Shown here: in pieces, positions 1 through 64,000 of the stretch
How the letters are laid out: every line of letters starts with the position of its first letter
Position numbering within the stretch: position 1 is the first letter of the stretch
Source of the DNA: a virus
Taxonomy: Duplodnaviria > Heunggongvirae > Uroviricota > Caudoviricetes
Strand: one strand, 5' to 3'
Length of the DNA stretch: 64,000 nt
IMG/VR virus record: IMGVR_UViG_3300014204_000001
Location: 74,011 to 138,010 of that record
The notes under the pieces: model-generated
What the model saw: only the letters and a program-made list of their open reading frames with translations
Told to the model about the DNA's origin: nothing
Database searches by the model: none
Position numbers and translations under genes: made by a program

Positions 1-14
1 CCAAGAAGAAGCGA

Positions 15-317
15 CTACTTGAGCTCGTCGTCACCGACTCCAACAGCTGACAGCTCGCCGGCTTCGAAGGTGAATCCGCGCTCGAGCATCTTCCGGAGGC
101 GCGCAACCCGCATCTCGTGACAGGGTGGTGGAAGCGGCGTATTGCGTCGAAACTGCTTGCGCGCGACGGGCTTCCACTCAGGGCCGTAGACCGCCTCGAA
201 ATCCGCGCTTCTGCAGGCTACGTGCAGCTGTGCCTGGCGGTACTTGCGGCACTGCGCACAGCTTTCCATGGGCGCGTCCACGCCTTCCTGTGCCTCCTCG
301 GGGTAATGCAGATGCAT
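15..317 (-). CDS. hypothetical small Cys-containing protein (100 aa)
   Basis: ORF track; ends just upstream of hairpin terminator at 334-364; no recognisable motif. Confidence 0.4.
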   Translation of the reverse strand: MHLHYPEEAQEGVDAPMESCAQCRKYRQAQLHVACRSADFEAVYGPEWKPVARKQFRRNTPLPPPCHEMRVARLRKMLERGFTFEAGELSAVGVGDDELK

Positions 318-333
318 GTATCCTCCTGATTAC

Positions 334-364
334 AAAAAAGAAGCGCCTCTGTGAGAGGGCGCTT
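334..364 (-). terminator. rho-independent terminator (minus strand)
   Basis: hairpin aagcgcc...gggcgctt preceded on + by A-run 334-339 (T-run on minus); lies downstream of minus gene 380-694. Confidence 0.6.
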
Positions 365-379
365 CTTTGCTGCCTACAA

Positions 380-694
380 CTAGGCGGTCTTCTTAATGCT
401 CTGGGCAAGGATCTCGCGCAGAATCGATTCCACTGCTTCACGCAGCAAAGGGTCGTGTGCAAGGTAGTGCGGTTGGGCGCGGAAGTGCGCCCGCACGGGT
501 ACGGTCTGCTCCGCACGTGTGATGCGCGCTCCGCCGCGCAGCGCCTGGTAGGTACGTGCCTCGTAGTCTGCCACCTTCTTGCGAAGGCACTCGTAGCACT
601 GGCAGTGCTTCACATGCTTACCGCGATAGGTGCGAATCGTGGACATCGACACCACCGCGCGCAGCCGGGACTCCACCTTCTTCGATATCTTCAT
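380..694 (-). CDS. hypothetical protein (104 aa), last gene of array operon 4
   Basis: ORF track; followed by terminator. Confidence 0.5.
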   Translation of the reverse strand: MKISKKVESRLRAVVSMSTIRTYRGKHVKHCQCYECLRKKVADYEARTYQALRGGARITRAEQTVPVRAHFRAQPHYLAHDPLLREAVESILREILAQSIKKTA

Positions 695-735
695 AGCTCC
701 TCCGTTGATTGGCGCATCAAGGACTTATACCGCAA

Positions 736-978
736 TCATTCCCAACTCGTCGGTGCATAGAGACATTTCCCATTATTCGCGTGTTCGCTTAGCGGCAGGT
801 CACAGTTACAGCAAAGCAAGGAACACACGCAACAGACTGCATCTGAGGTGTAAGGGATCTTTTCTTGCGAGGAATCCCAGGCTACAACGCACACAGTTTC
901 AAGGCTGTGGATCGTGCCTCGCGCCTGGCGATAAACTATGCGGCGACCTACAGCCAGCTCGTCGGGGCATATAGACAT
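736..978 (-). CDS. array family member A1 (C2HC GKCLY-tail small protein)
   Basis: C-term CCNCDLPLSEHANNGKCLYAPTSWE; start ATG embedded in the conserved block of upstream gene; close paralog of A3. Confidence 0.65.
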   Translation of the reverse strand: MSICPDELAVGRRIVYRQARGTIHSLETVCVVAWDSSQEKIPYTSDAVCCVCSLLCCNCDLPLSEHANNGKCLYAPTSWE

Positions 979-1211
979 TTCCCTCCCTCCGCGTGATCTT
1001 CGCGCGGCAGGCTGCAGTGCCTACAGACACGCTTTAGGACCACACGTGCGTAAGACGGCGAATATCGGGACGTGTAGAGGGGACTACCCCGCTGAATACG
1101 GTACTCTTCGCGATCAGAGTCCCAGTGTTTGACGGTTCCTAGACAGCCGCTGCTGCCAATCGTTACACAACAACCTGGTGGTAGATCAAGCGGCCCAGCT
1201 AGCGGGTCCAT
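948..1211 (-). CDS. array family member A2
   Basis: C-term CRHCSLPREDHAEGGKCLYAPTSWL; start MDPLAG = ATG formed by the Y-G codons (tATGga) of A3's conserved tail. Confidence 0.6.
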   Translation of the reverse strand: MDPLAGPLDLPPGCCVTIGSSGCLGTVKHWDSDREEYRIQRGSPLYTSRYSPSYARVVLKRVCRHCSLPREDHAEGGKCLYAPTSWL

Positions 1212-1455
1212 AGAGGCACTTCCCTCCGTCAGCATGGTCTTCTTGTGGCAGACCGCAGTTGCGACACAGCAAGGAACACTCTTCACAGATGACCCTCATG
1301 GAGTACTGAAGGTCTAAGTTACCATCGGACATCCAACGTACAGTGCAGATGGCCTGCGTTTCAAAGAGCACGTCCAAGGCAGTAATCGTTCCACACATGC
1401 AGCCCCGGTAAAGCACTCGGCGACCTACAGCCAGCTCGTTGGGGTGTACAGGCAT
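1186..1455 (-). CDS. array family member A3
   Basis: C-term CRNCGLPQEDHADGGKCLYGPASWAA; N-term MPVHPNELAVGRR parallels A1. Confidence 0.65.
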   Translation of the reverse strand: MPVHPNELAVGRRVLYRGCMCGTITALDVLFETQAICTVRWMSDGNLDLQYSMRVICEECSLLCRNCGLPQEDHADGGKCLYGPASWAA

Positions 1456-1697
1456 TTCCCACCCTCCGCGTGATTTGCCTCAGGTAGATCGCAGTTGGCG
1501 CAGAGACGGGACAGCCTCGTTTCAGCGACGTCCTGTGCGTAGTGCATGGTGAAATACGCGTGACTAAGGGGAGTCTTCCACCGGATATGGTAGACGTAGT
1601 CCCGGCACGGCGTGACGCTGACGATGGTACCGCGCAAATCTCCCAGCACCATGTGGTCGCCCTTTTTGAATCTAAGGGGTCCAGCTTGTTGGCCCAT
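1425..1697 (-). CDS. array family member A4
   Basis: C-term CANCDLPEANHAEGGKCLYTPTSWL; start MGQQAGPL at embedded ATG (track ORF over-extends to 1838). Confidence 0.6.
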   Translation of the reverse strand: MGQQAGPLRFKKGDHMVLGDLRGTIVSVTPCRDYVYHIRWKTPLSHAYFTMHYAQDVAETRLSRLCANCDLPEANHAEGGKCLYTPTSWL

Positions 1698-1968
1698 AGA
1701 GGCACTTCCCTTCGTTGGCGTGCTCTTCAAGAGACAGGTCGCAATTGCGGCAAAGTCGCTTGAATCCGAGGAGTTCGTGGTGAGGGTAGGGAACTGAGTA
1801 TGTTGCGCCGTCCCAATAGATGTAGGTGTAATCGTCACCAGGATCGAAATCGAACTCTGCAGTTACGACAGTTCCGCAGAACCCTTCAGGAGTTCTGACC
1901 CGGCTTCCCACAATCAATTCAAAGGGTCCATTTACCGGGTCCGTAGATGCACTTCTTCTGTTTGGCAT
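1672..1968 (-). CDS. array family member A5
   Basis: C-term CRNCDLSLEEHANEGKCLYGPTSWTP. Confidence 0.6.
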   Translation of the reverse strand: MPNRRSASTDPVNGPFELIVGSRVRTPEGFCGTVVTAEFDFDPGDDYTYIYWDGATYSVPYPHHELLGFKRLCRNCDLSLEEHANEGKCLYGPTSWTP

Positions 1969-2173
1969 GGTCTTCTCGAGGGTAGTCGCAGCTGCGACAC
2001 AGGCGTTTCAGAACTCTCTCTGCTCGCCTTGCGCTGAAGATGCCCTCGTTGTCAAGGCGGTAACAAAGCACCCTGTCCTCAGTGATCAACTCCATAATCG
2101 TGAACTTTATTCCTACCGCGTTCACCAGGCGGGTGCCAACTCGGTACTTAGGTTTTCCAGTATGCCGGTCCAT
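1919..2173 (-). CDS. array family member A6
   Basis: C-term CRSCDYPREDHAKQKKCIYGPGKWTL; start MDRHTGKPKYRVG at embedded ATG; track 168-aa ORF 1919-2425 is a wrong-frame run-on. Confidence 0.55.
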   Translation of the reverse strand: MDRHTGKPKYRVGTRLVNAVGIKFTIMELITEDRVLCYRLDNEGIFSARRAERVLKRLCRSCDYPREDHAKQKKCIYGPGKWTL

Positions 2174-2417
2174 AGAGGCACTTCCCTCCGTCAGCGTGCT
2201 CTTCTCGAGCCAAGCTACAGTTGCAACAGACGTGTGTGAACTTGCCAAGCTGCCCTGTGTGGTAGGCAGCTTTTGGCGTGGTGTTATTTTATTCCGTGAT
2301 CCACCAGGTGTCAGTGAAGGGGTACTCTTCGCGTACGATGGTTCCGCAGGTGCCGTCTGAATCTCGGACGCGCATTCCTGGGCTAGGGTGCAGCTTGCCG
2401 CCACTGTCCTGGGCCAT
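2148..2417 (-). pseudogene. array family member A6b, frame-disrupted
   Basis: N-domain MAQDSGGKLHPSPGMRVRDSDGTCGTIVREEYPFTDTWWITE* in one frame; C-region ...FTHVCCNCSLAREEHADGGKCLYGPAYWKT* in another; shift maps to A-rich tract ggaataaaataac. Confidence 0.5.
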
Positions 2418-2670
2418 AAAAGCACTTCCCTTCGTCAGTGTGCGCCTCCTTGGGGTAGTCGCAGGCGGGGCAGAGAAGAGTCATTTTGGAACGTATACAA
2501 GAGCCGTATACCGCCGTTATATCCCGGTCGTCCCAGTGGACGAAGTAGAGGCGTGACTGATGCGGCGAGTAGCCTATGCGTAGCACTGTCCCCTTGTACC
2601 CCCATTTGTGGCGTACTCGAGTACCTACCTTGAGTTCCGTCAACACCAGTTCGTCGGAGAATAGAGACAC
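2383..2670 (-). CDS. array family member A7
   Basis: C-term CPACDYPKEAHTDEGKCFYGPGQWRQAAP. Confidence 0.65.
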   Translation of the reverse strand: MSLFSDELVLTELKVGTRVRHKWGYKGTVLRIGYSPHQSRLYFVHWDDRDITAVYGSCIRSKMTLLCPACDYPKEAHTDEGKCFYGPGQWRQAAP

Positions 2671-2903
2671 TTTCCTCCCTCTGGATGGTCTTCTCGCGGT
2701 ATGTCACAGTTGGCACAGACGCGGTGAAAAGAGTGAAGTACTTCGTACCTCGAATAGGAGTAAATTTGACTGTCGCCGTGATACTTGATGCTAATGACCG
2801 CAGGCGTAACCGTCGTGATTATTCCGACGTAGCCAGAGGTTAAAACATAACCACGTAACAGAACATGCAGGCCTATCTCCAGCTCGTAGGGCTGTACAAG
2901 CAT
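2640..2903 (-). CDS. array family member A8
   Basis: C-term CANCDIPREDHPEGGKCLYSPTNWC; start MLVQPYELEIG at embedded ATG. Confidence 0.6.
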   Translation of the reverse strand: MLVQPYELEIGLHVLLRGYVLTSGYVGIITTVTPAVISIKYHGDSQIYSYSRYEVLHSFHRVCANCDIPREDHPEGGKCLYSPTNWC

Positions 2904-3123
2904 TTCCCGTCCTCTGTGTGTGTGCCTCGAGTGGGTGATCGCATTCGTTGCAAGCGCGAACAACCTCGCCAAATAAGTCGTACACGGACGTGGTGTTGCC
3001 GTTGTCCCAATGCACCTCGTAGCCAACGCAGTGCCCTGCATCTCCGCGGACTACGCGCACAACCACGCCGTGAAGCTTATTCCAGCCGCAGACGCGGTCT
3101 CCTAGCTTCAGGGTCTCTTTCAT
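2873..3123 (-). pseudogene. array family member A9, -1 frameshift in C-terminal block
   Basis: in-frame reading gives CNECDHPLEAHTQRTGNACTALRAG...; a -1 shift after EAHTQRT restores GKCLYSPTSWR* ending 2873; start MKETLKLGDRV by ATGA overlap with A10 stop. Confidence 0.5.
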
Positions 3124-3371
3124 TGCCAGTTTCCTGGGCCATAAAGGCACTTGTCATTGTCGGCGTGCTCTTGGCGCGAAAGGCCACAGTTCCTGCAGAG
3201 GCGCTCGAAATAGGTGCGCAGTTCCTCAGGGGTATAGTGGTCGTAGAATTTCACCTCGCCCTCCCAACAGAGCTCGACAGGTGCTCCGCTGCAGTTATAG
3301 GCGGTGATAAGCGCACAGGAGCCTGTCGGCACATTGCGCACACGGTCACCGACTTTGAACTTTTCGCTCAT
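3120..3371 (-). CDS. array family member A10
   Basis: C-term CRNCGLSRQEHADNDKCLYGPGNWQ; start MSEKFKVGDRV by ATGA overlap with A11 stop; 49-bp identical stretch with A12. Confidence 0.65.
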   Translation of the reverse strand: MSEKFKVGDRVRNVPTGSCALITAYNCSGAPVELCWEGEVKFYDHYTPEELRTYFERLCRNCGLSRQEHADNDKCLYGPGNWQ

Positions 3372-3595
3372 TCCCAGCTCCCTGGACCATAAAGGCACTT
3401 GCCACCATTAGCATGTTCTTCTTCAAGCAAGCCGCAGTTGTTACATAGCCGCTGGAAGTCGCGCCTAGCGGTATCAGTGTGGTAGGTATTAGCGGCTTCA
3501 CGGCCTTCGCGGTCCCAAACTATGCGGTAACACGCACCTTCGAATATACCTGTGACGTCGCAGTATTCCTGTCCAACCCGCGTTATTGGACTCAA
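3368..3595 (-). CDS. array family member A11
   Basis: C-term CNNCGLLEEEHANGGKCLYGPGSWE; non-overlapping TTG start preceded by GGTAGGGGA RBS-like spacer. Confidence 0.55.
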   Translation of the reverse strand: MSPITRVGQEYCDVTGIFEGACYRIVWDREGREAANTYHTDTARRDFQRLCNNCGLLEEEHANGGKCLYGPGSWE

Positions 3596-3619
3596 AACGA
3601 TCCCCTACCTCGATCTCTC

Positions 3620-3832
3620 TCACGCCCAGCTCCCTGGCCCGTATAGGCATTTGCCATTGTCGGCGTGCTCTTGGCGCGAAAGGCCACAGTTCCTGCAGAG
3701 GCGCCGGAACGCCTTGCACAGCCAGCTATTGGCACAAGTGTACGTATGGTCGGGATCCCCTTCGTACTGCACTTTCGCGTACGCACCGTCACGGCCAACC
3801 ACCACAAATCGCATCGTTATTTCCGAGTCCAT
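3620..3832 (-). CDS. array family member A12
   Basis: C-term CRNCGLSRQEHADNGKCLYGPGSWA; ATG start preceded by same GGTAGGGGA spacer. Confidence 0.65.
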   Translation of the reverse strand: MDSEITMRFVVVGRDGAYAKVQYEGDPDHTYTCANSWLCKAFRRLCRNCGLSRQEHADNGKCLYGPGSWA

Positions 3833-3856
3833 CTTATGCTCAAAGCGGTCCCCTAC

Positions 3857-4045
3857 CTAGCTCCCGGGTCCGTATAGGCACTTGCCGTTGTCGGCGTGCG
3901 CATCTTCCGGCTGATTGCAGTTGGCGCAGAGCAGCGTCAGCCGCTCCAGCGCTTGTGCGTAACCAAAGCAGGCAATCAGGAACGGGTCATCGTAGCGTAT
4001 GCGAATGCCAGGGCCATCCACAGGTAGGACTGTGGCGTAGCGCAC
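3857..4045 (-). CDS. array family member A13 (tail truncated by TAG where relatives have TGG)
   Basis: C-term CANCNQPEDAHADNGKCLYGPGS*; GTG start; first gene after terminator 4103-4132. Confidence 0.55.
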   Translation of the reverse strand: MRYATVLPVDGPGIRIRYDDPFLIACFGYAQALERLTLLCANCNQPEDAHADNGKCLYGPGS

Positions 4046-4102
4046 CGACGTATCACGCGCCGGCCTTCTGTGTAATCGCGAAAGTCCATGCTCGCTGATA
4101 CC

Positions 4103-4132
4103 AAAAAAGAGCGCCCCACAGGGGAGGCGCTC
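4103..4132 (-). terminator. rho-independent terminator (minus strand)
   Basis: A-run 4103-4108 on + followed by hairpin gagcgcccc...ggggaggcgctc; downstream of A14. Confidence 0.6.
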
Positions 4133-4140
4133 CTTCTCTG

Positions 4141-4443
4141 CTACGCGAAACTAGTGGGCCCGTACAGACACTTTCCCTGGTCTGCGTGGTCGTCCTTTGA
4201 CATGCAGCAGTGTTTACATACCTGGACCAGGTGCGTTGGCGCATGCCCCGTCACTCTGGCACTCCACTCTTTCTGGCTCCTGATCCACACGTATTGTTGG
4301 CACAGACACAGTGGTGTCCCTGGTGGCGGCTCAACGACCTCGTAGATGTTCTGTAAATACAACGGCGTATCGTTGTACGGGTAGCTCCAGGCCACGAGGT
4401 CGCCTAGTTTGAATGCCGGCGGTTTGTATGTTTCCGTTGTCAC
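4141..4443 (-). CDS. array family member A14
   Basis: C-term CKHCCMSKDDHADQGKCLYGPTSFA; GTG start. Confidence 0.6.
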   Translation of the reverse strand: MTTETYKPPAFKLGDLVAWSYPYNDTPLYLQNIYEVVEPPPGTPLCLCQQYVWIRSQKEWSARVTGHAPTHLVQVCKHCCMSKDDHADQGKCLYGPTSFA

Positions 4444-4471
4444 TGAAGAAGACAGGTCTCTCGGTAGTCCG

Positions 4472-4798
4472 TCATGACATGAGGTAGCAGGGCGGAGTCA
4501 TCCCAGGGACTTGCTTGAATCCCAGCTGTAACAGTTTGCCGTGAAACCTGGGGTTGAGGACGCTCTCGACAAAGAGCGGGAGGCCCGGGTAGATAGAACG
4601 AAGCCGGGCAACAAGGCTGGTGAACGCCCCGCTGCCTGGCTTCTCGGCTTCGATGTTTGCTAGGTCCAAGGTCGTCATTGCTTGACCGTCGAGGCATCGG
4701 TAGGCGAAGCGAACATAGAGGTGTACGAATCCCTTCTCTTGGACATACGCATTTCGAGGCCCCGCTCCTTGGTTCGTGATGAACTCATCAAGCGTCAC
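4472..4798 (-). CDS. hypothetical protein (~108 aa)
   Basis: GTG start overlapping stop of 4795-5172 (GTGA); track ORF extends to 5026 in a GC-rich run-on. Confidence 0.4.
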   Translation of the reverse strand: MTLDEFITNQGAGPRNAYVQEKGFVHLYVRFAYRCLDGQAMTTLDLANIEAEKPGSGAFTSLVARLRSIYPGLPLFVESVLNPRFHGKLLQLGFKQVPGMTPPCYLMS

Positions 4799-5172
4799 GG
4801 CTTCTTCTCTTCGCTGCACGCCGTGACATGCTGCCAGACGCCCTCGGCAAATCCGTCGATCCAGCTCTCCCGGTGGCTCTTGGCGATGTACTTGTTTCCC
4901 AGTCTCGTGTAGGCGTCCTCCAGCTCCCGCAGACGTTCCTGGGCCAGCTCCTTCACTGATTTCTTGAGCCCTCGCACGAGGACTACCGGCTGCACTGAGC
5001 GGAAGACGAAGTAAGATGCAGTCCAATCAGAGCCGCGAGAAGCCCACTTCACCGGCTCCATGTGCTTGATGGGGATTCCGCCGTTCGCCGTCGAGATGAC
5101 TACCTCAGGGTCTTCTCCGTGTGCGTGCTTCAGTGCGCGGTTGACGATGATTGCGAGTTCGCTCAGCTTCAT
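4795..5172 (-). CDS. hypothetical protein (125 aa)
   Basis: ORF track; ATGA overlap with upstream gene. Confidence 0.5.
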   Translation of the reverse strand: MKLSELAIIVNRALKHAHGEDPEVVISTANGGIPIKHMEPVKWASRGSDWTASYFVFRSVQPVVLVRGLKKSVKELAQERLRELEDAYTRLGNKYIAKSHRESWIDGFAEGVWQHVTACSEEKKP

Positions 5173-5807
5173 GGCTTCTTCTCCAGGTCGATGCCGAGCT
5201 CGCGAAGTGCGCCGAGCGCGTCGTTGTACTCCTGGCGCCTAGCTAGGATTGCCTGATACTGTAGGTGCAAGCTGACTGGCTCTGAGGCCCGTAGCAAACG
5301 CCAGATGGCGCCTTCCAATTCCTGTACGCGCTGCTTCAATTCCGCAGCGTCGAGCGTGCCGGCCATAGACGTTGTGCTGAGAAGCTTTGCGTAAGCCTCC
5401 GTGGCGTTATCGAGGCGCGTGGACAGAATAGCTGGAAGGTCCGTCAAGTCGTTACGCTGTACTACTCCGAGCAATGTGGCGATCTGGTCGAGCATCGCCT
5501 GTTGTCGCCGCGAATCGGACCCGAGCTCGTGAGTCCATTTGCGCTCGGTTTTTAGTGCTGCCTCCAGCTCTGCCACGCGCTTCGTTAGCTTTTCGTGATT
5601 CTCGATGTTGATGTACGGGTTGCGATGCCAGCCGAACGGGGCTGTATTTCCTCCTCCGTCAGCCCAGAGGATTTCAATTCCCGCACGAGTCAGGTCAGCC
5701 ACACGGGCACGAAGTGCCTCTGCCTCGACCTCCAACGCCGGGTACTGGCAAAGGTCAACATTGTCGAGGTGTCCCTCGCAGCCACACGGCATGATGTCAG
5801 CACTCAT
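5169..5807 (-). CDS. hypothetical coiled-coil protein (~212 aa), N-term MSADIMPCGCEGH
   Basis: internal ATG 5807 with 8-nt overlap onto upstream gene; heptad-like helical sequence. Confidence 0.5.
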   Translation of the reverse strand: MSADIMPCGCEGHLDNVDLCQYPALEVEAEALRARVADLTRAGIEILWADGGGNTAPFGWHRNPYINIENHEKLTKRVAELEAALKTERKWTHELGSDSRRQQAMLDQIATLLGVVQRNDLTDLPAILSTRLDNATEAYAKLLSTTSMAGTLDAAELKQRVQELEGAIWRLLRASEPVSLHLQYQAILARRQEYNDALGALRELGIDLEKKP

Positions 5808-5988
5808 CGTTCCCCACCTCCTCGGCGAACAACTCGTCGATCTCCGGGTCGCTGATTTCGCTCGAGCATTCATGGCAAAGACTGACGCCACAGCGGCCAC
5901 TCTTTCCTGCCTGTTCAATCGCCGCGTCTGCACTCTCTGCCTCAAAATAGCCAATGAACTTCGACCCGACTACTGAGGCCGTCACCAT
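5797..5988 (-). CDS. hypothetical small acidic Cys protein (~63 aa)
   Basis: MVTASVVGSKFIGYFEAESADAAIEQAGKSGRCGVSLCHECSSEISD...; start uncertain. Confidence 0.4.
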   Translation of the reverse strand: MVTASVVGSKFIGYFEAESADAAIEQAGKSGRCGVSLCHECSSEISDPEIDELFAEEVGNDEC

Positions 5989-6010
5989 GTACCGCTTCAA
6001 CTTCTTTGCC

Positions 6011-6205
6011 TTAGCCACGTTCTGCCTCCTCCTCGACTGGCTCGTATGCACATGGGCGGTCGTTGCATATCGCCACAGTGTAAAGTATGCGGCTATCGTC
6101 GAACTTCAAAACCAAGCGCCCCTCGCTCTCGCGCACTGATAAGACTGTGGCGATTTTCCCGTTGGCTCTGCGTCGCCACCGGCTCCCGATGCGCGGGCTA
6201 GCCAC
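6011..6205 (-). CDS. hypothetical small protein (~64 aa)
   Basis: GTG start 6-7 nt after GAGGAGG RBS. Confidence 0.45.
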   Translation of the reverse strand: MASPRIGSRWRRRANGKIATVLSVRESEGRLVLKFDDSRILYTVAICNDRPCAYEPVEEEAERG

Positions 6206-6512
6206 GTTCCACCTCCTCAACTGCTTCCCGCAGCTTAGTCATTTCGCGATAGAGATTCGCCATAGGTGTGTCAGGTTCACGGCTTGCGTACTCGTCCAAC
6301 AATTCCTTCGCGCGCCTCACCACACGCGCGTACAATTCTCCCGACTTTAGCTTGGCTTCATGTTCCGATTGTTTACCCTCTTTGGTCGTGAAATAGCCAC
6401 CAGCATCTTCATCGCCGGCCCGGTGATCTCCGCGGTGCCCCGCCTCGCGCTCGCACCGGCCCCAGCCAACGCGAATCGCTGCGCACCTTGCTCGCTGCTT
6501 ACTCATGCTCAT
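6198..6512 (-). CDS. hypothetical protein (~104 aa), first gene of operon 3
   Basis: ATG 6512 preceded by ACGGAGG RBS; immediately downstream of terminator 6546-6580. Confidence 0.5.
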   Translation of the reverse strand: MSMSKQRARCAAIRVGWGRCEREAGHRGDHRAGDEDAGGYFTTKEGKQSEHEAKLKSGELYARVVRRAKELLDEYASREPDTPMANLYREMTKLREAVEEVERG

Positions 6513-6545
6513 TGTTTTGCCTCCGTTAAGTGTCTCCTCTGGTAC

Positions 6546-6580
6546 CAAAAAGAAGCGGCCAATAAGGCACCGCTTCTTTG
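6546..6580 (-). terminator. rho-independent terminator (minus strand)
   Basis: A-run 6546-6550 on + then hairpin gaagcgg...ccgcttc; downstream of 6594-6887. Confidence 0.6.
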
Positions 6581-6593
6581 TTACACCCCATCA

Positions 6594-6887
6594 CTAGTCG
6601 TGTAGAGCCTCCTCGGCTTGAGCTAGAAGTGCCACGGCTAGCTCCTCTAGCGCGTCGTCAGCCTCGTCCCATCCGACGGGAGCATCCGGGTACGCATTTG
6701 CGAAGAGATGCTTTGATTCGCGCGCTTTCTTCGCCGCCTCCTTGAACGCCTCGACCTCTCCGGCACGGCGGGCGGTCTTCACTGCAGCATCTACACGCTT
6801 CGCCAAGTCGCGTACCGCTTCCCTTCGATCATCTCCTGGTCCAAACGCGAAGACCAGGCGCTCAACCTCTTCCGCTATTGCGTACAT
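6594..6887 (-). CDS. hypothetical acidic helical protein (~97 aa)
   Basis: start MYAIAEEVERL with TGATG overlap onto upstream stop. Confidence 0.5.
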   Translation of the reverse strand: MYAIAEEVERLVFAFGPGDDRREAVRDLAKRVDAAVKTARRAGEVEAFKEAAKKARESKHLFANAYPDAPVGWDEADDALEELAVALLAQAEEALHD

Positions 6888-7201
6888 CACTTCTCCTGCG
6901 ACGCACGGATGGCGGCACGAAGCGGAATTGTGGGGCACCACTCGGGGTGCTCGCCGTTGACCGATGCTCCACAGAATACACACTGACCTGAATGCATGCT
7001 GTGACCTAGTGCCTCCTCACACGCCTTCAGCAGTTGCGGCGCAGCAGCGAACAAGCGAGCCAACTTCTCACTTGGTTCGCGCGTGACTGGATCGACTACG
7101 CAACGGGCCACATCGTTGCCATGCTCATCGCATACGCAGAACTTGTCGTAGCACTTACCAGTCTGGCCGGACTCATAGAATTTGCGTGCTATGAACTTCA
7201 T
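6887..7201 (-). CDS. hypothetical Cys-rich protein (104 aa)
   Basis: CYDKFCVCDEHG ... CVFCGASVNGEHPEWC metal-binding-like spacing. Confidence 0.5.
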   Translation of the reverse strand: MKFIARKFYESGQTGKCYDKFCVCDEHGNDVARCVVDPVTREPSEKLARLFAAAPQLLKACEEALGHSMHSGQCVFCGASVNGEHPEWCPTIPLRAAIRASQEK

Positions 7202-7455
7202 AGATTCTCCTGCGCCGCCTGGATAATGGGCGCTGAACTGAATGTGATTTCGAGCCGCGCCTTGTCCTCCTCGTTATCTGTAGTGAGTCCCTTGCATGGA
7301 ATATTGCGCGCCATGTAGTTGAGCATCTTCAACGATGCCACCACCAGTGCGGCTTGTGTCTCTTCTAGCTTCTTTACGCGGGCATACAGCATTGGGGCGC
7401 AATTAGTGCAATACGGTGTGCGGATGTTCGGGGTGCAGTAGCACATCGTTATCAC
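7198..7455 (-). CDS. hypothetical Cys-rich protein (85 aa)
   Basis: MCYCTPNIRTPYCTNC; ATGA overlap. Confidence 0.5.
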   Translation of the reverse strand: MITMCYCTPNIRTPYCTNCAPMLYARVKKLEETQAALVVASLKMLNYMARNIPCKGLTTDNEEDKARLEITFSSAPIIQAAQENL

Positions 7456-7700
7456 CTCTCCACGGTCTTGAGGACTTCTTCCACCAGGCGCAGCGCCTTC
7501 TCCGCTTTCTTCCTCGGGATGCCGCCTTCAACGTCGCGCTGCAGCTGTGCCAGACACTGCTTCAAGCGTTCGCATACCGCCATGTCCGACAGACGGTTCT
7601 TGTTGCGCTCTTCTGAGCATTTCATGCAGAACGTCCCCTCCCCCAGGATCCATACCAACGGATTCGCCTCTTGTTTGCACTGACCACAGCGAGTCGTCAT
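7452..7700 (-). CDS. hypothetical zinc-ribbon-like protein (~82 aa)
   Basis: MTTRCGQCKQE...FCMKCSEE; ATGA overlap with 7697-7957. Confidence 0.5.
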   Translation of the reverse strand: MTTRCGQCKQEANPLVWILGEGTFCMKCSEERNKNRLSDMAVCERLKQCLAQLQRDVEGGIPRKKAEKALRLVEEVLKTVER

Positions 7701-7957
7701 CTCGATATCTTCTCCGTACGCGTACACTTGGTTTGAGTCTGCTGGAGCGTTTCCAGCTTCCAGGCAAAGCCTGCCAACAGGGAGACACACGCTAGGATGA
7801 TGAGGACATAGGTTCTCGAGGAGACAGAGCTCTCGGCGGGAATCCTCGGGAATCCGCCTCGATAACGCCTCAACTCATCTACGCAGTGCTCACACACCGC
7901 CAGAGGCTGAGGGCTTCCGTGCTCGAATACGTGGTCGCATGTAGGACACTTATACAT
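7697..7957 (-). CDS. hypothetical membrane-anchored zinc-ribbon protein (86 aa)
   Basis: CPTCDHV...CEHC then hydrophobic LIILACVSLLAGFAW. Confidence 0.5.
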   Translation of the reverse strand: MYKCPTCDHVFEHGSPQPLAVCEHCVDELRRYRGGFPRIPAESSVSSRTYVLIILACVSLLAGFAWKLETLQQTQTKCTRTEKISR

Positions 7958-8009
7958 GGCGCTCCTTTTCGTGGTTGGTTCGCTACGTTGCCTCTCCTTC
8001 TACCTCTTT

Positions 8010-8333
8010 TCAAGAGTAATCGGAGCAGCGGACACGGTTGCGCAAGTACGCATCGCGGTCGAGCCAGTAACCTGGGCCGTAACAGCACTTCCCATCTTTG
8101 GCGTGGGCGCTGTAGCCATAGTTGCAGTAGGTACACCGCGTGAGTAATAGACAGTCAGCGCCGATCTCGACGTCGGTTCCGTTGAGCTGGCGCGCTACAC
8201 AGGTACCACAGCCGACGCTCACGATGGTCACGAAGCGGCGCTGATAGATCGCGTTGAAATACGCTGCCTGGTCTTCCGGCAAGAGGGTCTCAGGAACAGG
8301 ATGGGTCAGGTGCACGGCGTTAATGACGGTCAT
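8010..8333 (-). CDS. array family member B1 (variant tail with 20-aa extension)
   Basis: C-term CTYCNYGYSAHAKDGKCCYGPGYWLDRDAY...; start MTVINAV overlapping B2 tail. Confidence 0.55.
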   Translation of the reverse strand: MTVINAVHLTHPVPETLLPEDQAAYFNAIYQRRFVTIVSVGCGTCVARQLNGTDVEIGADCLLLTRCTYCNYGYSAHAKDGKCCYGPGYWLDRDAYLRNRVRCSDYS

Positions 8334-8587
8334 AGTCCCCGGGCCCGTATAGGCACTTCCCGCCGGCGGCGCGTACGTCTCTCGGCTGACCGCAGTTGGC
8401 ACGGCGCAGGACGGGGTGATCCTCGAGAATGTGTAAACGCGCACGAGGAGGCTTCATGCCAGTGACGGCGGCTCGCGCACTCTGGCCCGCCCAGCTCACA
8501 CACAATATCGCCCACCTGTATTTGCTGCGCCTCGTACTCGGCTTGTTCGTACACCTTACCCAAAAGGCTCCCAGCTCGTAGGCTCAT
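8320..8587 (-). pseudogene. array family member B2, frame-disrupted
   Basis: N-half MSLRAGSLLGKVYEQAEYEAQQIQVGDIVCELGG in frame of track ORF 8330-8647; C-half ...ANCGQPRDVRAAGGKCLYGPGDYDRH* in frame of 8320-8505. Confidence 0.45.
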
Positions 8588-8808
8588 ACGGCGTGAGCGC
8601 CGCTTCCCCGCCTGCAGTGCTTGCAGAGGAGAAGCGTCAGCGTCCACCTGGGCGCTTCGTACAGGTTGCCATCGAACATCTTTACGACGTAATGGCCCGG
8701 CTTCGTCGCGGGTTCATCGGCGAGGGTCACCTGGTCGCGCCCTTGAGGCAGGCCCAGCATGGTGCACAGGTCCCCGGGCACGTAATCGGAGTAGTAGATA
8801 TCGGTCAT
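8584..8808 (-). CDS. array family member B3, truncated (lacks GKCLYGP tail)
   Basis: ends ...LLLCKHCRRGSGAHAV*; start MTDIYYSDYVPGDL by ATGA overlap. Confidence 0.45.
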   Translation of the reverse strand: MTDIYYSDYVPGDLCTMLGLPQGRDQVTLADEPATKPGHYVVKMFDGNLYEAPRWTLTLLLCKHCRRGSGAHAV

Positions 8809-9014
8809 TGCTTCTCTGCCTTCATTGCCAGACACTTCTGTCGCATTCCCTCGCAGCAGAAGCCACCGGCGAGCACCATACGGCCACAAAACTCACAAGG
8901 CTTGAGCGTAGCTTCGATCTCTTTACAAAGCTCCCAGAACTCCCGACGTCGTGCTGCGCCAATCTTGCATTCACGAGTATGTCCGCGTTCGCGCTTACAC
9001 TCGGTACAGTTCAT
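8805..9014 (-). CDS. zinc-ribbon protein (~69 aa), not an array family member
   Basis: MNCTECKRERGHTRECK...CEFCGRMVLAGGFCCEGMRQKC; ATGA overlaps on both sides. Confidence 0.5.
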   Translation of the reverse strand: MNCTECKRERGHTRECKIGAARRREFWELCKEIEATLKPCEFCGRMVLAGGFCCEGMRQKCLAMKAEKQ

Positions 9015-9286
9015 TCGGCTTGTCCCTGCCAGTTTCCTGGGCCATAAAGGCACTTCCCGTCTTGGGCATGGGCGCTGTAGCCGTAGCCACAACGCCTACA
9101 GAGTATTACCCACACGTCGCACTTGGGGACCTCCCAAACCTTGGTTCCTTCTCCGCAAGGCCACTCTATAAAACAGTAATAGAGGGACACCTCAACTACC
9201 TCTCCCAGCCCATCGCGAAATGTGGAGGCCACAATATCTCCGACAACCACATCTGGCGGCGGGAGCATCAGTAGCGTATGCGGCAT
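9011..9286 (-). CDS. array family member B5 (first gene of operon 2)
   Basis: C-term CRRCGYGYSAHAQDGKCLYGPGNWQGQAE; ATG with CAGGAGG RBS just downstream of terminator. Confidence 0.7.
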   Translation of the reverse strand: MPHTLLMLPPPDVVVGDIVASTFRDGLGEVVEVSLYYCFIEWPCGEGTKVWEVPKCDVWVILCRRCGYGYSAHAQDGKCLYGPGNWQGQAE

Positions 9287-9321
9287 TGCACCTCCTGTCT
9301 AACATATACCCCTCTCATACC

Positions 9322-9352
9322 AAAAAGAAACGCCCATTGAGTGGGCGTTTCC
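9322..9352 (-). terminator. rho-independent terminator (minus strand)
   Basis: A-run 9322-9326 then hairpin gaaacgccca...tgggcgtttc. Confidence 0.6.
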
Positions 9353-9360
9353 TTGACTAC

Positions 9361-9594
9361 TCATTCGACCTCCCACTCACCAGGGCCGTAGAGGCACTTC
9401 CCACCGCTGGTGTGTGCGTGAAACCGCTGGCGACAATTCTTGCAGCTAAGGATTTTCATAGCCCCATGGGGCACCGTGACGCAGACGCCGTCGGTTCTGC
9501 GCATAACGCACCTGCCAGACACGTCAAGGCCTAGGAAGATGCCCTTGATAGGGGGATAGCTGCCGATCTGCACGTGATCGAAGACTTCTAGCAT
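9361..9594 (-). CDS. array family member B6
   Basis: C-term CKNCRQRFHAHTSGGKCLYGPGEWEVE; start MLEVFDHV (alternative embedded start at 9627). Confidence 0.6.
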   Translation of the reverse strand: MLEVFDHVQIGSYPPIKGIFLGLDVSGRCVMRRTDGVCVTVPHGAMKILSCKNCRQRFHAHTSGGKCLYGPGEWEVE

Positions 9595-9875
9595 GGTGCC
9601 TCCCATTCTCCAGGACCATAGATACACTTGTGGCCCTCAGCGTGGGCGCTCAGCGAGTAACCGCAGTTGAGGCAATAGATCGTGGTCAGGGTCCAGCTTG
9701 GAACGGTGTTGCGTTGTCCATCAACGCGCCGCACAACACAAGTAGAGCCGTAGCACTCTTCGACCACGGCACGGTACCTGCCCTGAAGATAGTCTCGAAC
9801 TGTCACCATATCGCCAGGTACTTGCGGGGAGAAGAGGGGCCCACCCCAATCGCCGATATCAAGGTCTTCGGACAT
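9588..9875 (-). CDS. array family member B7
   Basis: C-term CLNCGYSLSAHAEGHKCIYGPGEWEAPC; start MSEDLDIGDWGG. Confidence 0.6.
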   Translation of the reverse strand: MSEDLDIGDWGGPLFSPQVPGDMVTVRDYLQGRYRAVVEECYGSTCVVRRVDGQRNTVPSWTLTTIYCLNCGYSLSAHAEGHKCIYGPGEWEAPC

Positions 9876-10131
9876 CGTAGTATCCCCAGTTCCCTGGACC
9901 GTAGAGGCACTTCCCGTTAACAGCGTGTACCGAGCGTGCGTAGCCGCAGTTTGGACAAACAACCACGTCGTGATAGGGGCGCGAGTGCGTTCGATAGTGT
10001 CCTTCGGATGTCCACACGATGTACGAGTCAGGACGTATCTCGGTGACTACGCCTAATTGAGCATCGTAGGTGGCCACGACATCGCCGACAACAGGCTCTA
10101 TGTCGTCGCGGATGTGCATTAGCACGCCCAT
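9859..10131 (-). CDS. array family member B8
   Basis: C-term CPNCGYARSVHAVNGKCLYGPGNWGYYDVRRP; start MGVLMHIRDD or MHIRDD (TAATG overlap). Confidence 0.6.
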   Translation of the reverse strand: MGVLMHIRDDIEPVVGDVVATYDAQLGVVTEIRPDSYIVWTSEGHYRTHSRPYHDVVVCPNCGYARSVHAVNGKCLYGPGNWGYYDVRRP

Positions 10132-10382
10132 TGCGCCTCCCAGTTTCCAGGACCGTAGAGGCACTTACCCTCTGTGGTATGCACGGTGCGCACGTAACCG
10201 CAGTTTTGACAGATGACTACGGTAAGGTAGGGGCGATTGTAGTTGTGGTAACTTCCGTCAAAGGTCTCCACAACGTACTCGTAGTAGTGCTGCTCATAAT
10301 TGGGTTGTTTCTCGATGATTCTGCCTCGTCGGTGATCAAAGGTGTATACGACATCCCCAACAACAGGATCTAGCAGGTTCAC
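10119..10382 (-). CDS. array family member B9
   Basis: C-term CQNCGYVRTVHTTEGKCLYGPGNWEAQWAC; GTG start 1-nt overlap with B10 stop. Confidence 0.6.
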   Translation of the reverse strand: MNLLDPVVGDVVYTFDHRRGRIIEKQPNYEQHYYEYVVETFDGSYHNYNRPYLTVVICQNCGYVRTVHTTEGKCLYGPGNWEAQWAC

Positions 10383-10600
10383 TACTCCTCCCAATTCCCC
10401 GGACCATAGAGACACTTCCCCTCAGCGGTGTGCGCCGTGTATCCGTAGCCGCACTGAGTGCAGCAAACGATGCGCAGCTCGTGAGGCCGGAAAGAGCCAA
10501 TATAATTGGCGCTCATGTTTACGCGTACATAACCAGAGGTGGTGTAATCGATCACCGTCACATGCCGGCGAGGATCATGGTCTACACCTTGCATTATCAC
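10382..10600 (-). CDS. array family member B10
   Basis: C-term CTQCGYGYTAHTAEGKCLYGPGNWEE; GTGA overlap start. Confidence 0.6.
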   Translation of the reverse strand: MIMQGVDHDPRRHVTVIDYTTSGYVRVNMSANYIGSFRPHELRIVCCTQCGYGYTAHTAEGKCLYGPGNWEE

Positions 10601-10854
10601 ACAGCCTCCCAGTTTCCAGGTCCATAGAGGCACTTCAGATCCTTAGTGTGCGCGCTGCGTCCGTAGCCGCAATGCTTACAGAGGATAAGGGAGTGCACGC
10701 TCAAGTGCGGCAAGATACTCTGACGATCTTCGTAGGCCACCTGGTAGTAGGTCATGAGATCAGAGTCCGCTGCCTCTACTGCGGTGACGATTCCCAGGTG
10801 CCGGCCGCTTATGCAATCGAAGCAGATGAGATCTCCGACGTAGATATCGATCAC
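10597..10854 (-). CDS. array family member B11
   Basis: C-term CKHCGYGRSAHTKDLKCLYGPGNWEAV; GTGA overlap start VIDIYVGDLICFD. Confidence 0.6.
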   Translation of the reverse strand: MIDIYVGDLICFDCISGRHLGIVTAVEAADSDLMTYYQVAYEDRQSILPHLSVHSLILCKHCGYGRSAHTKDLKCLYGPGNWEAV

Positions 10855-11099
10855 GGAGTTTCCCAGTTTCCAGGTCCATAGAGGCACTTCCCTTCTTCGG
10901 TGTGCGCACTGCGGCCGTAGCCACACTGTTTACAGGGGACTACGGAGCGCACGCTCCAACGGGATATGAAGACCTGGAGACCTTTGTGCGCCACCCGAAA
11001 GTAGTTAATATAATCGGATGACACCTCAGTGATGACCCCCGTGTGCTGGAGACCCTGGTGATCGAAATGGACGAGATCTCCAACGCAGACGCGGGTCAC
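10851..11099 (-). CDS. array family member B12
   Basis: C-term CKQCGYGRSAHTEEGKCLYGPGNWETP; GTGA overlap start VTRVCVGDLV. Confidence 0.6.
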   Translation of the reverse strand: MTRVCVGDLVHFDHQGLQHTGVITEVSSDYINYFRVAHKGLQVFISRWSVRSVVPCKQCGYGRSAHTEEGKCLYGPGNWETP

Positions 11100-11362
11100 G
11101 TGACCTCCCAGTTTCCAGGTCCATAGAGGCACTTCCCTTCCTCGGTGTGCGCAGCAAGCATGTGGTCACAGTTGGCACAGCGCACAACCAGCAGCGATTC
11201 TACAGGTACGTCATTTTCATCGCCGCTAGGCCACCGCACCCGATAAGGCGTAAAGGTTGGGGACAACACTGCGCCATCGTAGTCCCGAAACTGTGAGCGC
11301 GATACTACCTTGCCTACAGGTCCGCCGGGAAAAAGGCGCACTAATGTTCCGGGCTCTATCAC
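11096..11362 (-). CDS. array family member B13
   Basis: C-term CANCDHMLAAHTEEGKCLYGPGNWEVT; GTGA overlap start VIEPGTLVRL. Confidence 0.6.
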   Translation of the reverse strand: MIEPGTLVRLFPGGPVGKVVSRSQFRDYDGAVLSPTFTPYRVRWPSGDENDVPVESLLVVRCANCDHMLAAHTEEGKCLYGPGNWEVT

Positions 11363-11616
11363 GACACCCCCCAGTTTCCAGGGCCATAGAGGCACTTGCC
11401 CTCTTCGGTGTGCGCGGACTTGCCTTGCTTGCAGTTGACGCAGCGGCGCATATAGAGACTCGAGGACATGAACGTGTAAATGACGCCGCTCTGGCTGCGC
11501 ACGTGATACAGACCGTCTGGGTCACGCCAGATCACGTGGAACGTCTCAGTGGAAATGCGTTCCGCGCCGTTCGCAACTAGATACGGCGACACCAAATCGC
11601 CAGGGAATAGCGTCAC
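11359..11616 (-). CDS. array family member B14
   Basis: C-term CVNCKQGKSAHTEEGKCLYGPGNWGVS; GTGA overlap start VTLFPGDLV. Confidence 0.6.
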   Translation of the reverse strand: MTLFPGDLVSPYLVANGAERISTETFHVIWRDPDGLYHVRSQSGVIYTFMSSSLYMRRCVNCKQGKSAHTEEGKCLYGPGNWGVS

Positions 11617-11876
11617 GAGACCTCCCAGTTTCCTGGGCCATAAAGGCACTTCCCTTCTTCGGTGTGCGCCTGGATATCGTAGCCACAGTAAGTACACAGC
11701 ACAGGTTTCAAACAACTCGCGGGGCAATCATCCTCCTGCCCATCAGGCCACCGCACACGGCATACGGTGTACGCAGTCGTGCGGTGAAATTGGACGCTGT
11801 CACGTACCGTTAGGCTGCCTATGACTAGGCCTATCCGTTTCTCTGCTCCAAGACGCACCAGTGTTCCCTTCTCCAT
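11613..11876 (-). CDS. array family member B15
   Basis: C-term CTYCGYDIQAHTEEGKCLYGPGNWEVS; start MEKGTLVRLG by TGATG overlap. Confidence 0.6.
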   Translation of the reverse strand: MEKGTLVRLGAEKRIGLVIGSLTVRDSVQFHRTTAYTVCRVRWPDGQEDDCPASCLKPVLCTYCGYDIQAHTEEGKCLYGPGNWEVS

Positions 11877-12121
11877 CAGGGCGTCTCCCAGTTTCCAGGA
11901 CCGTAGAGGCACTTCCCTTCTTCGGTGTGAGCGCTGCGGCCATGGTGACAGTTTCGGCAACAACCACGTCGAGTGGATCGTTTCGACGCCGTTGGGCATG
12001 CGCACGCGACTCACGGAAAAGTAGTTTGCGGCTACTGGGACTTCAGGGTGGTTGTCGATAACAGTAGCGGCTACGAGGTCGCCTACTTCGACACCTGCAT
12101 TTGCAGCATGAACGTGTCCAT
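11876..12121 (-). pseudogene. array family member B16, frame-disrupted, first array gene of operon 1
   Basis: ATG overlaps stop of 643-aa gene (TGATG), but in-frame product is only MDTFMLQMQVSK*; N-domain ...GVEVGDLVAATVIDNHPEV... and tail ...CCRNCHHGRSAHTEEGKCLYGPGNWETP* lie in two other frames (manual translation). Confidence 0.4.
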
Positions 12122-14052
12122 CAAGGACTTACTCCTTCCTGCAGCCAGCGCCGGCGCCGAGAGACGCTGCGGCGCAAACAAAGAGGCGACTCCGCGTACT
12201 TCGCGTAGCCGTGCTGCAAGGCGTAAGACTTCCCCAGGTCCTCGAGGTGACGCAGCACCCCCTGCTCGGTGCGGCCCGGTAGCTTCTCGAGGAGCTGTGT
12301 CCACTCGTCACGCGCCAGGCGGTGTGCACCGGCTGGACGAGCGAAGAGAAACGCGGTAATGGCGGTATCTTCGTACTGCGTGAAGCGGCCAATATGTGAC
12401 TGCTTGCCCTCCTTGTACCGCAAAAGGCGGGCGCCGTAGTGTTGCTCGAAGTGCAGCTTTTGGAAGCGCTTTCTGTCGAGGGCGCTCACCTCGCGCAGCG
12501 CCCACTCCAGGAAGTGAGGGGCCCAAGGAAACGACGCCTCGCCGCCTTCTACGGCATTCACCAGCTTGTTGATTCCCTGAGCCGTCCAGAACACCGTTTC
12601 GCCAAGGCGTACAGCCAGGCCCTTGCGGCGCTGGGGATGGGCAGCAGGGCCAGTGACCGGGAACGGCGTGGAAACGTAGTTCTGGTTCTTGCGCTGGATC
12701 AAGGTGATGAGGAATTCTTGCCCGCCCGCGTCCACGTATTTCAGCTGCACTGCCTTCTTCTTGGCGTTGGGCGCCGCCTTTCTTGAGGGAAGCCTCTTCA
12801 AGGCAAAGGCGAGACTGCGAGCGCTCTTCTTCGCGTGCTGGATCTTGTTGGCGACAGCGAAGGTGGAGAGGAGCTCGTAGGGAATATCCAGCGTTTCCCG
12901 CCACTCCCAGCCCTGCGCCTCCACGAGCTCTTTGAGGGAGCTGGGGCGCCGTCCCAGATACTGGTTCTCAGTGAGCCTGGCGAACGCCTCGCGCACCTGA
13001 GATCCCAGCAGCCACCAGTCGCTGTGGCCAGGGTCGTCGAAGGGAGTGAAGATAGAGCTTTGCCGGCCATCGCGGCGGCGTAGCAGCATCACCCGGCCGA
13101 AATCGACAAGCAATGCCTCGCCAAGCCCTGTGGTCTCCACACGTGCCACGCCCTCTTCAGGAAGTACACAGGAGAGCAGGTAGCGCAGTTCGCAGAGCGC
13201 GGGACTGCGCTGGTTCTCGGGCCATAGGCGCCGAAACTGCGGCGTGTAGACGATCCGGCGAGACTCCGTTCCGTTGATACGGTTAGGCCACAGCAGGGAG
13301 GTGTAGCGCCGCACCCAGCGGTTATGCTCACAGAGGGCGCAGGGCACGCCCTTGACGTGCTTGGAGGGGCAGAGACCCAGCTTGAGCTGCTGGTGCTTAG
13401 CTGCAACGGGGCCAAGGCTGCGCTGCATGGTGCGGTCTAGATCTCGCCTGAACCCCTTGTTAGCGAGCAGCGAGAGCAGGTGGGCATCGAAGCGCTGCTC
13501 GTCGAGCTCATCTTCTTGGCCAAAGTAGAAGGGCCGGTCCAGGGAGTCAGGGAGCGCCGCCGTCCAGTTCTCGTCGAAACGCTTGAGTAGCAGGGCGAAG
13601 GCATAGTCGTACTCAGCTACCAGGTCATCCCTGAGCACCTGGAGGAGCTGACGCGCAAGAAGGCGCACAGGGGAGGACTGCCACGTCGTCAACGCCGTTC
13701 GCAGGAACATGGGCCACTGGACCAGCAGCAGCACGTCCACGTCGTTCCAGTGAGGAGGCTCCTGCTGCTGCGAGATAGCAGCGTGGTGCCGGCGCTGAGC
13801 CCACAACGTTCCGCCGAACCAGGTGCTGTCCTCGACCCGTCGCTCCCGTGGCACAAGGTAGTAGGCGAGGCCGTGCTGCCCCAACGTCTCCTTCGTTCCG
13901 TCGTGAACAGGGAAGGGCGCGTTGGGGGCACGGGCCCGTTGTCCGAGGCGAGCGGCGATGTCTTTGAGCATAGCGTTCAAAACACTTTGCTGGGGCACAG
14001 TGTGCCAGTTAAGACGCAACAGCCTGACTTCACTCGCGTTTAGCCCTATCAC
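12121..14052 (-). CDS. hypothetical 643-aa protein, leading gene of array operon 1
   Basis: long uninterrupted ORF; stop overlaps array start; N-terminal 27 codons lie inside inverted-repeat element. Confidence 0.6.
   Translation of the reverse strand: MIGLNASEVRLLRLNWHTVPQQSVLNAMLKDIAARLGQRARAPNAPFPVHDGTKETLGQHGLAYYLVPRERRVEDSTWFGGTLWAQRRHHAAISQQQEPPHWNDVDVLLLVQWPMFLRTALTTWQSSPVRLLARQLLQVLRDDLVAEYDYAFALLLKRFDENWTAALPDSLDRPFYFGQEDELDEQRFDAHLLSLLANKGFRRDLDRTMQRSLGPVAAKHQQLKLGLCPSKHVKGVPCALCEHNRWVRRYTSLLWPNRINGTESRRIVYTPQFRRLWPENQRSPALCELRYLLSCVLPEEGVARVETTGLGEALLVDFGRVMLLRRRDGRQSSIFTPFDDPGHSDWWLLGSQVREAFARLTENQYLGRRPSSLKELVEAQGWEWRETLDIPYELLSTFAVANKIQHAKKSARSLAFALKRLPSRKAAPNAKKKAVQLKYVDAGGQEFLITLIQRKNQNYVSTPFPVTGPAAHPQRRKGLAVRLGETVFWTAQGINKLVNAVEGGEASFPWAPHFLEWALREVSALDRKRFQKLHFEQHYGARLLRYKEGKQSHIGRFTQYEDTAITAFLFARPAGAHRLARDEWTQLLEKLPGRTEQGVLRHLEDLGKSYALQHGYAKYAESPLCLRRSVSRRRRWLQEGVSP
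13971..13990. repeat. outer inverted repeat, left arm (20 bp perfect: tagcgttcaaaacactttgc)
   Basis: exact reverse complement at 14636-14655. Confidence 0.8.
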
Positions 14053-14083
14053 AGAGGGGCCAAAAAGGGAATAGGCACCAGGG

Positions 14084-14169
14084 CGAAACTACGAAAATAC
14101 CCACGACGAAGTCGTCGTTGCCTCGAAGACTGCGCTTAATCAAACTATACCCCGCTACCTAGTCCCCCC
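14084..14169. repeat. inner imperfect inverted repeat, left arm (~86 bp)
   Basis: about 85% reverse-complement match to 14457-14542. Confidence 0.75.
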
Positions 14170-14456
14170 TGCTCAAGGGTGCGTATACACAAGGGGATTT
14201 TCTGCATAGACCTCAGATACCCCCTGGTCCGTCTGGAGCCTTGTTCCGCGTGCGTGCGCGAGCATGAAGAGTCCCCTTGAGGGTTAGGTGTAACTACAGG
14301 AATAGTAGTGGGCTATTTTGGAGCAGCATGTGCACCATTTTGGACCACCCCCTCCTACGGGAGCGCCCCTCATGCGCGCGTAACAGTGTGCCCGGTGGGG
14401 TATGGGGTATCTAAGGTGTAGTAGTAGTTAGTTGAATAAAAGTAGATAGATAGATA

Positions 14457-14542
14457 GGGGGGACTAGGTAGAGGCGGATAGTTTGGTTAAGCGCAATCTC
14501 CGAGGCGGTGATTGCTTCGTCGTAGGTATTTTCGTAGTTTCG
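14457..14542. repeat. inner imperfect inverted repeat, right arm; preceded by (TAGA)4 microsatellite 14440-14456
   Basis: ggggggactaggtag...ttttcgtagtttcg mirrors 14084-14169. Confidence 0.75.
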
Positions 14543-14635
14543 CATTTGTGCCTACTCGTAGTTTGAGGGTCAACGAAACGGCGAAACAGGGAGTCTTTGC
14601 AACTCTTTACGGCGTAGACGTCACTCACTGGGGGA

Positions 14636-14655
14636 GCAAAGTGTTTTGAACGCTA
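14636..14655. repeat. outer inverted repeat, right arm
   Basis: gcaaagtgttttgaacgcta = reverse complement of 13971-13990. Confidence 0.8.
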
Positions 14656-14866
14656 GCTTCTAAGAGAGTCGGCGAAACGGTGAAGCAGAGCGCTCTGCTC
14701 AAGGCTATTCCGTAGCAATGCCTCGCCAAGGCCGCCATTTGCCCTACAGTGCGTTTTCCCACCCATCCCTAACACTCGTCCGGGTCCGGGCCCGCCGAGG
14801 GTCCAGGGGGCAAATGCGGCGGTCAGTCCCGGCCATGTAGGGAAACATAAGTAAGACACCTACACC

Positions 14867-14875
14867 GGGTATAAG
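14867..14875 (+). promoter_or_regulatory. GGGTATAAG promoter-like motif (instance 1)
   Basis: 36 nt upstream of ATG 14911; same nonamer recurs at 7 other plus-strand gene starts. Confidence 0.5.
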
Positions 14876-14910
14876 AAAATAGTGGAGTCTTCTTTTCAAG
14901 GAGAAAACTC

Positions 14911-15114
14911 ATGGACGTCTTCATGTGGTGCGGCGGCGAACGGTTGATGGCACTGGCGTTGAACGGCGATGCGCTAAGCACGCTTCCCCGCGAAGGAGAG
15001 ACGTTGTTTCTCTCGGAGAGTCACGCCTGGTACACGGTGGTGTCTGTGGAACGGACGATGACCAGTTACGCGGGCGTGACCCAGATAAGCATTCACCTGA
15101 AGGCGAAACAGTGA
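14911..15114 (+). CDS. hypothetical protein (67 aa)
   Basis: AAGGAG RBS 7 nt upstream; stop overlaps GTG of next gene. Confidence 0.55.
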   Translation: MDVFMWCGGERLMALALNGDALSTLPREGETLFLSESHAWYTVVSVERTMTSYAGVTQISIHLKAKQ

Positions 15115-15734
15115 AGACCCTGGAAGAACTGAAGGCTGAGAACTTGCCCCTGAGCTCGAGCGGCCGCATGAAGAACCCTTATCTGGATAGTTTCAACCGG
15201 GTTCGCAAGGACCCTGTATGGTTCGAGAGTGCGTTCAAGGCCCGCCAAGGCCTGGTGCGCAAGTACTCCTGGGCCATTCCCAACGACGAAGCCATCGCCA
15301 AAATTGCCCGCTATTCCGGCGTCTTGGAGATCGGCGCAGGCACGGGCTACTGGTCCTGGCTGCTGCGCCAGGTCGGAGCCTCAGTGATCGCCACTGAGCC
15401 CACTCCGGGCGGCGGCGACCGCTACCAATTCACTTACTCCTGGACCGAGAAGGTTGAGCTATCGGCCCTGGAGGCGGTGAAGCAGTATGGTGAGGGCCGG
15501 GCGCTGATGAGCGTGTGGCCCTGCTACGACAAGCCTTGGTGCGCCGAAGCGCTGAAAGCCTACAAGGGCAGCACGTTCATCTACGTTGGTGAGGGCATGC
15601 GCGGCTGCACTGGCGATGAAACGCTGCACGAGATGTTGTGGCGGGAAGATGCGCCCTGGGACTTGGCTGAATCCGTGGCAATTCCGCGGTGGCAGGGATT
15701 ACACGACCAAATGCACGTTTTCCTTCGCAGGTAG
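15111..15734 (+). CDS. SAM-dependent methyltransferase-like protein
   Basis: motif I VLEIGAGTGYWSWLL; start GTG 15111 (GTGA overlap) or ATG 15168. Confidence 0.6.
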   Translation: MKTLEELKAENLPLSSSGRMKNPYLDSFNRVRKDPVWFESAFKARQGLVRKYSWAIPNDEAIAKIARYSGVLEIGAGTGYWSWLLRQVGASVIATEPTPGGGDRYQFTYSWTEKVELSALEAVKQYGEGRALMSVWPCYDKPWCAEALKAYKGSTFIYVGEGMRGCTGDETLHEMLWREDAPWDLAESVAIPRWQGLHDQMHVFLRR

Positions 15735-15744
15735 GAGGGCCCAA

Positions 15745-16035
15745 ATGGCAGACCCTGATTACTACCAGACGCTTCGGCGCCTGGTGGACGTGAACAAGAT
15801 CCTGGCGCTAATTGAAGCAACGCCTAGTTCGCAGGATCCTCGACAGCCTGAGCTGCGAGAGGAGTCGGCGAAGCTGATGTTGATGCTGATGCGCCCGCTG
15901 TATCGAGATCGGCGCGTTTGTGCGGCGTGCGGACGCGGAAAGGCCGGCCAGAAGTACGCGCTGTGCGTCGAGTGTCGGGACGGCTGCGGGATGAGTGCCG
16001 CAGATTGCTGCTCACATTGGACGCCGCTCAAGTAA
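15745..16035 (+). CDS. hypothetical Cys-rich protein (96 aa)
   Basis: ATG after GTAGGAGGG RBS; CAACGRGKAGQKYALCVECRDGCGMSAADCC. Confidence 0.55.
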   Translation: MADPDYYQTLRRLVDVNKILALIEATPSSQDPRQPELREESAKLMLMLMRPLYRDRRVCAACGRGKAGQKYALCVECRDGCGMSAADCCSHWTPLK

Positions 16036-16076
16036 TCTCCGAAGTGCACCTTCACTCGCAAGTAGCAGGAGAGCAC

Positions 16077-17117
16077 ATGCGTTACGCAACGCTGATGCTT
16101 CTGGCAGTGCTGTTCATGGCTTGCACGGGCTCCGAGGCGCCGGCAGGCAGCAACGAAGAGCAGGTGGCGGGGCCGCAGGGGGCCAAGGGAGATCCGGGCA
16201 TTGCCTGGAAGGGCGCCTGGACCGAGGGCACTACCTACGCGCCCAATGATGTCGTTTCGGACAACGGGTCGACGTACATTGCCCTCCAGCCCAACCGCGG
16301 CACCACGGACGTCACGGAGTTCTGGGCGCCGTTTGCGATGCAGGGCGCTGTCGGTCCTCAGGGACCTCAGGGACTGAAGGGCGCTCAGGGATCTGCAGGG
16401 CTCACAGGGCCTCAGGGATTCCAGGGCCTGAAGGGTGACAAGGGTGATACCGGCGCTGCCGGACCCCAGGGCGTACCCGGAATCGCTGGCGCCATGGGGC
16501 CTCAGGGCCTGAAGGGTAACACGGGTAATACCGGCGCCACGGGGCCTCAGGGCCCGAAGGGTGACACTGGTGCCGCGGGGCCCCAGGGCCTGAAGGGTAA
16601 TACGGGTAACACTGGTGCCGTAGGCCCCGCAGGCATCATGGGACCCCAAGGCCCTCAGGGGCCGCAAGGCGACCCCGGCGAGACGCTGCCAGCGGCGTAC
16701 GCCATGGACGGGACGGGGCGAATAGTGGCGCCAGTGCTGGGTATATACAATACGCTCATCACCCTCACCGAAACAGTCGGGGCCACGAAAGTCGCCATTA
16801 CACGCGACCGGACAACTGGGGAGCCTACTATGCTTCACTCCCTTCTCTATTTCACAGGTCCCAGCTGCACCGGAGCGGCCTATATCAACACGTGCGTGGA
16901 GAGTGTATTCCGTGTAGCGACGACACCGCAAATCACGTATGACGTGTACGTGATGACCGGCGCCGCAGCGCAAAGCATCGGGTATCACTCTACACGAACT
17001 CGGGGTAGTGATAACTGCCAACCGTATGCCCTGGGTGGCACTGTTACGGCCTTCCCGGCGGTCAAGGTGGGATCCGTCTACAACTTGACGCCACCGCTGC
17101 GGTATTACTTCCCATAA
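16077..17117 (+). CDS. collagen-like (Gly-X-Y repeat) putative lipoprotein, 346 aa
   Basis: signal/lipobox-like MRYATLMLLAVLFMAC; about 60 uninterrupted G-X-Y triplets (GPQGPQGLKGAQGSAGLTGPQG...); C-terminal globular domain. Confidence 0.7.
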   Translation: MRYATLMLLAVLFMACTGSEAPAGSNEEQVAGPQGAKGDPGIAWKGAWTEGTTYAPNDVVSDNGSTYIALQPNRGTTDVTEFWAPFAMQGAVGPQGPQGLKGAQGSAGLTGPQGFQGLKGDKGDTGAAGPQGVPGIAGAMGPQGLKGNTGNTGATGPQGPKGDTGAAGPQGLKGNTGNTGAVGPAGIMGPQGPQGPQGDPGETLPAAYAMDGTGRIVAPVLGIYNTLITLTETVGATKVAITRDRTTGEPTMLHSLLYFTGPSCTGAAYINTCVESVFRVATTPQITYDVYVMTGAAAQSIGYHSTRTRGSDNCQPYALGGTVTAFPAVKVGSVYNLTPPLRYYFP

Positions 17118-17182
17118 CAAGATACGCCACGAGGCGGTAGGGCCCCGTGGCGTATCTTGTATTTTTGATTTGTGAGGTAACT

Positions 17183-17452
17183 ATGGGAAAAACGATTTTG
17201 TGTAAAACCTGTGACCAACCTACCCTGATGTTTGGAACCAAGCTTTGCGACAGGTGTTACGAGGTCCAATCGAGGCTGCGCGCGACGCTTGTGGAAATCA
17301 CTTGTGATGTCTGTAAGCATGTGATCACCCCAAAAGAAGACACGACTCATCTTGTAGTTGACCCCAATTATTCCGAGGAGACGTGCGAAGCAGCATACGA
17401 TCTCTGCCCGTCGTGCACTGCGAAGTTCAAGAAGTTTCTAGGTAACAGCTAA
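17183..17452 (+). CDS. zinc-ribbon protein (89 aa)
   Basis: CKTCDQ...CDRC and CDVCKH...CPSC. Confidence 0.55.
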   Translation: MGKTILCKTCDQPTLMFGTKLCDRCYEVQSRLRATLVEITCDVCKHVITPKEDTTHLVVDPNYSEETCEAAYDLCPSCTAKFKKFLGNS

Positions 17453-17464
17453 GGAGAAACCGCG

Positions 17465-17752
17465 ATGGATTTGATCGAGCTGCTCCATGACGTGACGGAG
17501 CTTCGCAGGGTGACTCCTGAGGACTGCCGCGATTGTAGCGACGACGTATACAATGGTCAGCTGGCCGAGAAGTGCTGGGGCCGGGACTATGGAAAGCTGG
17601 CACCCAGCATGCTGGTGCCCAACTACGCGGAACCGCCCTGGGATTTTCCAGTGACAGTGCGGCCCAGCTGCTACAAATGCAAAGGCCACGTGACTGTCGC
17701 CGAAAGCGTGGTAAAAGACACCAATGCGCAAGTAAGGCGCAAAGGAGGCTAA
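17465..17752 (+). CDS. hypothetical protein (95 aa)
   Basis: ORF track; RBS GGAGAAACCGCG ATG. Confidence 0.55.
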   Translation: MDLIELLHDVTELRRVTPEDCRDCSDDVYNGQLAEKCWGRDYGKLAPSMLVPNYAEPPWDFPVTVRPSCYKCKGHVTVAESVVKDTNAQVRRKGG

Positions 17753-17967
17753 TGTTCAAGGTTGGTCAGAAGGTGCGTATTCACAAGCACGAGAGCAGCG
17801 ATGCGTCGTTCAACGACACGTGGAATGGCCGCGAAGGCACCGTTATACGGGTTAACGATGTGCTTCGACAGGCGGCGCCGGATGTCTACAAGGAGACACT
17901 CTACTCTGTAACCTGCGATAACGGCGAAGACGAAGCTTTTTGGGAATGCGAACTGGAGGCGGCGTAA
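17752..17967 (+). CDS. small protein resembling the N-domain of array members (71 aa, no C2HC tail)
   Basis: MFKVGQKVRIHK...GREGTVIRV parallels A10 MSEKFKVGDRVRNV...; AAAGGAGG RBS; TAATG overlap. Confidence 0.55.
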   Translation: MFKVGQKVRIHKHESSDASFNDTWNGREGTVIRVNDVLRQAAPDVYKETLYSVTCDNGEDEAFWECELEAA

Positions 17968-18257
17968 CGCTGGAGTATGACGATGGCCGCGTGGAGGCGC
18001 TGAGCGGGGAGCAAGCGCGAGCGTGGATCGAGACAGTTAACGGCGCCTATTTAATGGCCGCGACTCACGGTTGCGAGCTACCGCAGTTCGTTTCCGAGGA
18101 AGTCAAACCGGGTACGCGTACCGATCTGGTGCGCGTGTTGAGCAACAGAGTTACTCAACTGAAGGAGGCAGAGCGCCTCGGGTTCTATCGAGGCAAGATC
18201 GCAGCGGGCATGGCGACGAAGAAATTACGTCAGGGCGTGCGCTTTGGAATCGCATGA
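17940..18257 (+). CDS. hypothetical protein (105 aa)
   Basis: ORF track; start ambiguous (ATG 17940/17946 or GTG 17988). Confidence 0.45.
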   Translation: MGMRTGGGVTLEYDDGRVEALSGEQARAWIETVNGAYLMAATHGCELPQFVSEEVKPGTRTDLVRVLSNRVTQLKEAERLGFYRGKIAAGMATKKLRQGVRFGIA

Positions 18258-18284
18258 ACGACAACGATTGAGAGGAAGACCGTA

Positions 18285-18542
18285 ATGGCAAACAAAACGA
18301 AGAAGGACAGAGCAATCGACTTCATCAACGAGACCCGCGACATGGCTCCCGCGAAGCTCAACAAGCTGATCCATGGAGAGGCTGGCGAGGAGCTTGCGAC
18401 GCTCTTCCTCTCGTACAGCGCCAAACTAATCGAGAAGGAGCCTGAGCGGGTCCTTGAGAACTGCTCGTCGTTGATGCTGATGGGCTATCTGATCCGCGCC
18501 CACGAGGAGCAGAAGGAGAAGCAGGACCCCAAGTTGCACTGA
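18285..18542 (+). CDS. hypothetical protein (85 aa)
   Basis: GAGGAAGACCGTA ATG. Confidence 0.55.
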   Translation: MANKTKKDRAIDFINETRDMAPAKLNKLIHGEAGEELATLFLSYSAKLIEKEPERVLENCSSLMLMGYLIRAHEEQKEKQDPKLH

Positions 18543-18553
18543 AAGGAGATCGA

Positions 18554-18727
18554 ATGAAATTCGAGCACTGGCGTGGTACGACCCTGAATGGAATGTTCTT
18601 CTGTGGGGTTAACACGCCCGAGGCGAAAGCCAACCGGGACCTCCTTACCCACAACGGGTGGGGTGTGTACAAGCCACTGCGTGAGCTGCGAAGGGCAGGT
18701 AACGCGCGTGGACTGCGCCAGCCTTGA
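18554..18727 (+). CDS. hypothetical small protein (57 aa)
   Basis: GAAAGGAG RBS then ATG; overlaps alternative-frame ORF 18588-18836 (either may be real). Confidence 0.35.
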   Translation: MKFEHWRGTTLNGMFFCGVNTPEAKANRDLLTHNGWGVYKPLRELRRAGNARGLRQP

Positions 18728-18808
18728 GCAGACGTATCATGATGGTTATGGCCCCTACACCTTGCCTATCAAGATCATCGAGAAGGCTGCGCGGTGGCGC
18801 AAGGAGAC

Positions 18809-19066
18809 CCCGTGTTCGACATGCAAAAGGTGCTAGACAAGCTCTTCGAGCGAGGACCTGACCGTGTCGTGATCAGCGAGAAAGGCCTCGCTACATCAGC
18901 CAGGCTCGCGGAGCAAGATCACGGTGTTACGCCGGACATTGTCTTCATCCGGGACGACGGCTGGACACTCGGCGCCTCAAAGCACTTCGCCAAGGTGGCG
19001 CACGCACTTTGGGCAGATCACTGGGTTGCACTGGTGCGTTATCAGGATTACAGCAGACGAAGGTGA
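18809..19066 (+). CDS. hypothetical protein (~85 aa)
   Basis: AAGGAGA RBS then GTG 18809 (or ATG 18821). Confidence 0.5.
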   Translation, partial: PVFDMQKVLDKLFERGPDRVVISEKGLATSARLAEQDHGVTPDIVFIRDDGWTLGASKHFAKVAHALWADHWVALVRYQDYSRRR

Positions 19067-19075
19067 CACTAACGA

Positions 19076-19101
19076 ACGGCCCCCCGGGGGCCGCTCTTTT
19101 T
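19076..19101. terminator. hairpin terminator between convergent genes
   Basis: ggcccccgggggcc stem followed by ctctttttt. Confidence 0.65.
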
Positions 19102-19772
19102 TAGCACCCGTACTGCGCCAAAGCCGCCTTGTAGCCGCGTAGGCAAGCCCACTTCTGGAAGTTTGGGTGGTTCTGTACACGGTTCCAGAGAGTATTGAGG
19201 TCCTGCATCTTGCGCAGGTCGCCGCCGCGGTCTGGGTGATGCCGCATGGCCTCTGCGTGGTAGCGCTGCTTGGCCTCGGCCTTGGTCTTCACGCCCTTAA
19301 GCCAGTCGATGTTCTTGGGGTCCGTAGGACCGTTTTCGCGCACAGGCGGCGCTTCTCCAGGGGCGTGGTGTTGGGTATGCGACCGCATTACTGGAGAGAT
19401 GGACGGGCCGAGGTAGGCACCTGTGTACGCCCCAGCACTAGCACCATGCAACCCAAAAAAGGCCGCTGCGCGGAGTGGGGACATGCTTGCGTCATTATCG
19501 CCATAGGCCCCCCAGAGTGCCCCAGGGATTGCGCCAATTGCTGCGCCGATGCCCGCATCGCGGAGTACACGCCCTGGCGTGCCCGGGTGTCCTATGCCTG
19601 CACCCATACCTAGAAGACCGGGAATGAGGGCTGAGTTTAGGACCGCTTCTGTGCGGGACTCCTTCTTCTCGAGCGGCCTGAGTGCCCCGGCCAGCGCCCC
19701 GGGAACCGCGGAGGCTAGGCCGCTAGCTAGTGCGTTGTACGCGATGTCGCGCAGGATGTTATTCGTAGTCAT
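19101..19772 (-). CDS. J-domain (DnaJ-like) protein with Gly/Ala-rich GxxxG N-terminal region
   Basis: C-terminal ...KQRYHAEAMRHHPDRGGDLRKMQDLNTLWNRV contains HPD tripeptide; N-region AIGAIPGALWGAYG... Confidence 0.6.
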   Translation of the reverse strand: MTTNNILRDIAYNALASGLASAVPGALAGALRPLEKKESRTEAVLNSALIPGLLGMGAGIGHPGTPGRVLRDAGIGAAIGAIPGALWGAYGDNDASMSPLRAAAFFGLHGASAGAYTGAYLGPSISPVMRSHTQHHAPGEAPPVRENGPTDPKNIDWLKGVKTKAEAKQRYHAEAMRHHPDRGGDLRKMQDLNTLWNRVQNHPNFQKWACLRGYKAALAQYGC

Positions 19773-19808
19773 ACCTGCCAGTATAGGCCGAAAAACGCCT
19801 CACGCGCT

Positions 19809-19817
19809 GGGTATAAG
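19809..19817 (+). promoter_or_regulatory. GGGTATAAG promoter-like motif (instance 2)
   Basis: 29 nt upstream of ATG 19846. Confidence 0.5.
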
Positions 19818-19845
19818 CACATGAACCCACACTAGGAGCAAGCAC

Positions 19846-20019
19846 ATGGGCACGATCCTCAAGGTTGCTGCTGGCGTCTTCCTGGGCGGTGCGCTTCTCG
19901 AAGCTGCCAACATCTTCATGGTCGCCAAGTTCGCTGATGCGATCAAAGACAATCTGGACGGCGTCCTGCACGCCGCGGAAGAGGCGGCCAAGCGGACGCA
20001 GGAGGAGGGAACTACGTAA
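19846..20019 (+). CDS. small membrane protein (57 aa)
   Basis: AGGAGC RBS; hydrophobic LKVAAGVFLGGALLEAANIFMVA; not in ORF track (<60 aa). Confidence 0.45.
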   Translation: MGTILKVAAGVFLGGALLEAANIFMVAKFADAIKDNLDGVLHAAEEAAKRTQEEGTT

Positions 20020-20161
20020 TGGGAATCTTCTTAAAGATAGCCGTTGCGGCCGTTGCAGCCGGCGCTGGTGCTGTGGTTGGCATCGAGCTGGGCGCGCAGG
20101 CTCTGTGCGGCATGAAGTCCGCCGCTGACTGGGTACAACGCAAGATGCGCAAGGAGAGCTA
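20018..20161 (+). CDS. small membrane protein (47 aa)
   Basis: TAATG overlap; IAVAAVAAGAGAVVGIELGA. Confidence 0.4.
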
Positions 20162-20241
20162 ATGTTCCGCATAGCACTCGGGGTGGCCTTGGGGCTGGTT
20201 CTGTACGACCTGATTCAGTATGTGCTCGAAGAGAGGCGTTG
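20161..20241 (+). CDS. tiny membrane peptide (26 aa)
   Basis: TAATG overlap; MFRIALGVALGLVLYDLIQYVLEERR. Confidence 0.3.
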
Positions 20242-20260
20242 AAATCTTGCTGCAAGGAAA

Positions 20261-20290
20261 AGAACGCGGCTAGGATCGCGTTCTTTTTTT
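20261..20290 (+). terminator. rho-independent terminator
   Basis: agaacgcg...cgcgttct + T7. Confidence 0.7.
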
Positions 20291-20302
20291 GCCCCTGTTG
20301 TC

Positions 20303-20311
20303 GGGTATAAG
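20303..20311 (+). promoter_or_regulatory. GGGTATAAG promoter-like motif (instance 3)
   Basis: 29 nt upstream of ATG 20340. Confidence 0.5.
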
Positions 20312-20339
20312 AGGTGTACCCACTCCGAGGAGGCACCGT

Positions 20340-20798
20340 ATGAGCGACGTCGTCCGTGCTGCGATCATGGCTACTCCGATCAATCGCTTAGCCAAGTACA
20401 CCGAGACCACAGGTCTTGAGCTGGACGCGATCCTTAGCGCTACCTGGGAAGAGCGTAGGCCTGAGTGCTACCGCGCTAGTAGCGTCACGGCCCCGGCCAA
20501 GGTCATCACCCTGGCTACACTGCCCTTCGACCAGATGCTCCGCGTGGTAGATAGTCACCGCGAACCTGGAAAGATCGAGTTGGCGGTGGACCGGGCGACG
20601 CTACCATTCGACTGTGTTGCCGTGGGCGTTGAAGTGACACTTAAGACGAACAGTCAGGGCCAGACTATTCTCGGTTCGCTGCACGTTGGCATGTTGGGCG
20701 ACCCTACGGCCCTGCATGTAGGAGACGCGTCTGTCGTAGCGCTACCAGCCGAGGCAGCTCTGCGTCTTGGATTCGAATACGCGAAGATCGCCGGCTAA
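20340..20798 (+). CDS. hypothetical protein (152 aa)
   Basis: CCGAGGAGG RBS. Confidence 0.6.
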   Translation: MSDVVRAAIMATPINRLAKYTETTGLELDAILSATWEERRPECYRASSVTAPAKVITLATLPFDQMLRVVDSHREPGKIELAVDRATLPFDCVAVGVEVTLKTNSQGQTILGSLHVGMLGDPTALHVGDASVVALPAEAALRLGFEYAKIAG

Positions 20799-20816
20799 GA
20801 GGGGAAGGGGGGAATC

Positions 20817-21053
20817 ATGCCGAAGTCGAATCCGCGGGCTATTGTGTTGATCATTGAGCCCATGACTACCGCACCGCATAACCGGCTGGAGTTTACGCTT
20901 CAGCGAGTAGCGGGGGAACAGGAAGCTCGGCGCCTTCAGAAGGAATCGGGAAAGGACCCTGCGCTATGGGGGTTCTACGGCTATCATGTCGAAAACGGGA
21001 AAACTAAATGGAGGTGCAACGGGAGGGCGATAGGTCTACCAGCACTAAGCTGA
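20817..21053 (+). CDS. hypothetical protein (78 aa)
   Basis: GGGGAAGGGGGG RBS. Confidence 0.55.
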   Translation: MPKSNPRAIVLIIEPMTTAPHNRLEFTLQRVAGEQEARRLQKESGKDPALWGFYGYHVENGKTKWRCNGRAIGLPALS

Positions 21054-21067
21054 GTTTACTGCGTAAT

Positions 21068-21105
21068 GCAGGGTGGCGCTTCGGCGCTGCCCTGCATTCT
21101 TTTTT
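21068..21105 (+). terminator. rho-independent terminator
   Basis: gcagggtggcgc ttcg gcgctgccctgc (two G-U pairs) + cattctttttt. Confidence 0.65.
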
Positions 21106-21117
21106 GGTGGAGGCTAC

Positions 21118-21582
21118 ATGAAGATCATTCGCAATACTTTGTACACTCGCGAGTTGACACCGATGACGGTAACGATGCGGGACATCGATCTGCATCCGCC
21201 GTTCGAGCGAACTGTAAAAGAGTTGTGCCGCCCCGTTCCAGGGCTATTCTTCGTGGTTGAGATTATTGACGCCGAAGACGCGCTCGACGTGACCGCGGCA
21301 ACAAACCTAGCTATGCAGCACTGGCAGGAATGTAATCAAGCCGAGCGAGATATGGCAACACTATATTACTGGGACGAGGCAGCGCTCGCGCAGGTAACTC
21401 CGGGTGGTACGTTGATGGCGACCAAGCCGGCACCATTGACTGTCAAGCAGATCATCTACACCCTGGAGATGCTGGCATACAGCCCTTTATATAGAGGGCA
21501 GCAGATAATCGCTATCGCCCAGGATTTACAGGTGGTACGTATGCAGGGGGGTAAGGCCCAGATCGGAGGAGCGAGTGCCTAA
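21118..21582 (+). CDS. hypothetical protein (154 aa)
   Basis: GGTGGAGG RBS. Confidence 0.55.
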   Translation: MKIIRNTLYTRELTPMTVTMRDIDLHPPFERTVKELCRPVPGLFFVVEIIDAEDALDVTAATNLAMQHWQECNQAERDMATLYYWDEAALAQVTPGGTLMATKPAPLTVKQIIYTLEMLAYSPLYRGQQIIAIAQDLQVVRMQGGKAQIGGASA

Positions 21583-22225
21583 TTGGTGCACCAACCGACT
21601 TACTGTCACTGGCCCAAAGGCGGATATCGCACATTTCGTGGAATTCGCAGCATATAGCTCTGAAAAGTACAATACGGCATTCAGCTTGGCGAAGTTCGTG
21701 CCACCCCCACCCGAAGGTATGCCGGGATACAAGTGGTACGATTGGCGTGTCACCAACTGGGGTACAAAGTGGGACGTGGTGGCCTGTATTGACCACACGC
21801 CTGGACGCGCTATATTCCAGTTCAATTCTGCGTGGAGCCCGCCGGGACCTGTAATCGTCGCGGCGGCGGAGAAGTTCCCGATGCTCGAATTTGAGCACGT
21901 CTACTACGAACGTGGTTGTGACTTCGGTGGCGTGGCTACGTTTTCCGAGGGTATCTGCATTTCGAACATCGAAGAGGGGGCGCTCGAGACTGAGTTGCGC
22001 TGTTACGGCGTCGTGAACAGAAGCTGCGCTACGTGCTGGGAAGACGTCGAGACGACGGAAGTCCACGGCAAGGTATACTGCGACGAGTGCATGGAGAATC
22101 AGTGCGCCTGCTGCGACCACCCGAAGGATGAACACGCGGACGGTGGCAAGTGCCTCTACGAGCCTACGACGTTCATGGCTCTCAAAGACGCTCTGAATAA
22201 CGGTATAAGGAAAGATCCCGACTAA
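21575..22225 (+). CDS. fusion protein: unrelated ~170-aa N-domain + array-type C2HC GKCLY C-terminal block (216 aa)
   Basis: C-term CATCWEDV...CDECMENQCACCDHPKDEHADGGKCLYEPTTFMALKD; N-term MPNWCTNRLTV...NWGTKWD. Confidence 0.65.
   Translation: MPNWCTNRLTVTGPKADIAHFVEFAAYSSEKYNTAFSLAKFVPPPPEGMPGYKWYDWRVTNWGTKWDVVACIDHTPGRAIFQFNSAWSPPGPVIVAAAEKFPMLEFEHVYYERGCDFGGVATFSEGICISNIEEGALETELRCYGVVNRSCATCWEDVETTEVHGKVYCDECMENQCACCDHPKDEHADGGKCLYEPTTFMALKDALNNGIRKDPD
22204..22212 (+). promoter_or_regulatory. GGTATAAGG promoter-like motif (instance 4, inside 3' end of preceding CDS)
   Basis: 30 nt upstream of TTG 22239. Confidence 0.4.
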
Positions 22226-22238
22226 TCTAGGAGGCCCT

Positions 22239-22406
22239 TTGCAGCTGACTCTCAACGCCTACTTCCCGCTGCTCTCACTGCTGGAAGATCCGCAGAACCG
22301 CCGAAGCTATCTCATGGCGGTTCTCCCACGCGTCGAGGTTGATTCTCCCGAGTACGAGCTATTAGTGGAGGAACTGCGCAAGCTGGAGCGCACCTTCATC
22401 AACTAG
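22239..22406 (+). CDS. hypothetical small protein (55 aa, TTG start)
   Basis: CTAGGAGG RBS 6 nt upstream of TTG; not in track (<60 aa). Confidence 0.4.
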   Translation: MQLTLNAYFPLLSLLEDPQNRRSYLMAVLPRVEVDSPEYELLVEELRKLERTFIN

Positions 22407-22412
22407 CGAACC

Positions 22413-22466
22413 GGGCACCTAGGTATAGCAAGAATTACCTAGGTGCCTGTTGACGAGGTCTTTTTT
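22413..22466 (+). terminator. rho-independent terminator
   Basis: 12-bp stem ggcacctaggta...tacctaggtgcc, then gacgaggtc + T6. Confidence 0.65.
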
Positions 22467-22468
22467 GC

Positions 22469-22771
22469 ATGAAGCGTAATGAGCTGGCGGAGGCATTCGC
22501 CGCAGCAGTACGCTCACCGTACAGCCGTGCAAGCAATCTGTGGTATAGCGAAGACAAGGCGTTTTCGTACGCCACGCCAGTGGCAGAAAAATTACCGTGG
22601 GTATACCGTGGTCGGCGCACGGTGTGGGTCACGTCGCAGAAATACTCCCAATCGACCACGATTCACATCAACGCCCTGCTGCAAGCATTCGCAGAAACTC
22701 GTTATCGCGTATTGCGCACAGAGATTGCACCGACAACCCGGGAAGAGTTGATCCGCTTGCTTGAGGAATGA
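22469..22771 (+). CDS. hypothetical protein (100 aa)
   Basis: ORF track. Confidence 0.55.
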   Translation: MKRNELAEAFAAAVRSPYSRASNLWYSEDKAFSYATPVAEKLPWVYRGRRTVWVTSQKYSQSTTIHINALLQAFAETRYRVLRTEIAPTTREELIRLLEE

Positions 22772-22775
22772 CACC

Positions 22776-23342
22776 ATGGGAAGAAACTACTACGTATCAC
22801 GCGCGTCCTTGGAGCGTTTGCGCTCTTGGTTGCCCGCGAGCCAATTGCGAGCATTCCCCGACGATATCTGTTTAGGCGACGCACTTGATCAAGCAGTCGT
22901 CGAAGCGGTAGGCAAAAACGACTACGAGGCCATCCTTGATGGGAACCGCCCTTCGAAGCTCGTTAACCTTCGCCGCACGCACTTTGGCGAGGTGTACGCG
23001 CTGTTGGGTGCTGATGATCATGCTGAACCACGTTACGCACAGGCAATCATTTCTATCCTGCGCCAGGAACAGGTGGATAAGAAAAAGTCCGATCCCAAGA
23101 GCGGTTGGCGTCTGGGGAGACTGCTTGACCAGGCTGCCAACGCGCGCCGGCTAGTGTGGCCTGGCTTGGACGAGGGTGAGCCCGATATTATTGAGATCTT
23201 CGATTCCAAGGCAGAGGCCTCGCGTAAGTACGTTGAGTTGATCGAAGTGGAAGGCATTCTCCCAGAGGATATCGAGGTACAGGAGCCGGTGATCACATGG
23301 CGAAAGGTAGACAAGAAGGTAAAGATCAAGATCGAGATGTAA
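22776..23342 (+). CDS. hypothetical protein (188 aa)
   Basis: GAGGAA RBS then ATG 22776 (track starts at TTG 22761). Confidence 0.55.
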   Translation: MGRNYYVSRASLERLRSWLPASQLRAFPDDICLGDALDQAVVEAVGKNDYEAILDGNRPSKLVNLRRTHFGEVYALLGADDHAEPRYAQAIISILRQEQVDKKKSDPKSGWRLGRLLDQAANARRLVWPGLDEGEPDIIEIFDSKAEASRKYVELIEVEGILPEDIEVQEPVITWRKVDKKVKIKIEM

Positions 23343-23548
23343 ACACGTACGAAGTGGAATTCGTGGAAGTGGTCCGTTACCGCGTAAAGTTCAAGTCGAA
23401 GAAGCTGTTCGACGAGCACACGTTCGACCCCGAAACGGGAGTCGAAACTTGGTTCACCGAGATGAACGAGGCAGCTCCCGGCTGGTCTCACAAGAACCTT
23501 CTTGAGGTAGAGGAGCGCGGCGTGATGCTCCTCAAGAAGGTTCGGTAA
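23297..23548 (+). CDS. hypothetical protein (83 aa)
   Basis: AGGAGCCGG RBS; overlaps upstream by 46 nt. Confidence 0.45.
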   Translation: MAKGRQEGKDQDRDVNTYEVEFVEVVRYRVKFKSKKLFDEHTFDPETGVETWFTEMNEAAPGWSHKNLLEVEERGVMLLKKVR

Positions 23549-23571
23549 CCTCTCTATGACTTGGAGATACA

Positions 23572-23949
23572 GTGTTCCAAGACAAGCTCCACGCGGCCCT
23601 CATGAAATCCTCTGTTAATCTCAGCGCCCGCAGCATCGAGAAGCTCACGAAAGAGCTCAATACGCTGGTAACGGAAGAGATTCTGGAGTCCCAGAACACG
23701 TATGCCTCGACGCGGATAGCTCGGGTGATCCTGGCATACAAGACTCCTGAGAGCGTCTGCAATAGCAAAGGCGCCTTCGACTTCCGGATCACCCAATCGG
23801 AAATCGCCGACGCCGTTGGTGTGAGCCGTACGTACGTGAGTACGATCATCAACGAATGGAAGCGGGAGGAGATCCTGCGAGGCTATGGAAGGACGATCTG
23901 TGTCCTCGACGAGAAGCGGCTCTGTGAAATCGCCAATGGCCAACCTTAA
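23572..23949 (+). CDS. HTH transcriptional regulator (Crp/FNR-type C-terminal helix-turn-helix)
   Basis: ITQSEIADAVGVSRTYVSTIINEWKREEIL. Confidence 0.6.
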   Translation: MFQDKLHAALMKSSVNLSARSIEKLTKELNTLVTEEILESQNTYASTRIARVILAYKTPESVCNSKGAFDFRITQSEIADAVGVSRTYVSTIINEWKREEILRGYGRTICVLDEKRLCEIANGQP

Positions 23950-24109
23950 TCTGCTCACGCGCCGGCAGCTCGAAGACCTGTTCGAGCATTACGGTTTCGC
24001 TGTTTATGCTCACGAGTCTACCGAAATGCTGCGTGCGTCGCTCCGGGTGAACATCGAGGATGGAACCATCCCCGAGGAAGAAGTCGAAGAATGTCTGTCT
24101 TCAAGGTAG
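23936..24109 (+). CDS. hypothetical small protein (57 aa)
   Basis: MANLNLLTRRQLEDLFEHYGF; overlaps HTH gene stop. Confidence 0.45.
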   Translation: MANLNLLTRRQLEDLFEHYGFAVYAHESTEMLRASLRVNIEDGTIPEEEVEECLSSR

Positions 24110-24279
24110 AGATCAACACAGATAACGCCGCATTCGAAAACGACAACTGTCTACCTGAAGTAGTGCGAATCCTGCGCCAGCTCGCAGACAAGATCGAGAA
24201 GCATAGATTCCTCGATGGCCACTACCTGCGAGATGTGAACGGCAACACTGTGGGCTCGACATCCTGGGACGCAGAGTAG
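24091..24279 (+). CDS. hypothetical small protein (62 aa)
   Basis: ORF track. Confidence 0.45.
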   Translation: MSVFKVEINTDNAAFENDNCLPEVVRILRQLADKIEKHRFLDGHYLRDVNGNTVGSTSWDAE

Positions 24280-24377
24280 GCGACGGAATCGCCCAGTTCT
24301 TTGATGCGGCTCTCGCGTCATACGCGAGGGTATGGTCGCCTAGTGGCCACTCGAATGGTTACGCCTTTGCGTGCTTC

Positions 24378-24779
24378 ATGCGGGACGGCCACCAAGTTGA
24401 CCAGACTCAGGCAGTACATGCTATATCGCTCAGCTTGTCGCTGTACGGTACCAAGGCACCAGACTATATGATCACGTACCGCATCGCCATCTCGCGTTGG
24501 ATCGATGGCGGGCGTACTGCGTTGCGGTCGATAGAGAGTCCTGTGGCAACCCTTCTCGAAATAGATGGGTTGTTACGAGGCTCACTTGCCAGCACATGGG
24601 AGGCTGCGGACCAAGGCCTCGTCGACTGTGCGCAATGTCACTGTACAATGGCCCGGGACAGGGTCGCTGGCAAACACTTCGCCGGTGTGTTTTGCGCCGG
24701 TTGTTGGGCGAAGTACAAAGAGGATAACAGCACGCGCTGCCTCCAGTGCGGGTCCCCGCACTACTCCTGCGTGTGCTAA
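24378..24779 (+). CDS. hypothetical Cys-rich protein (133 aa)
   Basis: CAQCHC...CAGC...CLQCGSPHYSCVC. Confidence 0.5.
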   Translation: MRDGHQVDQTQAVHAISLSLSLYGTKAPDYMITYRIAISRWIDGGRTALRSIESPVATLLEIDGLLRGSLASTWEAADQGLVDCAQCHCTMARDRVAGKHFAGVFCAGCWAKYKEDNSTRCLQCGSPHYSCVC

Positions 24780-24784
24780 AAAGC

Positions 24785-24824
24785 CCAAACACAGCCCGGC
24801 CTACCCAGGTCGGGCTGTGTTTGG
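24785..24824 (+). terminator. 14-bp hairpin (possible terminator or RNA stabiliser; no T-run)
   Basis: ccaaacacagcccg...cgggctgtgtttgg. Confidence 0.4.
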
Positions 24825-24833
24825 CCTCCAGAG

Positions 24834-24842
24834 TGGTATAAG
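24834..24842 (+). promoter_or_regulatory. GGTATAAGG promoter-like motif (instance 5)
   Basis: 29 nt upstream of ATG 24871. Confidence 0.5.
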
Positions 24843-24870
24843 GAATAGGGCCTACCACGGAGGTAAACGC

Positions 24871-25203
24871 ATGTTCGATTATTCGAAAGAAACGCTACCT
24901 ACCTGGATAACCGATACACCGGGATGTCGAAACCTAGTCGACGCGGTCACCACCGTACTTTACGAGCTCGTTACGATGGGCGTGACACACCAGTTTCTCG
25001 TGGAAAACGAGCCACGATTTGTGCGCAAACTGATTTTCACGATCATCATTGAACGGGATGAACTCCTCCTGCCTGTTAAAGAGTTCCTGGAAGCGACTCA
25101 AGCCTGGCCCGCCGAACAGAAGGACCACCTGATCTCCGAGATACTGACCGCGATGCCGAAGTGGTCAGAGGCGTACGCCATCCACGGGAAGAGCACTCGG
25201 TGA
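24871..25203 (+). CDS. hypothetical protein (110 aa)
   Basis: ACGGAGG RBS. Confidence 0.55.
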   Translation: MFDYSKETLPTWITDTPGCRNLVDAVTTVLYELVTMGVTHQFLVENEPRFVRKLIFTIIIERDELLLPVKEFLEATQAWPAEQKDHLISEILTAMPKWSEAYAIHGKSTR

Positions 25204-25703
25204 TCCGACTCGTTCTCGGAGACGTCCTCACGGCGAAGACTGACGCGCTCCTGGTCGCGATGGACGGAGATGCTGAAGGCATGGAGGGCAACATCGGACG
25301 TCAACTTCAGCGGAAGATCGGCGAGGAGGCGTGGGAAGACTTGATGGCCCAGTTGATCTTTCCGATGGGTGCTGGCACAGCGCAGATTGCGGAATTCGAG
25401 GGCGTCGCGGAAGTTCAATTCAAGTTCGCCGTATTCGCTGCAGCATTCCTACACGCCACCAATGAAGGAGCGTCGAGCACTCTCAAGGCATCATTAGACC
25501 AATCTCTCAAGCGGGCGCGCGGAGCCGGAGCAAGAAGCATCGCCACTGCGGTACTTACAGGAGGCTGGCGTGTGAACAAAGAGCGTGCAATCGCGCACCT
25601 CGTTGACGTCAGTGATTCCTGTGGCTTGGAGGTTGAGGTGTATTCGCGGGCAAAAGAATACGCCGAGACCCAGAGCTTGTTCCAGGCCTTCGGCGTGAGG
25701 TGA
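25200..25703 (+). CDS. macro-domain-like (ADP-ribose binding/processing) protein
   Basis: GDVLTAKTDALLVAMDG ... SIATAVLTGGWRVNKERAIAHLV resembles macro motifs; GTGA start overlap. Confidence 0.45.
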   Translation: MIRLVLGDVLTAKTDALLVAMDGDAEGMEGNIGRQLQRKIGEEAWEDLMAQLIFPMGAGTAQIAEFEGVAEVQFKFAVFAAAFLHATNEGASSTLKASLDQSLKRARGAGARSIATAVLTGGWRVNKERAIAHLVDVSDSCGLEVEVYSRAKEYAETQSLFQAFGVR

Positions 25704-25708
25704 TCTGC

Positions 25709-25738
25709 CTTGTGGCGGGGGGCCTAACGGCCCCCTGC
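25709..25738. terminator. GC-rich hairpin between convergent genes
   Basis: gcggggggcc taac ggccccctgcc. Confidence 0.4.
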
Positions 25739-26446
25739 CCTGAAGTTTTCGTAATTTTCAAGGAAGGTCTCGATGTCGTCCTCAGACCCTCCGCGCAAGC
25801 CGGCGCCAAATGTAGTGGGCTTACCGCGACGCGTGTGAAGCGCCATGAGCTCTTGGCGCGTGGGCTCTTGTACGAATGCTGGATCACGGAAACCTTGCCG
25901 AACAGCATCTCGCGCAGTCTGCTCAGCTTCAGCGCGATGAAAAATAGCCGGATCGATACGGCGCAACCGCCGCTCCCGAATAACCTGCTCATTGGCAGCC
26001 ACTACATCGGACGGTGCCACCAGAGAGCTGCGAGCTGGGACTTTCAGGTTCGCCAGGGGGTCGCCCTCTGCGTGATTGAATACAAGCATGTGCCGACGCA
26101 TCGGGTGCGTAGGGTGTGGATCTACAGGTTCTCGGTGCGCCGGTAGCTGGTCTCGGCGCATCGCGAAACCGGTAGCTTCTGGGCCCCGCATGTAGGTCAT
26201 GCGCGGGCGATCTTTCCAGAGGTAAACACCGCTCCCATGCGCTGCAAGTTGAGGCCACAAACCTTCATTCAGTATGCCTCGAACCGATTGGGCGACAGGA
26301 CGATCCTTAGGGAGAACACCGTGGAACAGGTTATCGCCTCCACGCAGGAGCTCCCGCGCACGACGATACTGCTTTACAGCAGTAGGTACATTCGCCAACT
26401 TCTCAAGCGCCGCGGCGCAGCCAGCTTCATAGGCAATACTGCACAT
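25724..26446 (-). CDS. hypothetical protein (240 aa)
   Basis: TAATG overlap with RyR gene stop. Confidence 0.5.
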   Translation of the reverse strand: MCSIAYEAGCAAALEKLANVPTAVKQYRRARELLRGGDNLFHGVLPKDRPVAQSVRGILNEGLWPQLAAHGSGVYLWKDRPRMTYMRGPEATGFAMRRDQLPAHREPVDPHPTHPMRRHMLVFNHAEGDPLANLKVPARSSLVAPSDVVAANEQVIRERRLRRIDPAIFHRAEAEQTARDAVRQGFRDPAFVQEPTRQELMALHTRRGKPTTFGAGLRGGSEDDIETFLENYENFRAGGR

Positions 26447-26832
26447 TAGCTCTCCGGAGGCCATACAGTACGAAGTGCTCGGTATGTACGAAGGACGGCC
26501 TCATCCTTCTTACGCTCATACTCGGGCAGTTCTTCGTAGGACACCAGACACGGGTGTTCTTTTTTGGCCGCGTCCTTAACAGAACCATACTTCCAGCCAT
26601 CTCGGAGCTTGTGACTCACCCACGCCACGTGCGAAGCTGCGCACAGCTTGTCGAAGGGCGTGGCTTCAATGTCCAGTTCATCCCAGAAGCGGATGGAATG
26701 GCACGTAGCCGACTTCTGCCACTCTGGAGCTGTCTGCCAGGGCAGGCCGGGCTCACCGAGCCCGATCACGACATAAGCGTACCACGCTTGGTGGCACGCG
26801 GCGGCCAGGAGCTCTGTGCGGTCGGGGATCAT
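26446..26832 (-). CDS. RyR-domain protein (128 aa)
   Basis: DGWKYGSVKDAAKKEHPCLVSYEELPEYERKKDEAVLRTY matches RyR (PF02026) consensus GWxYGxxRDxxxRxHPCLVxxxELPExEKxxDR. Confidence 0.6.
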   Translation of the reverse strand: MIPDRTELLAAACHQAWYAYVVIGLGEPGLPWQTAPEWQKSATCHSIRFWDELDIEATPFDKLCAASHVAWVSHKLRDGWKYGSVKDAAKKEHPCLVSYEELPEYERKKDEAVLRTYRALRTVWPPES

Positions 26833-27683
26833 GGTGCCCGCATGGCGCTGAAGCGCGCAGGTTCTGTCTCAGTTCCCGGCAGCTGTGCTCGAGGTACTTG
26901 AGGTAAAGGCGGTGTACGCGGGGCCGACTTGGCGCGGATGCGGTTTTCCAGCGCGCGCACAGCTGGGGTGTACTCCGGACCTGGTTGCGCCTGATTGGGG
27001 TACAGCTTGAAGCCCTCCTCGGTAAGCATGGGTCGCCACTCAGGGATCTTCATGTTGTGCCGCAGCCCGTTGGACGCGATCTCGTTCTTCTTAAAGGGTA
27101 AGTAATCGACGATCTTCGGCTTGCCGCCACCTTCGGGCATCACCATGTTCTCTGGCTTGGTATCGAGCATGGTGAATCCCTGTGCACGGGCGGCTCGCTC
27201 ACCATCAACCTTGGACTGCATATACTTCTCAGCAGTTCGCTGATCAGCCTTGATGGCAGTGCCTGACAGCGTCTTGCCGGGAACAAACTCATACTTGTGA
27301 GTAAGTGAACCCTTGGGTCCCTGCGACTCGCCAAGAAACTGGGCAAATGCGGGGTTGTCCTGGTTGGCGGCACCCATCTGTGCGCGCCGCTTCCAGATCT
27401 CAGGAGAGTCCGCATCACCGCCGGGCCGAGACTGTTTCCAAATCTGCGCACGCGCCTGACCGCCGTGAGGCGCTGCCATGAGGCTAACGTTGGACTCGCC
27501 GCCACCCTTAAGGTCTGTAAGCTTCACAGGCCGGCTGGTAGGTGCGAACGAGGCCTCTGCGGCACGCGCAGCCAGGTTGAGCTTGCCCGAATTGGCCCAG
27601 TTACGAGCCATCGCACGACCCCTCGAGGCGAACTTTTCAAGGGCTGCATCAACGCCGAGAGCATACAAATCTGAGGTAGACAT
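26829..27683 (-). CDS. hypothetical protein (284 aa)
   Basis: ATGA overlap with RyR gene; first gene of a 3-gene minus-strand operon. Confidence 0.5.
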   Translation of the reverse strand: MSTSDLYALGVDAALEKFASRGRAMARNWANSGKLNLAARAAEASFAPTSRPVKLTDLKGGGESNVSLMAAPHGGQARAQIWKQSRPGGDADSPEIWKRRAQMGAANQDNPAFAQFLGESQGPKGSLTHKYEFVPGKTLSGTAIKADQRTAEKYMQSKVDGERAARAQGFTMLDTKPENMVMPEGGGKPKIVDYLPFKKNEIASNGLRHNMKIPEWRPMLTEEGFKLYPNQAQPGPEYTPAVRALENRIRAKSAPRTPPLPQVPRAQLPGTETEPARFSAMRAP

Positions 27684-27704
27684 GGCACAAGTCTAGGACA
27701 AACG

Positions 27705-27713
27705 CGGTATAAG
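27705..27713 (+). promoter_or_regulatory. GGTATAAGG promoter-like motif (instance 6)
   Basis: 23 nt upstream of ATG 27736. Confidence 0.45.
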
Positions 27714-27735
27714 GTACAATCTCAGGAGGTCTGCT

Positions 27736-27930
27736 ATGGCGGTCATCACGCCCGGCATCACAGCAGGCGTTGTAGTCTACGATCAGCTGAACCTTTATAG
27801 TGTCATGCCCTGCGTAGACTTCCTGGAGCATATCTGGGAGCCCTACGTCAAGGAACACGGAATCCCTGAGTTCGGAAAGATCCCGCCGGAGTGGTGGGCA
27901 CTCTGTGGTGCGGACTCTACTCCGCATTGA
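27736..27930 (+). CDS. hypothetical protein (64 aa)
   Basis: CAGGAGG RBS. Confidence 0.5.
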   Translation: MAVITPGITAGVVVYDQLNLYSVMPCVDFLEHIWEPYVKEHGIPEFGKIPPEWWALCGADSTPH

Positions 27931-27944
27931 TATGGAGAAAGAGC

Positions 27945-28259
27945 ATGTCGCGGAAGATCAAGGTCCTTGTGGTACCCGTAGGCAAGGCCCCCGAGGTTCG
28001 GGAGATCGAGGCTACCCTTGAAGACATGCAGGAGATCGTTGGTGGTTACATTGAGGCGCATCCGCTGGAAGGGTATGTCGACCTTATCTGCAATGAGGAG
28101 GGGTGGCTACGCCACCTACCCGTCAATCGACTAGTCCCATCGGTAGACAAGATCTGCGGTGACTTCTTTGTTGCACGGCGCGACAAAGACGGCGACAACG
28201 TCTCACTCACGGACGCGGATATCGCCAAGTACAGCCAGAAGTTCAGTGCGCTTGCATAG
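27945..28259 (+). CDS. hypothetical protein (104 aa)
   Basis: GGAGAAAGAG RBS then ATG. Confidence 0.5.
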   Translation: MSRKIKVLVVPVGKAPEVREIEATLEDMQEIVGGYIEAHPLEGYVDLICNEEGWLRHLPVNRLVPSVDKICGDFFVARRDKDGDNVSLTDADIAKYSQKFSALA

Positions 28260-28288
28260 AGGCGAGCTGTCGCTTAAGCTCCTCGCAA

Positions 28289-28498
28289 ATGAGTGAGGAG
28301 CCGCCAATCAAGAAGCGGGTTTTCCTGCACGGGCAGTGGGTGGAAGTCACTGTACTTCCGCCCATGCCTGCGCCGGAACCCAGTACAACTGTAGCCATTA
28401 CCGGCAAGGCACACCTGGCCTCGGTTGATACGACGGCCTTCGATACCCCGGTGACACACCGTGATCGACATAAGCCTCCAAAGTCAACCCTCCACTGA
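28289..28498 (+). CDS. hypothetical protein (69 aa)
   Basis: ORF track; weak RBS. Confidence 0.4.
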   Translation: MSEEPPIKKRVFLHGQWVEVTVLPPMPAPEPSTTVAITGKAHLASVDTTAFDTPVTHRDRHKPPKSTLH

Positions 28499-28664
28499 GC
28501 ACATCTTTTTTGTGTCTTTGCGCTTCGTGCGAGAACTCTGCTCGAACCGTGCAATCCTGGCACTGTACGTGGATGACTCGGATACCGCGGAGATCTACGA
28601 GACGCTGACGAAGCTCGTAGAGGACCTTGATGTTGATATGAAGGCACGGCTGTTTACGCGGTAA
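28461..28664 (+). CDS. hypothetical protein (67 aa)
   Basis: ORF track; 38-nt overlap with upstream. Confidence 0.35.
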   Translation: MIDISLQSQPSTEHIFFVSLRFVRELCSNRAILALYVDDSDTAEIYETLTKLVEDLDVDMKARLFTR

Positions 28665-28666
28665 AC

Positions 28667-28675
28667 GGGTATAAG
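28667..28675 (+). promoter_or_regulatory. GGGTATAAG promoter-like motif (instance 7)
   Basis: 40 nt upstream of GTG 28715. Confidence 0.45.
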
Positions 28676-28714
28676 GAGTGTGCCACCATTTGATCAACTC
28701 ACAGGAGGTAGTAC

Positions 28715-28948
28715 GTGACCGCGCTTTCGAAAAAGGGGTGGCGGCTACAGAAAGCGTTCAAGGAACTTGAGGAGTGGAGTTCGTGGGTGGGCCGCTCGGC
28801 TGAGAAGTTCGTACGAGAGCTCGATGCGAACCCGCCTGAAAACGCGAACATCCGGAAAGGTCTGCACGACCTCCAAAAATTGGTACAGAAGCTCGACAAA
28901 GATCTAAAGGGGGCGGGCGGACGTAAACACCGGAGAAAGGCAATCTAA
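28715..28948 (+). CDS. hypothetical basic protein (77 aa)
   Basis: CAGGAGG RBS then GTG. Confidence 0.5.
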   Translation: MTALSKKGWRLQKAFKELEEWSSWVGRSAEKFVRELDANPPENANIRKGLHDLQKLVQKLDKDLKGAGGRKHRRKAI

Positions 28949-28952
28949 GTAC

Positions 28953-29372
28953 ATGGCCCAGAGGCTCTCTGGCACATTGCGAATCACGGTGAAATACGTG
29001 GGGGAGGGGCGCTACGCGGGCAATATTCGCGCTCCTGTGATGGGCAAATGGCGATTCAGCGAGCTGACTATCGCACGGCCGCACGGTGATTGGTGTTCCC
29101 ATGAAATGTATGACCGCGCGGCCGCTGTAGCGATTCATCAAGCAACGATAGTACCGGAGCTGGTGATCGCGCACATTGTGCGAAGCGGGCGGGAGACCTA
29201 CCCCAAGGTGGTGTTGGGTGACGTGCGTCCGAACATCTCGGATGTATACATCGCATCGGACAATACCGTGGTCTTCCGTAATCAGCGAGCACAGCGTGAG
29301 TATCACGCAGCTTTGGAGCTGCTGGTGCAGCGTCCGCGCTTACGCCTGGTACACGGCGGACTCACGGGTTGA
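28953..29372 (+). CDS. hypothetical protein (139 aa)
   Basis: ORF track. Confidence 0.55.
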   Translation: MAQRLSGTLRITVKYVGEGRYAGNIRAPVMGKWRFSELTIARPHGDWCSHEMYDRAAAVAIHQATIVPELVIAHIVRSGRETYPKVVLGDVRPNISDVYIASDNTVVFRNQRAQREYHAALELLVQRPRLRLVHGGLTG

Positions 29373-29383
29373 CGTTGATTGAA

Positions 29384-29417
29384 TGCCAGAGCGCCGAAAG
29401 GTCTCTGGCATTTTTTA
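29384..29417 (+). terminator. rho-independent terminator
   Basis: tgccagag...ctctggca + T6. Confidence 0.7.
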
Positions 29418-29439
29418 CATTTAGCCTACGGAGCAGTGC

Positions 29440-30174
29440 ATGCTAATTCAGATCGAATCCGACTGGCACCTCGAACTGCACCGCGATAACGGGCGGAACC
29501 TCATCGCAGCACTGGATCCTGCGGGCGTCGACGTACTGGTGTTGGCGGGAGATATCATCTCGGGCCAACGTATGCATCTGATCGAGTACGTATTCAACTT
29601 GTTGACGCTGAAGTATGCGAACGCACATATAGTCTACGTCCCTGGGAATCACGAGTTTTGGAACGGCGAACCTGAGAGCGTGTGGGCTCGTCTCAAGGAG
29701 GTCGAGGCACAGCACCCTGCGCAACTGCATTTCCTACGCAACGAGGTCTTCCCCATCGACGGGAGGAAAATCCTTGGTGGGACGATGTGGTTTCCAAAAA
29801 GGACTTTAGGCAGGGAAATGCTTATGCCAGACTTCGAGCTGATCGCAGGTTTCTGTCCCTGGGTCTACGACGAACACCGGCGCTTCGTCAATATGCTCGA
29901 GAAGAACCTTGGTGAAGGTGACATCGTGCTCACGCACCACATGCCCTCGCCGATGAGCATAGCGCCACGCTTCCAGCAATCGCGGGTCACGGAGTTCTTC
30001 GTGGCGAACCAGGAGGAGCATATCCTGGCACGCAAACCCGCGCTCTGGGTCCACGGTCATACGCACGACACCTTCGACTACACGCTAGGCAGCACGCGCG
30101 TGATCTGCAACCCGTACGGCTATCCGCGCGAGAATTGTCACGATAAACCAAACCGAACCCTTGTGGAGGTCTGA
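29440..30174 (+). CDS. calcineurin-like metallophosphoesterase
   Basis: LAGDIISG, VPGNHEF, LTHHMP, VHGHTHD motif series. Confidence 0.7.
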   Translation: MLIQIESDWHLELHRDNGRNLIAALDPAGVDVLVLAGDIISGQRMHLIEYVFNLLTLKYANAHIVYVPGNHEFWNGEPESVWARLKEVEAQHPAQLHFLRNEVFPIDGRKILGGTMWFPKRTLGREMLMPDFELIAGFCPWVYDEHRRFVNMLEKNLGEGDIVLTHHMPSPMSIAPRFQQSRVTEFFVANQEEHILARKPALWVHGHTHDTFDYTLGSTRVICNPYGYPRENCHDKPNRTLVEV

Positions 30175-30217
30175 AAAACAGGGAATAACGCGGTATCAGA
30201 AGAGTCGTACTCACCCC

Positions 30218-30252
30218 AGGCCTGGTCTCGTGTGAGGCCAGGTTTCTTTTTG
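30218..30252 (+). terminator. rho-independent terminator
   Basis: cctggtctc gtgt gaggccagg + tttcttttt. Confidence 0.65.
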
Positions 30253-30260
30253 GAGACACA

Positions 30261-30905
30261 GTGAACAAGGTTACGTTTTACGAGGCGCAGGGATTCGTCG
30301 ACTACGTCAAGCGGCACAGTCAGGCACTGGAGAGCGGTCCGTTCGAGATCTTTCAAACCGTGGACGTCAAACGGCAGTATCTCTACGGCCAATGCCATGG
30401 TCGCAACGACGTGGAGGTCATTTCGGATACCTACCAGGCCTACGTGAAGGTGCTGGGCGAGGTGATTGCTGCCGTCTACAGCACGAAGCCGGGAGCTCCG
30501 AGGGGCTGGGAGCACGCCTCGGACAAGCGCCTGATGCGCGCTGAAACCCGTAAGACTGAGGCAGTCGATATCCTCGTGAGTCTAGGGGTCAAGCCGGCAG
30601 CATTGGCGCCCCTGAAAAAGGTGGCGCTCGGCGAGCTGCAGCAGTTGATTGACAACTCGTCGGAAGACGAAACGACGGTCATCGACGACAAGCGGCTGAT
30701 CAGCAAGCGCAAGAAGAACCAGCTGGTGTTCCCGACCAACGGCCAGGATGGCATTGACGAGACCATGCTTACCCTGACCCGCGACGGATCGCGCATCCAG
30801 TACAACTTCTCCGTCGACTGGGCCAAGGAGTGGGCCGCGCGCGAGGAGGACGCTCAGAACATCATCCACAAGGCTGGCTTCATCATCTACAAGGGAAACT
30901 TCTAA
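30261..30905 (+). CDS. hypothetical protein (214 aa, GTG start)
   Basis: ORF track. Confidence 0.5.
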   Translation: MNKVTFYEAQGFVDYVKRHSQALESGPFEIFQTVDVKRQYLYGQCHGRNDVEVISDTYQAYVKVLGEVIAAVYSTKPGAPRGWEHASDKRLMRAETRKTEAVDILVSLGVKPAALAPLKKVALGELQQLIDNSSEDETTVIDDKRLISKRKKNQLVFPTNGQDGIDETMLTLTRDGSRIQYNFSVDWAKEWAAREEDAQNIIHKAGFIIYKGNF

Positions 30906-30956
30906 TTCCCTTGACGGAGTGTAGAGCCCCTTGATACACACCTTGCTACAGGAGAA

Positions 30957-31271
30957 ATGCACATGATCGATACCGAAACCGCCGACAACGTCATCCCCCT
31001 CGACACCCAGGTCGAGGCCAAGAAGGCGCCCAAGAAGAAGGCGCCCAAGAAGAAGGCGAAGGCCGAGAAGAAGGCCGAGAAGAAGCCGAAGGCCGAGAAG
31101 GTGGCCAAGCCTGCGGCCAAGCGCGTCGCTGGCATGAAGGCTCAGGGGCAGGTTCCCAAGGCTGCCTTCGATGCCATGCTGAAACACTGCAACACACAGG
31201 GCCTCAAGGCAGCGGACTATGTCCGCGATGCAGTGATTGCACAGCTGAAGCACGACAAGCTCTGGACCTGA
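30957..31271 (+). CDS. Lys/Ala-rich histone-H1-like basic protein (104 aa)
   Basis: AKKAPKKKAPKKKAKAEKKAEKKPKAEKVAKPAAK from 15-bp tandem units; globular C-terminal domain. Confidence 0.55.
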   Translation: MHMIDTETADNVIPLDTQVEAKKAPKKKAPKKKAKAEKKAEKKPKAEKVAKPAAKRVAGMKAQGQVPKAAFDAMLKHCNTQGLKAADYVRDAVIAQLKHDKLWT

Positions 31272-31341
31272 TCGGGGTCAGCGGCCGCTGAAGTCAATGC
31301 CTGTCGGGCAACCGGCGGGCATTTTTTACGAGGTAAACGCC

Positions 31342-31542
31342 TTGAAGTTGACTCCGTTCACGTTCGCTAGCGCTGTCCTTGCCTCATTCGCGCTAATCGC
31401 CCCCCTAGGGTACCACGTGCCCCGACTGATCAGCGCACAAAGTACTGTACTCGTTCAGGTGGGCCTTTTCCTGATCCTCGCCATAATAATCGCGGTGGGA
31501 TCTTTCGTAGTGCATCTCTACAACCGGGGTAAGAAACAATGA
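31342..31542 (+). CDS. small two-TM membrane protein (~66 aa, TTG start)
   Basis: GAGG RBS 9 nt upstream of TTG; two hydrophobic helices. Confidence 0.4.
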   Translation: MKLTPFTFASAVLASFALIAPLGYHVPRLISAQSTVLVQVGLFLILAIIIAVGSFVVHLYNRGKKQ

Positions 31543-32471
31543 GGAAGTTCTTTTTCATCGGAATTCTCGCCACGCTGATCTTCAGCGGCTGTTCCTGCGA
31601 TACCGTCGAGGCAGGGAATGTCGGCGTCCTCGTCGATCTCTATGGAGGCGCTAAAGGCGTACAGGAGCAGGTCAAGCCCGTTGGGCGTTATTGGACCGGG
31701 ATGGGCCAAAAGCTGTACGTCTTCCCGGTGTTCGAGCAGAACTACACCTGGACCAGGGAGCCCGACGAACACGGCGATACGACGGACGAGTCGATCTCCT
31801 TTCAGACGAAGGAAGGCCTGACGGTCAATGCGGACATCGGTATCACGTACAATATCCCGCCGGATAACGTGGTCAAGGTCTTCCAGAAATATCGGCGTGG
31901 GGTTGAGGAGATCACGGACATCTTCTTGCGAAATCACGTGCGCGATTCCGTCAATACCATCGGCGCTACGATGCCCGTCGAAGCGGTGTATGGCGAAGGT
32001 AAGGCCAAGCTGATGGAGGAGGTCCTCAAGGACGTCCAGAGCGAAGTCGAGCCGCTCGGTATCCACGTGGGCAAAGTCTACCTTATTGGGGCGATTCGCT
32101 TGCCCGATGCGGTGAAGAGCTCGCTCAATGCCAAGGTCGAAGCCACCCAGAAAGCTATGCAGATAGAGAACGAGCTCAAACAGGCGGAGGCGGAGGGACG
32201 TAAGCGAGTCGCGGCGGCAGAAGCGGAGGCCCAGGTAACAATGGCCAATGCTAAGGCCGAGGCCGGCGCACGGCTGGCCAAGGCTGAGGCGGAGGCCAAG
32301 TCCAACGCCTTGCTGAACACGGTGTTGACCACGCAGCTGCTCGAGCTTCGCAGGCTCGAGGTCGAGCGTGCAAGGGTGGAGAAGTGGAACGGCCAGCTCC
32401 CTACCACGATCATGGGCGGAGGAGGCACGCCGATGTTCAACGTCTCGTCGCTGTTGGCTGGCGCGAAGTAA
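31539..32471 (+). CDS. SPFH/Band-7 (HflK/C-like) domain lipoprotein
   Basis: lipobox LIFSGC; SPFH core GVLVDLYGG...; Ala/Glu-rich coiled-coil C-terminus. Confidence 0.6.
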   Translation: MRKFFFIGILATLIFSGCSCDTVEAGNVGVLVDLYGGAKGVQEQVKPVGRYWTGMGQKLYVFPVFEQNYTWTREPDEHGDTTDESISFQTKEGLTVNADIGITYNIPPDNVVKVFQKYRRGVEEITDIFLRNHVRDSVNTIGATMPVEAVYGEGKAKLMEEVLKDVQSEVEPLGIHVGKVYLIGAIRLPDAVKSSLNAKVEATQKAMQIENELKQAEAEGRKRVAAAEAEAQVTMANAKAEAGARLAKAEAEAKSNALLNTVLTTQLLELRRLEVERARVEKWNGQLPTTIMGGGGTPMFNVSSLLAGAK

Positions 32472-32482
32472 CCCCAATCTAT

Positions 32483-32515
32483 GGGCGCCCCTCTTAACGG
32501 AGGGGCGCTTTTTTA
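32483..32515 (+). terminator. rho-independent terminator
   Basis: gggcgcccctc ttaacg gaggggcgc + T6. Confidence 0.7.
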
Positions 32516-33025
32516 GGCCCCAAGGGGCCAGCGCGCCCGCTTTAGCCAGCCACGCAGGAACTTCTTCATCTGCGGCTTCTTCTCGGCAAGCTGGTGGTAG
32601 TAGCTTGCACAGCACGCGCCCATAGCAAGAAGCCACGCATCAGGATCGCAGGCGTTGATGTACTCGATGGACTTGTGCCCGAGAACGCCATCGAGGACCA
32701 GGCCGACGCCACAGGCCTGTTGGGCGAAGCGGTGTGCGCGCCCCGGGCCCATATTCACGCAGGCATCAAAGAGCTTGGTGGCCACGCGAGCGTTGCGAAT
32801 GCGCTCGTAGCCATAAGTATCCCAAAACTCTTTGCGGTAGATCTCAACGGCCTGGTTGATAGTCAGATTGCGGATCTCATCGGCGGTCTCAGCGTAGCCG
32901 AGCGGCTTGGCGAAGCGCAAGCTGATGCCGAAATTGGTGGCGCCCCCGGGGTCTGCTGTATCATCAGCGAAGCCGCCTTCGTGTGCGAGAACGACTTTCA
33001 CAGCTTCGTTGAAATGCGAGGTCAT
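32513..33025 (-). CDS. endolysin, glycoside hydrolase family 108-like lysozyme
   Basis: LAHEGGFADDTADPGGATNFGIS matches GH108 EGGxxxDxxDPGGxTxxGI signature. Confidence 0.65.
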   Translation of the reverse strand: MTSHFNEAVKVVLAHEGGFADDTADPGGATNFGISLRFAKPLGYAETADEIRNLTINQAVEIYRKEFWDTYGYERIRNARVATKLFDACVNMGPGRAHRFAQQACGVGLVLDGVLGHKSIEYINACDPDAWLLAMGACCASYYHQLAEKKPQMKKFLRGWLKRARWPLGA

Positions 33026-33188
33026 CGCACAGGTCTCTCGGCCATTGACGGAATGGTCACCCCGAGTTGAACTGTTTTGCGTGGAGTGTCTTGTACGCCT
33101 TGGCTCCAGGTAGGCGGAGGCTTAGGTGTCCCGTGGACCCCAAAGGTCTTCGCAGCGTCGGCGCTGCCAAGCTTGTAGAGATCCTGCA

Positions 33189-33914
33189 TTAGCTTACCTC
33201 GCCACGAGAAACCAGCAGAGGTGTAGACTCGTTTGCTGTCGTGGCCTGTTGGCCTGTAACAGCCGACTGCATTCTGTTCTGCTCCGAGAGTACACCGCGA
33301 ATCGCTTCGTGCATGTCGGCGACACGGCTATCAGCGGTCGCAGCATTGTAGAGCGCCCCAGCTCCGCCGCCAGCCAACCCGCCTAAGACTGTCGCCGGAA
33401 TGCCGCCTTTCGGGAAGAGCTTGTGGCCCGCGAACGAGCCCGCCAGGAGTCCCATCAGGGGATGGTGAACCGTACCCTGATTCTGTTCGAGCTCGAGCAG
33501 AGCCTGCGGGTCGAGCCCTTGATCTAGGCCTTCGTAGGCGCGCTCGAAGGTGGAGCGCGGAACAAAGCGACGCATTCCCTCGTAGCGGACGTCTTTGCCT
33601 GTGCCGCTAACGCTGAGCGGAGTGCCCGGGATGCCCATGCCGATGCCGTAATCCGCGGCCTTGATGCCAAAGCCCTCAAGTGCGCCAAGGGTTCCCTGTT
33701 GCCGTGCTGTCTCCTGCATCATAGCCTTACTCCTGCGCTTGAATCCGCCGCCAAGCCCAAAGCCGCCAAGGGCTCCGAGAACGGCTCCCTGAGTCCTCTC
33801 CTCAGGGCGCGCCATCGCGTAGCCGATACCCGCGCCAGCGAGCGTACCGAGGGCTTGTGTACGCCAAGCCGTCTTCTCGAGACAGGATCCACGCGTAAAA
33901 GGCTGGTTGAGCAT
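33189..33914 (-). CDS. Gly-rich (GxxxG) hypothetical protein, 241 aa
   Basis: composition and glycine-zipper motifs resemble N-region of the J-domain protein 19101-19772. Confidence 0.45.
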   Translation of the reverse strand: MLNQPFTRGSCLEKTAWRTQALGTLAGAGIGYAMARPEERTQGAVLGALGGFGLGGGFKRRSKAMMQETARQQGTLGALEGFGIKAADYGIGMGIPGTPLSVSGTGKDVRYEGMRRFVPRSTFERAYEGLDQGLDPQALLELEQNQGTVHHPLMGLLAGSFAGHKLFPKGGIPATVLGGLAGGGAGALYNAATADSRVADMHEAIRGVLSEQNRMQSAVTGQQATTANESTPLLVSRGEVS

Positions 33915-33935
33915 GCAGGTATTATAGACCAGAGC

Positions 33936-34190
33936 TTACTTGCCCGAGTAGCCTACCTGGATTTTGCCCGGCGTCTTAGGGCGGTCGCCATGGGTGTGGA
34001 TGTAGCCGGCCTTGAGCTTCTTCGAGTGCAGCGTGGTCGGGATGATGACGTTGCAGGTGTGTGTACAGCCCAGTAGGCGCGTAGTGGACGTAGTGTTGCA
34101 GGCAGGGCAGATAGGGGCAGGGTCGTCCGGGCGCATGAGCTCCTCGAACTTGTGTCCGCAGGCGTTGCACTGGAAGTCATACAGCTTCAT
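33936..34190 (-). CDS. FmdB-type zinc-ribbon protein
   Basis: MKLYDFQCNACGHKFEEL...CPACN. Confidence 0.55.
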   Translation of the reverse strand: MKLYDFQCNACGHKFEELMRPDDPAPICPACNTTSTTRLLGCTHTCNVIIPTTLHSKKLKAGYIHTHGDRPKTPGKIQVGYSGK

Positions 34191-34193
34191 AGG

Positions 34194-35936
34194 TCACTCC
34201 TGGGTTTTGAAATCATCGCCGAACACGGACGCGGGACGCACCTTAGGACAATTACCGGGGTCCGCCTCGCCCAGCACGGGGCGAGACGTGGGCAACATAG
34301 CATCACCGAGAATTTCTCGCTCGGCTGCGTCAAGGACGGCATCGATTTGTTCGAGGGCTACGGTAACAGCTGAGCCTGCGGCACTTGAGCTGAGGAGCAG
34401 CTGACTAAGTAGCGCCTTGGCAGGGGCGAGGGCAGCGGCAGTCGGCGCCGTCACAATCACAACTAGCCCGCCCACGAATTCGTCCCCCCGGTCGAAAGGC
34501 GGACGTTGAGGGTCGATACTGCTGGGCGCAAAGGCCGCTGCCAGGTCCGTCTTGAGGAAGTCAGTGCCGCCAACGCCTTCGATCTGCTTGGCGTACATGC
34601 CAACGTTCATGTCGGTGTCGAGCATGGACGTGAGGCGCCGGATCGTGCCGCCCAGGTCAGTAGCCAGCTCTTCGTACTTCGTGATCTCAGTCCCCAAGTA
34701 CTCGAGGTACTTCTTCAACATGTCTCCGTAGCCCGTGGTGGCGCCACTAAACTGCGCGACGGCGCTCTCGAGTCTCCCGAGAAGGCGTGCCAAATCAGGA
34801 ATCACTGCGGCGACGCTAGGTGTGCGGATCCAATCGGGTGGCACGCCCTTAGCGGAAAGACTAGACCCCAGCGCGTTCAGCGGATTTGCCTTGGCCACGT
34901 TTGACAGTCGGACAAATCCTCGTTCATCGCCCAAACCCGCGAGCAATTCCAACATCGATCCCGTGGTCCAGTGGTAGCTGACCGCATAGTAGAACGGAAC
35001 ACGGTCTGTGGCGCTGACGTCGAGGTAGGTGTTCTGCGATCCTTCGAGTACCGCGACTACTTCCACTGCGTCGTCGCCTGCGCCGGCCTTGAGCCCCTTG
35101 CTGAGAGTAACGGTACCGAAAACGTCAGCGACGTTAGTTACGCCCAAGAGCTTGGCGCTCCTGCTGCGGATGACAGTGGCACGGCGGACGGCGACTGAGA
35201 GATCTAGCGCGGGCAGCTCCACCAAGCCAGGAGAGTGCACCCACTCCACGAAAACACCATCTAGGGTCGCGCGTGCAGTGACCCCTTCTGGGACGGGGAA
35301 TTGACTTGGTAACATCTCGGCGCCGGGCTGGTTCGTGCCGAAAAGCGTTTTGAAGGCCAAAAGAAAGTTGAGCAACTGTGCGTAGTCAGAGGAGCCCGCG
35401 ACTACGCAAGCGCCGTAGATTGCGTCGGTGGGACTGAGCTGTGGGCGGTTGACGTCTCCCTCGTCGTTTAGGGAGTCAAACACCGTACGTAGGAACCCTG
35501 GATTGCCACCAGAAGCCCCTGCAACTTCCTCAAAATAGCGCCGAAGCTCTGTATCATCGCCTGCCAAGGTTGCGTCGAGTCCGACCTTCTGGGCGGTGGC
35601 TAGGAACTCCTTTAGCGACATGCCTACACGCTTCAGCGCAGCTTCCACAACAGAGGAGACAACCAGGCGTTTTCGGGGAGGCACAAACAGGATGTAGACG
35701 CCCGCATCCTGCTTCAGCGACTGTATCGCGCTGCTGATCGCATCGGTTGCAGCCTTTATTGCGACCTGGGTTGCGGAGAGGTTAGCGATCTCCGTTGCAG
35801 ACAGCATCTGGAGGACCGACTGGAACACCTTGAGCGTCGTCGTCAACGTATCAAGGACTGACGTGAACGAATTCGCGGCGTCAGAGACACCTGATGGGAG
35901 CTTCGGAAGCTCGAAGTTGGACCAGGTAGTAGTCAT
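34194..35936 (-). CDS. hypothetical large protein (580 aa), possibly virion/baseplate-associated
   Basis: long ORF in structural-strand block; no motif recognised. Confidence 0.55.
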   Translation of the reverse strand: MTTTWSNFELPKLPSGVSDAANSFTSVLDTLTTTLKVFQSVLQMLSATEIANLSATQVAIKAATDAISSAIQSLKQDAGVYILFVPPRKRLVVSSVVEAALKRVGMSLKEFLATAQKVGLDATLAGDDTELRRYFEEVAGASGGNPGFLRTVFDSLNDEGDVNRPQLSPTDAIYGACVVAGSSDYAQLLNFLLAFKTLFGTNQPGAEMLPSQFPVPEGVTARATLDGVFVEWVHSPGLVELPALDLSVAVRRATVIRSRSAKLLGVTNVADVFGTVTLSKGLKAGAGDDAVEVVAVLEGSQNTYLDVSATDRVPFYYAVSYHWTTGSMLELLAGLGDERGFVRLSNVAKANPLNALGSSLSAKGVPPDWIRTPSVAAVIPDLARLLGRLESAVAQFSGATTGYGDMLKKYLEYLGTEITKYEELATDLGGTIRRLTSMLDTDMNVGMYAKQIEGVGGTDFLKTDLAAAFAPSSIDPQRPPFDRGDEFVGGLVVIVTAPTAAALAPAKALLSQLLLSSSAAGSAVTVALEQIDAVLDAAEREILGDAMLPTSRPVLGEADPGNCPKVRPASVFGDDFKTQE

Positions 35937-36202
35937 GATTTGGTCTCAATGTTCTTTAGCGGCGTGGCAGCATCAATTGTCGCGGTATTTAGTGTCAGCA
36001 GCTCGTCGGGCTTTTCAGCACAGGCCTGCAGTGCTAGCGCGTGACGAGCGGCGCGCAAGTTAGGAGCTTGCAGCCCCAGTGAATGTGCCTGCGCCTCAGC
36101 TGCGCGGATTTTCTGCGCCAGGATGAGACGTTCCGCGCGCAGCTGTAATTGTAGGACGCGGACCAGAACAGAGGCCAGCGGGAGCTCTCGAGACCATGCC
36201 AT
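35933..36202 (-). CDS. hypothetical protein (~89 aa)
   Basis: MAWSRELPLASV...; ATGA overlap with 34194-35936. Confidence 0.45.
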   Translation of the reverse strand: MAWSRELPLASVLVRVLQLQLRAERLILAQKIRAAEAQAHSLGLQAPNLRAARHALALQACAEKPDELLTLNTATIDAATPLKNIETKS

Positions 36203-36250
36203 GTCGCATAACCTAGCACACCATGGGGTCCTAAAAAAGAGACCTGCGAG

Positions 36251-36259
36251 GGGTATAAG
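36251..36259 (+). promoter_or_regulatory. GGGTATAAG promoter-like motif (instance 8)
   Basis: 72 nt upstream of ATG 36331. Confidence 0.4.
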
Positions 36260-36330
36260 TATCTGTACCGGAACCTTGTGGGTCCGGGCGCGCGCAGTAC
36301 CCACCACTTGCAGAACTTGGAGACATACAC

Positions 36331-36759
36331 ATGACCATCGGTACTCACTTCGCGGCTCACTGGATAAAGTACATGATCGGCCTCATCGGCGCGGGCGCGG
36401 GCGCGGGCGCGGGCGCCTACATCTACAGGCTCCGGAAGGAGCGTGGTACGCTCCAGACGAAGCTGCTCGCGGCGTACCAGGCAAAGGATGAGCTCGAGAA
36501 GGAGCTCAAGGAAGCCCAGGCCCAGCTGGCCGATGCGCAGGGGGACGGGGCTCTCCGTGGCGAGAGGGTCACGGAGCTCGAGATGGAGCTCGAGAAGGCC
36601 AGGGAGCAGTTGCGCCAGTTGGAGTTCACCAACGTTCAGCTCACCGCGGCTATCAAGGTGGCCGAGGCCCAGGCAAGCGCTCCGGCCCAGACGAAGAACA
36701 TCAACCGTGGCAGCCGCACGCGCGGCGCGGAGGAGCCTGCGGCTGCCACGGGCGACTGA
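36331..36759 (+). CDS. TM + coiled-coil protein (142 aa), i-spanin-like architecture
   Basis: N-terminal hydrophobic helix with (GA)4 from (GCGGGC)4, then LEKELKEAQAQLADAQ... coiled coil. Confidence 0.45.
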   Translation: MTIGTHFAAHWIKYMIGLIGAGAGAGAGAYIYRLRKERGTLQTKLLAAYQAKDELEKELKEAQAQLADAQGDGALRGERVTELEMELEKAREQLRQLEFTNVQLTAAIKVAEAQASAPAQTKNINRGSRTRGAEEPAAATGD

Positions 36760-36780
36760 GCGAAGTGACGCGGTGAGCCG

Positions 36781-36823
36781 CCCCGGAGTTGTTACTCCGG
36801 GGTGGTTCGCCGTTTCTTTTTTG
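36781..36823 (+). terminator. rho-independent terminator
   Basis: ccccggagt...actccgggg then T-run. Confidence 0.6.
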
Positions 36824-36845
36824 GTAGAAGGCCTGGAGAATCAAA

Positions 36846-37235
36846 ATGAACCGACTCACGATCATCCGCAGCGAAGACGGGAAGCGCGTCTATGCTGAAT
36901 TCCAGCCGGGAAACGGGACACGTTACGTCGCGTTCGGCGTCAAGATCCCTGGAGATACACCCAACTATGGGGGAAAGTGGCTGGTCGGCTTTCCCGAGCT
37001 TGGTGGAGGCTGCTGGTACTTCGACGAGGGGTCGACTGTCGATTACAGCTACGTTAGCGAGAAGTACCCTCGCCGCTACTTCACCGAAGGCCCTAGCGCG
37101 GTAGATGCTAGTGAGATGGCCAAGGTGATCACGTATATCGTCCCGAACTCGAACGCCTGGGTGCTAACAGACGATACAGGCACGTACCTCGGTGAGACTG
37201 CCAGTCCGAGAAAGTTCACGCCCACCGTCGAATAG
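36846..37235 (+). CDS. hypothetical protein (129 aa)
   Basis: ORF track. Confidence 0.5.
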   Translation: MNRLTIIRSEDGKRVYAEFQPGNGTRYVAFGVKIPGDTPNYGGKWLVGFPELGGGCWYFDEGSTVDYSYVSEKYPRRYFTEGPSAVDASEMAKVITYIVPNSNAWVLTDDTGTYLGETASPRKFTPTVE

Positions 37236-37302
37236 CGCTACCAACCCCATCACCACCATCATCCTAGCGAAGTCACCTGACATCAGGTGGTGTGGGATAT
37301 CG

Positions 37303-37563
37303 ATGACTAAGTGGATAACGTTGATCGTGAAGATCGAAGAAGGTAAATCACCGCTTACTGATCTTCCTGATCGGCTTACTACAGCAGTAGAGAGTTTAGG
37401 GAATCTAGGCGTAAAGGAGGTGACGCACACATACCTTCTCGACGAGAACGGGCTCACCGAGATCGAGGAGACCCTTGAACAGGAAGCGCTCGACTTCCAA
37501 GCGTACCTGGCTGAGACGCGTCCCAACGCACAGGTAATCCGACTACATGATCGACGATCTTGA
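37303..37563 (+). CDS. hypothetical protein (~86 aa)
   Basis: AGGTGG RBS then ATG 37303. Confidence 0.45.
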   Translation: MTKWITLIVKIEEGKSPLTDLPDRLTTAVESLGNLGVKEVTHTYLLDENGLTEIEETLEQEALDFQAYLAETRPNAQVIRLHDRRS

Positions 37564-38008
37564 TATAAAGGAGCTTAACAAACTCCATCCGCGAAACACG
37601 AAAATTGCTTGCCTGAGTCCATCAGGAAAGGGTCTGGTCGCCGTACACTCCCCGTACTTCGTGCTGGAAGTTCCAGCTGACCAAGTAAGAGCCACAGGCT
37701 GGCAGCACGAGCCGTATGCAGGGGTGCGCGAATGGCGGCAGAACAACGTGCCGCAGTCCGAGGGGGAGGCCGCCCAGGTTATGCGAACCACTTGGGAAGA
37801 TCCTGACGAGGGCTCGCTCGAGGTTATCCAGCTAATGTCCGAAAACGTAGAGCAATTCATGCGCCCTGCGTTCTACGACTTCTTCACAAGCGTACTCACG
37901 CAGCCAAGCTTCCGGCTGTACAAGGAAAAGGACCGCATCGGAATCTTCGACGAGGACAAGCTCGTTGGAGTTCTGACGCCTCTACGCAAGGCAGAAGGCG
38001 GCGAGTAA
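37547..38008 (+). CDS. hypothetical protein (153 aa)
   Basis: ORF track. Confidence 0.5.
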   Translation: MIDDLDIKELNKLHPRNTKIACLSPSGKGLVAVHSPYFVLEVPADQVRATGWQHEPYAGVREWRQNNVPQSEGEAAQVMRTTWEDPDEGSLEVIQLMSENVEQFMRPAFYDFFTSVLTQPSFRLYKEKDRIGIFDEDKLVGVLTPLRKAEGGE

Positions 38009-38020
38009 TCGTCTCCTTCG

Positions 38021-38053
38021 ACACCAGCTCCACAAGGGGCTGGTGTTTTTTTG
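38021..38053 (+). terminator. rho-independent terminator
   Basis: caccagc...gctggtg + T7. Confidence 0.7.
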
Positions 38054-38333
38054 GCCCCGAGCTATACTGCGACTCGCAGCTCGGCAGTGACGCGAAAACT
38101 GTTCAACCAACGGGATGTGGTGACGGTCGGTAGCGAGTATGGGAAGCGACCAGGTTCTCAGAAAAGAGCTGTAAAAGGTTGTCGCTGGCCTGCAGCGCCA
38201 ACCACCTGGAGTCCGCAACACACAGCACTGGGGTTTTCGGACCCACGCGCCGGCGGACGGTGTATCGGTGCCATGTGGGAAGCGCCCTGGAGCTCTTACT
38301 TAGAGTTCCGGGGCGTTTCTTTACGTAGTAAAG

Positions 38334-39839
38334 TTAAAGACCAATCTTGACCCTCTTGCTCTTGATGAGCGGGATCAAGTTACTTACTAGGGGATTCGCC
38401 GGAATCACCGGGGGCGACGTAGGTCCCATGGCCGAACCGTGCGTATGCGTATCTAGCCATTGGAGCAGCACTTTCATCATCGCGTCGAAGTACTCGTAAA
38501 GCATGGCGGTGAAAGGTGCCACAGACGTGACAGCGTACCCGCCCGTCTTTGGGTTGGGGACTGCCACCCCACTCGCGCCAAGGTGAATACTGTCGTTCTT
38601 CAGCGAAACGACGCTCCAGGGACCATTGGCAGTCGGACCGAGGACGAAGTAATACCCCCCAGCACCATTGGTGTGGATCTCGTTCTGGCCGTTGGGCACT
38701 GCGCCGATCAGCGGGTTGGCGATGTCGAAGATGAGATGCCCGTTGATCGTCTGTATTTTTTTGGCCACGGTCGCAGCGTCGGGCTGTGTCCCACCCTGAA
38801 TCTTCTCTACGTCGCTGCCGCCCACGTACGCGTTCCGGTTGCTGCTCACTGTTGTTCGCTGATCATTACCTACAGTCAGCTCGTCGTTCTTAGACACTTG
38901 AGTTGCGCGTCCAGCCTGGATTTCCTCCGTGACGGCGCCCTTGATCATCAGATCCCAAGCACCGCGAAGGGTCGTGACCTTATCGCCAGCGACCTCCTCG
39001 CGCGCTGCGCCCGCGCTACCAGAGGTAACATCTACGCCGGCCACGCCGACCAACTCGAGTCGACCATCGGCAGAGAGGTGAATCTTCGCCAACGTGTTGC
39101 CTGCGGGTGTAGTCACTTCAAAGTTAAAGAGGTCTCCCGTTGCACCGATATCCAGGCGAATAGTCCAGCCGCTCGACTCGTTTTGCTGATCAGCTCCTGC
39201 GCGCCAGATAAGCGAGGTCTTGCCACCGTCGTTCTTCACCTGGAGGTCGCCCATCGAGGTGACGTGCCGATACGTAGCCGAGATGATTTCTACCAAATCC
39301 TGGAGCGCGTGAGTCCTTACCTGGGCCATTGGCGAGGACTTCATCACGTTCATGCCCCCGAGCAGGATGCCTATGAGGTTGCCGTCGGGGCCAACGGTGA
39401 CTTGGTCACCATTTAACATGTCCGCGGGGTCAGCTGGGCCGCGCCTTGACGCGGCGCCCTTCTCAGGCGCGTTGACGGGATCTTCTCCGCCCACACCACG
39501 CACCTCGGTGACCGAAGGTGTTAAAAGGGGTTTGTTAGTTAGGGTCACGTGCTTGATCACGGAGTCGATGACCCAGTAGCCGAGCTCGTCGTGGATCGCC
39601 ACCACAGTGTCAGATGGTAGGGTTGCGGTGTCCCCAGCATCACGGCGAAGTCGGGGCACATCCATGAGAAGGCCCATTCGCTGGCCCGCTACCTTGTAGG
39701 TCTGGGTGAGCGTGTTGTAGTAGACCACTGAGGCCGTGTCCCAGCGCCGGCTGGAACGGTCCTTCAGCGCGGCGCCGTATTGCGCTTGAGGTTTTTGGCG
39801 GTCGTTGGCGTACGAAGGCGGAATGTTGGGGTTAGTCAT
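38334..39839 (-). CDS. hypothetical tail-module protein (501 aa)
   Basis: long ORF downstream of tube/sheath-like genes. Confidence 0.55.
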   Translation of the reverse strand: MTNPNIPPSYANDRQKPQAQYGAALKDRSSRRWDTASVVYYNTLTQTYKVAGQRMGLLMDVPRLRRDAGDTATLPSDTVVAIHDELGYWVIDSVIKHVTLTNKPLLTPSVTEVRGVGGEDPVNAPEKGAASRRGPADPADMLNGDQVTVGPDGNLIGILLGGMNVMKSSPMAQVRTHALQDLVEIISATYRHVTSMGDLQVKNDGGKTSLIWRAGADQQNESSGWTIRLDIGATGDLFNFEVTTPAGNTLAKIHLSADGRLELVGVAGVDVTSGSAGAAREEVAGDKVTTLRGAWDLMIKGAVTEEIQAGRATQVSKNDELTVGNDQRTTVSSNRNAYVGGSDVEKIQGGTQPDAATVAKKIQTINGHLIFDIANPLIGAVPNGQNEIHTNGAGGYYFVLGPTANGPWSVVSLKNDSIHLGASGVAVPNPKTGGYAVTSVAPFTAMLYEYFDAMMKVLLQWLDTHTHGSAMGPTSPPVIPANPLVSNLIPLIKSKRVKIGL

Positions 39840-39852
39840 GGTGGCAGCTTAC

Positions 39853-39890
39853 CAAAGAAAAGGGGCCGCCGGCTATAGCCGACAGCCCCG
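39853..39890 (-). terminator. rho-independent terminator (minus strand)
   Basis: minus strand ggggctgtcggctatagccggcggcccc + ttttctttgg. Confidence 0.6.
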
Positions 39891-39914
39891 GTTCATGGCC
39901 GAAGAGCCTTCGCG

Positions 39915-40676
39915 TTAGTCGTCGAGGGTCAACGTGGTGCCGTCGTTGTTCACGCCGGTCTCAGAGAAGTCAAGAACAGCGTCGAGGGTGCTCTTCGGGA
40001 TGCGCTGACTTGCGTCCTTACCGAAGTAGCCGGTCGCGATGTTTGCGAGCTCCATAGGGAGCAGACGGTCGGACAGGCCCGAGACGTTCTCGAGGATCAT
40101 GCTCTGCCCAGCGTTCACGCCGACAGCATAGCTGTTGATCATACAGAGTTCGGCGTAGAACGACCCCACAAGGTCGTGCGCCTTGTTGCGGAAGAAGCAG
40201 GCGAGACCGAACGGGATGTAGTAGAGCTCGCTATCCAGGTTGATGAAGAACTGGCTCTTCTGCTGACGTGCCGGCACATCATCGAACTTCTCAACCGGAA
40301 GGCCGCCCGCAACAGCGTTGTGGTAAAGGACGCGCAGGAGATTACGCCCATTTACGAAGAGGCGGCCGATGTTCCACTGGGTCTGCGCCTTTCCCGAGAC
40401 GAAGAAGGAACGGCCTGAGCCAATGGCCATCATTGGCTGGGTCGGCTTCGTCTGAGTGAACTGAACGGTCTGGAGCATACCGATGGCAAGCAGCGAAGCG
40501 ATACCCGTCTCGTTGCCTGTCTTGCCCATCGAGTTGTAGCGGGCAGGGCCCGCAAGGACCAGGGTGTCATCTGGGTGCGCGGCCTCGTAGGCCGCGTTGT
40601 CCATGGCACGCTCGACGTAGTGGTTCTGAAACTCCCACGAGAGCACGCCCTTGGTGATGCCGATAGGGTTGGCCAT
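39915..40676 (-). CDS. putative tail tube protein (253 aa; by position after sheath-like gene)
   Basis: synteny only. Confidence 0.35.
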   Translation of the reverse strand: MANPIGITKGVLSWEFQNHYVERAMDNAAYEAAHPDDTLVLAGPARYNSMGKTGNETGIASLLAIGMLQTVQFTQTKPTQPMMAIGSGRSFFVSGKAQTQWNIGRLFVNGRNLLRVLYHNAVAGGLPVEKFDDVPARQQKSQFFINLDSELYYIPFGLACFFRNKAHDLVGSFYAELCMINSYAVGVNAGQSMILENVSGLSDRLLPMELANIATGYFGKDASQRIPKSTLDAVLDFSETGVNNDGTTLTLDD

Positions 40677-40686
40677 TGCCGTCTCC

Positions 40687-41061
40687 TCAGTGCTTCTTGC
40701 TCAAAAGTTCGATGAGCGACGGGGCTGTGAGCACACCCAGACCTGCCAGCTCGGTCCCTGACTTCAGCTTCCGTACCGTCTCGGATTCATGCTCCGGATT
40801 GCCGACCAGATCATGTACGACTGGTGCTGCGAGCATTCCGAGCCCTGCCAGGTCCATGATGTGTCCAACAGTTGCGCCGTTTACCGCATGCTTTTGGAGT
40901 GCTTCCGAAGCCCCCTTGACAGCGAACTGGACATTGACCGGCCGCCCGAAGCTGTTGCTTCGAGCCCCCTCGATAAAATCGTCCACCAAACGGGCGCCGA
41001 AATCAACCGGCGCCCGAGTGGCAGCGAATTTTGACAGTGAGCTCGACATGACCTTACGCAC
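40687..41061 (-). CDS. hypothetical protein (124 aa) with internal repeat
   Basis: DLAGLGMLAAPVVHDL / ELAGLGVLTAPSLIEL. Confidence 0.45.
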   Translation of the reverse strand: MRKVMSSSLSKFAATRAPVDFGARLVDDFIEGARSNSFGRPVNVQFAVKGASEALQKHAVNGATVGHIMDLAGLGMLAAPVVHDLVGNPEHESETVRKLKSGTELAGLGVLTAPSLIELLSKKH

Positions 41062-43792
41062 TCACAATGTGGAGGCCGACCGTGTTCAGGGGCTTCGGAA
41101 AGTCGGCCTCGATGAAAACCTCGAGCCGGTCCTCTGACAGTTCCGACTCACCCAACTTGGTGATCCGGGCATCGATGATCGGTGCACCGATGCGGACGCG
41201 GCGACGCAGTTTTAGGTTATCGATGCCCGCGCTGAGAGCGGTTTCGATGTACCCGAAGGTGTCCTTGTTCATGTTCCAGATGCCGAGGTAGTCGTCCAGG
41301 ATGTCCGAGAAGAACATCGATACGAAGTCGAAGTTCTTCACCAGCGAGAACTCGCCGAACTGAAGGGTCGACGGGTCGGTAGTGAGCTGGTGAACAACGT
41401 ACGGCAGCGCGTTCGGAGTGTCTTGCTGGAACACAAACCAGCCGTTGTTCGAGATCTGGGTGATCTGGCGGTCAGTGAAGTAGGTATTCGCGTTGTAGAT
41501 CTTGCTGATCCCCGCTATACCCAGATTGGTGAAGCCTTGATGCGACGGAAGGCCTGCAGTCATGCCGCCTACAGCGCACGCCAGATAGTAGCCAGGCTGG
41601 GAGCCGGCTGCTGCGGGGATATTCGGTGTCGCGGAGCTTCGAGGCAGTGAACCGTCGGTAAGGCTTGCAACGTCCACCTTGTCCGGCCAGCACAGGACAG
41701 CACGGCGGCTCTTGATGCTTTGAGCCACCGCGATGAGCTCGGAGACCTGTCCATCCCGATCAAGTGACTTGACTACCCTGTAGGTAAGGGTAGCCGTGGT
41801 CGGAACAGCGATCAACTCACCATCGGTGTTCACGATCCGTGAATACCCGTGAGGCAGTTCGTTGGCCACCAGAGCCGTGTCGCGGCCATTGGCCTTGATG
41901 CGCAGGCGTTGGTTCGAAAGCACCGCCGCGATCTCGAACTTCACAGTAGCGCCAAAGGTCGTGAGGCTAGGGTTCAACGGAAGCTCAAGGTAGTGGCCAG
42001 CCGTCACTGCACTCGCGCCGTCGAGGAACGAAGCATTTGCGTCGTAGAGTTCGAGGTGCAGCGCGGCGTCAACCGCCTTTTCGACAGTGGCGGTGCCCGT
42101 ATATTTCACGGCGCCGTCGGCATCGTGGATGACCACGGACCCTATCGAGGATCCCGCAGTGAGGTTGCCGTCGACGACTTCGAGCTCGTCTGCCGCATTG
42201 ACGTGTGCGACGGTGAGCGTCACCAGCGCCGGACCGGTATCGAGGTCGATGGTGAAGCCCGGGAGTATGCCGAGGTCTACGAAGCTCAACGCCGGAGTGG
42301 GCAGGGTAACCTTCAGAGTGTGCACCGTAATCAGCGCGGGACCCGTGGGGGCCACGATCTGGCCCGTTGAGGACTTGTCAGCCACGATGCCGAAGGACGG
42401 CAGTGCGCCGACCGAGCCCAGCACGACGCGGAACTTCTGCGGCACGCCATTGGTCAGGGCATATTCCGTAGAAGCCAGGTTGTCGAATTCGGTCTTGAGC
42501 TCGGCCACAACGGACAACTCACTCGTCAGTGGGACGACTGCGTAGACGTCCTTGCGATTCGAGATCGCGCTGAGCATCGAGGAGTAGCCTGCAGCGCTGT
42601 CCTCGCCAATGCCGAAGATCTGCACTGAGGTGTTGGTGTTCAGCAGGGCGATGGCCGCGCCGACGGCAAGCGGGTTGCGTGCATCGACGCCGCTATGGAC
42701 GCGTGTGTCGGTTGCCGATGCAGACAGGGTTCGCCCGAACAGTGCCTTGAGCGCGTTGAAGTCGTTGACGTAGGTAACTTCTTGGAGATCGGTACGGAGT
42801 GCCCGGTAGGCGATAGAGACTTCGGCAGCGGTGACAGGCTTGCTGTCAAGGGTAACACCGCTGGCGATGGTGATCTCGTTGCCAGCAACGGACACGAACG
42901 AATCGCTGATGGCGCCCTCAGTAACAGTGCGCTCGACGCGAACCTTATCATAGCCTGCGCTGGGGAGCTCGCTGGTGCAGACGAGGATCTTCGTTGCCAC
43001 TGAGCGGATGGTTCGGGTGATCGTGCTTTCCGCGGAAGCAGCGACAGCGTCCACACCCTCTGCCAGAGCCGTTAGGACGCTGGCTAGCATGTTACCCGTG
43101 GTAACGATGACATAGATCAAATTGTCCGCGTCAGCGGGCGAGAATGCTTCAGAGAAGTCGAACTGCGACATCCCCTCGGGAAAGGTGATCAAGATGTCGT
43201 GGTATGTTTTGCCCTCCGCGACACGATCCGTAACCGTAGTCTCAAGCGACTGCTCGATGGTGCCCTGAGACAGCGTAACGGTGATGAGGTTGCCGGTCAC
43301 ACCCTCGTTCATCGCGGTATACGTGACACCGTTAACCGTTAGCGTGGCGGCCTGTCCAGCGACAGCCTCCTGGGCCGGACGGGTCAGTACTAGCTTATCC
43401 TGTGCCTTGACACCTGCGGCTGCGAAGTCAGTGCCAACCGAAGTAACATCGGCCGAATTCTCCGCAGTAGTGATGTCGGAGGCGTGCGCGATCTCCACAC
43501 TCGCGTTGCCGAAGTGAACCTTGACGCTCGAGGCATCGAGTTGTGCGCCGGTGATGTTATTCGGCGGCTCTGCGATCACCAAGGCTGCGGAAGGTGCCAC
43601 AGAGGTACCCGTAGCAGCGAGGTCGCGCACGCCATAGAGAACAGACGTAAGGATGTTTCCCTTGTCCTCCAGAAAATCCTGAACATGGTATGCCGGACCC
43701 GCGATAAGCACGTTCAGCTCCGGGGTGGCCGGAACAGTGCTCAGCGTGGCGTACTCTTGATAGACCAAAACGACGGGGCGCGGGAGTGCCAT
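41054..43792 (-). CDS. putative contractile tail sheath protein (912 aa)
   Basis: size; conserved-looking C-terminal region GWFVFQQDTP...FSLVKNFDFVSMFF...KLRRRVRIGAPIIDARITKLGE reminiscent of sheath C-terminal domain. Confidence 0.45.
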   Translation of the reverse strand: MALPRPVVLVYQEYATLSTVPATPELNVLIAGPAYHVQDFLEDKGNILTSVLYGVRDLAATGTSVAPSAALVIAEPPNNITGAQLDASSVKVHFGNASVEIAHASDITTAENSADVTSVGTDFAAAGVKAQDKLVLTRPAQEAVAGQAATLTVNGVTYTAMNEGVTGNLITVTLSQGTIEQSLETTVTDRVAEGKTYHDILITFPEGMSQFDFSEAFSPADADNLIYVIVTTGNMLASVLTALAEGVDAVAASAESTITRTIRSVATKILVCTSELPSAGYDKVRVERTVTEGAISDSFVSVAGNEITIASGVTLDSKPVTAAEVSIAYRALRTDLQEVTYVNDFNALKALFGRTLSASATDTRVHSGVDARNPLAVGAAIALLNTNTSVQIFGIGEDSAAGYSSMLSAISNRKDVYAVVPLTSELSVVAELKTEFDNLASTEYALTNGVPQKFRVVLGSVGALPSFGIVADKSSTGQIVAPTGPALITVHTLKVTLPTPALSFVDLGILPGFTIDLDTGPALVTLTVAHVNAADELEVVDGNLTAGSSIGSVVIHDADGAVKYTGTATVEKAVDAALHLELYDANASFLDGASAVTAGHYLELPLNPSLTTFGATVKFEIAAVLSNQRLRIKANGRDTALVANELPHGYSRIVNTDGELIAVPTTATLTYRVVKSLDRDGQVSELIAVAQSIKSRRAVLCWPDKVDVASLTDGSLPRSSATPNIPAAAGSQPGYYLACAVGGMTAGLPSHQGFTNLGIAGISKIYNANTYFTDRQITQISNNGWFVFQQDTPNALPYVVHQLTTDPSTLQFGEFSLVKNFDFVSMFFSDILDDYLGIWNMNKDTFGYIETALSAGIDNLKLRRRVRIGAPIIDARITKLGESELSEDRLEVFIEADFPKPLNTVGLHIVSA

Positions 43793-43843
43793 CTATGGCT
43801 CCTTCTAATCTGATGTGGGAAGTATAGGCGACTTCCCGGATTC

Positions 43844-44539
43844 TCAACGGATATAGCGGGTGAGGAAGTAAGCGTCGGGGTTCGTCTCGCCAGACTGCTG
43901 GAAACGCAGGACAATTTCTCGCAGGAGAGGGCTGATAGGTACGGTGGACCACCGGAACTCTACCTGAAGTGTGGTGGTGACCTTGGTGACCCAGGCCGTC
44001 TTGTCGCTATCATAGGGCGAAGTTCGCCCAAGGACGGGATTGGCTATGTCGTGGATGCCGAACGTTTCCCGGATCTGCTCCCTTCCAGCTAGCAAGTAGA
44101 ACCACACCAGGTCGGCCAGTAGGGAACTCTCCATCTTCGTGTCGGAGATACAACTGACGTCGACAGGCACCTGGCAAATCGAGTAGAACCCCTTTAGTCC
44201 CGTCCTTAGCTGCTGACCGACGAAGTTGTTGATCGCCACCTTTTCCGAGGAGGTCTCACCCTTCTCGATGATGATCGCGGGACGGTAGTTGCGTGTCTCG
44301 GTGTTCTCGTTGAACCCAGGCTCGATGAGTACCTTGCGGGGGGCGTCCAGATCGTTAGTCTCGGTTGCCTCTGGTGTAGGGCTTTCAACCCAGACCCAAG
44401 CAAGACCGTTACCCGGACGGAAGCGCTCACGGATGATCTCAGTAAGCAGGGCCTCAAGGGCTGCAGGGGAGCCGAGCGCGATGTCGGCCTGTTGGCCCGG
44501 CATGCGGGGGCGATTGCGAGGCTCAGCAACGAGAGTCAC
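43844..44539 (-). CDS. hypothetical virion-module protein (231 aa)
   Basis: ORF track. Confidence 0.5.
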   Translation of the reverse strand: MTLVAEPRNRPRMPGQQADIALGSPAALEALLTEIIRERFRPGNGLAWVWVESPTPEATETNDLDAPRKVLIEPGFNENTETRNYRPAIIIEKGETSSEKVAINNFVGQQLRTGLKGFYSICQVPVDVSCISDTKMESSLLADLVWFYLLAGREQIRETFGIHDIANPVLGRTSPYDSDKTAWVTKVTTTLQVEFRWSTVPISPLLREIVLRFQQSGETNPDAYFLTRYIR

Positions 44540-44547
44540 GAGAACTC

Positions 44548-45372
44548 CTAGAAGAGGGGTGGCGTGCGAAGGTTGTCTACGAGAATACGGTAAACGACGT
44601 CGCCGCGTTGAATCTCGCTGACCATTAAGGTCTGGTGAACAGACACGGTCTGGAGCTCCGTAGCAGTCACGTTCTTGACGAGGAAGCGTCGGTTGTCACG
44701 AAGGAACACCAGCACATCGTCATCACGCACGGCGGGCGCGTCAAGAAGCATGACCCGCGTTAGGGTAATGTCCTGCTTGCCTTCTGTAGTGATTTGGGAT
44801 GTCGGCATAGCTGGGGCGCGTTTCGCCAAGGTCACGATAGGGTCGAAGTAACCCGTTACGAACCCAGTCCCGAAGCAAGTCGTGCAGGCAGCGTGTGCAA
44901 CGCCTTTGGTGTACTTGTCGAAGCATTTTGGGCACCGCGAGCCCCAGTGTCTCCGCTTGAGTACCGCTGCCTCGACGCCGTTGAGATGCCGCAGCATCAC
45001 GCTCTCGTCGCGGAGAATCTTCCGCTTGAGAAGGCGCTGCCGTACGTTAAGGCGCGGCTCCACTGAGGAAACTGCTTCTACGCGAGTTCCGCTTGGCGCT
45101 GTGACGGCGATCTTATAGAAGATCGCGCGACTGAGCGCCAGCTGGTTCGGGTCCTGTTCATTCGGATCGCTGCCAACGGGTAGGCGGTCGGTGTAATTGT
45201 AGCAGTCAGGCTCTTCTTCAAGTAGGAGAGTCCAGGGTCCGCCAGAACTGCCTGAACGGTACACGTTGAATAGGTAGGTGCCCGTCTCCGTAGGGTCGAG
45301 GAGATCCCACTGAACAAAGTTGCCGTGTGGGAAGAGCGGAATGGTCCGCGTGATGGCGACGCTCAGAGACAC
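44548..45372 (-). CDS. hypothetical virion-module protein (274 aa)
   Basis: ORF track; contains CPKCF...CTTCFGTG Cys cluster. Confidence 0.5.
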   Translation of the reverse strand: MSLSVAITRTIPLFPHGNFVQWDLLDPTETGTYLFNVYRSGSSGGPWTLLLEEEPDCYNYTDRLPVGSDPNEQDPNQLALSRAIFYKIAVTAPSGTRVEAVSSVEPRLNVRQRLLKRKILRDESVMLRHLNGVEAAVLKRRHWGSRCPKCFDKYTKGVAHAACTTCFGTGFVTGYFDPIVTLAKRAPAMPTSQITTEGKQDITLTRVMLLDAPAVRDDDVLVFLRDNRRFLVKNVTATELQTVSVHQTLMVSEIQRGDVVYRILVDNLRTPPLF

Positions 45373-45373
45373 A

Positions 45374-46156
45374 TTAGACTCCTGGAGAACCGATAGCCGC
45401 TTCGTTGCCCGCGTTGAGCATGTCCAGGTTCTTCTGGGATTTCAGTGCGTCGAAGCCTCGCGATACTGTTCGGTCGTAGTGCGCCGTCTCGAAGTTGGTA
45501 CCGAGCTCCCGATGACCGTTGGTGGGTTGAATCTCCCCAGGTTTTGGCTTTGGGTCAGGGAATAAGCCCAGCCGAAACGAACTCTCTTTGTTCTGACCCC
45601 GCAACAGGTGTCCGCTGAGACAGTCACGGTCAGCGATCCCCGCGAGTTTGGCTACAGGACTGATGAGCTTCATAGGTTGCTGCATTGCCTGCTGCAGTTG
45701 TGCCCCACCTACTGCGGTCGCCACCGCCTGTGCCGAGCTAGGTGGCAAGGGGGCGGCAATTGGCGAAGTAGGCGGGATCGCGGACTTTACCGGCTGCACT
45801 GGAGCTACGGGCTTGGGCACCGGTGAAGCGGCAGAACGACCAGCTGGGGTAGGTGCGGCAGGCTTTGGCGGCGGTGCAACCTTGAACGTCTCGGCAGCTG
45901 CCTTTGCGCCAAGGGCCGCCTGGTCTACCTGACGAAACTCCTCGGTGGCGTCGATGCCGCCTTGATCTTTGACCGCGAGAGAGTGCCCTCCCAGGTTGTT
46001 GACGGTGCCATCGAGGCATGCGTTGATGTACGGTGCGTCGACGTTCGACGAATTGCCCTGGGTCGAGTTATTGATGAAGGCCATGCTAGTGTTGTCAGCA
46101 GCGAATTTGTGCTGTGCATCCCAGCGGCCACGTGCGTAAGCGAATTTAGGATGCAT
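45374..46156 (-). CDS. Pro/Ala-rich hypothetical protein (~260 aa)
   Basis: central PPPKPAAPTPAGRSAASPVPKPVAPVQPVK linker; internal ATG start. Confidence 0.45.
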   Translation of the reverse strand: MHPKFAYARGRWDAQHKFAADNTSMAFINNSTQGNSSNVDAPYINACLDGTVNNLGGHSLAVKDQGGIDATEEFRQVDQAALGAKAAAETFKVAPPPKPAAPTPAGRSAASPVPKPVAPVQPVKSAIPPTSPIAAPLPPSSAQAVATAVGGAQLQQAMQQPMKLISPVAKLAGIADRDCLSGHLLRGQNKESSFRLGLFPDPKPKPGEIQPTNGHRELGTNFETAHYDRTVSRGFDALKSQKNLDMLNAGNEAAIGSPGV

Positions 46157-46640
46157 GGAAAAACCTCGAGACGTTGCGGTAGCCCGAGCCAAGGTGCCCA
46201 TAGCAGGACTCGAGGTTGCGGCTGATCTTGAAGTTTTTGGCCTTCTCCTCGAACTCATCGTGGCACGTACGCGCCATCTCACGGTACAGCGGGGCCTTAT
46301 CGTCAAGGCCAATGGGCTGTACATCACCGTCGCCGTAGGCTACTTGATTTCGCGCCTGCCTGTGCATCTCGCTCCAGAGCAAGAATTCGCAAACACCCAG
46401 GAGGAGGAGCCATATGTTGATCCCCTCCTGAGTGTCATTGGACGGCGGCGTCATCACGTTAAAGCGGGCCACGGTGAACTTGAGCCCACGACGAATCTCC
46501 TCGTCCGAGAACTCCGGTAGGTCGAACATGATGTTGTAACTGCCCGTATTCGGGACCTGTCCTGCGATGTCGCGGAGGAATCCGCGGATATCATCCGTAG
46601 TGAGCAGCTGCGTGGTGACGGGAGTCGCCGTTACGGGCAT
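46146..46640 (-). CDS. hypothetical protein (164 aa)
   Basis: ORF track. Confidence 0.5.
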   Translation of the reverse strand: MPVTATPVTTQLLTTDDIRGFLRDIAGQVPNTGSYNIMFDLPEFSDEEIRRGLKFTVARFNVMTPPSNDTQEGINIWLLLLGVCEFLLWSEMHRQARNQVAYGDGDVQPIGLDDKAPLYREMARTCHDEFEEKAKNFKISRNLESCYGHLGSGYRNVSRFFHAS

Positions 46641-46646
46641 GAGAGA

Positions 46647-47054
46647 TTACCTCCAGTTACGGGCGGAGACGCGGCCAAGCATAGCTGCTGTGCCCCCTTG
46701 AGTCACTACCTGGAGCGCTTGCCCCGGGGCGAGGAGCAGCATCTGCGGGGAGACCACGACGCGCTGCGCATTGGCTTCCTCGATCAGGAGAGTCTCGTCG
46801 GGAGAATCCAGTGTGACGATGTTGATCGTGTAGTCGACTGGCGAGCCGAAATCGAGCAAGTATTGGAGGAGACAGATCGGGCGGTCCTGCTCGAAGTTGA
46901 AGAGACCTCCAGTGGCACCTGCTGCGAACTTGTTGGTCCCGTTGGCGAAGGTGAGCCCTGCGGCTACAGGGGCAGTGCCGTCAAAGTCATTGCCCGCAGT
47001 GATGCGCTGTTGAATGCTGAGGGGGCTGTCGCCAACAGGGATCTTGAGTGTCAT
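46647..47054 (-). CDS. hypothetical protein (135 aa)
   Basis: ORF track. Confidence 0.5.
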   Translation of the reverse strand: MTLKIPVGDSPLSIQQRITAGNDFDGTAPVAAGLTFANGTNKFAAGATGGLFNFEQDRPICLLQYLLDFGSPVDYTINIVTLDSPDETLLIEEANAQRVVVSPQMLLLAPGQALQVVTQGGTAAMLGRVSARNWR

Positions 47055-47083
47055 AGGAGCCTCGTTTTACGCAGTAAATGTCG

Positions 47084-49054
47084 TTACTCAATAGCGCACA
47101 GGGACGAGCAACCGTCGCCAGCTGCGAGATTGCCGTCATCGCACGCTTCGCCAGACTCCATATTACCGTTGCCACATCCAGGCACTAATGCGCTATAGCC
47201 CAGAATCTCGGCATTGGTTCGCGCTATATTAGAGACACGGATAGAGTCAAGAGACGCGCGAAGGTAAGAACCTCCACCGCCAGATTTCTTGGCGCCGATG
47301 TTATTGAATATCAAAGTGCCGTCAGTAGCCGTGTTTGCGCTGGCAGCTGATACTCCTGATGCTACGCCATCGATAAAGTATTCAACTAGCCACGTTGCCC
47401 CAGAGCGACTTTTCCTAACGGCAAAGTGATGCCAAGCACCGCTAGGTATGACATTAGTAGAGGTGGCTATGCTTACATTGGCGCCTGTTCCATATTCCCA
47501 AAACGCACTCAACTTCCCACTAGACAGGTTAAGCAGGATTGTTGAGTTAGCGGCAAGCGTCTCTCCATCGCCGCCATTTTCCAAGATTGTGCCTGTGGCC
47601 AGATCTAGCTCAGGCTTAATGAACCCCTCGATAGTCCAGGCATCGGTGACGAATGTATGCCACAACCCTGTGCTATCAGCAGAAGTGAAATAGTAATTGC
47701 CGAGATCGGTGCTCATTGAGCGCCCGCCACCCAGTTTACCGACAACAGATCCGGGCTGTGACGAAAACGCGAGTACATCATAGGATCCAGCAGAATCGAG
47801 CGCAGTTCCTGTTGATTCGTCTAAAGCCCAAAAAGCAATTGTGTTTGCATCAATTACTGATGCAGCTGGTACCTCAACGACACAAATCGCGGAACAACCA
47901 TCATCGCCTGTAAGGTTGCTGTCGTCACACTCTTCGCCATAGGTAATGATTCCGTCACCACAGGCAGGTACGTAGATCCCGTTATAGGCGTAAACTTCGT
48001 CATAGTAGCCAACGAAAGATTGACCATAAACTGCAGAACCGATCTGAAACTTATTACTAGCATAAACCACAGGTACGCCTGTTTGAGTACAGGTTGTTGT
48101 TGCAACCTGTACACCGTTTAGCCATGCGGAGAAAACGCGGCCAGTAGCGTCATAGTTAAACTGTACGTTGTGCCAAATCCCCGCAGTTAATAGGTGACTC
48201 GGTCCTGCGTCGAGGTAACAGTGCCCGTCTGTAAAGGATATCCGTGCTTTCCAATAATTCACGCCCAAATCGTCAAAGTACATGTGAAAAGAAGTTTCGC
48301 TATTATTAGGGTCGCCGACCAGGAACGCTTTTGCGTATTTGATCTGGGTACCTGTCGGGTTCAACCAGCCGCCAACGCTAAATGATCCGCTCGCAGTGGG
48401 GTAAAACGAAGTACCACTAGTAAGTGCATAACCTGTTGGGTTTTCTACTGCCCGACTGAATTTTCCGGGTTGATTCGCAATAACAGCAGCGCTACCACCG
48501 GTAGTATACGTGCCCCCTAACAACCCCGTATTTGTAAAGGGATACGTCGTCTCGTTCAAAGAGAGGTATACAAGCGTCATTGTTTCGGTAGTACAAGTTG
48601 CGCTACAACCATCACCGTTTGAAGTATTTCCGTCGTCACACTCTTCAGCCCCGGCCTGCACACTATCGCCGCAAGTGGTTGTACAAGCTGACGGTGTACC
48701 AGAACATTGGTACCCTGCTTCAACTGCGCAGGCTTCGGTACAGCCATCGGCTGCAATCACATTGCTATCGTCACAACCCTCAAGACCCGCAGGCACGCCA
48801 TCACCGCACGTTGTCGCGCAAACAGAAGGCCACCCTGCACACTGGTAGCCGGCCTCTACCAGACAATCCAGGCAGCCATCGCCGCCAGCGATAGTGCGGT
48901 CGTCGCACTCTTCAGATGGAGCTGCGCGACCGTCACCACAGACCATCAGCTGAGGTGCTGTGCGTGCACAGGTACGCACACGCGTGCGTGTTGAGGCGTT
49001 AGCACTGCCTGTGATCACCAACAGTGCGAAGAAGATGACGGCGAAACGGCGCAT
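47084..49054 (-). CDS. secreted protein with tandem Cys-rich repeats (CGDG...CDDGN...GDGC) and a large Trp/Tyr/Gly-rich lectin-like domain (656 aa)
   Basis: signal peptide MRRFAVIFFALLVITGSANA; at least 5 copies of the ~40-aa Cys-rich repeat of the type called Myxococcus cysteine-rich repeat. Confidence 0.6.
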   Translation of the reverse strand: MRRFAVIFFALLVITGSANASTRTRVRTCARTAPQLMVCGDGRAAPSEECDDRTIAGGDGCLDCLVEAGYQCAGWPSVCATTCGDGVPAGLEGCDDSNVIAADGCTEACAVEAGYQCSGTPSACTTTCGDSVQAGAEECDDGNTSNGDGCSATCTTETMTLVYLSLNETTYPFTNTGLLGGTYTTGGSAAVIANQPGKFSRAVENPTGYALTSGTSFYPTASGSFSVGGWLNPTGTQIKYAKAFLVGDPNNSETSFHMYFDDLGVNYWKARISFTDGHCYLDAGPSHLLTAGIWHNVQFNYDATGRVFSAWLNGVQVATTTCTQTGVPVVYASNKFQIGSAVYGQSFVGYYDEVYAYNGIYVPACGDGIITYGEECDDSNLTGDDGCSAICVVEVPAASVIDANTIAFWALDESTGTALDSAGSYDVLAFSSQPGSVVGKLGGGRSMSTDLGNYYFTSADSTGLWHTFVTDAWTIEGFIKPELDLATGTILENGGDGETLAANSTILLNLSSGKLSAFWEYGTGANVSIATSTNVIPSGAWHHFAVRKSRSGATWLVEYFIDGVASGVSAASANTATDGTLIFNNIGAKKSGGGGSYLRASLDSIRVSNIARTNAEILGYSALVPGCGNGNMESGEACDDGNLAAGDGCSSLCAIE

Positions 49055-49455
49055 CAGGGAACCTCAGTCAGGGGGCACAACTCGAGAGCAGCGGCAGCGT
49101 CAGGCGTAAATGCGTAGATTGCTGGAGCACTGTTGCCCGGGCCGGGGCCGAACACGACTTCTTCTGGGAGGCCCATGTCAAAGCTCAGCTTACCGATGCA
49201 GTTCGCCACTGGGGCACCGTTCGAGACACACACCATACCCGAACGTGCCTTCACGCGGTAGCGCTTATCCTGTACTGGCGCAACAGCTTCAGCTGACGGA
49301 AGAGTGAGCAGCAAGCACTCGGTGCCTACACGGAGAGGGGTATTGCGCAAGATAGTGTTGAGGGGCTTAAAATCACCCCAAGCGGGATGTACTTGAAAGA
49401 GAAGGCTGCCGAGGAACAGACCAACCAACAGTGCGCCGATATGAACCTTGCTCAC
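49054..49455 (-). CDS. hypothetical secreted/membrane protein (~133 aa)
   Basis: GTGA overlap start; hydrophobic N-terminus VHIGALLVGLFLGSLLF. Confidence 0.45.
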   Translation of the reverse strand: MSKVHIGALLVGLFLGSLLFQVHPAWGDFKPLNTILRNTPLRVGTECLLLTLPSAEAVAPVQDKRYRVKARSGMVCVSNGAPVANCIGKLSFDMGLPEEVVFGPGPGNSAPAIYAFTPDAAAALELCPLTEVP

Positions 49456-49724
49456 GTGATGACCTCCACTTTGTCGGGGCCATAGAGACCCTCTTTGTGA
49501 AACTGGACCACGTAGGTAAACCCCGTGTCGACGTTGATAGGGTTTGCCCACTCGCCGCGGCTATTGGTCAGCGTGATCCCGACTGCAGAGTCGTACTGGC
49601 CTTGGTCGAAATCCGTTTTGCGGTAGACACGCACCAGCGCACCTTCCACCGGCATGCCGCTAGCGGTTTGATAGCGCAGAGCCGCGGGAACACTATAGTT
49701 GTGGTTTAGTGCAACAGTGCTCAT
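49452..49724 (-). CDS. hypothetical protein (90 aa)
   Basis: ORF track. Confidence 0.5.
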   Translation of the reverse strand: MSTVALNHNYSVPAALRYQTASGMPVEGALVRVYRKTDFDQGQYDSAVGITLTNSRGEWANPINVDTGFTYVVQFHKEGLYGPDKVEVIT

Positions 49725-49736
49725 GAAAAACCTCGT

Positions 49737-49967
49737 TTACGGCGTAAAGAAATCCCTGATTTCAAGGTCGCCGTTGGAGAGGTCGTCGGTGGCTTTCTCT
49801 ACTGCATGTTCAGCTACAGACATGCGCTCGTAGTAACGCCTGATCTGTGTCTTGCGTGGAACACGCTCCACAATCTTTGCCGCGGGAACGCGACCGGGAA
49901 ACAACGAGTGAACGAAAGCCTTCAACATGTCACTCTCCTTGACGCCTACGAGACGCTTTAACAGCAA
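49737..49967 (-). CDS. hypothetical protein (76 aa)
   Basis: ORF track. Confidence 0.45.
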   Translation of the reverse strand: MLLKRLVGVKESDMLKAFVHSLFPGRVPAAKIVERVPRKTQIRRYYERMSVAEHAVEKATDDLSNGDLEIRDFFTP

Positions 49968-50157
49968 CTGCCTGAATAAGCTCTGAGAGCTTTTCGGCTA
50001 ACGGTAGCACACGCTCAATGATCGCAAGCTGCGCCTTGTGCGCACGCAGCAGGCAGGTGAAAAGAGTCACGTTAACAGCCAGAGAAATGGCAAGAAAGGC
50101 CCACTCCGGCCGGTCAGCCAGGAAGTTCTTGAGTTCTGTGAGCCCCTCGACATTCAC
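49930..50157 (-). CDS. hypothetical membrane protein (75 aa)
   Basis: WAFLAISLAVNVTLFTCLL hydrophobic segment. Confidence 0.45.
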   Translation of the reverse strand: MNVEGLTELKNFLADRPEWAFLAISLAVNVTLFTCLLRAHKAQLAIIERVLPLAEKLSELIQAVAVKASRRRQGE

Positions 50158-50191
50158 GTGACACCTCGGTACCCCGACACCAGTATAGGTT

Positions 50192-50228
50192 AAAAAACAG
50201 GGCGTCCCAAACGAGTAGGGACGCCCTG
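50192..50228 (-). terminator. rho-independent terminator (minus strand)
   Basis: A-run then cagggcgtccc...gggacgccctg. Confidence 0.65.
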
Positions 50229-50256
50229 GTCTACCTCACAGGTAGAGGTTTCTTAG

Positions 50257-51222
50257 CTACACCAGGCTGACACTGACCAGCGCACTGACCCCGCTGTACG
50301 TAGTGAGTTCGAGGATCGCAGTCTCCGTATCAGAGCTGGTGACCGTGAACCCGTAGCTCCCATCTGCACCAGTAGCGAGAAATAGTGGACCAGTCGTGCC
50401 ATTATTGAGCTGCGCAACGCCAGGGGCAACAGCCGCCAGCGTCACCGATTTTGTGGCGGCAGCGAAGGCCTTGATTCCCACCAGGCAGGCCGCGGTCTCC
50501 GGTTGATTCTGGCCATCGACCATCATGCCCGTAAAGGTGGCTACGACGGTACCCCCTGTGAGGTTCGTGGCGACGAAGGCGTCTCCAGCGATCAGGGTAG
50601 CAGCCTCGTCCGCAGCATCCAGACTATCTGCCTGGACCACGACGGCGCCTGCCAAGGCGTTGACGGCATCCCGAACTGCCCCCAGGGTCGTATTATCGGC
50701 CAGATACTCGATGGTCAGCAGGTCTCCCACGAGGGTCACGCCAAGCGCACCGGCAGAGGTCAGGGCAACCTGAAGATCATTGCCCTCGATGCCACCAGCA
50801 GCAGCCTCGAGCACCATCCTGAAGCTCGAGGTGGCCGCCTTGGACGCCTTGGTGCTGGTGCAAACTGGGAGGCTGAACGCGGCCCGAATGATGTTAGCCG
50901 TCAGGGTGTTCGTGCTCGACTGGACCTCAGCCAAAGCGCCTTCAACGGTGTTCGTGCTCGACTTGACCTCAGCCAAAGCGCCTTCAACGGTAGTCGCCGT
51001 GAGGATGTTGGCCGCATCCTCGACGCCAACAAGCGCGGCGCCGCTAGCGCCCGCGGCGACACTGGCGAGCATTACCTTGGAGACCTCAGCAGACTCGCCA
51101 GATTCCAGGGTAGCAACGCTGTCAGAGATGTCCAGGAGCATACGAGCGTGCATTTCGCCAGCCTGCGCGACGTGACCAAGCATGCTACGTTGAGCGGCGG
51201 TAGTGCGCGTGAACGTGACCAT
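50257..51222 (-). CDS. Ala-rich virion protein (321 aa) with internal 42-bp tandem duplication
   Basis: TVEGALAEV(K/Q)SSTNT twice from 50906-50989; lies just downstream of capsid-sized gene (decoration or fibre candidate). Confidence 0.5.
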   Translation of the reverse strand: MVTFTRTTAAQRSMLGHVAQAGEMHARMLLDISDSVATLESGESAEVSKVMLASVAAGASGAALVGVEDAANILTATTVEGALAEVKSSTNTVEGALAEVQSSTNTLTANIIRAAFSLPVCTSTKASKAATSSFRMVLEAAAGGIEGNDLQVALTSAGALGVTLVGDLLTIEYLADNTTLGAVRDAVNALAGAVVVQADSLDAADEAATLIAGDAFVATNLTGGTVVATFTGMMVDGQNQPETAACLVGIKAFAAATKSVTLAAVAPGVAQLNNGTTGPLFLATGADGSYGFTVTSSDTETAILELTTYSGVSALVSVSLV

Positions 51223-51308
51223 GTTGTGTCTCCTTTCCGGAGTGTGAAACGGGGCGCCCCCTTACACAGAAGGCGCCCCTGGGATTACGGCGTTGTTATC
51301 ATGAGGCG

Positions 51309-52229
51309 TTACGCCATCGCGGTAAGGTCGAGCACCTGGAAGGACTGGCGATTGCCGATGCCGATGCCCGGCGCTGCGTAGGTCCAGAAGGTGATCAGGT
51401 CAGCCTCCTGCTTGATGTACAGGGTGGCATCCTGAAGCAGGAAGAAGTTGCCCAGGTAGTTTTCCGGGGCGTAGATGTAGACCTTCTTCGGATCGTGGAC
51501 ATGGGACTTGATGGTCGTGATGACCGGAATGCCCCAGAGCTTCTCCTCCTGCTCCACACCGTCCTCGTAGTGGCGAGAAGCCACATCATTGCCGACGACG
51601 GTAGCCGGGAGGTCGATAGCCTCGTAGTACAGCGACTTGGTCATGGTCATCTTGCCGATGGGGCGGCGTCGATTGACCATTGCCTGGAAACCCTTCTTAA
51701 ACACAGTGCTCGAGAAGGAGTTGTCCGCGGTAATCTGAGTAGGATTGGCCGCAGCGATCATGTCGATGGTCTGCTGCCACTTCAGATCTTCCTGGTCGGC
51801 CATGTCCTTGACCGCGTTGTCCGAGAGCATCTTCCTGATGTCGTTCTGGTACGTCATCAGTTGGAACTTGCTCTTGGTGAAGTGCTGCGACTCGGTCTTA
51901 CCGAAGTAGACCGAGTAGCGAGGGCCCTTGAACCAGGTCCGCGAGCCAGCACCCTGGAACTGGACGAAGGTGGCCACCGAGTTCGGCTCCTTCTCGATGA
52001 TCTTCTTCGGCTCGTCCGTGTTCTCGTCGCGGTCAATCTCGTCGTCGGTCAACAGCACCGGAGCGAGGATCTCACGAGCATACGACTCCTGGCGGACGTG
52101 TTCGCGGATGAACGCGCTACCTTCCGCCTGGGCTTCCTTGACTCGCCCGTCCTCGATCTTCTTAATGAAGTTCGCATTGACGAACTGAGCGCTGACCTGT
52201 TGCGTCTCGGTCTTGTACGACATGTTCAA
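51309..52229 (-). CDS. putative major capsid protein (306 aa; position-based)
   Basis: size and position downstream of scaffold-like gene; no motif verified. Confidence 0.35.
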   Translation of the reverse strand: MNMSYKTETQQVSAQFVNANFIKKIEDGRVKEAQAEGSAFIREHVRQESYAREILAPVLLTDDEIDRDENTDEPKKIIEKEPNSVATFVQFQGAGSRTWFKGPRYSVYFGKTESQHFTKSKFQLMTYQNDIRKMLSDNAVKDMADQEDLKWQQTIDMIAAANPTQITADNSFSSTVFKKGFQAMVNRRRPIGKMTMTKSLYYEAIDLPATVVGNDVASRHYEDGVEQEEKLWGIPVITTIKSHVHDPKKVYIYAPENYLGNFFLLQDATLYIKQEADLITFWTYAAPGIGIGNRQSFQVLDLTAMA

Positions 52230-52360
52230 GCTCCTTCAGAACGCGTTATCCTGATCATAGGACATTGCGGTTAGGGGAACAACGTGCCTCGTTTTTCAGT
52301 TCAGTCTTTCAGTGCTTCGCTGTTCCCCGCACCGACTGAGCAGGTTCGCTTAGCTACTTC

Positions 52361-52861
52361 TTAGACGCCGCAGCCCTGGGGAACGATGACCTGCACCACG
52401 TTACTGACCGTGTTACCGCCGTTCGGACCGACGAAGCCGAGGATCTGCTCGCCTTCGATTGCGAGGCGAATCTTACCCGCGTCGAAGGTGACCGGCAGGC
52501 CCGCAGTGAAGCCGCCAATGGCGCCATCGAACTGATCGGTCTCCATCGTGAAGCCACCATGCAGCACGGTGAGCTTCTTGACGAACGCGCCGGAATAGTC
52601 CGTGTCGCCATCAATGACCACGAAGGCCAGCTGGCGATTCAGCGCAACGGTGGTTGCGTCGGCAGCAGTGGTCGCAAGTGCGGCCTTACCATTCGCGGGA
52701 TTGATGGTGACGATGGCACCAGCAGGAATATCACCAGCGACCGGGGTACCATTGACACCCAGAGTCATACCGGTAGGAGATTCGAGGACCTGAGCCAACG
52801 CAGCGAGCGCGAGCGGATTGTCCACCGAGACGATGTCGAACTTCGAGTTCAGCAGAGACAT
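52361..52861 (-). CDS. hypothetical virion protein (166 aa)
   Basis: ORF track. Confidence 0.45.
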   Translation of the reverse strand: MSLLNSKFDIVSVDNPLALAALAQVLESPTGMTLGVNGTPVAGDIPAGAIVTINPANGKAALATTAADATTVALNRQLAFVVIDGDTDYSGAFVKKLTVLHGGFTMETDQFDGAIGGFTAGLPVTFDAGKIRLAIEGEQILGFVGPNGGNTVSNVVQVIVPQGCGV

Positions 52862-52892
52862 GATTTACCTCTCTTGTCGCCTCACGGCGCGC

Positions 52893-53258
52893 TTAGGAAT
52901 TAACGATGTAGTTGCCGAAGTTGTCCCAGGCGGCTTGTGCCCGCTCCTGCTTTGTCCTCGGCACCTGGCTTGCCGACTTGTCGCTGGAGTGACCCATGCT
53001 CTCCACGGCATTTTCGACCTTCTTATCGAGAAGGCATTGCACCGCGGCCAGGACGCCGTCATCAGACGACGCGAGCTTGTTGAGCAGGTCCTCAGGCAGA
53101 TCCTCCCCCGTGGCCTCAGCAAACTTCGCTGCGACATTGTGGGCCGCGCCCTCACGCTCCTTTTTGAGAGCCGCAGTCTTCTCGGCCTCATGCGCGTCAA
53201 GAGTCGCAGCTGCGGCCTCGAGGACTTCAGCAACCTTGAGCAGGAACTCAGCAGACAT
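52893..53258 (-). CDS. hypothetical helical protein (~121 aa)
   Basis: start MSAEFLLKVAEV with 8-nt overlap. Confidence 0.45.
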   Translation of the reverse strand: MSAEFLLKVAEVLEAAAATLDAHEAEKTAALKKEREGAAHNVAAKFAEATGEDLPEDLLNKLASSDDGVLAAVQCLLDKKVENAVESMGHSSDKSASQVPRTKQERAQAAWDNFGNYIVNS

Positions 53259-53400
53259 GATTACGCACCTTCTCGCGAAGCATGGCCAGGGCTGTGGCCG
53301 CCTTGATGGTTTGAGCGCACTTGACCATTGATTCGTGCTCAACCTTGGCCGCCGTTTCGCGGAGCTCGGCGGCAATCTTTCGAAGATTTTCAGACGCCAT
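53248..53400 (-). CDS. hypothetical small helical protein (~50 aa)
   Basis: MASENLRKIAAELRETAAK; start overlaps upstream stop. Confidence 0.35.
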   Translation of the reverse strand: MASENLRKIAAELRETAAKVEHESMVKCAQTIKAATALAMLREKVRNHVC

Positions 53401-53617
53401 AGTGCTCTCGAAACTTGTGGAGATCAGCGTAACTGATCTGGTTGTCCTTTGCAGCTTCACGAACATCTTCGGCAACCTTCAACATCTGCTGCCCAAGCTG
53501 CGTCTTGAGCTTATCGTTTCTGATATAGGATAGGTTCGCGGATTTCACCAACTCGTCATTCTCGATACGCTCGAGAAGTTCATCTGCGAGTTGGGCGATG
53601 GAATTCTTGCACGCCAT
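53390..53617 (-). CDS. hypothetical small protein (~75 aa)
   Basis: TGATG overlap start MACKNSIAQL. Confidence 0.45.
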   Translation of the reverse strand: MACKNSIAQLADELLERIENDELVKSANLSYIRNDKLKTQLGQQMLKVAEDVREAAKDNQISYADLHKFREHYGV

Positions 53618-53879
53618 CACAGACCTCCACGATGCAGGCTGTGCCCGAAGTTGAGGCCCTCGGTCCACGCCTGAACTTTGCCCGCATCTTCTTGGGCCTG
53701 GTGGTGCGAGCCAAGAGCATAACCACCTGTGCCCACCGTTGCCGCAGCAATAGCGGAAGCGACCAGTGGGTGCTCGCTAGCCGCGTTGATCAGTACCTGG
53801 CTGATGCGCCCTGGAAGGTGGGCCGCAGCAGTCTTGTACATCTCTGCGTAGGTAGCTCTGATCTCAGCGTCGTACATCG
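53617..53879 (-). CDS. hypothetical protein (~86 aa)
   Basis: GAGGT RBS then ATG 53879. Confidence 0.45.
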
Positions 53880-53884
53880 TGACC

Positions 53885-54472
53885 TCAGGCCGACTTGCGG
53901 GCGCCCTCAAGGACCTGTGCACAAACAGAGGCACCCTTCAGGAATTCAAGGGCGGCAGTCTTGTGGATGGCGACGACGGTGTCGTTGTAGCCAGCCACGT
54001 AGTTGTCCTCGGCCATCTTCTCGAGACCTGCTCGGTTGATGGGGTAGCCAGCGGTGCTGGCCTCCTTGATGATAGCCGGGTTCTCCGCGGCGAACTTGTC
54101 GAACTCAGGATCACCTGTGGCGATCTTCTCGATGGTAGGCAGCGCGGCGGCGGTCTTGCGCCACTCCTCGAGCCGCGCAACGACGGTGTCGGCGAAAGCG
54201 GCGCCCATAACCTGCGCCTGCTTCACCATGGCCTCGTTCTCGGTCTTGGCCATGTCCGCGGCGAGTTTCATGACGTCGTTGACCGGGTTAGCCACAGGTG
54301 CCTCAGCCGCAGTCTTCTGGGTGGAAGGGGCAGCAGCGAGAGCCTCGTTCATCGCATTGACGAGCGGGTTCGTCACCTCAGACTTGGCAGCAGGGGTGGA
54401 AGCGGCCGATGCCGTCTTCTCGGAAGGCTTCTGGGTCTCACGGAGTCCCTGAAGAATGCGGTCGATCTTCAT
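53885..54472 (-). CDS. putative scaffolding protein (195 aa, Ala-rich helical)
   Basis: composition and position between intein-containing gene and capsid-sized gene. Confidence 0.4.
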   Translation of the reverse strand: MKIDRILQGLRETQKPSEKTASAASTPAAKSEVTNPLVNAMNEALAAAPSTQKTAAEAPVANPVNDVMKLAADMAKTENEAMVKQAQVMGAAFADTVVARLEEWRKTAAALPTIEKIATGDPEFDKFAAENPAIIKEASTAGYPINRAGLEKMAEDNYVAGYNDTVVAIHKTAALEFLKGASVCAQVLEGARKSA

Positions 54473-54533
54473 TTGCGGTACCTCACAGGTTGATGGAAGT
54501 GTAGGTGAGTCCTGGGATTAAGACAAACAGCGT

Positions 54534-57500
54534 TTATGTCAGCAGAAGCGTGCCGAGCTTGGTGGCAGCAGCGTCGAAATCAACGTTCGGCAGTTCCACG
54601 GAGTCGGTGACAGGCTCGAGCACATCACCGAGGTACTCAGACAACTTTAGAGCATTAGCTCCAAGTCCGTAAAGGCTTAGTCCCCCAAGCGTAGCGAATG
54701 CTGGGTGGTCATGGGCATATTGCTCGAGCGTGTCTGCCAAGCGCTGCGTAGTCGATGCGTTCGGGTCACCCACGAACTCGCCATTTCGCAGCCGCGACTC
54801 GTAGTCATGACCTAGTCCTGCTATGAGACCAGCGGTTCCTAGTACGGGGAGGGCTGCGCGAGTCAGTTCGTTCGCAGTGCGAGTCATGCTGAGTTCAGTA
54901 GTCGCCGGAATGTTGACACCTTCCTCAGTGCCATACTGAGGCCCCCAGTCAGGGTTGAGCGTCTGTGATCCTAGCAGGGCCGCAGTGCCCGCAGCAACAG
55001 GGCGCAGTGCACCAGGGATGCCCGGAGCGAGGATCTTATAGCCACCAGCGAGCAATGCTGCGCCGCCCAGCGTCTTGGCCAGTTGTCTACGCGCGATCTC
55101 GTCGTGCGCCGCGATGGCTGCTCCGCGTGTGGTGGTGTAGCTTTGACCTGTAGATGGGTCGCGTACGTGGAAAGTATCGGTGAACGGTGCCTCTTCAGGT
55201 CGCAGCACCGGCGGGAGCAGCGCCCGCTGAAGGTAGTCGCCGAAGGTTGACCTCTTCTCGAGGTACTTCTCGGCCTTTCCTGCGATTTCCGGCTTGACGT
55301 TCTTGGCGTTGATGTCGAATAGGTGAGTCTGCATGACCTGATCGAGCAGCTGTGGGTGCTTGGCGAAGAGGTCAAATACCTGGCCCTGCATGGCGACGAG
55401 CGCGTCGAGCACCCCCTCATCCACCGAGGCGCCTGGGGCAAGCTTTGCCAACAGGAGCTTCACGAACTCGGGAGTAGTAAGGATGACGCCAGCTGCAGAG
55501 AGGGTGGACAACACCTCTGCTACCGGATGCTCGGCCAACGCGTTCAGCGTGGTGCTGTCCATCTGAGGCATACGCTGCAGCGCCGGCCGGATCGCCTGGT
55601 GATAACGCTGGATGTTGCGCTCCTCCGCCTCGCTGATCGGTGAGACTTTGTGGTCGAGCGGGATGCCACGCACGACCTTGTCAATGTCGGATACCTTTTG
55701 AATCGCCGCGCGCTTTTCCTCAACGGTGTCGAGGTAGGCACCGAGATCTGCAGAGGCGCGGACCTCGTAGGCTCCCTCGTGGGCGACTTTCTTTAGCATA
55801 AAACCAGTCTGATCTGCGGGCTTAACTACCCAGGAGATGTCGAACCATCGCGGGGATGGATTAAGTGCACCGTAACGGAGGCCTTTTTTGCCGACCTGAC
55901 GGAGATTGTACTTGAGGTGATCGCAGTACTGCGCGCGTGTCGGCGCTCTATGCCCACACTCAGTACAGACATCATACTTGATCCGGCAGTTGTGCACTGC
56001 TAGGTTGTGCAGCACATAACTGTTGTCATCGGCGACCTCAAAGTTGAAGACGAAGTCCGCGTACGGCTTGGTCTGGACCGACGCGATCTTGCTGACGGCG
56101 TACGTCGTTCCGCCAACCTCCCAGAAAAACCGATCACTCCGAATCGGGGCGCGCGAGCGCGCAAGTATGTGTCGTGAGGTGGTCAAGCGCCAAGCGTAAT
56201 CGTTGCCTACCCGCACCTGGTATTCGGTGGTGGGTTTGGTCACCAGACCTGATGGCTTGTGGTGAAGCGTGTGTACTGCGCCGAACATCTTGAGACGCAG
56301 TAGTGCGACTTGGAGTTGGTCGGCCAGCGCCTCGGAGGCTGTAGAGAAGTAGAGAGCGCCCTTGAACGCAAAGCCGTCTCCGTTGGCGTAGGCGCCGAGA
56401 AGCTCAGCTAGGATCTCCGGTTGTGCCCCGAGGACGCTGGCAGAGAGCAGTTTAGTACGGGCATGCTTGCCGCAGTGCTCTTCACAGAGGTCCACGAGAT
56501 GCGGCGCATTGACGTAGATGTACTTACCGTTGCGCTCGGGGCGGTCATCCTCCCAGACGGACCGTGCGCCAAGACGTGCGGCCAGCGTCTTGATCTCGGC
56601 GTGAGTGGCTGTCTCATGGAGACCTGTGCAGAAACAGACGCAACGTGTCGGGGCGTTGTTGTTGTTCGTCCAGGAGAACCCCTCGGCCAGATAGTACCCG
56701 AGGAAGCGCGCCTCGTCTCGGCTGAAGTTGCGTGATGGCTCGAATTGGGGGATCGGAGTAGCTAACCAATCACCCGCGTGGATCTCGTCAGTGCGAATCC
56801 ACTCGAATCGAGTGTTCGACGTATGCGCGCAATCCTCACAACCGCTGTAAGTAGCTTTCGACACGGGCGTGCACTGTGTTTGTCGTCGCCCCTGGTTGCA
56901 GGGGTTGCCACCACAGGACATCGACCCTGCGCGAATGGCCCAGAGGGGGTGCTCTCCTGTGAGTGTGAGCGGTTTGCGGTACCCCTTCACCCGAATAGTG
57001 AAGATCTCCCCGTCGTGGTGCCGCGTCATCGTCCCAGTGACCCGCTTGCGCAGGCCGCGGTGCGTAATGACCGTGTCGCCCTCACGAACTTCTGCGACAT
57101 CACGGTACCGACCGTCAGCCATCAGAACGTGTGCGCCACGAGGCGAACAACCCATCGAGACAGCGGGGTAGTCACCATCGGCGATGCGCTCTACAAGATC
57201 AGGGGCCAGGTCGTTCCTAACGCCGATCAGGAGCTCAACCCGGTGCATCGTCGGATTCCAGAATGACTTGAGAACGTCGCCACACGCCTTGGCAGGGTCC
57301 TTGTTCTGGTGGTGCCGGTAAACCTTCCCCATCGTCTCGAAGGTCTTGTAGTGGTTTTGGACGACGTCTGCCTGGCTAATCCAGCCATCGTCTGCTGTGC
57401 AACAGCCACACGTAGGCTTGAACCCGACCTTGTACGGCGACTCGTTAAAGCCATCGCCGTTTCGGTTCAGGTCATAGAACTCGTACGATCCCAGCGCTAA

Positions 57501-57680
57501 CACCAAGACGATGGTGTGCCCTGGCTTGGGCTCCACGCACTTGACGTAGTCGCCTGCCTCGCTGGCGGTCTTGGTGTTGCCTAACTCGCGTAGTGGGCGG
57601 CTATTGGCACCCCAGAGGAGTACCGGTCGCACGGTAGACTCCCCGCCAAGAGTGTCGTCTAGTTGGATTACCTTGCGCAA
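54534..57680 (-). CDS. intein-containing head-morphogenesis-region protein (1048 aa; extein ~660 aa of unknown function, possibly prohead protease or core protein by position)
   Basis: TTG start with GAGG RBS; intein residues ~178-564 (nt ~55989-57149): starts CSPRGAHVLMADG, two LAGLIDADG blocks (LGYYLAEGFS, LLGAYANGDGFAF), ends SYVLHNLAVHN followed by Cys. Confidence 0.6.
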   Translation of the reverse strand: MRKVIQLDDTLGGESTVRPVLLWGANSRPLRELGNTKTASEAGDYVKCVEPKPGHTIVLVLALGSYEFYDLNRNGDGFNESPYKVGFKPTCGCCTADDGWISQADVVQNHYKTFETMGKVYRHHQNKDPAKACGDVLKSFWNPTMHRVELLIGVRNDLAPDLVERIADGDYPAVSMGCSPRGAHVLMADGRYRDVAEVREGDTVITHRGLRKRVTGTMTRHHDGEIFTIRVKGYRKPLTLTGEHPLWAIRAGSMSCGGNPCNQGRRQTQCTPVSKATYSGCEDCAHTSNTRFEWIRTDEIHAGDWLATPIPQFEPSRNFSRDEARFLGYYLAEGFSWTNNNNAPTRCVCFCTGLHETATHAEIKTLAARLGARSVWEDDRPERNGKYIYVNAPHLVDLCEEHCGKHARTKLLSASVLGAQPEILAELLGAYANGDGFAFKGALYFSTASEALADQLQVALLRLKMFGAVHTLHHKPSGLVTKPTTEYQVRVGNDYAWRLTTSRHILARSRAPIRSDRFFWEVGGTTYAVSKIASVQTKPYADFVFNFEVADDNSYVLHNLAVHNCRIKYDVCTECGHRAPTRAQYCDHLKYNLRQVGKKGLRYGALNPSPRWFDISWVVKPADQTGFMLKKVAHEGAYEVRASADLGAYLDTVEEKRAAIQKVSDIDKVVRGIPLDHKVSPISEAEERNIQRYHQAIRPALQRMPQMDSTTLNALAEHPVAEVLSTLSAAGVILTTPEFVKLLLAKLAPGASVDEGVLDALVAMQGQVFDLFAKHPQLLDQVMQTHLFDINAKNVKPEIAGKAEKYLEKRSTFGDYLQRALLPPVLRPEEAPFTDTFHVRDPSTGQSYTTTRGAAIAAHDEIARRQLAKTLGGAALLAGGYKILAPGIPGALRPVAAGTAALLGSQTLNPDWGPQYGTEEGVNIPATTELSMTRTANELTRAALPVLGTAGLIAGLGHDYESRLRNGEFVGDPNASTTQRLADTLEQYAHDHPAFATLGGLSLYGLGANALKLSEYLGDVLEPVTDSVELPNVDFDAAATKLGTLLLT

Positions 57681-57696
57681 GACGCTGCCTCGTTCC

Positions 57697-58146
57697 TTAG
57701 TCCAGCAGGTGGCGCATCACGTCGACCATGTACTCCCGGCCGAGGAGCTGCGTCAAGCGAGCCTTTGCGAAGTCGTTGCCAGCGAGCTTTGTCAGCTGCT
57801 CGCTAAGCACCTCGTCAGCGTAAACAGCGCAGGCCAGCTTCTGCAGATTGGCGGCGACGTCATCGTTCGACGCGGCCAGCTTCTCTCCGGTAGCCGCGTG
57901 CGTATCGCGCAGGGAAAGCGCGAGTTTTACCATCGACGTCATGCTTGCTTCTTTACCCCGTAAATCGACTTGCGGAAACTGCTCCTGCGCCAACTTCAGC
58001 GCACAATTCACGATCCTGTCGCAGAGTTTGGCGCACTCATGTGTGCTGATTGCGGCGGCTTCGGCGTCGGCAATGGACGCGATTTTCTCGAGATCTGCGT
58101 CAGCCTTTAGCGCAGTCCAGAGCTCGACGTAAGCCGGGTTTATCAC
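57697..58146 (-). CDS. hypothetical helical protein (149 aa)
   Basis: ATGA overlap with upstream gene. Confidence 0.5.
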   Translation of the reverse strand: MINPAYVELWTALKADADLEKIASIADAEAAAISTHECAKLCDRIVNCALKLAQEQFPQVDLRGKEASMTSMVKLALSLRDTHAATGEKLAASNDDVAANLQKLACAVYADEVLSEQLTKLAGNDFAKARLTQLLGREYMVDVMRHLLD

Positions 58147-58349
58147 TGGAGCTCCTTCAGCGCGTTGAGTCCACCCCTGATCGCCTGCTGCTCAAGCATC
58201 GCTAGGGCAAGCTTCTCGCCAAGTACCTGGAAGACGGCGTGCTTGTCTTCGAAATCGACGCCATAGACAGCCCCAGCCACCTTGTGAAACGGGTGGGCCA
58301 GGAGAGCCTGCTTGATATCTTCGGGAATCTTGAAAGTCTTCTCGTCCAT
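58143..58349 (-). CDS. hypothetical small protein (68 aa)
   Basis: AAGGACTGAG RBS. Confidence 0.45.
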   Translation of the reverse strand: MDEKTFKIPEDIKQALLAHPFHKVAGAVYGVDFEDKHAVFQVLGEKLALAMLEQQAIRGGLNALKELQ

Positions 58350-58352
58350 GGC

Positions 58353-59273
58353 TCAGTCCTTGTGGCCGTGATAGCCAGAAAGAGACCGCTCGGTCTCGAT
58401 GAGATTCTTGATTGTGGCGTAGTTGACGCCCGAACCACCGAGGACAGCCTCGCGAAGAAAGGAGCGTGCCGCGTTGATATCGGTAGAGAGTTTCGGCGCG
58501 AAGCGCGTCATCGTACCGTAGGCCTCCATCACGATTTCGTGCCCGTGGGGATTGCGATTCACAGCATCAGAGATAACAGGGTCATTGCGCATCAACGTCT
58601 CGACCATCGCCAGCCGCTTTGGATTCGTGACCACAGCATCACGGATACCCCCAAGGAGTTTTCCTAGGCCGCTGAAGATGCCGTTGGCGACACCCATACC
58701 GACACCCTGGCTGATGCCGCCCGTGAAGCTGTCGATAGTCTTGGTACCGAGGTCTTGCGGGATGTTGTAGAACCTGCCCTTCACGCTACCGGACACACCA
58801 GGCCCGTTGAACGGGAGATCACCTTGACCCTGGAAAGCCTTCTTCTCGAGGAACTCATCCAGACTAGCGGTAATGACACGACTAGGATCTCGGTTCATGG
58901 CCATGAGCTCTTTCTCGAAGCCTTGCTGTGTCTCGTTAAACGCACCCCAAAGTATAGGCGCTACGGCGGCTGTTCCGACACCCAATCGCATGAGCCCAGG
59001 GTGCTTTCTGAAGTAGGTTCCGACATGACCCATAGCACGCAGTGCGCCATTGCCCGCGGGGGCCAAGATCTTGTTTGCGACGTTCCCTGCGGCGCTAAGG
59101 GCCTTTGGAATCATCTCGGCTGCGTTTTGGGCCCCTGAAAGAATGCTGCCGCCGCGACGAATGTTCCGCGCGACGCGCTGCGGAGCCTGGTGCGCCACGT
59201 CCTCGGGATTGTAAGGCCAGGCCACCTTCTTGAAGGCCTCCTTGACCCAGGCATCGAAAATTGGGTTGCTCAT
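58353..59273 (-). CDS. hypothetical virion-module protein (306 aa, Gly-rich)
   Basis: TAAGGAGCGAGG RBS. Confidence 0.55.
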   Translation of the reverse strand: MSNPIFDAWVKEAFKKVAWPYNPEDVAHQAPQRVARNIRRGGSILSGAQNAAEMIPKALSAAGNVANKILAPAGNGALRAMGHVGTYFRKHPGLMRLGVGTAAVAPILWGAFNETQQGFEKELMAMNRDPSRVITASLDEFLEKKAFQGQGDLPFNGPGVSGSVKGRFYNIPQDLGTKTIDSFTGGISQGVGMGVANGIFSGLGKLLGGIRDAVVTNPKRLAMVETLMRNDPVISDAVNRNPHGHEIVMEAYGTMTRFAPKLSTDINAARSFLREAVLGGSGVNYATIKNLIETERSLSGYHGHKD

Positions 59274-59283
59274 GCCTCGCTCC

Positions 59284-60084
59284 TTACACCAGCGACTTCA
59301 AGGTCTCGAGGCCGTTCCCGAACTTGACGTAAGCATGCCGAGCTTCGACAGCTTCCTTCAGAAGTGCCAGCTCCGCGGTGCCGTCGGTAACACGCCGATC
59401 CTGAAGCAAGGCAACCTTCTCGTTCGTTAGCGGGCTGTAGGTACCGCTCGAGCGCATATTCTCCCAGAGCTGCGTAAGCTCCGGCAGAACATCCTGCCCG
59501 AATTCCGCGTATGCGTCCTTCTCAAACTCCTCGAACTTGGGGCCGTATCCCGGGGCCCGGCGGAACACCTTTGCCAGTGCGGCGATCTTCTCTTCCCAGC
59601 GCCGTCCAGCAGAGAACCGTTCGATCTCGAAGTTCTCCGCGAGCTTGCGCCCTGCGATGAGGGCCAGATCGTGGCGCAGGGGGCGCTCCACGACAGGCTC
59701 GAACTCGCCAGCGGTCTTCTCGACGTCGAACACTCCGCCAAGGCGCTTCTCGCGCATGAGATCTGGGATCTCACTAGCTAGCTTGTCATTCTCGATGTTG
59801 GCCGATTGTGGCACGGTGTTGGCCTCCACGGCGAACTTGCGGATGATTTGCTCAGGGTCGCCAACGTCGAACTCGACCATCTTGTCGCCATCATTCTTCC
59901 GTTGGAAGACTTCCTGGAACGTGGCGACGTTGGATAGCCGCACCAACGTGCGGATCTCTTCCGGGTTAAGCGAATGATCCTGTGCCACCTTCATGGCGAG
60001 GTCATTGATACTCTTCTTCGATGTGACGTGTTGCGCCGCAATCTCCTTCGCGCGCGTCACGAACATAGACTCATCCCAGGACAT
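59284..60084 (-). CDS. hypothetical virion-module protein (266 aa)
   Basis: GAGGAG RBS. Confidence 0.55.
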   Translation of the reverse strand: MSWDESMFVTRAKEIAAQHVTSKKSINDLAMKVAQDHSLNPEEIRTLVRLSNVATFQEVFQRKNDGDKMVEFDVGDPEQIIRKFAVEANTVPQSANIENDKLASEIPDLMREKRLGGVFDVEKTAGEFEPVVERPLRHDLALIAGRKLAENFEIERFSAGRRWEEKIAALAKVFRRAPGYGPKFEEFEKDAYAEFGQDVLPELTQLWENMRSSGTYSPLTNEKVALLQDRRVTDGTAELALLKEAVEARHAYVKFGNGLETLKSLV

Positions 60085-60094
60085 CGGACTCTCC

Positions 60095-60787
60095 TCAGTG
60101 CAAGATCTCGGTCACAGGAACCGGAGCTTCGGCGATTTTCAGCGACTCATCTTTGGCTTCGAGAGCGATGCGGAGCTCGTCCACGGCGTTCTGTGCTGTA
60201 TGCGGGTCAATCTTCTCGAGGCTTTCAGCGTTTCGAATGGCAGTGGACCACCACTTCAAAGCCTCCTTGGCGACGTTGCTAGTCAAGGCGTTGCCTTTGT
60301 GGGCCATGCCGCGGAAATACGCATCGAGCATCGTTCTGCGGATGACGTGCCGCGTATCCAACTGACCGTTGCCGTTGCCATAAGCCCAGAGCAGGTAGTC
60401 CAAGCCTACCGTAACAGCAGCGCGCACGAGCTCTTTTCCATACGCCGAGCTCTCGTAGTGTGTGGCGTAGGTGATAAGCTCCAGCTTGTTTCGGAACACT
60501 GACACATCCATGAAGAGTTGCATGTAAGTTTCTAGGACGTGTGCAGGGATGTCCAGGGTGCTCGCGATGATATCGAGTGGGGTCCGTGCGAGCAGGAAGG
60601 CGTCGATGACGGGTCGGTGTTCCTCGTTCTCGTGCAGATCGGATGCGTAGGCAACAGCCTCAACGAGGCAAGGCTGCCCCGAGAGCCGCGCGAACAGCGC
60701 AACCTCGAGAGCGTCGGTCGGAGCGGGACTGCCGCTCGCGACCAACGCTTGCATGGCGAGAAACCGGTGATCGGGCGGTTCCAGCAC
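60095..60787 (-). CDS. hypothetical virion-module protein (230 aa)
   Basis: CAGGAG RBS then GTG. Confidence 0.5.
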   Translation of the reverse strand: MLEPPDHRFLAMQALVASGSPAPTDALEVALFARLSGQPCLVEAVAYASDLHENEEHRPVIDAFLLARTPLDIIASTLDIPAHVLETYMQLFMDVSVFRNKLELITYATHYESSAYGKELVRAAVTVGLDYLLWAYGNGNGQLDTRHVIRRTMLDAYFRGMAHKGNALTSNVAKEALKWWSTAIRNAESLEKIDPHTAQNAVDELRIALEAKDESLKIAEAPVPVTEILH

Positions 60788-60790
60788 TAG

Positions 60791-63454
60791 TTACTCCTGT
60801 CCAACAAGTTCGTTCGGACCGCGAATGACCAGCGACTGCTGGTTGATCTTCAGGATCAGGTCACCCAAACCCTTGAACACGCTTCGAAGGTTGTCTTCGA
60901 TGGAGATGAAGGTTTCGTTGCCGATGTCACCCTTGATGTTCGCCTCGTCCATCCAGAGCGACAGTAGCACGCGACCGACATTGTCCAAGGACTTCTCGAG
61001 GTTGGGCAGGTACGCGGCCACAAGGTCCTTGAGCGATGGGGACTGGGCCATGGACGCGAGCGACGCTGCATCGAATACGCCCGCGTCATTGAGCTGCCCA
61101 GCCTGTTCCACGAAGCTCGGATTGACCTGGCCCATCAGGTTTTCGACAGTACCGTCGTCCGACGACATCATCGCCTGCGGCTGCTGCTCCATGCCCTGCT
61201 GCGTCATCGCCGCGTTGGGATCCATGCCCATCGGGCCCATGTTCTGTTGCGGGGCCGCAGCGCCCATGACAGGGCTTTGCCCCTGAACCGGCGGCGCACC
61301 CTGCATTGGGGTCAGCTGTTGTTGCATGCCCGGCTGCATGCCCGGCTGCTGCCCACCCATCATCGACGGGTCCACAGGCTGCCCTGCACCCATCATTGAC
61401 GGGTCCATCGGGCCACCCATGGCAGCGGCGGCGGCAGCAGGGTTGCCCGCAGCACCGCCGCCTGTGGCAATCTGCTGGGTACGAGACTGGATGTTGTTGA
61501 GCAGCTGCATCTGCTGCTGAAGCGCCGTCATCTGGCCCTGGATGTTCTGCATCTGCTCGGCCACGGCCATATCAACGGGCTGCGGCTGGGCAGCTGCCTG
61601 AGCCATTGCCATCTGGTCCATCGCGGCCTGGGCCGGATCTTGGCCTGCGGGGTCGCCACCGTTGGGATCCTTCTTCTTCGAAGGCGGCTTGCTATCCCCT
61701 TCGGCAACCTTCAGGCGTGCAGCGACCTTCTCGAGCTTCTCCGGCGAGAGAACGAAGAACTCGCACTTGCCCTCAGCCTCCGCGGTCTTCATTGCCGCCT
61801 CAGCGTCCTCGACCGACAGGCCCTTCTCGAAGGCGAGTTTCTTCAGACCGTCAACGAAGCTGTAGGGCTTTCGCTCGATCACGAAGGACGAGTCGTAGTA
61901 GGGCTTGTGGACTACCACACGCTCGGCGGCCTCCTTCTCGAGGGCATCCATCGTCCAGTTGAGAATATCCTTCGGATTCGAGAAGAAGTCGCTCGCAGCA
62001 ACCTCTCCCTTGGCCGAAAGGAAGACGAAGTCGGCGGGGAGGTAGACGACGTTGCTGCTCTCAGGAACAACGAGCTTGCTGAGCGATGACTTTGGGTCGA
62101 GAATCAGCGTCTTCTTGCCGCCGCTTCCGAAGACCTCGAACAGCTTTCTCCCCTCAGACTCGGTGACCGAGTCGATGTGGAGTGGCGTGGTCGCGACAAA
62201 CGACGCGCCACGGCGCTGGACGAAGATGCCGAACTGATCCTTGCGCGGCCCCTTAGCGACAGTATCCGTCACGGTCGCCTTGTAGACCTTCGAGCCTTCG
62301 AGTTGGCTCAGGGCCACCTGCTGTCCGAGGAGGTGACTGGCATCAAGCAGTCTGCCATCTTCGGTAATGCCGACGTAGCGATCCGCGTGCTGCGGAGGTG
62401 ATGTATTGTCGCCTCGCGCGAGAACATCTTGTTGCTTCTTCACGCGCACGTTTCGCGGAGGGATCCGCTTTCCGCGGCCGCAGCCGAAGACATCGATAGG
62501 GTTACCGATGATCAGTGCAAGGGTCGGCTTGCCATCAACACCCCACAGTTTGTACGCGCCCGAGTCCTTCGGCTCCTGGAGGTCCTTGTACGTCTGGACC
62601 TTGATCGGACGGTTGACCGTCTTGCGGTCGTCCTTGGCGTAGTAGCCCTTAAGCGCGACACCTTGGAATGCAAGGGGTGCCTTCGGTCCGAAGATGTCCT
62701 TGAACTCGCCTGGAGTGGTCGACTTGTCAGCGACGTAAAGCGCCCCGCCCTTCAGCGGAACCTTGCCTCCGTAGTCGGCCAGTTTCAGCGCGTCAAAGAG
62801 GGCATCCTTACCGTAGTGGTGTACCGCGAGCTTGAGCAGGCCGTCGTTTTCCTCGTAGAGTCGTGCAGCCGCGATCTTCACGACATTCGGAGCATGCGAG
62901 AGGAAGTGGAGGTACAGTTGCTTAGGCTCTTGCTGATCTCGTGCCTCGTCAAAGACGCAGCCAGCCAGCTTCACCGCGAGGGTGCTGCGCTCCTCTTCCG
63001 ACGCGTAGCTGTAACGGCCTGTTGTAGGCGGGACAACGGTATTGCGGATGTCGACGTCAGTGGCCATCGTCTCTGGAAGCTTCGCGCCCTGACCCATATC
63101 GGAGAGCGAGAGCTTGTCGAGCTCCTCGAGCCACTCCTTGGTAAGTGGAAGGAAGACGTTAAGGTCTTTGTAGTAGAGAATGTCGAGCGGCTTTACCTGA
63201 TTCTCGGCCATGACGACTGGGATGTAGATCGTCTGGCCTCGTCGCATGACGACGAAGGCGCCGATGCCCGAGCCCGCTTCGGGATCGCTGTCTAGAATCT
63301 TGAAGGTGATAACGTCTTGGCTGACACTAGGCAGCTTGGTGATCAGAACCGAGTAGGCGACTTGCGAGAGTCCTTGGTCGAATAGCTGCTTGGCTTGATC
63401 ACCAGTCGGGGACTGGGTTGCCATCGCTTGGGTCCGGGGAGACATAGTAGGCAT
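60791..63454 (-). CDS. portal-sized protein (887 aa) with Q/M/P/G-rich low-complexity C-terminal region
   Basis: ATG 63454 after AGGAG RBS; C-terminal third PQPVDMAVAEQMQNIQGQMTALQQQMQ...DPSMMGAGQPVDPSMMGGQQPGMQPGMQQQ. Confidence 0.5.
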   Translation of the reverse strand: MPTMSPRTQAMATQSPTGDQAKQLFDQGLSQVAYSVLITKLPSVSQDVITFKILDSDPEAGSGIGAFVVMRRGQTIYIPVVMAENQVKPLDILYYKDLNVFLPLTKEWLEELDKLSLSDMGQGAKLPETMATDVDIRNTVVPPTTGRYSYASEEERSTLAVKLAGCVFDEARDQQEPKQLYLHFLSHAPNVVKIAAARLYEENDGLLKLAVHHYGKDALFDALKLADYGGKVPLKGGALYVADKSTTPGEFKDIFGPKAPLAFQGVALKGYYAKDDRKTVNRPIKVQTYKDLQEPKDSGAYKLWGVDGKPTLALIIGNPIDVFGCGRGKRIPPRNVRVKKQQDVLARGDNTSPPQHADRYVGITEDGRLLDASHLLGQQVALSQLEGSKVYKATVTDTVAKGPRKDQFGIFVQRRGASFVATTPLHIDSVTESEGRKLFEVFGSGGKKTLILDPKSSLSKLVVPESSNVVYLPADFVFLSAKGEVAASDFFSNPKDILNWTMDALEKEAAERVVVHKPYYDSSFVIERKPYSFVDGLKKLAFEKGLSVEDAEAAMKTAEAEGKCEFFVLSPEKLEKVAARLKVAEGDSKPPSKKKDPNGGDPAGQDPAQAAMDQMAMAQAAAQPQPVDMAVAEQMQNIQGQMTALQQQMQLLNNIQSRTQQIATGGGAAGNPAAAAAAMGGPMDPSMMGAGQPVDPSMMGGQQPGMQPGMQQQLTPMQGAPPVQGQSPVMGAAAPQQNMGPMGMDPNAAMTQQGMEQQPQAMMSSDDGTVENLMGQVNPSFVEQAGQLNDAGVFDAASLASMAQSPSLKDLVAAYLPNLEKSLDNVGRVLLSLWMDEANIKGDIGNETFISIEDNLRSVFKGLGDLILKINQQSLVIRGPNELVGQE

Positions 63455-63543
63455 CGAAATCACTCCTGTGGCCTAAGTGTAGGCGGTTTCCCTCAAGCCG
63501 CTTAGGCTTGTTGTATCAGGTAAGGCGCCGACTTGTGTAGATC

Positions 63544-63581
63544 AAAAAAAATGAGGGCCACCCACTATACGGGTGACCCTC
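63544..63581 (-). terminator. rho-independent terminator (minus strand)
   Basis: A8 then gagggccaccc...gggtgaccctc. Confidence 0.65.
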
Positions 63582-63610
63582 AGTCGCCGGACCCGGGGGT
63601 CTCGGGTTAC

Positions 63611-63961
63611 TTACTGCGCCGCAGTAGCGATCTTCTTGATCTCGTCGAGAAGGGCGCTCTTCTTCTCACCCTCGTCCTTCTCGCTCTTCTCTTTCTTCTT
63701 GTCGTCGTCGTCCTTCTTCTCCGAGTCGCCCTTCAGCGCAGCCAGGGCGTCAGCGGGGCTGACCTGCTTCTCGGAGGCGGACTTCACCGACTCGATGTAG
63801 GTGGCACGCTCGGAGGCATCCATACCCATCATGTGCCGAACGGCGGCGACCTTCTGCTCATCGTTCAGCGCAGTGGACAGGTGCGGGACGACCTCTGCAG
63901 CGGTCTTCTTGAAGAGGGCCGTGAACGGGTCCTCCGCAGCGGCCTTCGAAGCGTCGATCAC
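63611..63961 (-). CDS. hypothetical charged protein (116 aa) with KKDDDDKKKEKSEKDEGEKK tract
   Basis: ORF track; terminator downstream. Confidence 0.5.
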   Translation of the reverse strand: MIDASKAAAEDPFTALFKKTAAEVVPHLSTALNDEQKVAAVRHMMGMDASERATYIESVKSASEKQVSPADALAALKGDSEKKDDDDKKKEKSEKDEGEKKSALLDEIKKIATAAQ

Positions 63962-64000
63962 CGAGTTGGTGCCTGAAACGGTGCGGCCAGGAAGAACATC

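Follow-up and report, generated by a model that had tools for sequence, protein, structure and literature searches.

A recurrent octamer ahead of the non-structural genes of a large RNA polymerase-carrying phage as a candidate phage-specific promoter element

The 64,000-nucleotide window analysed here is part of a 179-kb phage contig, of which 83 kb were examined, and a short AT-rich motif recurs within it shortly upstream of genes. This raises the question of whether the motif is a promoter and, if so, which polymerase reads it. A preliminary description had listed a nonamer at eight plus-strand positions and proposed a phage-specific -10-type element reminiscent of the late promoters of T4.

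The octamer and its placement

The conserved unit in the window is the octamer GGTATAAG rather than the nonamer. It occurs nine times where 0.54 copies are expected, with none of 100 shuffles reaching nine, and the exact nonamer GGGTATAAG five times (14867, 19809, 20303, 28667 and 36251) where 0.15 are expected; neither count is at the random level. Eight octamers lie on the plus strand between 14.8 and 36.3 kb and one on the minus strand at 724-731. The eight sites first listed are all present and the motif is real and far above chance, but the exact nonamer accounts for only five of them; the other three start at 22201, 24834 and 27705 and read CGG-, TGG- and CGGTATAAG, respectively, and the position 22204 given previously is the start of the TATAAG core of the first of these. 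One-mismatch variants of GGTATAAG are nearly absent from the window, and in an unbiased k-mer test it is the top 8-mer upstream of genes (9/9 copies upstream, p=1.5e-10). The motif is 8-9 nt long in this phage, with an AT core in a genome of 58% GC. It is not palindromic, no site has more than one copy, and every copy points towards the gene that follows it.

Table 1. Octamer copies and associated features in the window. Distances are the numbers of bases between the motif and the start codon.
Feature	Position	Strand	Context	Start codon (distance, nt)
GGTATAAG copy 1	14868-14875	+	nonamer GGGTATAAG from 14867; right end of 939-bp divergent gap	ATG 14911 (35)
GGTATAAG copy 2	19810-19817	+	73-bp divergent gap after minus-strand gene 19101-19772; TGAACC 5 nt downstream	ATG 19846 (28)
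Class-2 element CCTATACT	19780-19787	-	opposite-facing, near copy 2	
GGTATAAG copy 3	20304-20311	+	11 nt past terminator hairpin and T-tract; TGTACC 4 nt downstream	ATG 20340 (28)
GGTATAAG copy 4 (CGGTATAAG)	22202-22209	+	within last codons of gene 21575-22225	TTG (29)
GGTATAAG copy 5 (TGGTATAAG)	24835-24842	+	10 nt past hairpin 24785-24824	ATG 24871 (28)
GGTATAAG copy 6 (CGGTATAAG)	27706-27713	+	divergent gap after minus-strand block 25724-27611	ATG 27736 (22)
GGTATAAG copy 7	28668-28675	+	3 nt past stop of 28461-28664; TGTGCC 4 nt downstream	GTG 28715 (39)
GGTATAAG copy 8	36252-36259	+	divergent gap after minus-strand block 32513-36202; TGTACC 5 nt downstream	ATG 36331 (71)
GGTATAAG copy 9	724-731	-	directly past stop of array gene	ATG of gene 380-694(-) (29)
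Intrinsic-terminator-like hairpin and U-tract	20252-20292	+	-20 kcal/mol, z=-3.45; closes unit 19846-20162, directly before copy 3	
Long perfect hairpin	24785-24824	+	-37.2 kcal/mol, z=-7.83; directly before copy 5; no plus-strand U-tract; on the minus strand the A-run upstream supplies one	
Degenerate 'type B' copy GGTAGAAG	36823-36830	+	abuts terminator hairpin and T-tract	ATG 36846 (15)
Degenerate 'type B' copy GGTATCAG	4095-4102	-	abuts terminator hairpin and T-tract; minus-strand array	
Degenerate 'type B' copy GGTACCAG	6539-6546	-	abuts terminator hairpin and T-tract	ATG of 6198-6512(-) (26)
Degenerate 'type B' copy GGTATGAG	9314-9321	-	abuts terminator hairpin and T-tract; minus-strand array	

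All nine copies are followed by a same-strand start codon 22-71 nt downstream (Table 1). The copies do precede starts as first reported, but the range of 23-40 nt given for them leaves out the 36252 site, and instead of five sites at exactly 29 nt we find three plus-strand sites that share one spacing, of 28 nt. Between 14 and 38 kb the coding strand changes from minus to plus four times, each time with a copy at the switch, and the 73-bp gap at one of these switches leaves at most 37 nt upstream of the motif for any other promoter. Two copies come directly after hairpins, in agreement with the preliminary description, and the unannotated TTG-start frame that it placed behind copy 4 is plausible (22239-22406, 55 aa, with the ribosome binding site AGGAGG). 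The motif had also been said to be absent from the minus-strand array and from the structural blocks; copy 9 had been overlooked in the former, while the latter holds, there being no GGTATAAG in the structural block, which takes up 25.7 kb of the window. The genes downstream of the motif are accessory or non-structural. Four degenerate copies abut terminators, and exact-octamer versions of this layout are present in the 194-kb relative described below.

No conserved -35 element is found upstream of the window copies, and none of the nine passes a two-hexamer sigma-70 scan. TG(T/A) begins 4-6 nt past the octamer at five of nine window sites (p=0.003) and at 10 of 18 sites in Salmonella phage Arash (p=5e-5), and the predicted leader lengths would be compatible with a position of the motif near -10. 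Judged from sequence and comparison, GGTATAAG very likely serves as a promoter of non-structural genes in this large RNAP-carrying phage, and the earlier proposal of a phage-specific -10-type element is supported by orientation, strand switches, terminators, the lack of a -35, conservation and the RNAP. The octamer would form the core of a promoter without a -35 element, with TATAAG at the position of the -10 hexamer (about -12 to -7) and, ahead of it, a GG that is invariant at -14/-13. The predicted start of transcription lies ~6-8 nt downstream, in many cases within TG(T/A)A, and leaders would be ~15-32 nt long.

Could the octamer instead be an operator, or a signal in the 5' leader RNA for processing or translational control? 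A Crp-like helix-turn-helix protein (23572-23949) is encoded within a motif-headed unit, and a ribosome binding site lies within ~30 nt of the motif at most copies. Operators of the Crp family have two-fold symmetry, however, whereas this motif is non-palindromic, occurs once per site and has a fixed orientation, so that a site for a dimeric helix-turn-helix protein is rejected. A spacing that varies from 20 to 71 nt is a poor fit to a translation-linked element, and Rfam gives no match for the motif, which counts against an RNA signal. The divergent gaps, down to 73 bp, leave no other conserved element as promoter, and the motif stands directly past terminators, where a new promoter is needed. 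We regard these non-promoter roles as very improbable.

Conservation in related phages

A relative of 194 kb has 11 exact copies in ~31 kb, all on one strand, and three of these are orthologous to window sites. The counterpart of copy 1 in this genome (L130:1505) is the first site past the orthologue of a 616-aa gene, and the exact octamer is found at the positions orthologous to copies 6 and 7 (L035:2848 and L035:4083, respectively). Three further relatives have one copy each, at the position orthologous to 36252; this site is kept at the orthologous intergenic position in four uncultured relatives, and in the five-genome alignment (A4) the octamer is the sole run of invariant columns. At least 10 relatives, with GC contents of 44-63%, have a copy in the divergent gap that precedes their RNAP gene. 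Over all sites and relatives the motif lies 20 to 71 nt from the start codon.

The closest cultured relative is Arash (OQ632216; PMC10585845), whose RNAP, capsid and structural genes are orthologous and in the same order. It differs in GC content (53% versus 58%) and in protein identity, which is only 31-38%, but it shares GGTATAAG as its top upstream motif (p=1e-12 among 8-mers in the first 100 kb, with 19 copies). Its 126 kb contain 25 copies, of which 24 lie on the minus strand; the remaining one is just before gp9-gp10. The minus strand carries the non-structural arm and gene islands within the structural block, and no copies are found on the structural genes of the other strand; Arash thus shares the strand logic of the window, with the motif on non-structural genes and opposite-strand islands and absent from structural genes. 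Its consensus is longer, tGGTATAAGtAa-nn-TGTAa, or ~11 nt plus a TGTA element, and a T at -15 makes TGGTATAAG in 11 of the first 19 copies. In each of nine phages of the Arash type a single copy lies ~305-337 nt ahead of the sigma gene. In Vibrio phage D181, an equally close relative by its RNAP, the motif is not enriched (2 copies in 50 kb against ~1.8 expected).

These comparisons bear on whether GGTATAAG is recognised by the primary sigma holoenzyme of the host and works as an extended -10-type promoter independent of any -35. The bacterial extended -10 (TGnTATAAT, contacted by sigma-70 regions 3.0 and 2.4) likewise has G at -14, one free base and a TATAA-type hexamer; TATAAG agrees with the host-type consensus TATAAT at five of six positions, position -14 is G throughout, and a T at -15, frequent in Arash, makes a TGG that resembles an extended -10. 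Terminators made of a hairpin and a U-tract suit a bacterial-type enzyme, and many phages have their early genes transcribed by host RNAP. Set against this, the last base is invariably G, in 9/9 window copies and in every copy of the exact octamer in the relatives and Arash, where a sigma-70 promoter has T at -7, which ranks among the two most important positions of the -10 element; the flipping of bases A-11 and T-7 is summarised in PMC7598289. The motif thus departs from the sigma-70 -10 hexamer, with its A at -11 and T at -7, and it does not conform to a sigma-70 promoter with a -35 or with TG at -15/-14, since no -35 is conserved and T at -15 is present in one of nine window copies (11 of the first 19 in Arash). 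Host promoters are normally degenerate but the octamer is nearly without variants, and two-hexamer matches of the sigma-70 type are no commoner than expected (6 found, 6.3 expected). Finally, the same octamer is present in phages of 44-63% GC with evidently different hosts, one of them Salmonella, which argues that the reader is phage-encoded. Reading by the host holoenzyme is unlikely.

The phage RNA polymerase and a proposed specificity factor

The genes of a multisubunit RNAP lie just beyond the right end of the window, inside the structural block. The preliminary description had called for a search for an RNAP or sigma factor outside the window; the former is there, but tblastn, Pfam and a custom HMM revealed no sigma-like gene in 83 kb of the contig or in related loci totalling ~870 kb. 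The first RNAP gene (at least 1,931 aa) fuses the beta and beta-prime N-terminal domains and the second (599 aa) encodes the beta-prime C-terminal part, with the domains Rpb2_3, Rpb2_6, Rpb1_1, Rpb1_2 and Rpb1_5 distributed over the two. They are 37-38% identical to Gp206 and 31% identical to Gp216 of Arash, and the capsid and structural genes are syntenic. One RNAP set, fused rather than split, is seen in the 83 kb.

The Arash annotation has one RNAP set and a sigma-like protein, Gp10, which matches Sigma70 region 3 (E=9e-9) and, weakly, region 2. In sigma-70 these regions contact the extended -10 and -10 elements, respectively. Gp206, Gp216 and Gp10 are abundant in Arash particles, and the RNAP subunits are the most abundant proteins or among the most abundant by mass spectrometry (PMC10585845). 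The virion proteome comprises 116 proteins including metabolic enzymes, and the authors note possible carry-over (PMC10585845), so that packaging of the sigma-like protein is not certain. Purely by analogy with its Arash orthologues, the RNAP encoded here may be packaged in the virion.

We therefore favour as reader the phage's own multisubunit RNAP together with a phage-encoded specificity factor. The promoter would drive the non-structural and accessory cassettes of a ~180-kb myovirus, and since the Arash RNAP and the sigma-70-family Gp10 are both found in virions, the motif may represent the early class, or early plus middle, used by an injected enzyme. The structural genes would use another signal, CCTAYACT; this class-2 motif is not enriched in Arash. 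Taken as a whole, the reading of GGTATAAG as a -10-like promoter without a -35, serving non-structural genes and read by the phage RNAP with a phage factor, is in our judgement the probable one, with appreciable room for error. Only a single RNAP set is visible, and the logic of phiKZ, in which a virion RNAP acts early and a non-virion RNAP late, may not transfer.

A phage sigma-like factor might alternatively redirect the host RNAP core, as do T4 gp55, SPO1 gp28 and phiEco32 gp36, with the phage RNAP uninvolved. Promoters with only a -10 element are typical of T4 gp55, and Arash encodes a sigma-70-family protein. Moreover, phage sigma factors work with host RNAP in those jumbo phages that have been surveyed to date (PMC7824862). 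However, the sigma-like protein of Arash is found in particles together with very abundant RNAP subunits (PMC10585845), which suggests joint action, and the motif-bearing phages all carry a phage RNAP of this type. The 83 kb examined yielded no sigma-like protein, and Pfam and PHROGs gave no gp55-like or gp33-like factor among 50 proteins from the window and its extension. The motif also avoids late structural genes, unlike T4 late promoters. Redirection of the host core is thus another improbable explanation.

Relation to known phage transcription systems

The late promoters of T4, TATAAATA, are recognised by gp55 together with gp33 and the gp45 clamp. The likeness to them proposed earlier is sound for the architecture, which is -10-only and phage-specific with a TATAA core, but not for sequence or gene class: T4 late promoters have A where GGTATAAG has its invariant G, GGTATAAG also requires the upstream GG, and T4 late promoters serve structural genes whereas GGTATAAG stands ahead of non-structural genes and is missing from the structural block. 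The phage also has its own RNAP, unlike T4. As the copies do not match TATAAATA and none lies at structural genes in the window or Arash, a T4-type late promoter is rejected.

A closer parallel is with the RNAP-encoding jumbo phages, in which an AT-rich motif that is highly conserved and lies near -10 ahead of early operons was shown to be the promoter of the virion RNAP (PMC7598289). The window phage likewise has a short, highly conserved AT-rich motif without a -35, at a predicted -10 position. As in those phages, the motif can be found computationally at the head of operons of small non-structural genes, and the multisubunit RNAP genes lie amid virion genes. There are also differences. In phages of the phiKZ type there are two sets of RNAP genes, their subunits split, and a sigma factor is lacking (PMC7824862), whereas one set with a beta/beta-prime N-terminal fusion is seen here, and a sigma-70-family protein is detected in particles of the nearest cultured relative. 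Motifs of jumbo phages are said to vary from phage to phage, but here the octamer is identical at RNAP identities of ~31-38%. The phage is ~180 kb in size, and no marker of the phiKZ type (Chimalliviridae) is seen in the 83 kb examined. It probably works like the RNAP-encoding jumbo phages without being a member of the phiKZ type.

The octamer has apparently not been described before as a promoter; the Arash paper reports no promoters, the word occurring 0 times in it (PMC10585845). We raise as a tentative possibility, somewhat short of an even prospect, that the octamer is the hallmark promoter of an uncharacterised system in which a virion multisubunit RNAP and its own sigma-70-family factor read a -10-like element whose last base is G instead of T. 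This would not fit the present dichotomy between phiKZ-type phages, which have an RNAP but lack a sigma, and T4-type jumbo phages, which have a sigma but lack an RNAP, and the system would be common to a group of large, mostly uncultured phages of ~170-195 kb whose hosts differ greatly in GC content.

The octamer and its sites in the window

The element set out in the preliminary description as a recurrent nonamer upstream of plus-strand start codons is real, but the nonamer is not its conserved unit. Exact copies of the nonamer GGGTATAAG are present at five sites, all on the plus strand (starts 14867, 19809, 20303, 28667 and 36251; 0.15 expected in shuffles of the window), and at the three remaining sites listed the first base varies (CGG-, TGG- and CGGTATAAG, with starts at 22201, 24834 and 27705), showing that the conserved unit is the octamer GGTATAAG. 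There are nine octamers in the window where 0.54 would be expected, and a count of nine was not reached in any of 100 shuffles, such that recurrence stands well above random expectation. Eight are the previously listed sites, and the ninth is at 724-731 on the minus strand. Variants with one mismatch are nearly lacking, and the signal is thus unusually sharp.

A self-trained gene map yielded 136 called genes, and the 100 nt upstream of each was tested for all 8-mers. In this unbiased test GGTATAAG ranks first, with 9/9 copies upstream of genes (p=1.5e-10) and 22-71 nt from a same-strand start codon. The range of 23-40 nt given earlier fits most sites, but not 36252 (named, as are the other sites, by the first base of the octamer), whose gene is 71 nt away; the single exact spacing ascribed to five sites is shared by three plus-strand sites. 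The reported absence of the motif from the structural blocks is borne out, with no copies in the structural block of the window, but the copy at 724-731 lies within the minus-strand array.

Between 14 and 38 kb the coding strand changes from minus to plus four times, and a copy is present at each change (14868, 19810, 27706 and 36252). At each of them a new plus-strand transcript must start; one is a gap of 73 bp, with only 37 nt remaining upstream of the motif. The hairpins noted before two copies are both supported by folding, one at 20252-20292 (-20 kcal/mol, with a U-tract) and the other at 24785-24824 (-37 kcal/mol), each directly preceding its motif, and the motif-headed units mostly close with hairpin and U-tract terminators. 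The downstream genes are accessory or without assigned function, and include those for methyltransferase-like, collagen/CBM, Crp-type helix-turn-helix and metallophosphatase proteins.

Information content in the window copies is limited to the octamer, with G weakly preferred at the base preceding it, and no -35-like element is conserved. No octamer copy passes a scan for the two sigma-70 hexamers, which has six matches window-wide against 6.3 expected in shuffles. The octamer is followed, at a distance of 4-6 nt, by a TG(T/A) element at 5/9 sites in the window (p=0.003) and at 10/18 sites in Salmonella phage Arash (p=5e-5; background ~0.13-0.14), which would coincide with the expected transcription start if TATAAG is placed at -12 to -7. 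The suggested likeness to T4 late promoters extends to a -10-like element lacking a -35, but fails on sequence and gene class, and a T4-late-type promoter was rejected. It is very improbable that the motif acts instead as an operator or at the RNA level, as the site is asymmetric, its orientation is fixed, its spacing is variable, and the short divergent gaps hold no other promoter candidate. The 71-nt leader of the 36331 gene folds no better than shuffled sequence, and Rfam and tRNA scans of the whole window are empty.

Coordinates of blocks, genes and sequence elements in and beside the window
Feature	Position	Strand	Remarks
Array of small genes	1-14.5 kb	-	
Accessory block	14.9-32.5 kb	mostly +	two minus-strand islands inside
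Short minus block	32.5-36.2 kb	-	
Short plus block	36.3-38.0 kb	+	
Structural block	38.3-64 kb	-	
RNAP genes	~65550-67349 and 68364 to beyond 73448	-	L005:1-5091 and 6106-7905 (L005, DNA right of the window)
CCTAYACT, intergenic	19780-19787, 43821-43828, 50182-50189, 54498-54505, 63476-63483	-	
CCTAYACT, intragenic	58951-58958	-	
CCTAYACT variant CCTAGACT	27690-27697	-	
Array Cys/His motif	~700-12000, e.g. 1215, 1701, 2177, 9906, 10160, 11128, 11645	-	~19 copies; one more left of the window; 22148(+)
Inverted-repeat arms, 102 nt	14069-14170 and 14456-14557		83% complementary, 285 nt apart
Outer inverted-repeat pair, 31 nt	13961-13991 and 14635-14665		

Conservation in uncultured relatives and in Arash

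The window corresponds to bases ~91,645-155,644 of a 179,300-bp metagenomic contig, on record as ENA ERZ27247350 k141_2421710 and Logan SRR6484787_45101, with nothing close at the DNA level (no megablast matches of 23 kb to the phage collection). The closest cultured relatives are Arash (OQ632216; 181 kb) and the Vibrio phages D181, D148 and D69 (187 kb). The 253-aa tail protein adjoining the sheath (39915-40676, minus strand) has 979 homologues in metagenomes (E<=1e-5), many on contigs of 165-195 kb, placing the phage in a large and mostly uncultured group. Other probes were less useful: the repeats of the collagen-repeat protein drew only unrelated phages, and the 214-aa and 260-aa proteins (30261-30905 and 26829-27611) gave no usable relatives.

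Comparative data form the strongest part of the case for a promoter. A 194-kb IMG/VR relative, syntenic with the window from 12 to 44 kb at 37-76% protein identity, has 11 exact copies of GGTATAAG in ~31 kb (~0.2 expected per 21 kb), every one on the strand used in the window. Three occupy intergenic positions orthologous to 27706, 28668 and 36252, with diverged immediate flanks, and one heads a gene cassette that is absent from the window. Three remoter relatives (contigs of 187-190 kb) have exactly one copy each in 20.7 kb, always orthologous to 36252, and in a five-genome alignment of this gap GGTATAAG forms the sole stretch of consecutive invariant columns. In ten or more further relatives (RNAP 50-78% identical, 44-63% GC) the octamer lies in the divergent gap upstream of the RNAP gene, directed away from it. 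The octamer is not enriched in D181, which also bears an RNAP, and is lacking upstream of the sigma gene in distant sigma-bearing contigs; the motif is thus widespread but not universal among the RNAP relatives.

With exact copies removed, 9/30 window matches to a looser form, GGTAnnAG, are upstream of genes, a fraction reached by none of 59 patterns of the same composition. The majority of GGTAnnAG copies directly abut the T-tract of a terminator, and since the 194-kb relative has this layout five times with the exact octamer, tttcttttgGGTATAAG, they are most readily taken as weakened forms of this terminator-promoter junction. The accessory block itself is built of small cassettes, each with a promoter, at least one gene and a hairpin terminator. 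Cassette content varies between this phage and the 194-kb relative (relative loci L035:5741-7608 and L130:1-10000, compared with window 30175-30260 and 14-25 kb respectively), and inserted cassettes are moron-like in carrying their own GGTATAAG.

The same k-mer test applied to the first 100 kb of Arash again places GGTATAAG at the top (p=1e-12). Of 19 octamers in this segment, 18 are on the coding strand of the non-structural arm and 14 are within 100 nt of a called start; the Arash consensus is longer, tGGTATAAGtAa-nn-TGTAa. The structural/RNAP block has six further copies, all on the minus strand and mostly 28-48 nt upstream of small islands of opposite-strand genes, and none on the strand of the structural genes. 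The sole plus-strand copy in the first 100 kb (11588-11595) falls between gp8 and gp9, 1 nt after the stop codon of the former and 4 nt before the ATG of the latter, immediately upstream of the sigma-like gene gp10. An octamer ~305-337 nt before the sigma gene is kept in 9/9 Arash-type contigs (L052-L060; sigma at least 61% identical), and may be an internal promoter for early or self-reinforcing expression of sigma.

A second element and other features of the window

A second promoter-like class, CCTAYACT, has a TAYACT core that retains the A and T required by the sigma-70 -10 hexamer. It was found post hoc. The window has six exact copies against 1.8 expected, all on the minus strand, and the five intergenic ones are 7-28 nt before minus-strand starts, including that of the sheath gene (positional p=7e-6). 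Relatives have copies at orthologous positions (L035:2830 and 12880, L046:15957, L047:15544 and L048:15923), where the ATG follows 5-6 nt on, suggesting leaderless or near-leaderless mRNAs. The element is directed at the RNAP gene in several distant relatives and is not enriched in Arash. We regard it as a candidate promoter class for structural or late genes.

The second-ranked upstream k-mer family, GGGAAGTGCCTCT, was rejected as a promoter, being coding sequence for the conserved Cys/His C-terminus of paralogous array genes. These small genes make up the minus-strand array as a tandem family, with products ending in C-x2-C...H...G-K-C-L-Y-G-P-G-N-W-E-stop. The array genes look translationally coupled, since the N-W-E codons (AACTGGGAGG) of one gene also serve as Shine-Dalgarno sequence for the following gene, and the start of the latter abuts or overlaps the stop codon. 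The same ending is present in the plus-strand gene 21575-22225 (Pfam DUF1281_C). Nested inverted repeats at 13961-14665, together with short direct repeats, lie within a 939-bp non-coding gap (13972-14910); the repeat region has no Rfam match, and its possible roles include those of replication origin, invertible segment and regulatory region.

The phage RNA polymerase and its probable recognition of the octamer

The phage RNAP sought outside the window came to light on extending 10 kb past its right end, where there are two RNAP genes, still in the structural block. The product of the first (at least 1,931 aa) has both Rpb2 and Rpb1 domains, and thus corresponds to beta fused to the N-terminal part of beta-prime, and also matches PF18823 (InPase); the second (599 aa, Rpb1_5) is the separate C-terminal part of beta-prime. 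This architecture is unusual. Identity to Arash is 37-38% for the fused protein (with Gp206, E=1e-167) and 31% for the 599-aa protein (with Gp216), and the order of capsid and other structural genes is the same in the two phages. An intein bearing a LAGLIDADG homing-endonuclease domain apparently interrupts a 1,048-aa structural protein (54534-57680, minus strand) homologous to Arash Gp222. Mass spectrometry of Arash particles identified Gp206 as the most abundant protein, with Gp216 also abundant, and detected Gp10, annotated as a sigma factor, with 100% coverage; the publication contains no mention of promoters (PMC10585845). Gp10 matches Sigma70 region 3 (E=9e-9), and region 2 weakly.

In the clade of the window phage, with 83 kb of the 179,300-bp contig covered for the phage itself, no sigma-like gene was found by tblastn with Arash gp10, by Pfam searches of 20 more proteins, or by a word-indexed protein search and an alignment-based scan of viral contigs, and an HMM of 24 gp10 homologues has no match in ~165 kb of clade DNA or 708 kb of RNAP-adjacent loci. 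These methods are weak at ~25% identity.

The simplest account is that GGTATAAG would be a -10-like promoter without a -35 element, with TATAAG occupying -12 to -7. The core of the preliminary description, a phage-specific promoter element of the -10 type, holds on position, orientation, lack of a -35 and conservation in relatives. Recognition of the octamer as an extended -10 by the host sigma-70 holoenzyme is improbable: sigma-70 needs T where the last base of the octamer is always G, and the octamer is conserved across very different phages. The invariant G, the near-invariance of the whole and its use in phages of 44-63% GC, one with a Salmonella host, argue for recognition by a phage-encoded factor and not the host primary sigma. 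Given the multisubunit RNAP of these phages, and its presence in Arash particles together with a sigma-family protein, phage RNAP with a phage specificity factor most likely reads GGTATAAG, and would act on the non-structural genes, probably as soon as infection begins; host core RNAP redirected by a phage sigma is an unlikely alternative. We infer that the sites work as promoters, and likewise where transcription begins, which polymerase and factor take part, and when.

A similar pattern is described for RNAP-encoding jumbo phages, in which early operons are preceded by a conserved AT-rich motif near -10 that turned out to be the virion-RNAP promoter (PMC7598289). The phiKZ type has split RNAP subunits, two RNAP sets and no sigma factor (PMC7824862), and the system described here probably differs on all three counts. 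The reading of the motif as a phage-specific promoter for a phage-encoded transcription machine, a known kind, holds, and the GGTATAAG promoter itself appears undescribed so far; in the literature the literal motif was found in primers only, with nothing relevant on TATAAG phage promoters. We suggest tentatively, at somewhat less than even confidence, that the octamer is the mark of a sigma-dependent system of virion RNAP not covered by the current classification, and this, with the sharing of the octamer with a cultured phage, raises the interest of the finding.

The motif provides a ready map of predicted promoters for a large and poorly annotated group of phages in which most genes are without known function. 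From sequence alone, it partitions the genome into promoter-gene-terminator cassettes and tells non-structural from structural transcription classes. Because the identical octamer is present in Arash, a cultured phage with RNAP and a sigma-like protein in its particles, the prediction is directly testable. If GGTATAAG is indeed read by phage RNAP and a sigma-like factor, it would exemplify sigma-dependent recognition of a promoter by a multisubunit RNAP of phage origin, and would illustrate how the host enzyme could be barred from a promoter whose -10 element ends in G; a compact orthogonal promoter/polymerase pair could also serve as a tool.

Follow-up and report, generated by a model that had tools for sequence, protein, structure and literature searches.

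A DUF1281/Api92-like phage protein ending in a CCHC knuckle shared with arrays of small phage proteins

Members of the DUF1281/Api92 family are typically found on phages, plasmids and ICEs; the crystal structure of the family is that of Api92 of Yersinia pseudotuberculosis (2IJR), a 282 aa protein without zinc modules. The family is widespread: the protein collection has at least 6,684 matches to it, and IMG/VR at least 569 loci. On an ICE-like plasmid, a DUF1281 gene shares a unique segment of ~15 kb with an antirestriction-protein gene (PMC10425158). We found no functional study of DUF1281/Api92 in the literature, and the word effector, where it is applied to an Api92-like head, is therefore a label and not a finding.

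The second point of comparison is the CCHC knuckle, a fold which commonly binds single-stranded nucleic acids. Classical CCHC knuckles and the phage knuckle described here are alike in their CxxC turn followed by His and Cys, in their length of ~20–25 residues and in their frequent occurrence in tandem. They differ in spacing, which is C-x2-C-x4-H-x4-C in the retroviral nucleocapsid zf-CCHC but C-x2-C-x6-H-x4/5-C in the phage knuckle, and the latter carries a signature, G-K-C-L-[YF]-x-[PAS]-T-x-[FW], which is unique relative to classical CCHC knuckles, and a charge that is not basic. We found no description of phage knuckle arrays in the literature.

The protein analysed here is encoded by a phage, in a stretch of 64 kb that we refer to as the window. 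It belongs to a known uncharacterised family, DUF1281/Api92, newly seen with an unannotated zinc mini-domain; compared with Api92 it has a shorter head, followed by a four-cysteine ribbon and a CCHC knuckle, and, like other DUF1281 members, its gene sits on a mobile element. Our reading, which is tentative and drawn from the sequence comparisons below, is that the knuckle may be a zinc-stabilised docking tag that would bring the Api92-like head to a partner common to the proteins of two knuckle arrays in the same genome. The gene matters chiefly for what it shows of the array tail, a mobile, phage-specific module.

A gene encoding an Api92-like head, a putative zinc ribbon and a CCHC knuckle

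The gene, its flanking genes and the modules of its product are as follows.

21115..21582, plus strand: upstream 155-aa gene, whose stop overlaps the GTG start of the next gene by 8 nt; same operon
21565..21569, plus strand: Shine-Dalgarno sequence GGAGG, 5 nt before the GTG start (read from the sequence)
21575..22225, plus strand: gene for the 216-aa Api92-like/zinc ribbon/CCHC-knuckle protein, stop codon included
21575..22009, plus strand: Api92/DUF1281-like alpha+beta domain, residues 1–145, with invariant MPNWC, NWGTKW, AWSPP and E-G-F-G motifs
22025..22090, plus strand: putative four-Cys zinc ribbon, C151-x2-C154-x14-C169-x2-C172, its Cys invariant in 13 orthologues
22103..22174, plus strand: CCHC knuckle, C177-x2-C180-x6-H187-x5-C193-L-Y-x-P-T-x-F200, identified with an array-only HMM and a shuffle control
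22175..22222, plus strand: non-conserved C-terminal end (MALKDALNNGIRKDPD), a short helix and tail
22469..22771, plus strand: downstream 100-aa gene of the 'WVTSxKYSxxTTxH' family, conserved beside the fusion

The open-reading frame starts with GTG and stops with TAA at 22223–22225, and its translation exactly matches the one quoted in an earlier reading made from the sequence alone (the sequence-only reading), the protein running 12 residues beyond the '...FMALKD' at which that quotation broke off (ALNNGIRKDPD). The position of the GGAGG favours GTG 21575 as the start over the later public gene call, and the start is secure because the invariant MPNWC opens all homologues. The public call, P0001 (195 aa, on a 179,282 bp JGI contig), is a self match with 100% identity which starts 21 codons too late, and being short by 21 residues it loses the invariant N-terminus of the family.

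Both flanking genes have counterparts beside the fusion orthologue of a sister phage: the 155-aa upstream gene, which matched no Pfam family, shares 47% identity with its positional counterpart (L003 9583–10020), and the 100-aa downstream gene is 48% identical to L003 10611–10928. The family of the downstream gene also occurs fused to the knuckle, in P0162 (E 2e-10). Elsewhere in the window, a J-domain at 19101–19772 and a macro domain at 25161–25703 had been guessed by eye; Pfam confirmed neither.

The head domain matched Pfam PF18406 (DUF1281_C) across residues 66–134 with 42.5 bits, against a gathering cut-off of 22.8 bits (E 6.3e-11). This was the only model returned by hmmscan at E ≤ 1; PF06924, the enterobacterial N-terminal DUF1281 model, was not matched, and the N-terminal half is tied to DUF1281 by structure and motifs only. 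In a fold comparison the head domain matched the Api92 crystal structure 2IJR. PHROGs 12644 and 20518 also match the head, both without an assigned function. Across 62 aligned homologues, residues P2, N3, W62, G63, T64, K65, W66, A86, W87 and P89 are invariant and M1, W4, C5, S88 and P90 are at least 90% conserved, and the 216-aa protein has all of them. The N-domain which the sequence-only reading had called unrelated is, then, DUF1281_C/Api92-like, and at ~145 aa it is shorter than the ~170 aa proposed there, the remainder being the four-Cys ribbon. The same reading was right that this domain is not seen in the array: the head occurs once in the 64 kb window and in no array member.

An AlphaFold2 model of the whole protein, built with 62 homologues, reached a pLDDT of 93.3 and a pTM of 0.84, with the zinc block above 90. 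The 'extra Cys pairs' noticed from the sequence are the two pairs of the ribbon, where the model places a beta-hairpin at residues 147–150/157–160 (pLDDT > 90); Pfam ribbon models gave no match to the 216-aa protein. All eight ligands of ribbon and knuckle, together with F200, are invariant in the 13 full-architecture orthologues, and from this invariance each module is a putative site for one zinc ion. Beyond the knuckle, the model has a helix at residues 203–208, pLDDT falls to 68 at the end, and the tail varies among orthologues.

Homology of the knuckle to the array tails

The tail of the 216-aa protein resembles those of many small proteins encoded on the opposite strand of the window.

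736..4497, minus strand: array cluster A, 14 intact small genes and fragments, closest to the fusion tail
8010..12128, minus strand: array cluster B, 13 intact small genes and fragments
12121..14052, minus strand: gene heading the array, for a 643-aa protein that is a candidate partner or regulator

When all six frames of the whole window were searched with the regular expression C..C.{5,9}H.{2,6}C.[YFW], 28 matches were found, 27 on the minus strand (736–4497 and 8010–12128) and one in the 216-aa protein, and nothing else. HMM searching added about four fragmentary or frameshifted tail copies. Some 30 small proteins of the two clusters end in this module. The sequence-only reading had placed the fusion ten kilobases from the array on the opposite strand; the strand was correct, and the distance to the end of the closest array member is 9.4 kb. 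Cluster A tails are of the type C-x2-C-D-L-P-x-E-D-H-A-x-G-G-K-C-L-Y-x-P-T-S-W, and those of cluster B of the type C-x2-C-G-Y-G-x-S-A-H-T-E-E-G-K-C-L-Y-G-P-G-N-W. The array proteins are 70–100 aa long and consist of a Tudor/SH3-like barrel and a C-terminal knuckle; a cluster B member was modelled as a five-strand barrel of this kind plus knuckle (pLDDT 90.5, pTM 0.77), and the top Foldseek matches of the array-member barrel were the Tudor domains of 53BP1 and PHF1, with weak E-values. The 216-aa protein is without such a barrel; it has the module in common with the array, yet is no array member. For the 643-aa protein, no match was found in Pfam, PHROGs or the PDB, nor were relatives found when IMG/VR and JGI metagenome contigs were scanned with patterns.

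An HMM built from the 27 array tails only scored the 216-aa protein at 31.7 bits (E 6e-9 across 1,263 six-frame ORFs), whilst the best unrelated ORF had at most 9.5 bits. In a shuffle control, the 24 non-ligand residues of the tail were permuted 20,000 times around the four metal ligands, which kept their places: the real isolated tail scored 40.3 bits, the shuffles 3.9 ± 3.9 bits (maximum 27.9), and none of the 20,000 reached the real score. Together with the array HMM score, this means that the tail similarity exceeds a generic CxxC...H motif, and the likeness to the array proposed from the sequence is real homology. The ligands C177, C180, H187 and C193 occupy invariant columns in an alignment of 39 tails (alignment A3), and the non-ligand residues common to knuckle and array are the Ala after the His, the G-K before the last Cys, the L-Y after it, the Pro at +4 and the aromatic residue at +7. 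In the same alignment the knuckle shares 29–54% identity with the array tails. By cluster, the fusion tail has a mean identity of 54% to cluster A, which also holds its best array match (up to 62% over the 24 residues from the first ligand), and of 40% to cluster B.

No existing family covers this element consistently in Pfam, PHROGs, NCBIfam, PADLOC or PDB sequences. The zf-CCHC Pfam model gave no match at E ≤ 1 in the 216-aa protein or in 15 other carriers, and phrog_1311 reaches the knuckle region (residues 173–194) at just E 0.007. The knuckle is a mini-domain new to annotation, being absent from Pfam, PHROGs, NCBIfam and the PDB.

The comparison of nucleotide sequences also bears on the age of the fusion. 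The tail might be a recent acquisition of the DUF1281 gene, gained from an array member of this genome by recombination or gene conversion, which would make the gene a local chimera; the genome holds ~30 donor copies, and cluster A is the closest to the tail, both as such an origin would have it. The fusion and array tails, however, share only 43–63% nucleotide identity, and their conserved residues use the same codon only ~50% of the time, which implies old divergence under purifying selection and not recent conversion. Against a recent chimera there are also twelve other protein clusters, on different contigs, with the same order of head, ribbon and knuckle and with invariant ligands; a sister phage has the fusion in the same operon, and the tail is as near to the array of that sister as to its own. 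We consider a recent chimera scarcely credible and already refuted by the orthologues.

The sequence-only reading had further suggested that the fusion may be the ancestral or hub version of the family. This found no support: the DUF1281 fusion is one carrier among many and a rare DUF1281 sub-architecture, and its tail is no closer to its own array (54%) than to the sister-phage array (55%) or the sister fusion (50%). The direction of descent is unreadable because synonymous sites are largely randomised, and a derivation of the array tails from the fusion gene was dropped, as the tail identities give no direction.

The knuckle as a mobile, phage-restricted mini-domain

At least 12 further protein clusters (P0002–P0013; 207–234 aa, 34–43% identity, ~94% coverage) share the whole order of head, ribbon and knuckle, and the fusion, judged from these sequences, is a conserved architecture and no local accident. 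The closest homologue, P0002 (43% identity), lies on the 25 kb contig of the sister phage, which keeps the three-gene operon of 155-aa gene, fusion and 100-aa gene, encodes an orthologue of the 643-aa protein (L003 5591–7429, 48% identity), and has an HTH_Crp_2 gene and a DUF3846 gene nearby. In other phages, the neighbourhood of the fusion includes a SNF2 helicase, a ligase and a dCMP deaminase. A second DUF1281 architecture, P0115, consists of DUF1281, an acidic linker and the knuckle, and has no ribbon. Among DUF1281 proteins as a whole, the knuckle occurs in 12 of the best 120 matches in the protein collection and in 1 of the best 80 of at least 569 IMG/VR loci (1.2 Mb); at these 80 loci no second knuckle gene was found within 10 kb. 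At the loci of four fusion orthologues from more distant phages (L001, L004, L005 and L006) there is neither another knuckle gene nor a homologue of the 643-aa protein within 10 kb. A common partner, if there is one, need therefore not be the 643-aa protein or the array.

Outside the DUF1281 family, an exhaustive HMMER search of 1.84 billion representatives with a 28-position tail profile (E ≤ 1e-3) found 312 representative proteins carrying the knuckle. Of the carriers fetched, 91 have it at the C-terminus, 46 at the N-terminus and 13 internally, whilst 9 have it in tandem, and the remaining parts of the carriers fall into ~145 clusters unrelated by BLASTP. For example, P0256 has the whole block of ribbon and knuckle on a different N-domain, whilst P0151, whose gene lies within a Prim-Pol/VapE replication module, pairs a DNA polymerase A motif fragment with two knuckles; it is a stand-alone 222-aa ORF, which rules out a polymerase with inserted knuckles. 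The range of positions and partners, and the P0256 block, bear out the proposal of the sequence-only reading that the tail is a transferable module.

The knuckle is restricted to phage-like contigs. In IMG/VR, a 36-bit DNA pattern for it matched 13 times on three contigs, with eight of the matches on a single contig of 194 kb, whilst across 185,579 species genomes the same pattern gave essentially chance-level single matches; of these, L035 (an Archangium MAG) scores well by HMM, and L036 and L041 do so weakly. A strict DNA pattern for GKCLYGPGNW had no match in IMG/VR. At least four phages have knuckle arrays, of 11–30 copies. The contig of the sister phage breaks off within an array that has at least 11 knuckle genes (L008), and at least 26 knuckle ORFs are present in the parts fetched of the 194 kb contig. 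In a third phage (L009), a 645-aa orthologue of the 643-aa protein (3622–5559; 32% identity, E 9e-85) stands immediately before a run of at least 20 small genes; in their products the knuckle is N-terminal and is paired with another kind of zinc domain. Three phages, this one included, have a knuckle array headed by the 643-aa protein or an orthologue. Because the arrays of several phages differ in their other domains, the knuckle is the constant element and all else varies. An initial impression that the array family is unique to this phage was an artefact of word-indexed searching, overturned by HMMER and by L008, L009 and L012–L014.

The conserved residues and the composition of the knuckle allow its function to be read in more than one way. 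The knuckle may be a purely structural zinc clasp for small proteins and domain ends, without a shared partner; the shared tail would then reflect common descent of a stabilising element, and the fusion and the array would act independently. Beyond the ligands, conservation falls mostly on hydrophobic and aromatic positions (L, Y/F, P, F/W), as in a mini zinc core, and a clasp could well stand at either protein end or in tandem. AlphaFold2 packs the knuckle confidently against the body of both modelled proteins (pTM 0.84 for the fusion, 0.77 for the array member), and distant fusion orthologues are without another knuckle gene nearby. A clasp would, however, leave unexpected that hundreds of otherwise unrelated proteins keep a Thr at +5 and the G-K which precedes the last Cys, that the knuckle is the sole conserved element in arrays of 11–30 paralogues in four phages, and that it is restricted to phage-like contigs; the recurrent independent fusions to DUF1281, as in P0115, also argue for a function. 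We regard a purely structural role as somewhat unlikely.

Alternatively, the knuckle may bind nucleic acid, the 216-aa protein being an Api92-like factor targeted to DNA or RNA and the array a set of Tudor/Sm-like nucleic-acid binders. This is in keeping with the general behaviour of CCHC knuckles, with the replication setting and polymerase motif fragment of P0151, with the helicase, ligase and deaminase genes near the fusion in other phages, and with the array N-domain, which also resembles Hfq/Sm barrels. The composition of the knuckle points the other way: its net charge shows no conservation, ranging from −5 to +8 around a mean of −0.2, the pI is 4.6 for the zinc block of the fusion and 4.8 for the whole protein, the C-x2-C-x6-H-x5-C spacing is unlike that of the nucleocapsid, and the zinc-knuckle models of Pfam give no match up to E 1. 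A role in nucleic-acid binding appears distinctly unlikely to us.

A possible docking tag for unlike heads

In the docking reading, which we tentatively prefer, the 216-aa protein would be a phage accessory protein of three modules, namely an Api92/DUF1281-type head, a four-cysteine ribbon and a CCHC knuckle of ~24–25 residues. The knuckle would serve as a constant protein-protein docking tag which brings unlike heads, the Api92-like domain and the diversified Tudor-like barrels, to one common partner, and candidates for this partner are a factor of the host and the conserved ~640-aa protein whose gene heads the arrays. On this view the docking system would have the 216-aa protein as one of its clients, conserved and present in single copy, and not as its ancestor. 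The proposal of the sequence-only reading that the fusion may anchor a different effector to the same partner as the array is plausible; it draws indirectly on the constancy of the knuckle amid very diverse companion parts and on the position of the 643-aa protein or its orthologues beside the arrays of three phages. The conserved L, Y/F, P, T and F/W could, however, be a mere hydrophobic mini-core of the zinc fold, and as they may be fold core, conservation alone is no proof of a shared binding surface.

A wider form of the docking reading, which we consider unlikely, is one of modular recruitment, in which dozens of Tudor-like binders and a few single-copy heads would plug via the knuckle into one hub, possibly the ~640-aa protein or host machinery, for instance the transcription apparatus or an AAA+ protease. 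Such a system would have a parallel in the ankyrin-PRANC/F-box proteins of poxviruses, which combine a constant docking domain with a variable binding domain, and where the partner of PRANC is Skp1. Poxvirus adaptors and knuckle arrays are alike in forming large, lineage-specific arrays of paralogues, whose members join a diversified binding domain to a short terminal module that is conserved, and in both the module is also found on non-array proteins. The two have no relation in sequence or fold. As bacteria are not known to have the ubiquitin system, an analogous phage hub would be a different machine.

If modular recruitment is true, the knuckle phages would possess a bacterial-virus counterpart of the adaptor families of eukaryotic viruses, serving to redirect or destroy host (defence) proteins. 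The binding target of the knuckle would reveal where the Api92-like head acts, and defining the knuckle would annotate hundreds of dark-matter proteins together with the arrays of 11–30 paralogues in several large phages.

Array genes and the 643-aa protein at their head

In the mechanical list of open-reading frames the array proteins appeared to start with 'MPLWTWKLGG...', an N-terminus which we rejected: it is a +2-frame reading of the DNA encoding the conserved KCLYGPGNWE tail of the preceding gene, so the true starts lie further downstream and the array proteins are ~70-90 aa in length. Public gene calls (P0121-P0133) agree with this size across window 736-12128 on the minus strand. Copies at 11876-12128, 2791-3150 and 8330-8889 (all minus strand) are truncated or divided over two frames; at 11876-12010 (minus strand) only a 44-aa tail is in frame, with the barrel portion in a different frame. 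These broken copies may be pseudogenes, sequencing errors or cases of frameshifting.

The 643-aa protein is encoded at window 12121-14052 on the minus strand, and its orthologues head knuckle arrays in two other phages, the sister phage (L003 5591-7429, 48% identity) and a third phage (L009 3622-5559, 32% identity). The C-terminal region of the protein is conserved, and a C-x9-C-x2-C motif (C228, C238 and C241) together with H232 is invariant. No relatives were found in Pfam, PHROG or the PDB. The array proteins of the third phage (L009 5430-12377) have an N-terminal knuckle and, behind it, a second Cys/His-rich domain in place of the Tudor-like barrel; the knuckle is the constant part of the arrays, and the remainder of the protein is not. 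A fourth large phage contig, IMGVR_UViG_3300045051_000909 (194 kb), possesses at least 26 knuckle-bearing ORFs within the ~29 kb retrieved (L012-L014), in which no DUF1281 or 643-aa homologue was found.

Knuckle and ribbon on other proteins, and hints of a host

Some DUF1281 proteins of ~210 aa (P0031, P0033, P0083 and P0112) exhibit both CxxC pairs of the zinc ribbon and end in acidic tails, without a knuckle, which indicates that ribbon and knuckle are separable additions to the Api92-like head. In another phage, a stand-alone 222-aa ORF inside the Prim-Pol/VapE replication module (P0151, L136 6001-6669) encodes two knuckles, and the fragment after them matches the DNA polymerase A motif 'TGRLSSxxPNLxNIP' (Pfam E 2e-5).

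Among 185,579 species genomes the top-scoring knuckle match was in an Archangium (Myxococcota) MAG (L035 5751-6086), and two further matches were weak. Two genes elsewhere in the window encode large proteins:

47084-49054, minus strand: 656-aa protein with four DUF4215 repeats (E 1e-32) and Laminin_G_3
54534-57680, minus strand: 1,048-aa protein with an internal LAGLIDADG_3 domain (residues 423-499)

The first is likely to be a fibre or a receptor-binding protein and, jointly with the Archangium match, provides weak hints of the host lineage. The position of the LAGLIDADG_3 domain within the second suggests an intein or homing-endonuclease insertion.

The fusion operon and its neighbourhood

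The fusion gene lies in a neighbourhood of accessory genes:

15918-17117, plus strand: collagen-repeat protein with a CBM_5_12 module
26446-26832, minus strand: RyR-domain protein
27891-28259, plus strand: DUF3846 protein (E 6e-28)
29440-30174, plus strand: calcineurin-like phosphoesterase

DUF3846 genes are also close to the fusion orthologues of the sister phage (L003) and a more distant phage (L006). A perfect 12-bp inverted repeat (window 22414-22447; GGCACCTAGGTA and TACCTAGGTGCC, separated by a 10-nt loop) is present between a 55-aa ORF and a 100-aa gene; as the T-run starts 13 nt past the stem this is not a canonical terminator, and it may be an operator. The 100-aa gene (22469-22771, plus strand), which lies 3' of the fusion, is kept in the sister phage, and its family is joined to a knuckle in the metagenomic protein P0162 (E 2e-10), a Rosetta-stone-type clue hinting that the products of the fusion operon may work with the knuckle system.

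Follow-up and report, generated by a model that had tools for sequence, protein, structure and literature searches.

A LAGLIDADG intein interrupts a predicted prohead protease in the head module of a tailed phage

Phage inteins are known in TerL, portal, primase, helicase, methylase, RNR and ThyX proteins, from mycobacteriophages and others, and the intein hosts described for mycobacteriophages all bind nucleic acid (Kelley et al. 2016, PMC5050341). Like the element reported here, inteins of this type are mobile, interrupt essential phage proteins at active-site motifs, occupy several sites per family and form site-specific lineages; the host in our case, unlike the nucleic-acid-binding hosts covered in that account (PMC5050341), is a predicted protease. 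An intein in a serine protease has been described in chloroplast ClpP of Chlamydomonas eugametos (Wang and Liu 1997, cited in PMC5050341). The ClpP intein resembles ours in its serine-protease host and differs in the unrelated ClpP fold and the organellar setting. It is not known to be linked to capsid assembly.

As regards the element itself, the closest systems are PI-SceI (yeast VMA1), TliVMA, PI-PkoII and PI-PfuI, with which it shares a Hint domain split around a two-motif LAGLIDADG endonuclease, together with Cys1, TxxH, His-Asn and Cys+1. The hosts of that group are V-ATPase, polymerase and RNR, whereas here the intein resides in a putative phage prohead protease. The element is ordinary, and what appears to be new is the kind of host: a literature search, incomplete in its coverage, found no earlier report of any prohead, head-maturation or capsid-maturation protease that contains an intein. 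For the host protein, the reference systems are T4 gp21 (MEROPS S77; PDB 5jbl) and herpesvirus assemblin (S21).

The window, i.e., the whole 64-kb stretch of DNA analyzed here, contains a single intein-type element and a single protease gene (Table 1). The TTG start of this gene was preferred over a GTG 16 codons downstream (JGI call P0001) because the N-terminal MRKVIQLD is kept in the orthologue alignment.

Table 1. Coordinates in the window of the intein-bearing gene, its parts and its head-module neighbors
Feature	Position	Strand	Remarks
Precursor gene, 1048 aa (115 kDa), TTG start	54534..57680	-	Intein-interrupted prohead protease (predicted)
N-extein, aa 1-177	57150..57680	-	First portion of protease domain
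N-extein motifs			NRNGDGF (aa 72-78); RHH with invariant His124; VSMG with invariant Ser175
Intein, aa 178-564, 387 aa, 43 kDa	55989..57149	-	Class 1, embedded two-motif LAGLIDADG
Intein block A, CSPRGAHVLMADG	57111..57149	-	Cys178, predicted first nucleophile; Cys1 invariant in 32/32 related inteins
Intein block B, TGEHP (TxxH; Thr241-Gly-Glu-His244)	56946..56960	-	Thr and His invariant in 32/32 related inteins
Intein Cys-rich loop, 5 Cys	56826..56924	-	Between block B and endonuclease domain
LAGLIDADG motif 1, LGYYLAEG, aa 327-334	56679..56702	-	E in 24/32 related inteins, G invariant; PI-PkoII alignment
LAGLIDADG motif 2, LGAYANGDG, aa 428-436	56373..56399	-	Asp-Gly invariant in 32/32 related inteins
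Intein blocks F and G, VFNFEVADDNSYVLHNLAVHN	55989..56051	-	Terminus His563-Asn564 (...SYVLHNLAVHN), then Cys565; His-Asn invariant in 32/32 related inteins
C-extein, aa 565-1048 plus stop codon	54534..55988	-	Cys565 first (+1 nucleophile)
CxxC...CxH motif, CTECGHRAPTRAQYCDH	55917..55967	-	7 residues past splice junction
DISWVVKPAD motif	55812..55841	-	Conserved protease-domain strand; Ser, Ala, Val invariant or nearly so
Major capsid protein (MCP) gene, 306 aa	51309..52229	-	Matches gp226, an annotated MCP of Salmonella phage Arash (38% identity, E 1e-64)
Putative portal gene, 890 aa	60791..63463	-	Upstream, same module; portal call by position only

The original prediction, made from the letters of the window, was that a head-module protein carries an intein of the LAGLIDADG homing-endonuclease type, and boundaries, splicing blocks, motifs, fold and orthologue gap all agree with it. 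Its placement of the intein at residues 178 to 564 (nt 57149..55989) is exact, the open reading frame, block A, terminal His-Asn and Cys565 being as it described and the same residues being absent from the orthologues; both of the LAGLIDADG motifs it had noticed were located. On profile search, LAGLIDADG_3 passed the Pfam gathering score (28.9 bits versus 22.5), while Intein_splicing (PF14890; 23.3 bits versus 35.8), Hom_end_hint and Vint gave sub-threshold matches where expected, with Hint-type families at both ends. The insert is a divergent intein, the shortfall being a matter of the profile threshold which leaves the catalytic residues unaffected. Three colinear segments of PI-PkoII (PDB sequence) aligned to the insert (E 4e-6). 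When the intein was modeled with AF2 (pLDDT 86.6, pTM 0.85), Foldseek gave PI-SceI as the top match (E 1.5e-18), followed by the TliVMA intein (TM 0.67), PI-PkoII and PI-PfuI (E 1e-18 to 1e-13 for the group), at a sequence identity of just 10 to 17%; I-DmoI ranked after the inteins and, like I-Tsp061I, aligned with the central (endonuclease) domain. As modeled, the insert thus contains a Hint fold. Together, the Pfam, PI-PkoII, orthologue-gap and AF2/Foldseek evidence excludes a chance resemblance and confirms that the insert is a class-1 intein.

Within the endonuclease domain, Glu333 of motif 1 and Asp435 of motif 2 are the predicted catalytic acidic residues, and a conserved Lys is also invariant among the 32 related inteins. 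The Cys-rich loop, modeled at low confidence (pLDDT 40 to 46), distinguishes the intein subgroup of the window from the PI-SceI group. It is kept with four to five Cys in the inteins of P0072, P0076, P0161 and P0171, is missing from the other site-b inteins, and could be a metal-binding DNA-recognition insert.

More than 100 orthologues (646 to 713 aa, up to 77% identical) lack exactly residues 178 to 564 and read contiguously from ...PAVSMG into CRIKYDV.... Extein identity is 77% and 76% to the intein-free proteins P0002 and P0003, respectively, and none of the relatives with extein identities of 59 to 77% has the intein. By tblastn the spliced extein matched 228 phage records at one place each, every row among the matches listed being a single piece and the better ones crossing the junction; a megablast search of 50,697 phage records with the 14 kb surrounding the gene gave no match. 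The insertion point, between Gly177 and Cys565, lies two residues past Ser175 within a core beta-strand, and in an intein-free allele 17 nt spanning this point are identical. In the intein-free L004 allele the candidate homing target reads ...CCCGCCGTCTCGATGGGTTGCCGCATCAAGTAC... / ...GCCTACCCCGCCGTCTCGATGGGTTGCCGCATCAAGTACGACGTC....

The sub-threshold scores of Intein_splicing and the Hint-type families would also fit an insert that does not splice, be it a retained Hint/endonuclease-like domain, a cleaving-only domain of the bacterial-intein-like kind, or an assembly chimera. We regard this as extremely unlikely: the splicing residues are all canonical, the boundaries coincide exactly with the orthologue gap, and the insertion splits a core strand beside the nucleophile, where a retained domain would hardly be tolerated. 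Moreover, two contigs, which may be assemblies of one genome, contain the same gene sequence, one of 179,300 bp (ENA/Logan) and one of 179,282 bp (JGI), the gene being called shorter on the latter, and orthologous inteins occupy the same site on independent contigs from other samples.

As to the identity of the host, the original prediction left the extein unassigned, remarking that the gene sits at the position of the T4 gp21 protease, and this hint was borne out by a PHROG match and by structural neighbors. Splicing the exteins in silico before searching, as had been proposed, lowered the E value of the match to PHROG 18299 ("head maturation protease") from 4e-3 to 8e-9, with the alignment running across the junction. 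Among the BFVD neighbors of the extein are gp19 of phage G and numerous entries labeled "prohead protease" or COG3740, most neighbors being annotated as prohead protease, an annotation also carried by an extein homologue, gp77 of Rhodococcus phage E3. The extein has the assemblin/gp21 fold. Among 130 diverse homologues, N72, D76, H124, N126, E149, S175 and three Cys are invariant or nearly so; His124 and Ser175 are present in all 130 and lie 51 residues apart, compared to 55 in gp21. Based on fold, invariance and spacing, these two residues may be equivalent to gp21 His85 and Ser140, Ser175 being the probable catalytic nucleophile; the invariant Glu149 and Asn126 are candidates for the third catalytic residue.

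Unlike T4 gp21 and assemblin, the family of the window has no detectable Pfam S77, S78 or S21 membership, the spliced extein giving no match to these peptidase families at E up to 10. Neither the extein nor 53 diverse relatives (the latter at E up to 0.01) matched any Pfam or NCBIfam protease model, and searching PDB sequences with a profile built from the extein family returned only noise. Alignment of the family with T4 gp21 as a single sequence (hhalign) was colinear but insignificant (probability 1 to 4%); in these weak alignments (probability at most 4%) VS175M is paired with VS140S of gp21, and DISWVVKPAD with VDAVWGPSAP. Compared to gp21 and assemblin, the family has three additions, namely, an insert with Cys ahead of the His motif, a zinc-type CCCH insert following the Ser motif, and a C-terminal extension of ~400 aa; T4 gp21 has no intein. 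In the CCCH (CxxC...CxH) motif the three Cys are invariant in 130/130 homologues and the His is found in 126, and Zn_Ribbon_1 matches this region weakly; the motif probably represents an insertion into the protease domain that binds zinc. The C-extein supplies the remainder of this domain and then the mostly helical C-terminal region, which accounts for about 400 of the 661 extein residues. Its hydrophobic Gly/Ala-rich stretches were considered as transmembrane helices and rejected, as they reach merely 1.2 to 1.5 on a 19-residue Kyte-Doolittle window.

The invariance of His124 and Ser175 and their gp21-like spacing argue against the idea that the extein is a protease-like fold devoid of protease activity, e.g., a protease-derived scaffold or internal head protein, as do the positions of the inteins, which in this family target exactly the His and Ser motifs, and the lack of a second protease candidate among the head-module genes scanned. 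Such a reading could draw on the failure of curated protease profiles to recognize the extein, on the size of a helical region with no known function, and on the label of just "structural protein" given to the homologue in Salmonella phage Arash; we consider it improbable, and an active protease remains the preferred assignment. The inteins themselves serve as pointers to functional residues, their insertion sites marking out His124, Ser175 and the CCCH motif.

The neighboring genes are those of a head module. The MCP, encoded downstream of the protease gene, is presumed to be both its substrate and its assembly partner. The putative portal gene has syntenic counterparts of weak similarity in Arash (gp218, a "structural protein") and in Vibrio phage D69, and the order putative portal, protease, MCP is common to Arash, D69, L004 and L010. 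PHROGs gave no match to any of the 10 neighboring head-module proteins, and Pfam none to the putative portal or the MCP; the 195-aa scaffold candidate encoded downstream of the protease has no PHROG match. The extein family comprises 4250 representative clusters at E ≤1e-3 with no Pfam or NCBIfam model; a prohead protease function can be assigned to this large family, whose members in cultured phages (Arash, D69, phage G, cluster C mycobacteriophages) are mostly labeled "hypothetical" or "structural." The "hypothetical protein" intein host of cluster C1 in Kelley et al. (Alice gp247, at ~149 kb) was considered as a candidate for this same protease and proved to be a different gene, the C1 protease homologue lying at ~45 kb.

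Taken together, these data make it very likely that a prohead serine protease with the T4 gp21/herpesvirus assemblin fold is made from this gene as a 115-kDa precursor, split between Gly177 and Cys565 by a 387-residue class-1 intein which would be removed by Cys178/Cys565/Asn564 splicing to leave a 661-aa protease and which, once freed, would home. Splicing would begin with an N-S acyl shift at Cys178 and transfer of the N-extein onto Cys565; His563-assisted cyclization of Asn564 would then free the 43-kDa intein, and an S-N shift would yield the 661-aa (72-kDa) protease, ...DYPAVSMG-CRIKYDV..., with the junction peptide IADGDYPAVSMGCR. Only the spliced product would have an intact active site (His124 plus Ser175) and the adjacent CCCH zinc-type motif, so that splicing would be a prerequisite for capsid maturation. 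Once released, the intein would act as a monomeric two-motif LAGLIDADG endonuclease which, in a mixed infection, would cut alleles lacking the intein at the conserved ...GTCTCGATGGGT/TGCCG..., repair then copying the intein gene into the cut allele (homing). With this host, an enzyme of virion assembly joins the list of intein hosts, and a natural system becomes available in which capsid maturation presumably has to wait for protein splicing, with mini, full-length and double-intein alleles to compare. Gene flow among these ~180-kb phages could, moreover, be traced by using the endonuclease with its conserved target as a marker.

A further reading is that the intein is not a mere parasite and that its splicing delays capsid maturation or acts on it as a conditional switch. 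Because the intein breaks the Ser175 strand and the +1 Cys lies 7 residues from the CCCH motif, the precursor would be an inactive zymogen, whose activation rate could follow redox state or zinc, so that the protease would stay inactive until procapsid assembly is complete. We consider such a regulatory role very unlikely.

The distribution of inteins in the family was determined with extein-based searches. The intein alone had a single match in a 5.8-billion-protein index, a SufB intein (28% identity), in a search that missed the window's own cluster and is hence uninformative on distribution. In the best 150 metagenomic matches, four intein sites were seen in this protease inside ~75 residues, i.e., after the putative catalytic His, after the putative catalytic Ser motif (the site of the window), and before two Cys of the CCCH zinc-type motif; some of these proteins contain two inteins. 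The data support the prohead-protease family as a previously undescribed intein hotspot, one that breaks the pattern of phage inteins residing in nucleic-acid-binding proteins.

GC3 is matched between the intein of the window (0.70) and its extein (0.68) and the closest related intein is just 53% identical, so the intein is an old resident whose endonuclease may now be inactive. The element could accordingly splice yet be dead for homing, persisting since imprecise loss would destroy an essential protease. This would be in keeping with a codon composition that fully matches the host gene, with the absence of the intein from all the extein relatives at 59 to 77% identity, and with P0197, in which a 157-aa mini-intein that has lost the endonuclease occupies the same site, showing that inteins of this family do reach the decay stage of homing. 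Yet the putative catalytic Glu333 and Asp435 and the conserved Lys are intact, and the endonuclease domain is modeled at high confidence (AF2). Intein and extein similarities are also incongruent, the inteins of P0161 and P0171 being 49% identical to that of the window with exteins only 39 to 42% identical, and P0085 combining 54% identity in the extein with only 33% in the intein; this speaks for transfer between divergent phages. On balance we see loss of homing as a real but rather unlikely possibility, and favor an intein that has kept its endonuclease. Full-length relatives of the intein also sit in other phage genes, namely, those for a tRNA synthetase, methyltransferases, RNR and TerL.

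The insert boundaries obtained by translating the precursor ORF are exactly those of the original prediction, which had described a LAGLIDADG intein within a head-module protein. The flanks of 177 and 484 residues would be joined into a predicted spliced product of 661 aa (71.8 kDa), the computed masses of the precursor and the excised piece being 115.1 and 43.2 kDa. The TTG start codon was preferred over a GTG located 16 codons downstream, the start in a JGI gene call (P0001, 1032 aa), because it is preceded by a ribosome-binding site of the GAGG type and the resulting N-terminus, MRKVIQLD, is conserved in the orthologues (MRKVIxLD). The TTG is also the start in P0268 (1048 aa), another public gene call.

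Features of the protease precursor gene and the surrounding head module (positions in the window)
Feature	Position	Strand	Description
Precursor ORF	54534..57680	(-)	1048 codons, TTG start
Start discrepancy	57633-57680	(-)	TTG versus GTG
Insert (intein)	57149..55989	(-)	aa 178-564; begins CSPRGAHVLMADG, ends SYVLHNLAVHN, then Cys565
Cys-rich loop	56826-56924	(-)	intein residues 76-108, 5 Cys
CxxC...CxH motif	55917-55967	(-)	CTECGHRAPTRAQYCDH; precursor aa 572-588, starting 7 residues past the splice junction
656-aa protein	47084-49054	(-)	four DUF4215 Cys-rich repeats (E 1e-32), Laminin_G_3/concanavalin-like domain (E 2e-25)
321-aa ORF	50257-51222	(-)	directly downstream of the capsid gene
Internal duplication in 321-aa ORF	about 50900-51000	(-)	near-exact, TVEGALAEVKSSTN / TVEGALAEVQSSTN
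Major capsid protein ORF	51309-52229	(-)	306 aa; 38% identity (E 1e-64) to annotated Arash major capsid protein
Putative portal	60791-63463	(-)	890 aa; portal assignment from synteny only
Low-complexity stretch in putative portal	about 61090-61665	(-)	~190 residues, Gln/Met/Pro/Gly/Ala-rich; local GC up to 0.66
Ten head-module neighbors of the protease	50257-63463	(-)

Comparison with intein-free orthologues provided the decisive sequence evidence that the insert is an intein. Using the in-silico spliced extein as the query, as the original prediction had proposed, 761 relatives were retrieved; nearly all of the best 120 were 646 to 713 aa long and covered 100% of the 661-aa query, with up to 77% identity. 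Orthologues are contiguous through ...DYPAVSMG-CRIKYDVCTECGH..., the alignment gap coinciding exactly with residues 178 to 564. In tblastn searches of 50,697 phage genomes, the spliced sequence matched 228 records from cultured phages at one place each, with no second place detected, and the 30 matches listed were all in a single piece, the better ones crossing the splice junction, so that no split gene was seen among them. So far, alleles with the intein come from metagenomes.

The canonical blocks were recovered in part by Pfam profile searches: LAGLIDADG_3 exceeded its gathering score (28.9 versus 22.5 bits) whereas Intein_splicing (23.3 versus 35.8 bits), Hom_end_hint, and Vint were sub-threshold, their matches nevertheless sitting at both insert ends, i.e., where the Hint blocks are expected. 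PDB chain 2cw7 (PI-PkoII) aligned as three colinear pieces corresponding to the N-terminal Hint, endonuclease, and C-terminal Hint regions. Cys1, the block B Thr and His, the endonuclease active-site Lys, the Asp-Gly of motif 2, and the terminal His-Asn are invariant across 32 related inteins, and at the acidic position of motif 1, 24 of the 32 have Glu, the residue present in the window's intein. An AlphaFold2 model of the insert (pLDDT 86.6, pTM 0.85) had PI-SceI (E 1.5e-18), the TliVMA intein (TM 0.67), PI-PkoII, and PI-PfuI as top Foldseek matches in the PDB, followed after the inteins by the free-standing LAGLIDADG enzymes I-DmoI and I-Tsp061I. Full-length relatives of the insert in cultured phages are inteins of tRNA synthetase, DNA methyltransferases, RNR alpha, and TerL. 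On this evidence, we regard the insert as a canonical class 1 intein, predicted to splice, whose LAGLIDADG endonuclease is of the monomeric, two-motif type and predicted to cleave DNA. No second such intein was found in the 64-kb window.

Between block B and the endonuclease domain, the intein contains a Cys-rich loop that is disordered in the model (pLDDT about 40 to 46). A loop of this type, with 4 to 5 Cys, is common to the inteins of the homologous proteins P0072, P0076, P0161, and P0171; other inteins at this site lack it. The loop may constitute a metal-binding DNA-recognition module.

No Pfam or NCBIfam protease model matched the spliced extein, five homologues, or 53 diverse family members. 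Sequence searches gave two weaker leads. The E value for PHROG 18299 ("head maturation protease") improved from 4e-3 to 8e-9 upon in-silico splicing, and that for PHROG 2774 from 7e-4 to 4e-10, both alignments crossing the junction once spliced. One of the tblastn matches, gp77 of Rhodococcus phage E3, is annotated as a prohead protease. The fold was modeled on an intein-free orthologue (P0002, 77% identical) using a 44-sequence alignment, with pLDDT values of 80 to 91 for the N-terminal domain (residues 50 to 230). In Foldseek searches of predicted viral structures, this model matched gp19 of phage G, proteins of phiRSL1 and PaBG, and many entries named prohead protease or COG3740, a structural test that settles the predicted fold of the extein. 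Among 130 diverse intein-free N-domains, H124, N126, E149, S175, C185, C188, C199, S229, and A235 are invariant, and N72, N74, and D76 nearly so. The motif order is that of T4 gp21 (NRN at 51 to 53, His85, VS140S), with a His-to-Ser spacing of 51 residues in the extein family versus 55 in gp21; hhalign paired PAVS175M with PGVS140S and NRNGD with NRNKR, at insignificant scores. In gene context, both protease halves align contiguously with gp222 of Salmonella phage Arash, and the 890-aa ORF upstream, plus two ORFs of 230 and 266 aa, match Arash gp218 to gp220 and their equivalents in Vibrio phage D69. Gene order is alike on relatives' contigs with intein-free (L004) and intein-bearing (L010) orthologues. 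Fold, motifs, gene context, and the PHROG and E3 gp77 leads thus make it highly probable that the extein is this phage's prohead protease, with a gp21/assemblin fold and predicted proteolytic activity. The initial observation is therefore confirmed, and its placement of the host protein at the T4 gp21 protease position is supported; the identity of the extein, which it had left unassigned, is thereby resolved to the extent that computation permits.

The family is set apart from T4 gp21 by a mostly helical C-terminal region of ~400 residues and by the CxxC...CxH motif, which has no counterpart in gp21. Its three Cys are present in 130/130 family members and the His in 126/130; the motif is probably a zinc-binding insert of the protease domain.

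The junction, Gly177|Cys565, lies in the motif V-S175-M-G|C, within a beta-strand (173 to 179) of the P0002 model. Cys occupies the +1 position in 108 of the 130 intein-free homologues, the alignment indicating that it is native to the host protein. Placed so close to the probable nucleophile, at a distance of two residues, an insertion of 387 residues should hold the precursor inactive, so that proteolysis, and hence capsid maturation, would depend on splicing.

At least 34 inteins were found at four sites among 266 family proteins. Site a is right after R-H-H124 (nine representatives, with a +1 Cys in place of the usual Val/Ile/Gln); site b, that of the window, after VSMG (about 18, including a 157-aa mini-intein in P0197); and site c after Y-D-V (six or seven). 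At site c the first Cys of CxxC supplies the +1 residue, and at site d (one representative) Cys199 of CxxC...CxH does so, two Cys of this motif thus acting as +1 residues of other inteins. Some of the proteins carry two inteins: P0171, P0173, and P0177 at both a and b, and P0172 a mini-intein at b followed, after only seven extein residues (CKIPYDV), by a full intein at c. The inteins cluster by site rather than by host, with identities of 50 to 65% within site a, 43 to 65% in the main site b group, and 30 to 36% within site c.

Closest to the window's intein are those of P0072 (53%) and P0076 (50%). The inteins of P0161 and P0171 are 49% identical to it, with exteins 39 to 42% identical; conversely, P0085 has a 54% identical extein and a 33% identical intein, and no relative with >59% extein identity has the intein. 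Such incongruence is the expected outcome of homing between divergent phages, but would fit repeated loss as well. An intein-free allele shares with the window 17 identical nucleotides across the insertion point (GTCTCGATGGGT|TGCCG) and 73 of the 90 around it, conserved DNA that is a plausible candidate for the endonuclease recognition site. GC3 is 0.70 in the intein and 0.68 in the extein, so the intein did not arrive recently from a genome of different composition.

Mechanistically, there is no departure from textbook class 1 inteins and LAGLIDADG homing; it is the host that appears new. No report of an intein in a prohead, head-maturation, or capsid-maturation protease was found among 8 million open-access papers and preprints, a search of incomplete coverage that does not prove novelty. 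Kelley et al. (PMC5050341), who surveyed mycobacteriophages, state that every phage intein host in their set binds nucleic acid; the unassigned C1 intein host of that survey was considered as a possible counterpart of this protease and rejected, being a different gene. Of interest are the kind of host, which is unusual, the crowding of four intein sites onto the catalytic motifs, and a functional assignment for a large family (4250 clusters at 50% identity with E 1e-3 or better, 1423 at 1e-30 or better) that has neither a Pfam nor an NCBIfam model.

None of the ten head-module neighbors of the protease had a PHROG match at E 1e-3 or better, nor the putative portal protein a Pfam or PHROG match, and no tRNA genes were found in the 64-kb window. 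Arash and D69, the nearest cultured relatives, show about 30 to 38% protein identity; the phage lineage is poorly charted. The putative portal protein contains a low-complexity stretch and the 321-aa ORF an internal duplication (see table). The 656-aa protein is probably a receptor-binding tail protein, whose DUF4215 repeats may hint at the host group. In relatives, multisubunit RNA polymerase genes are located just upstream of the head module (L010:1-455, with PF04998 RNA_pol_Rpb1_5, and L002:1-444), and an "RNA polymerase subunit beta" is annotated in Arash, from which these phages of about 180 to 195 kb probably encode their own multisubunit RNA polymerase.
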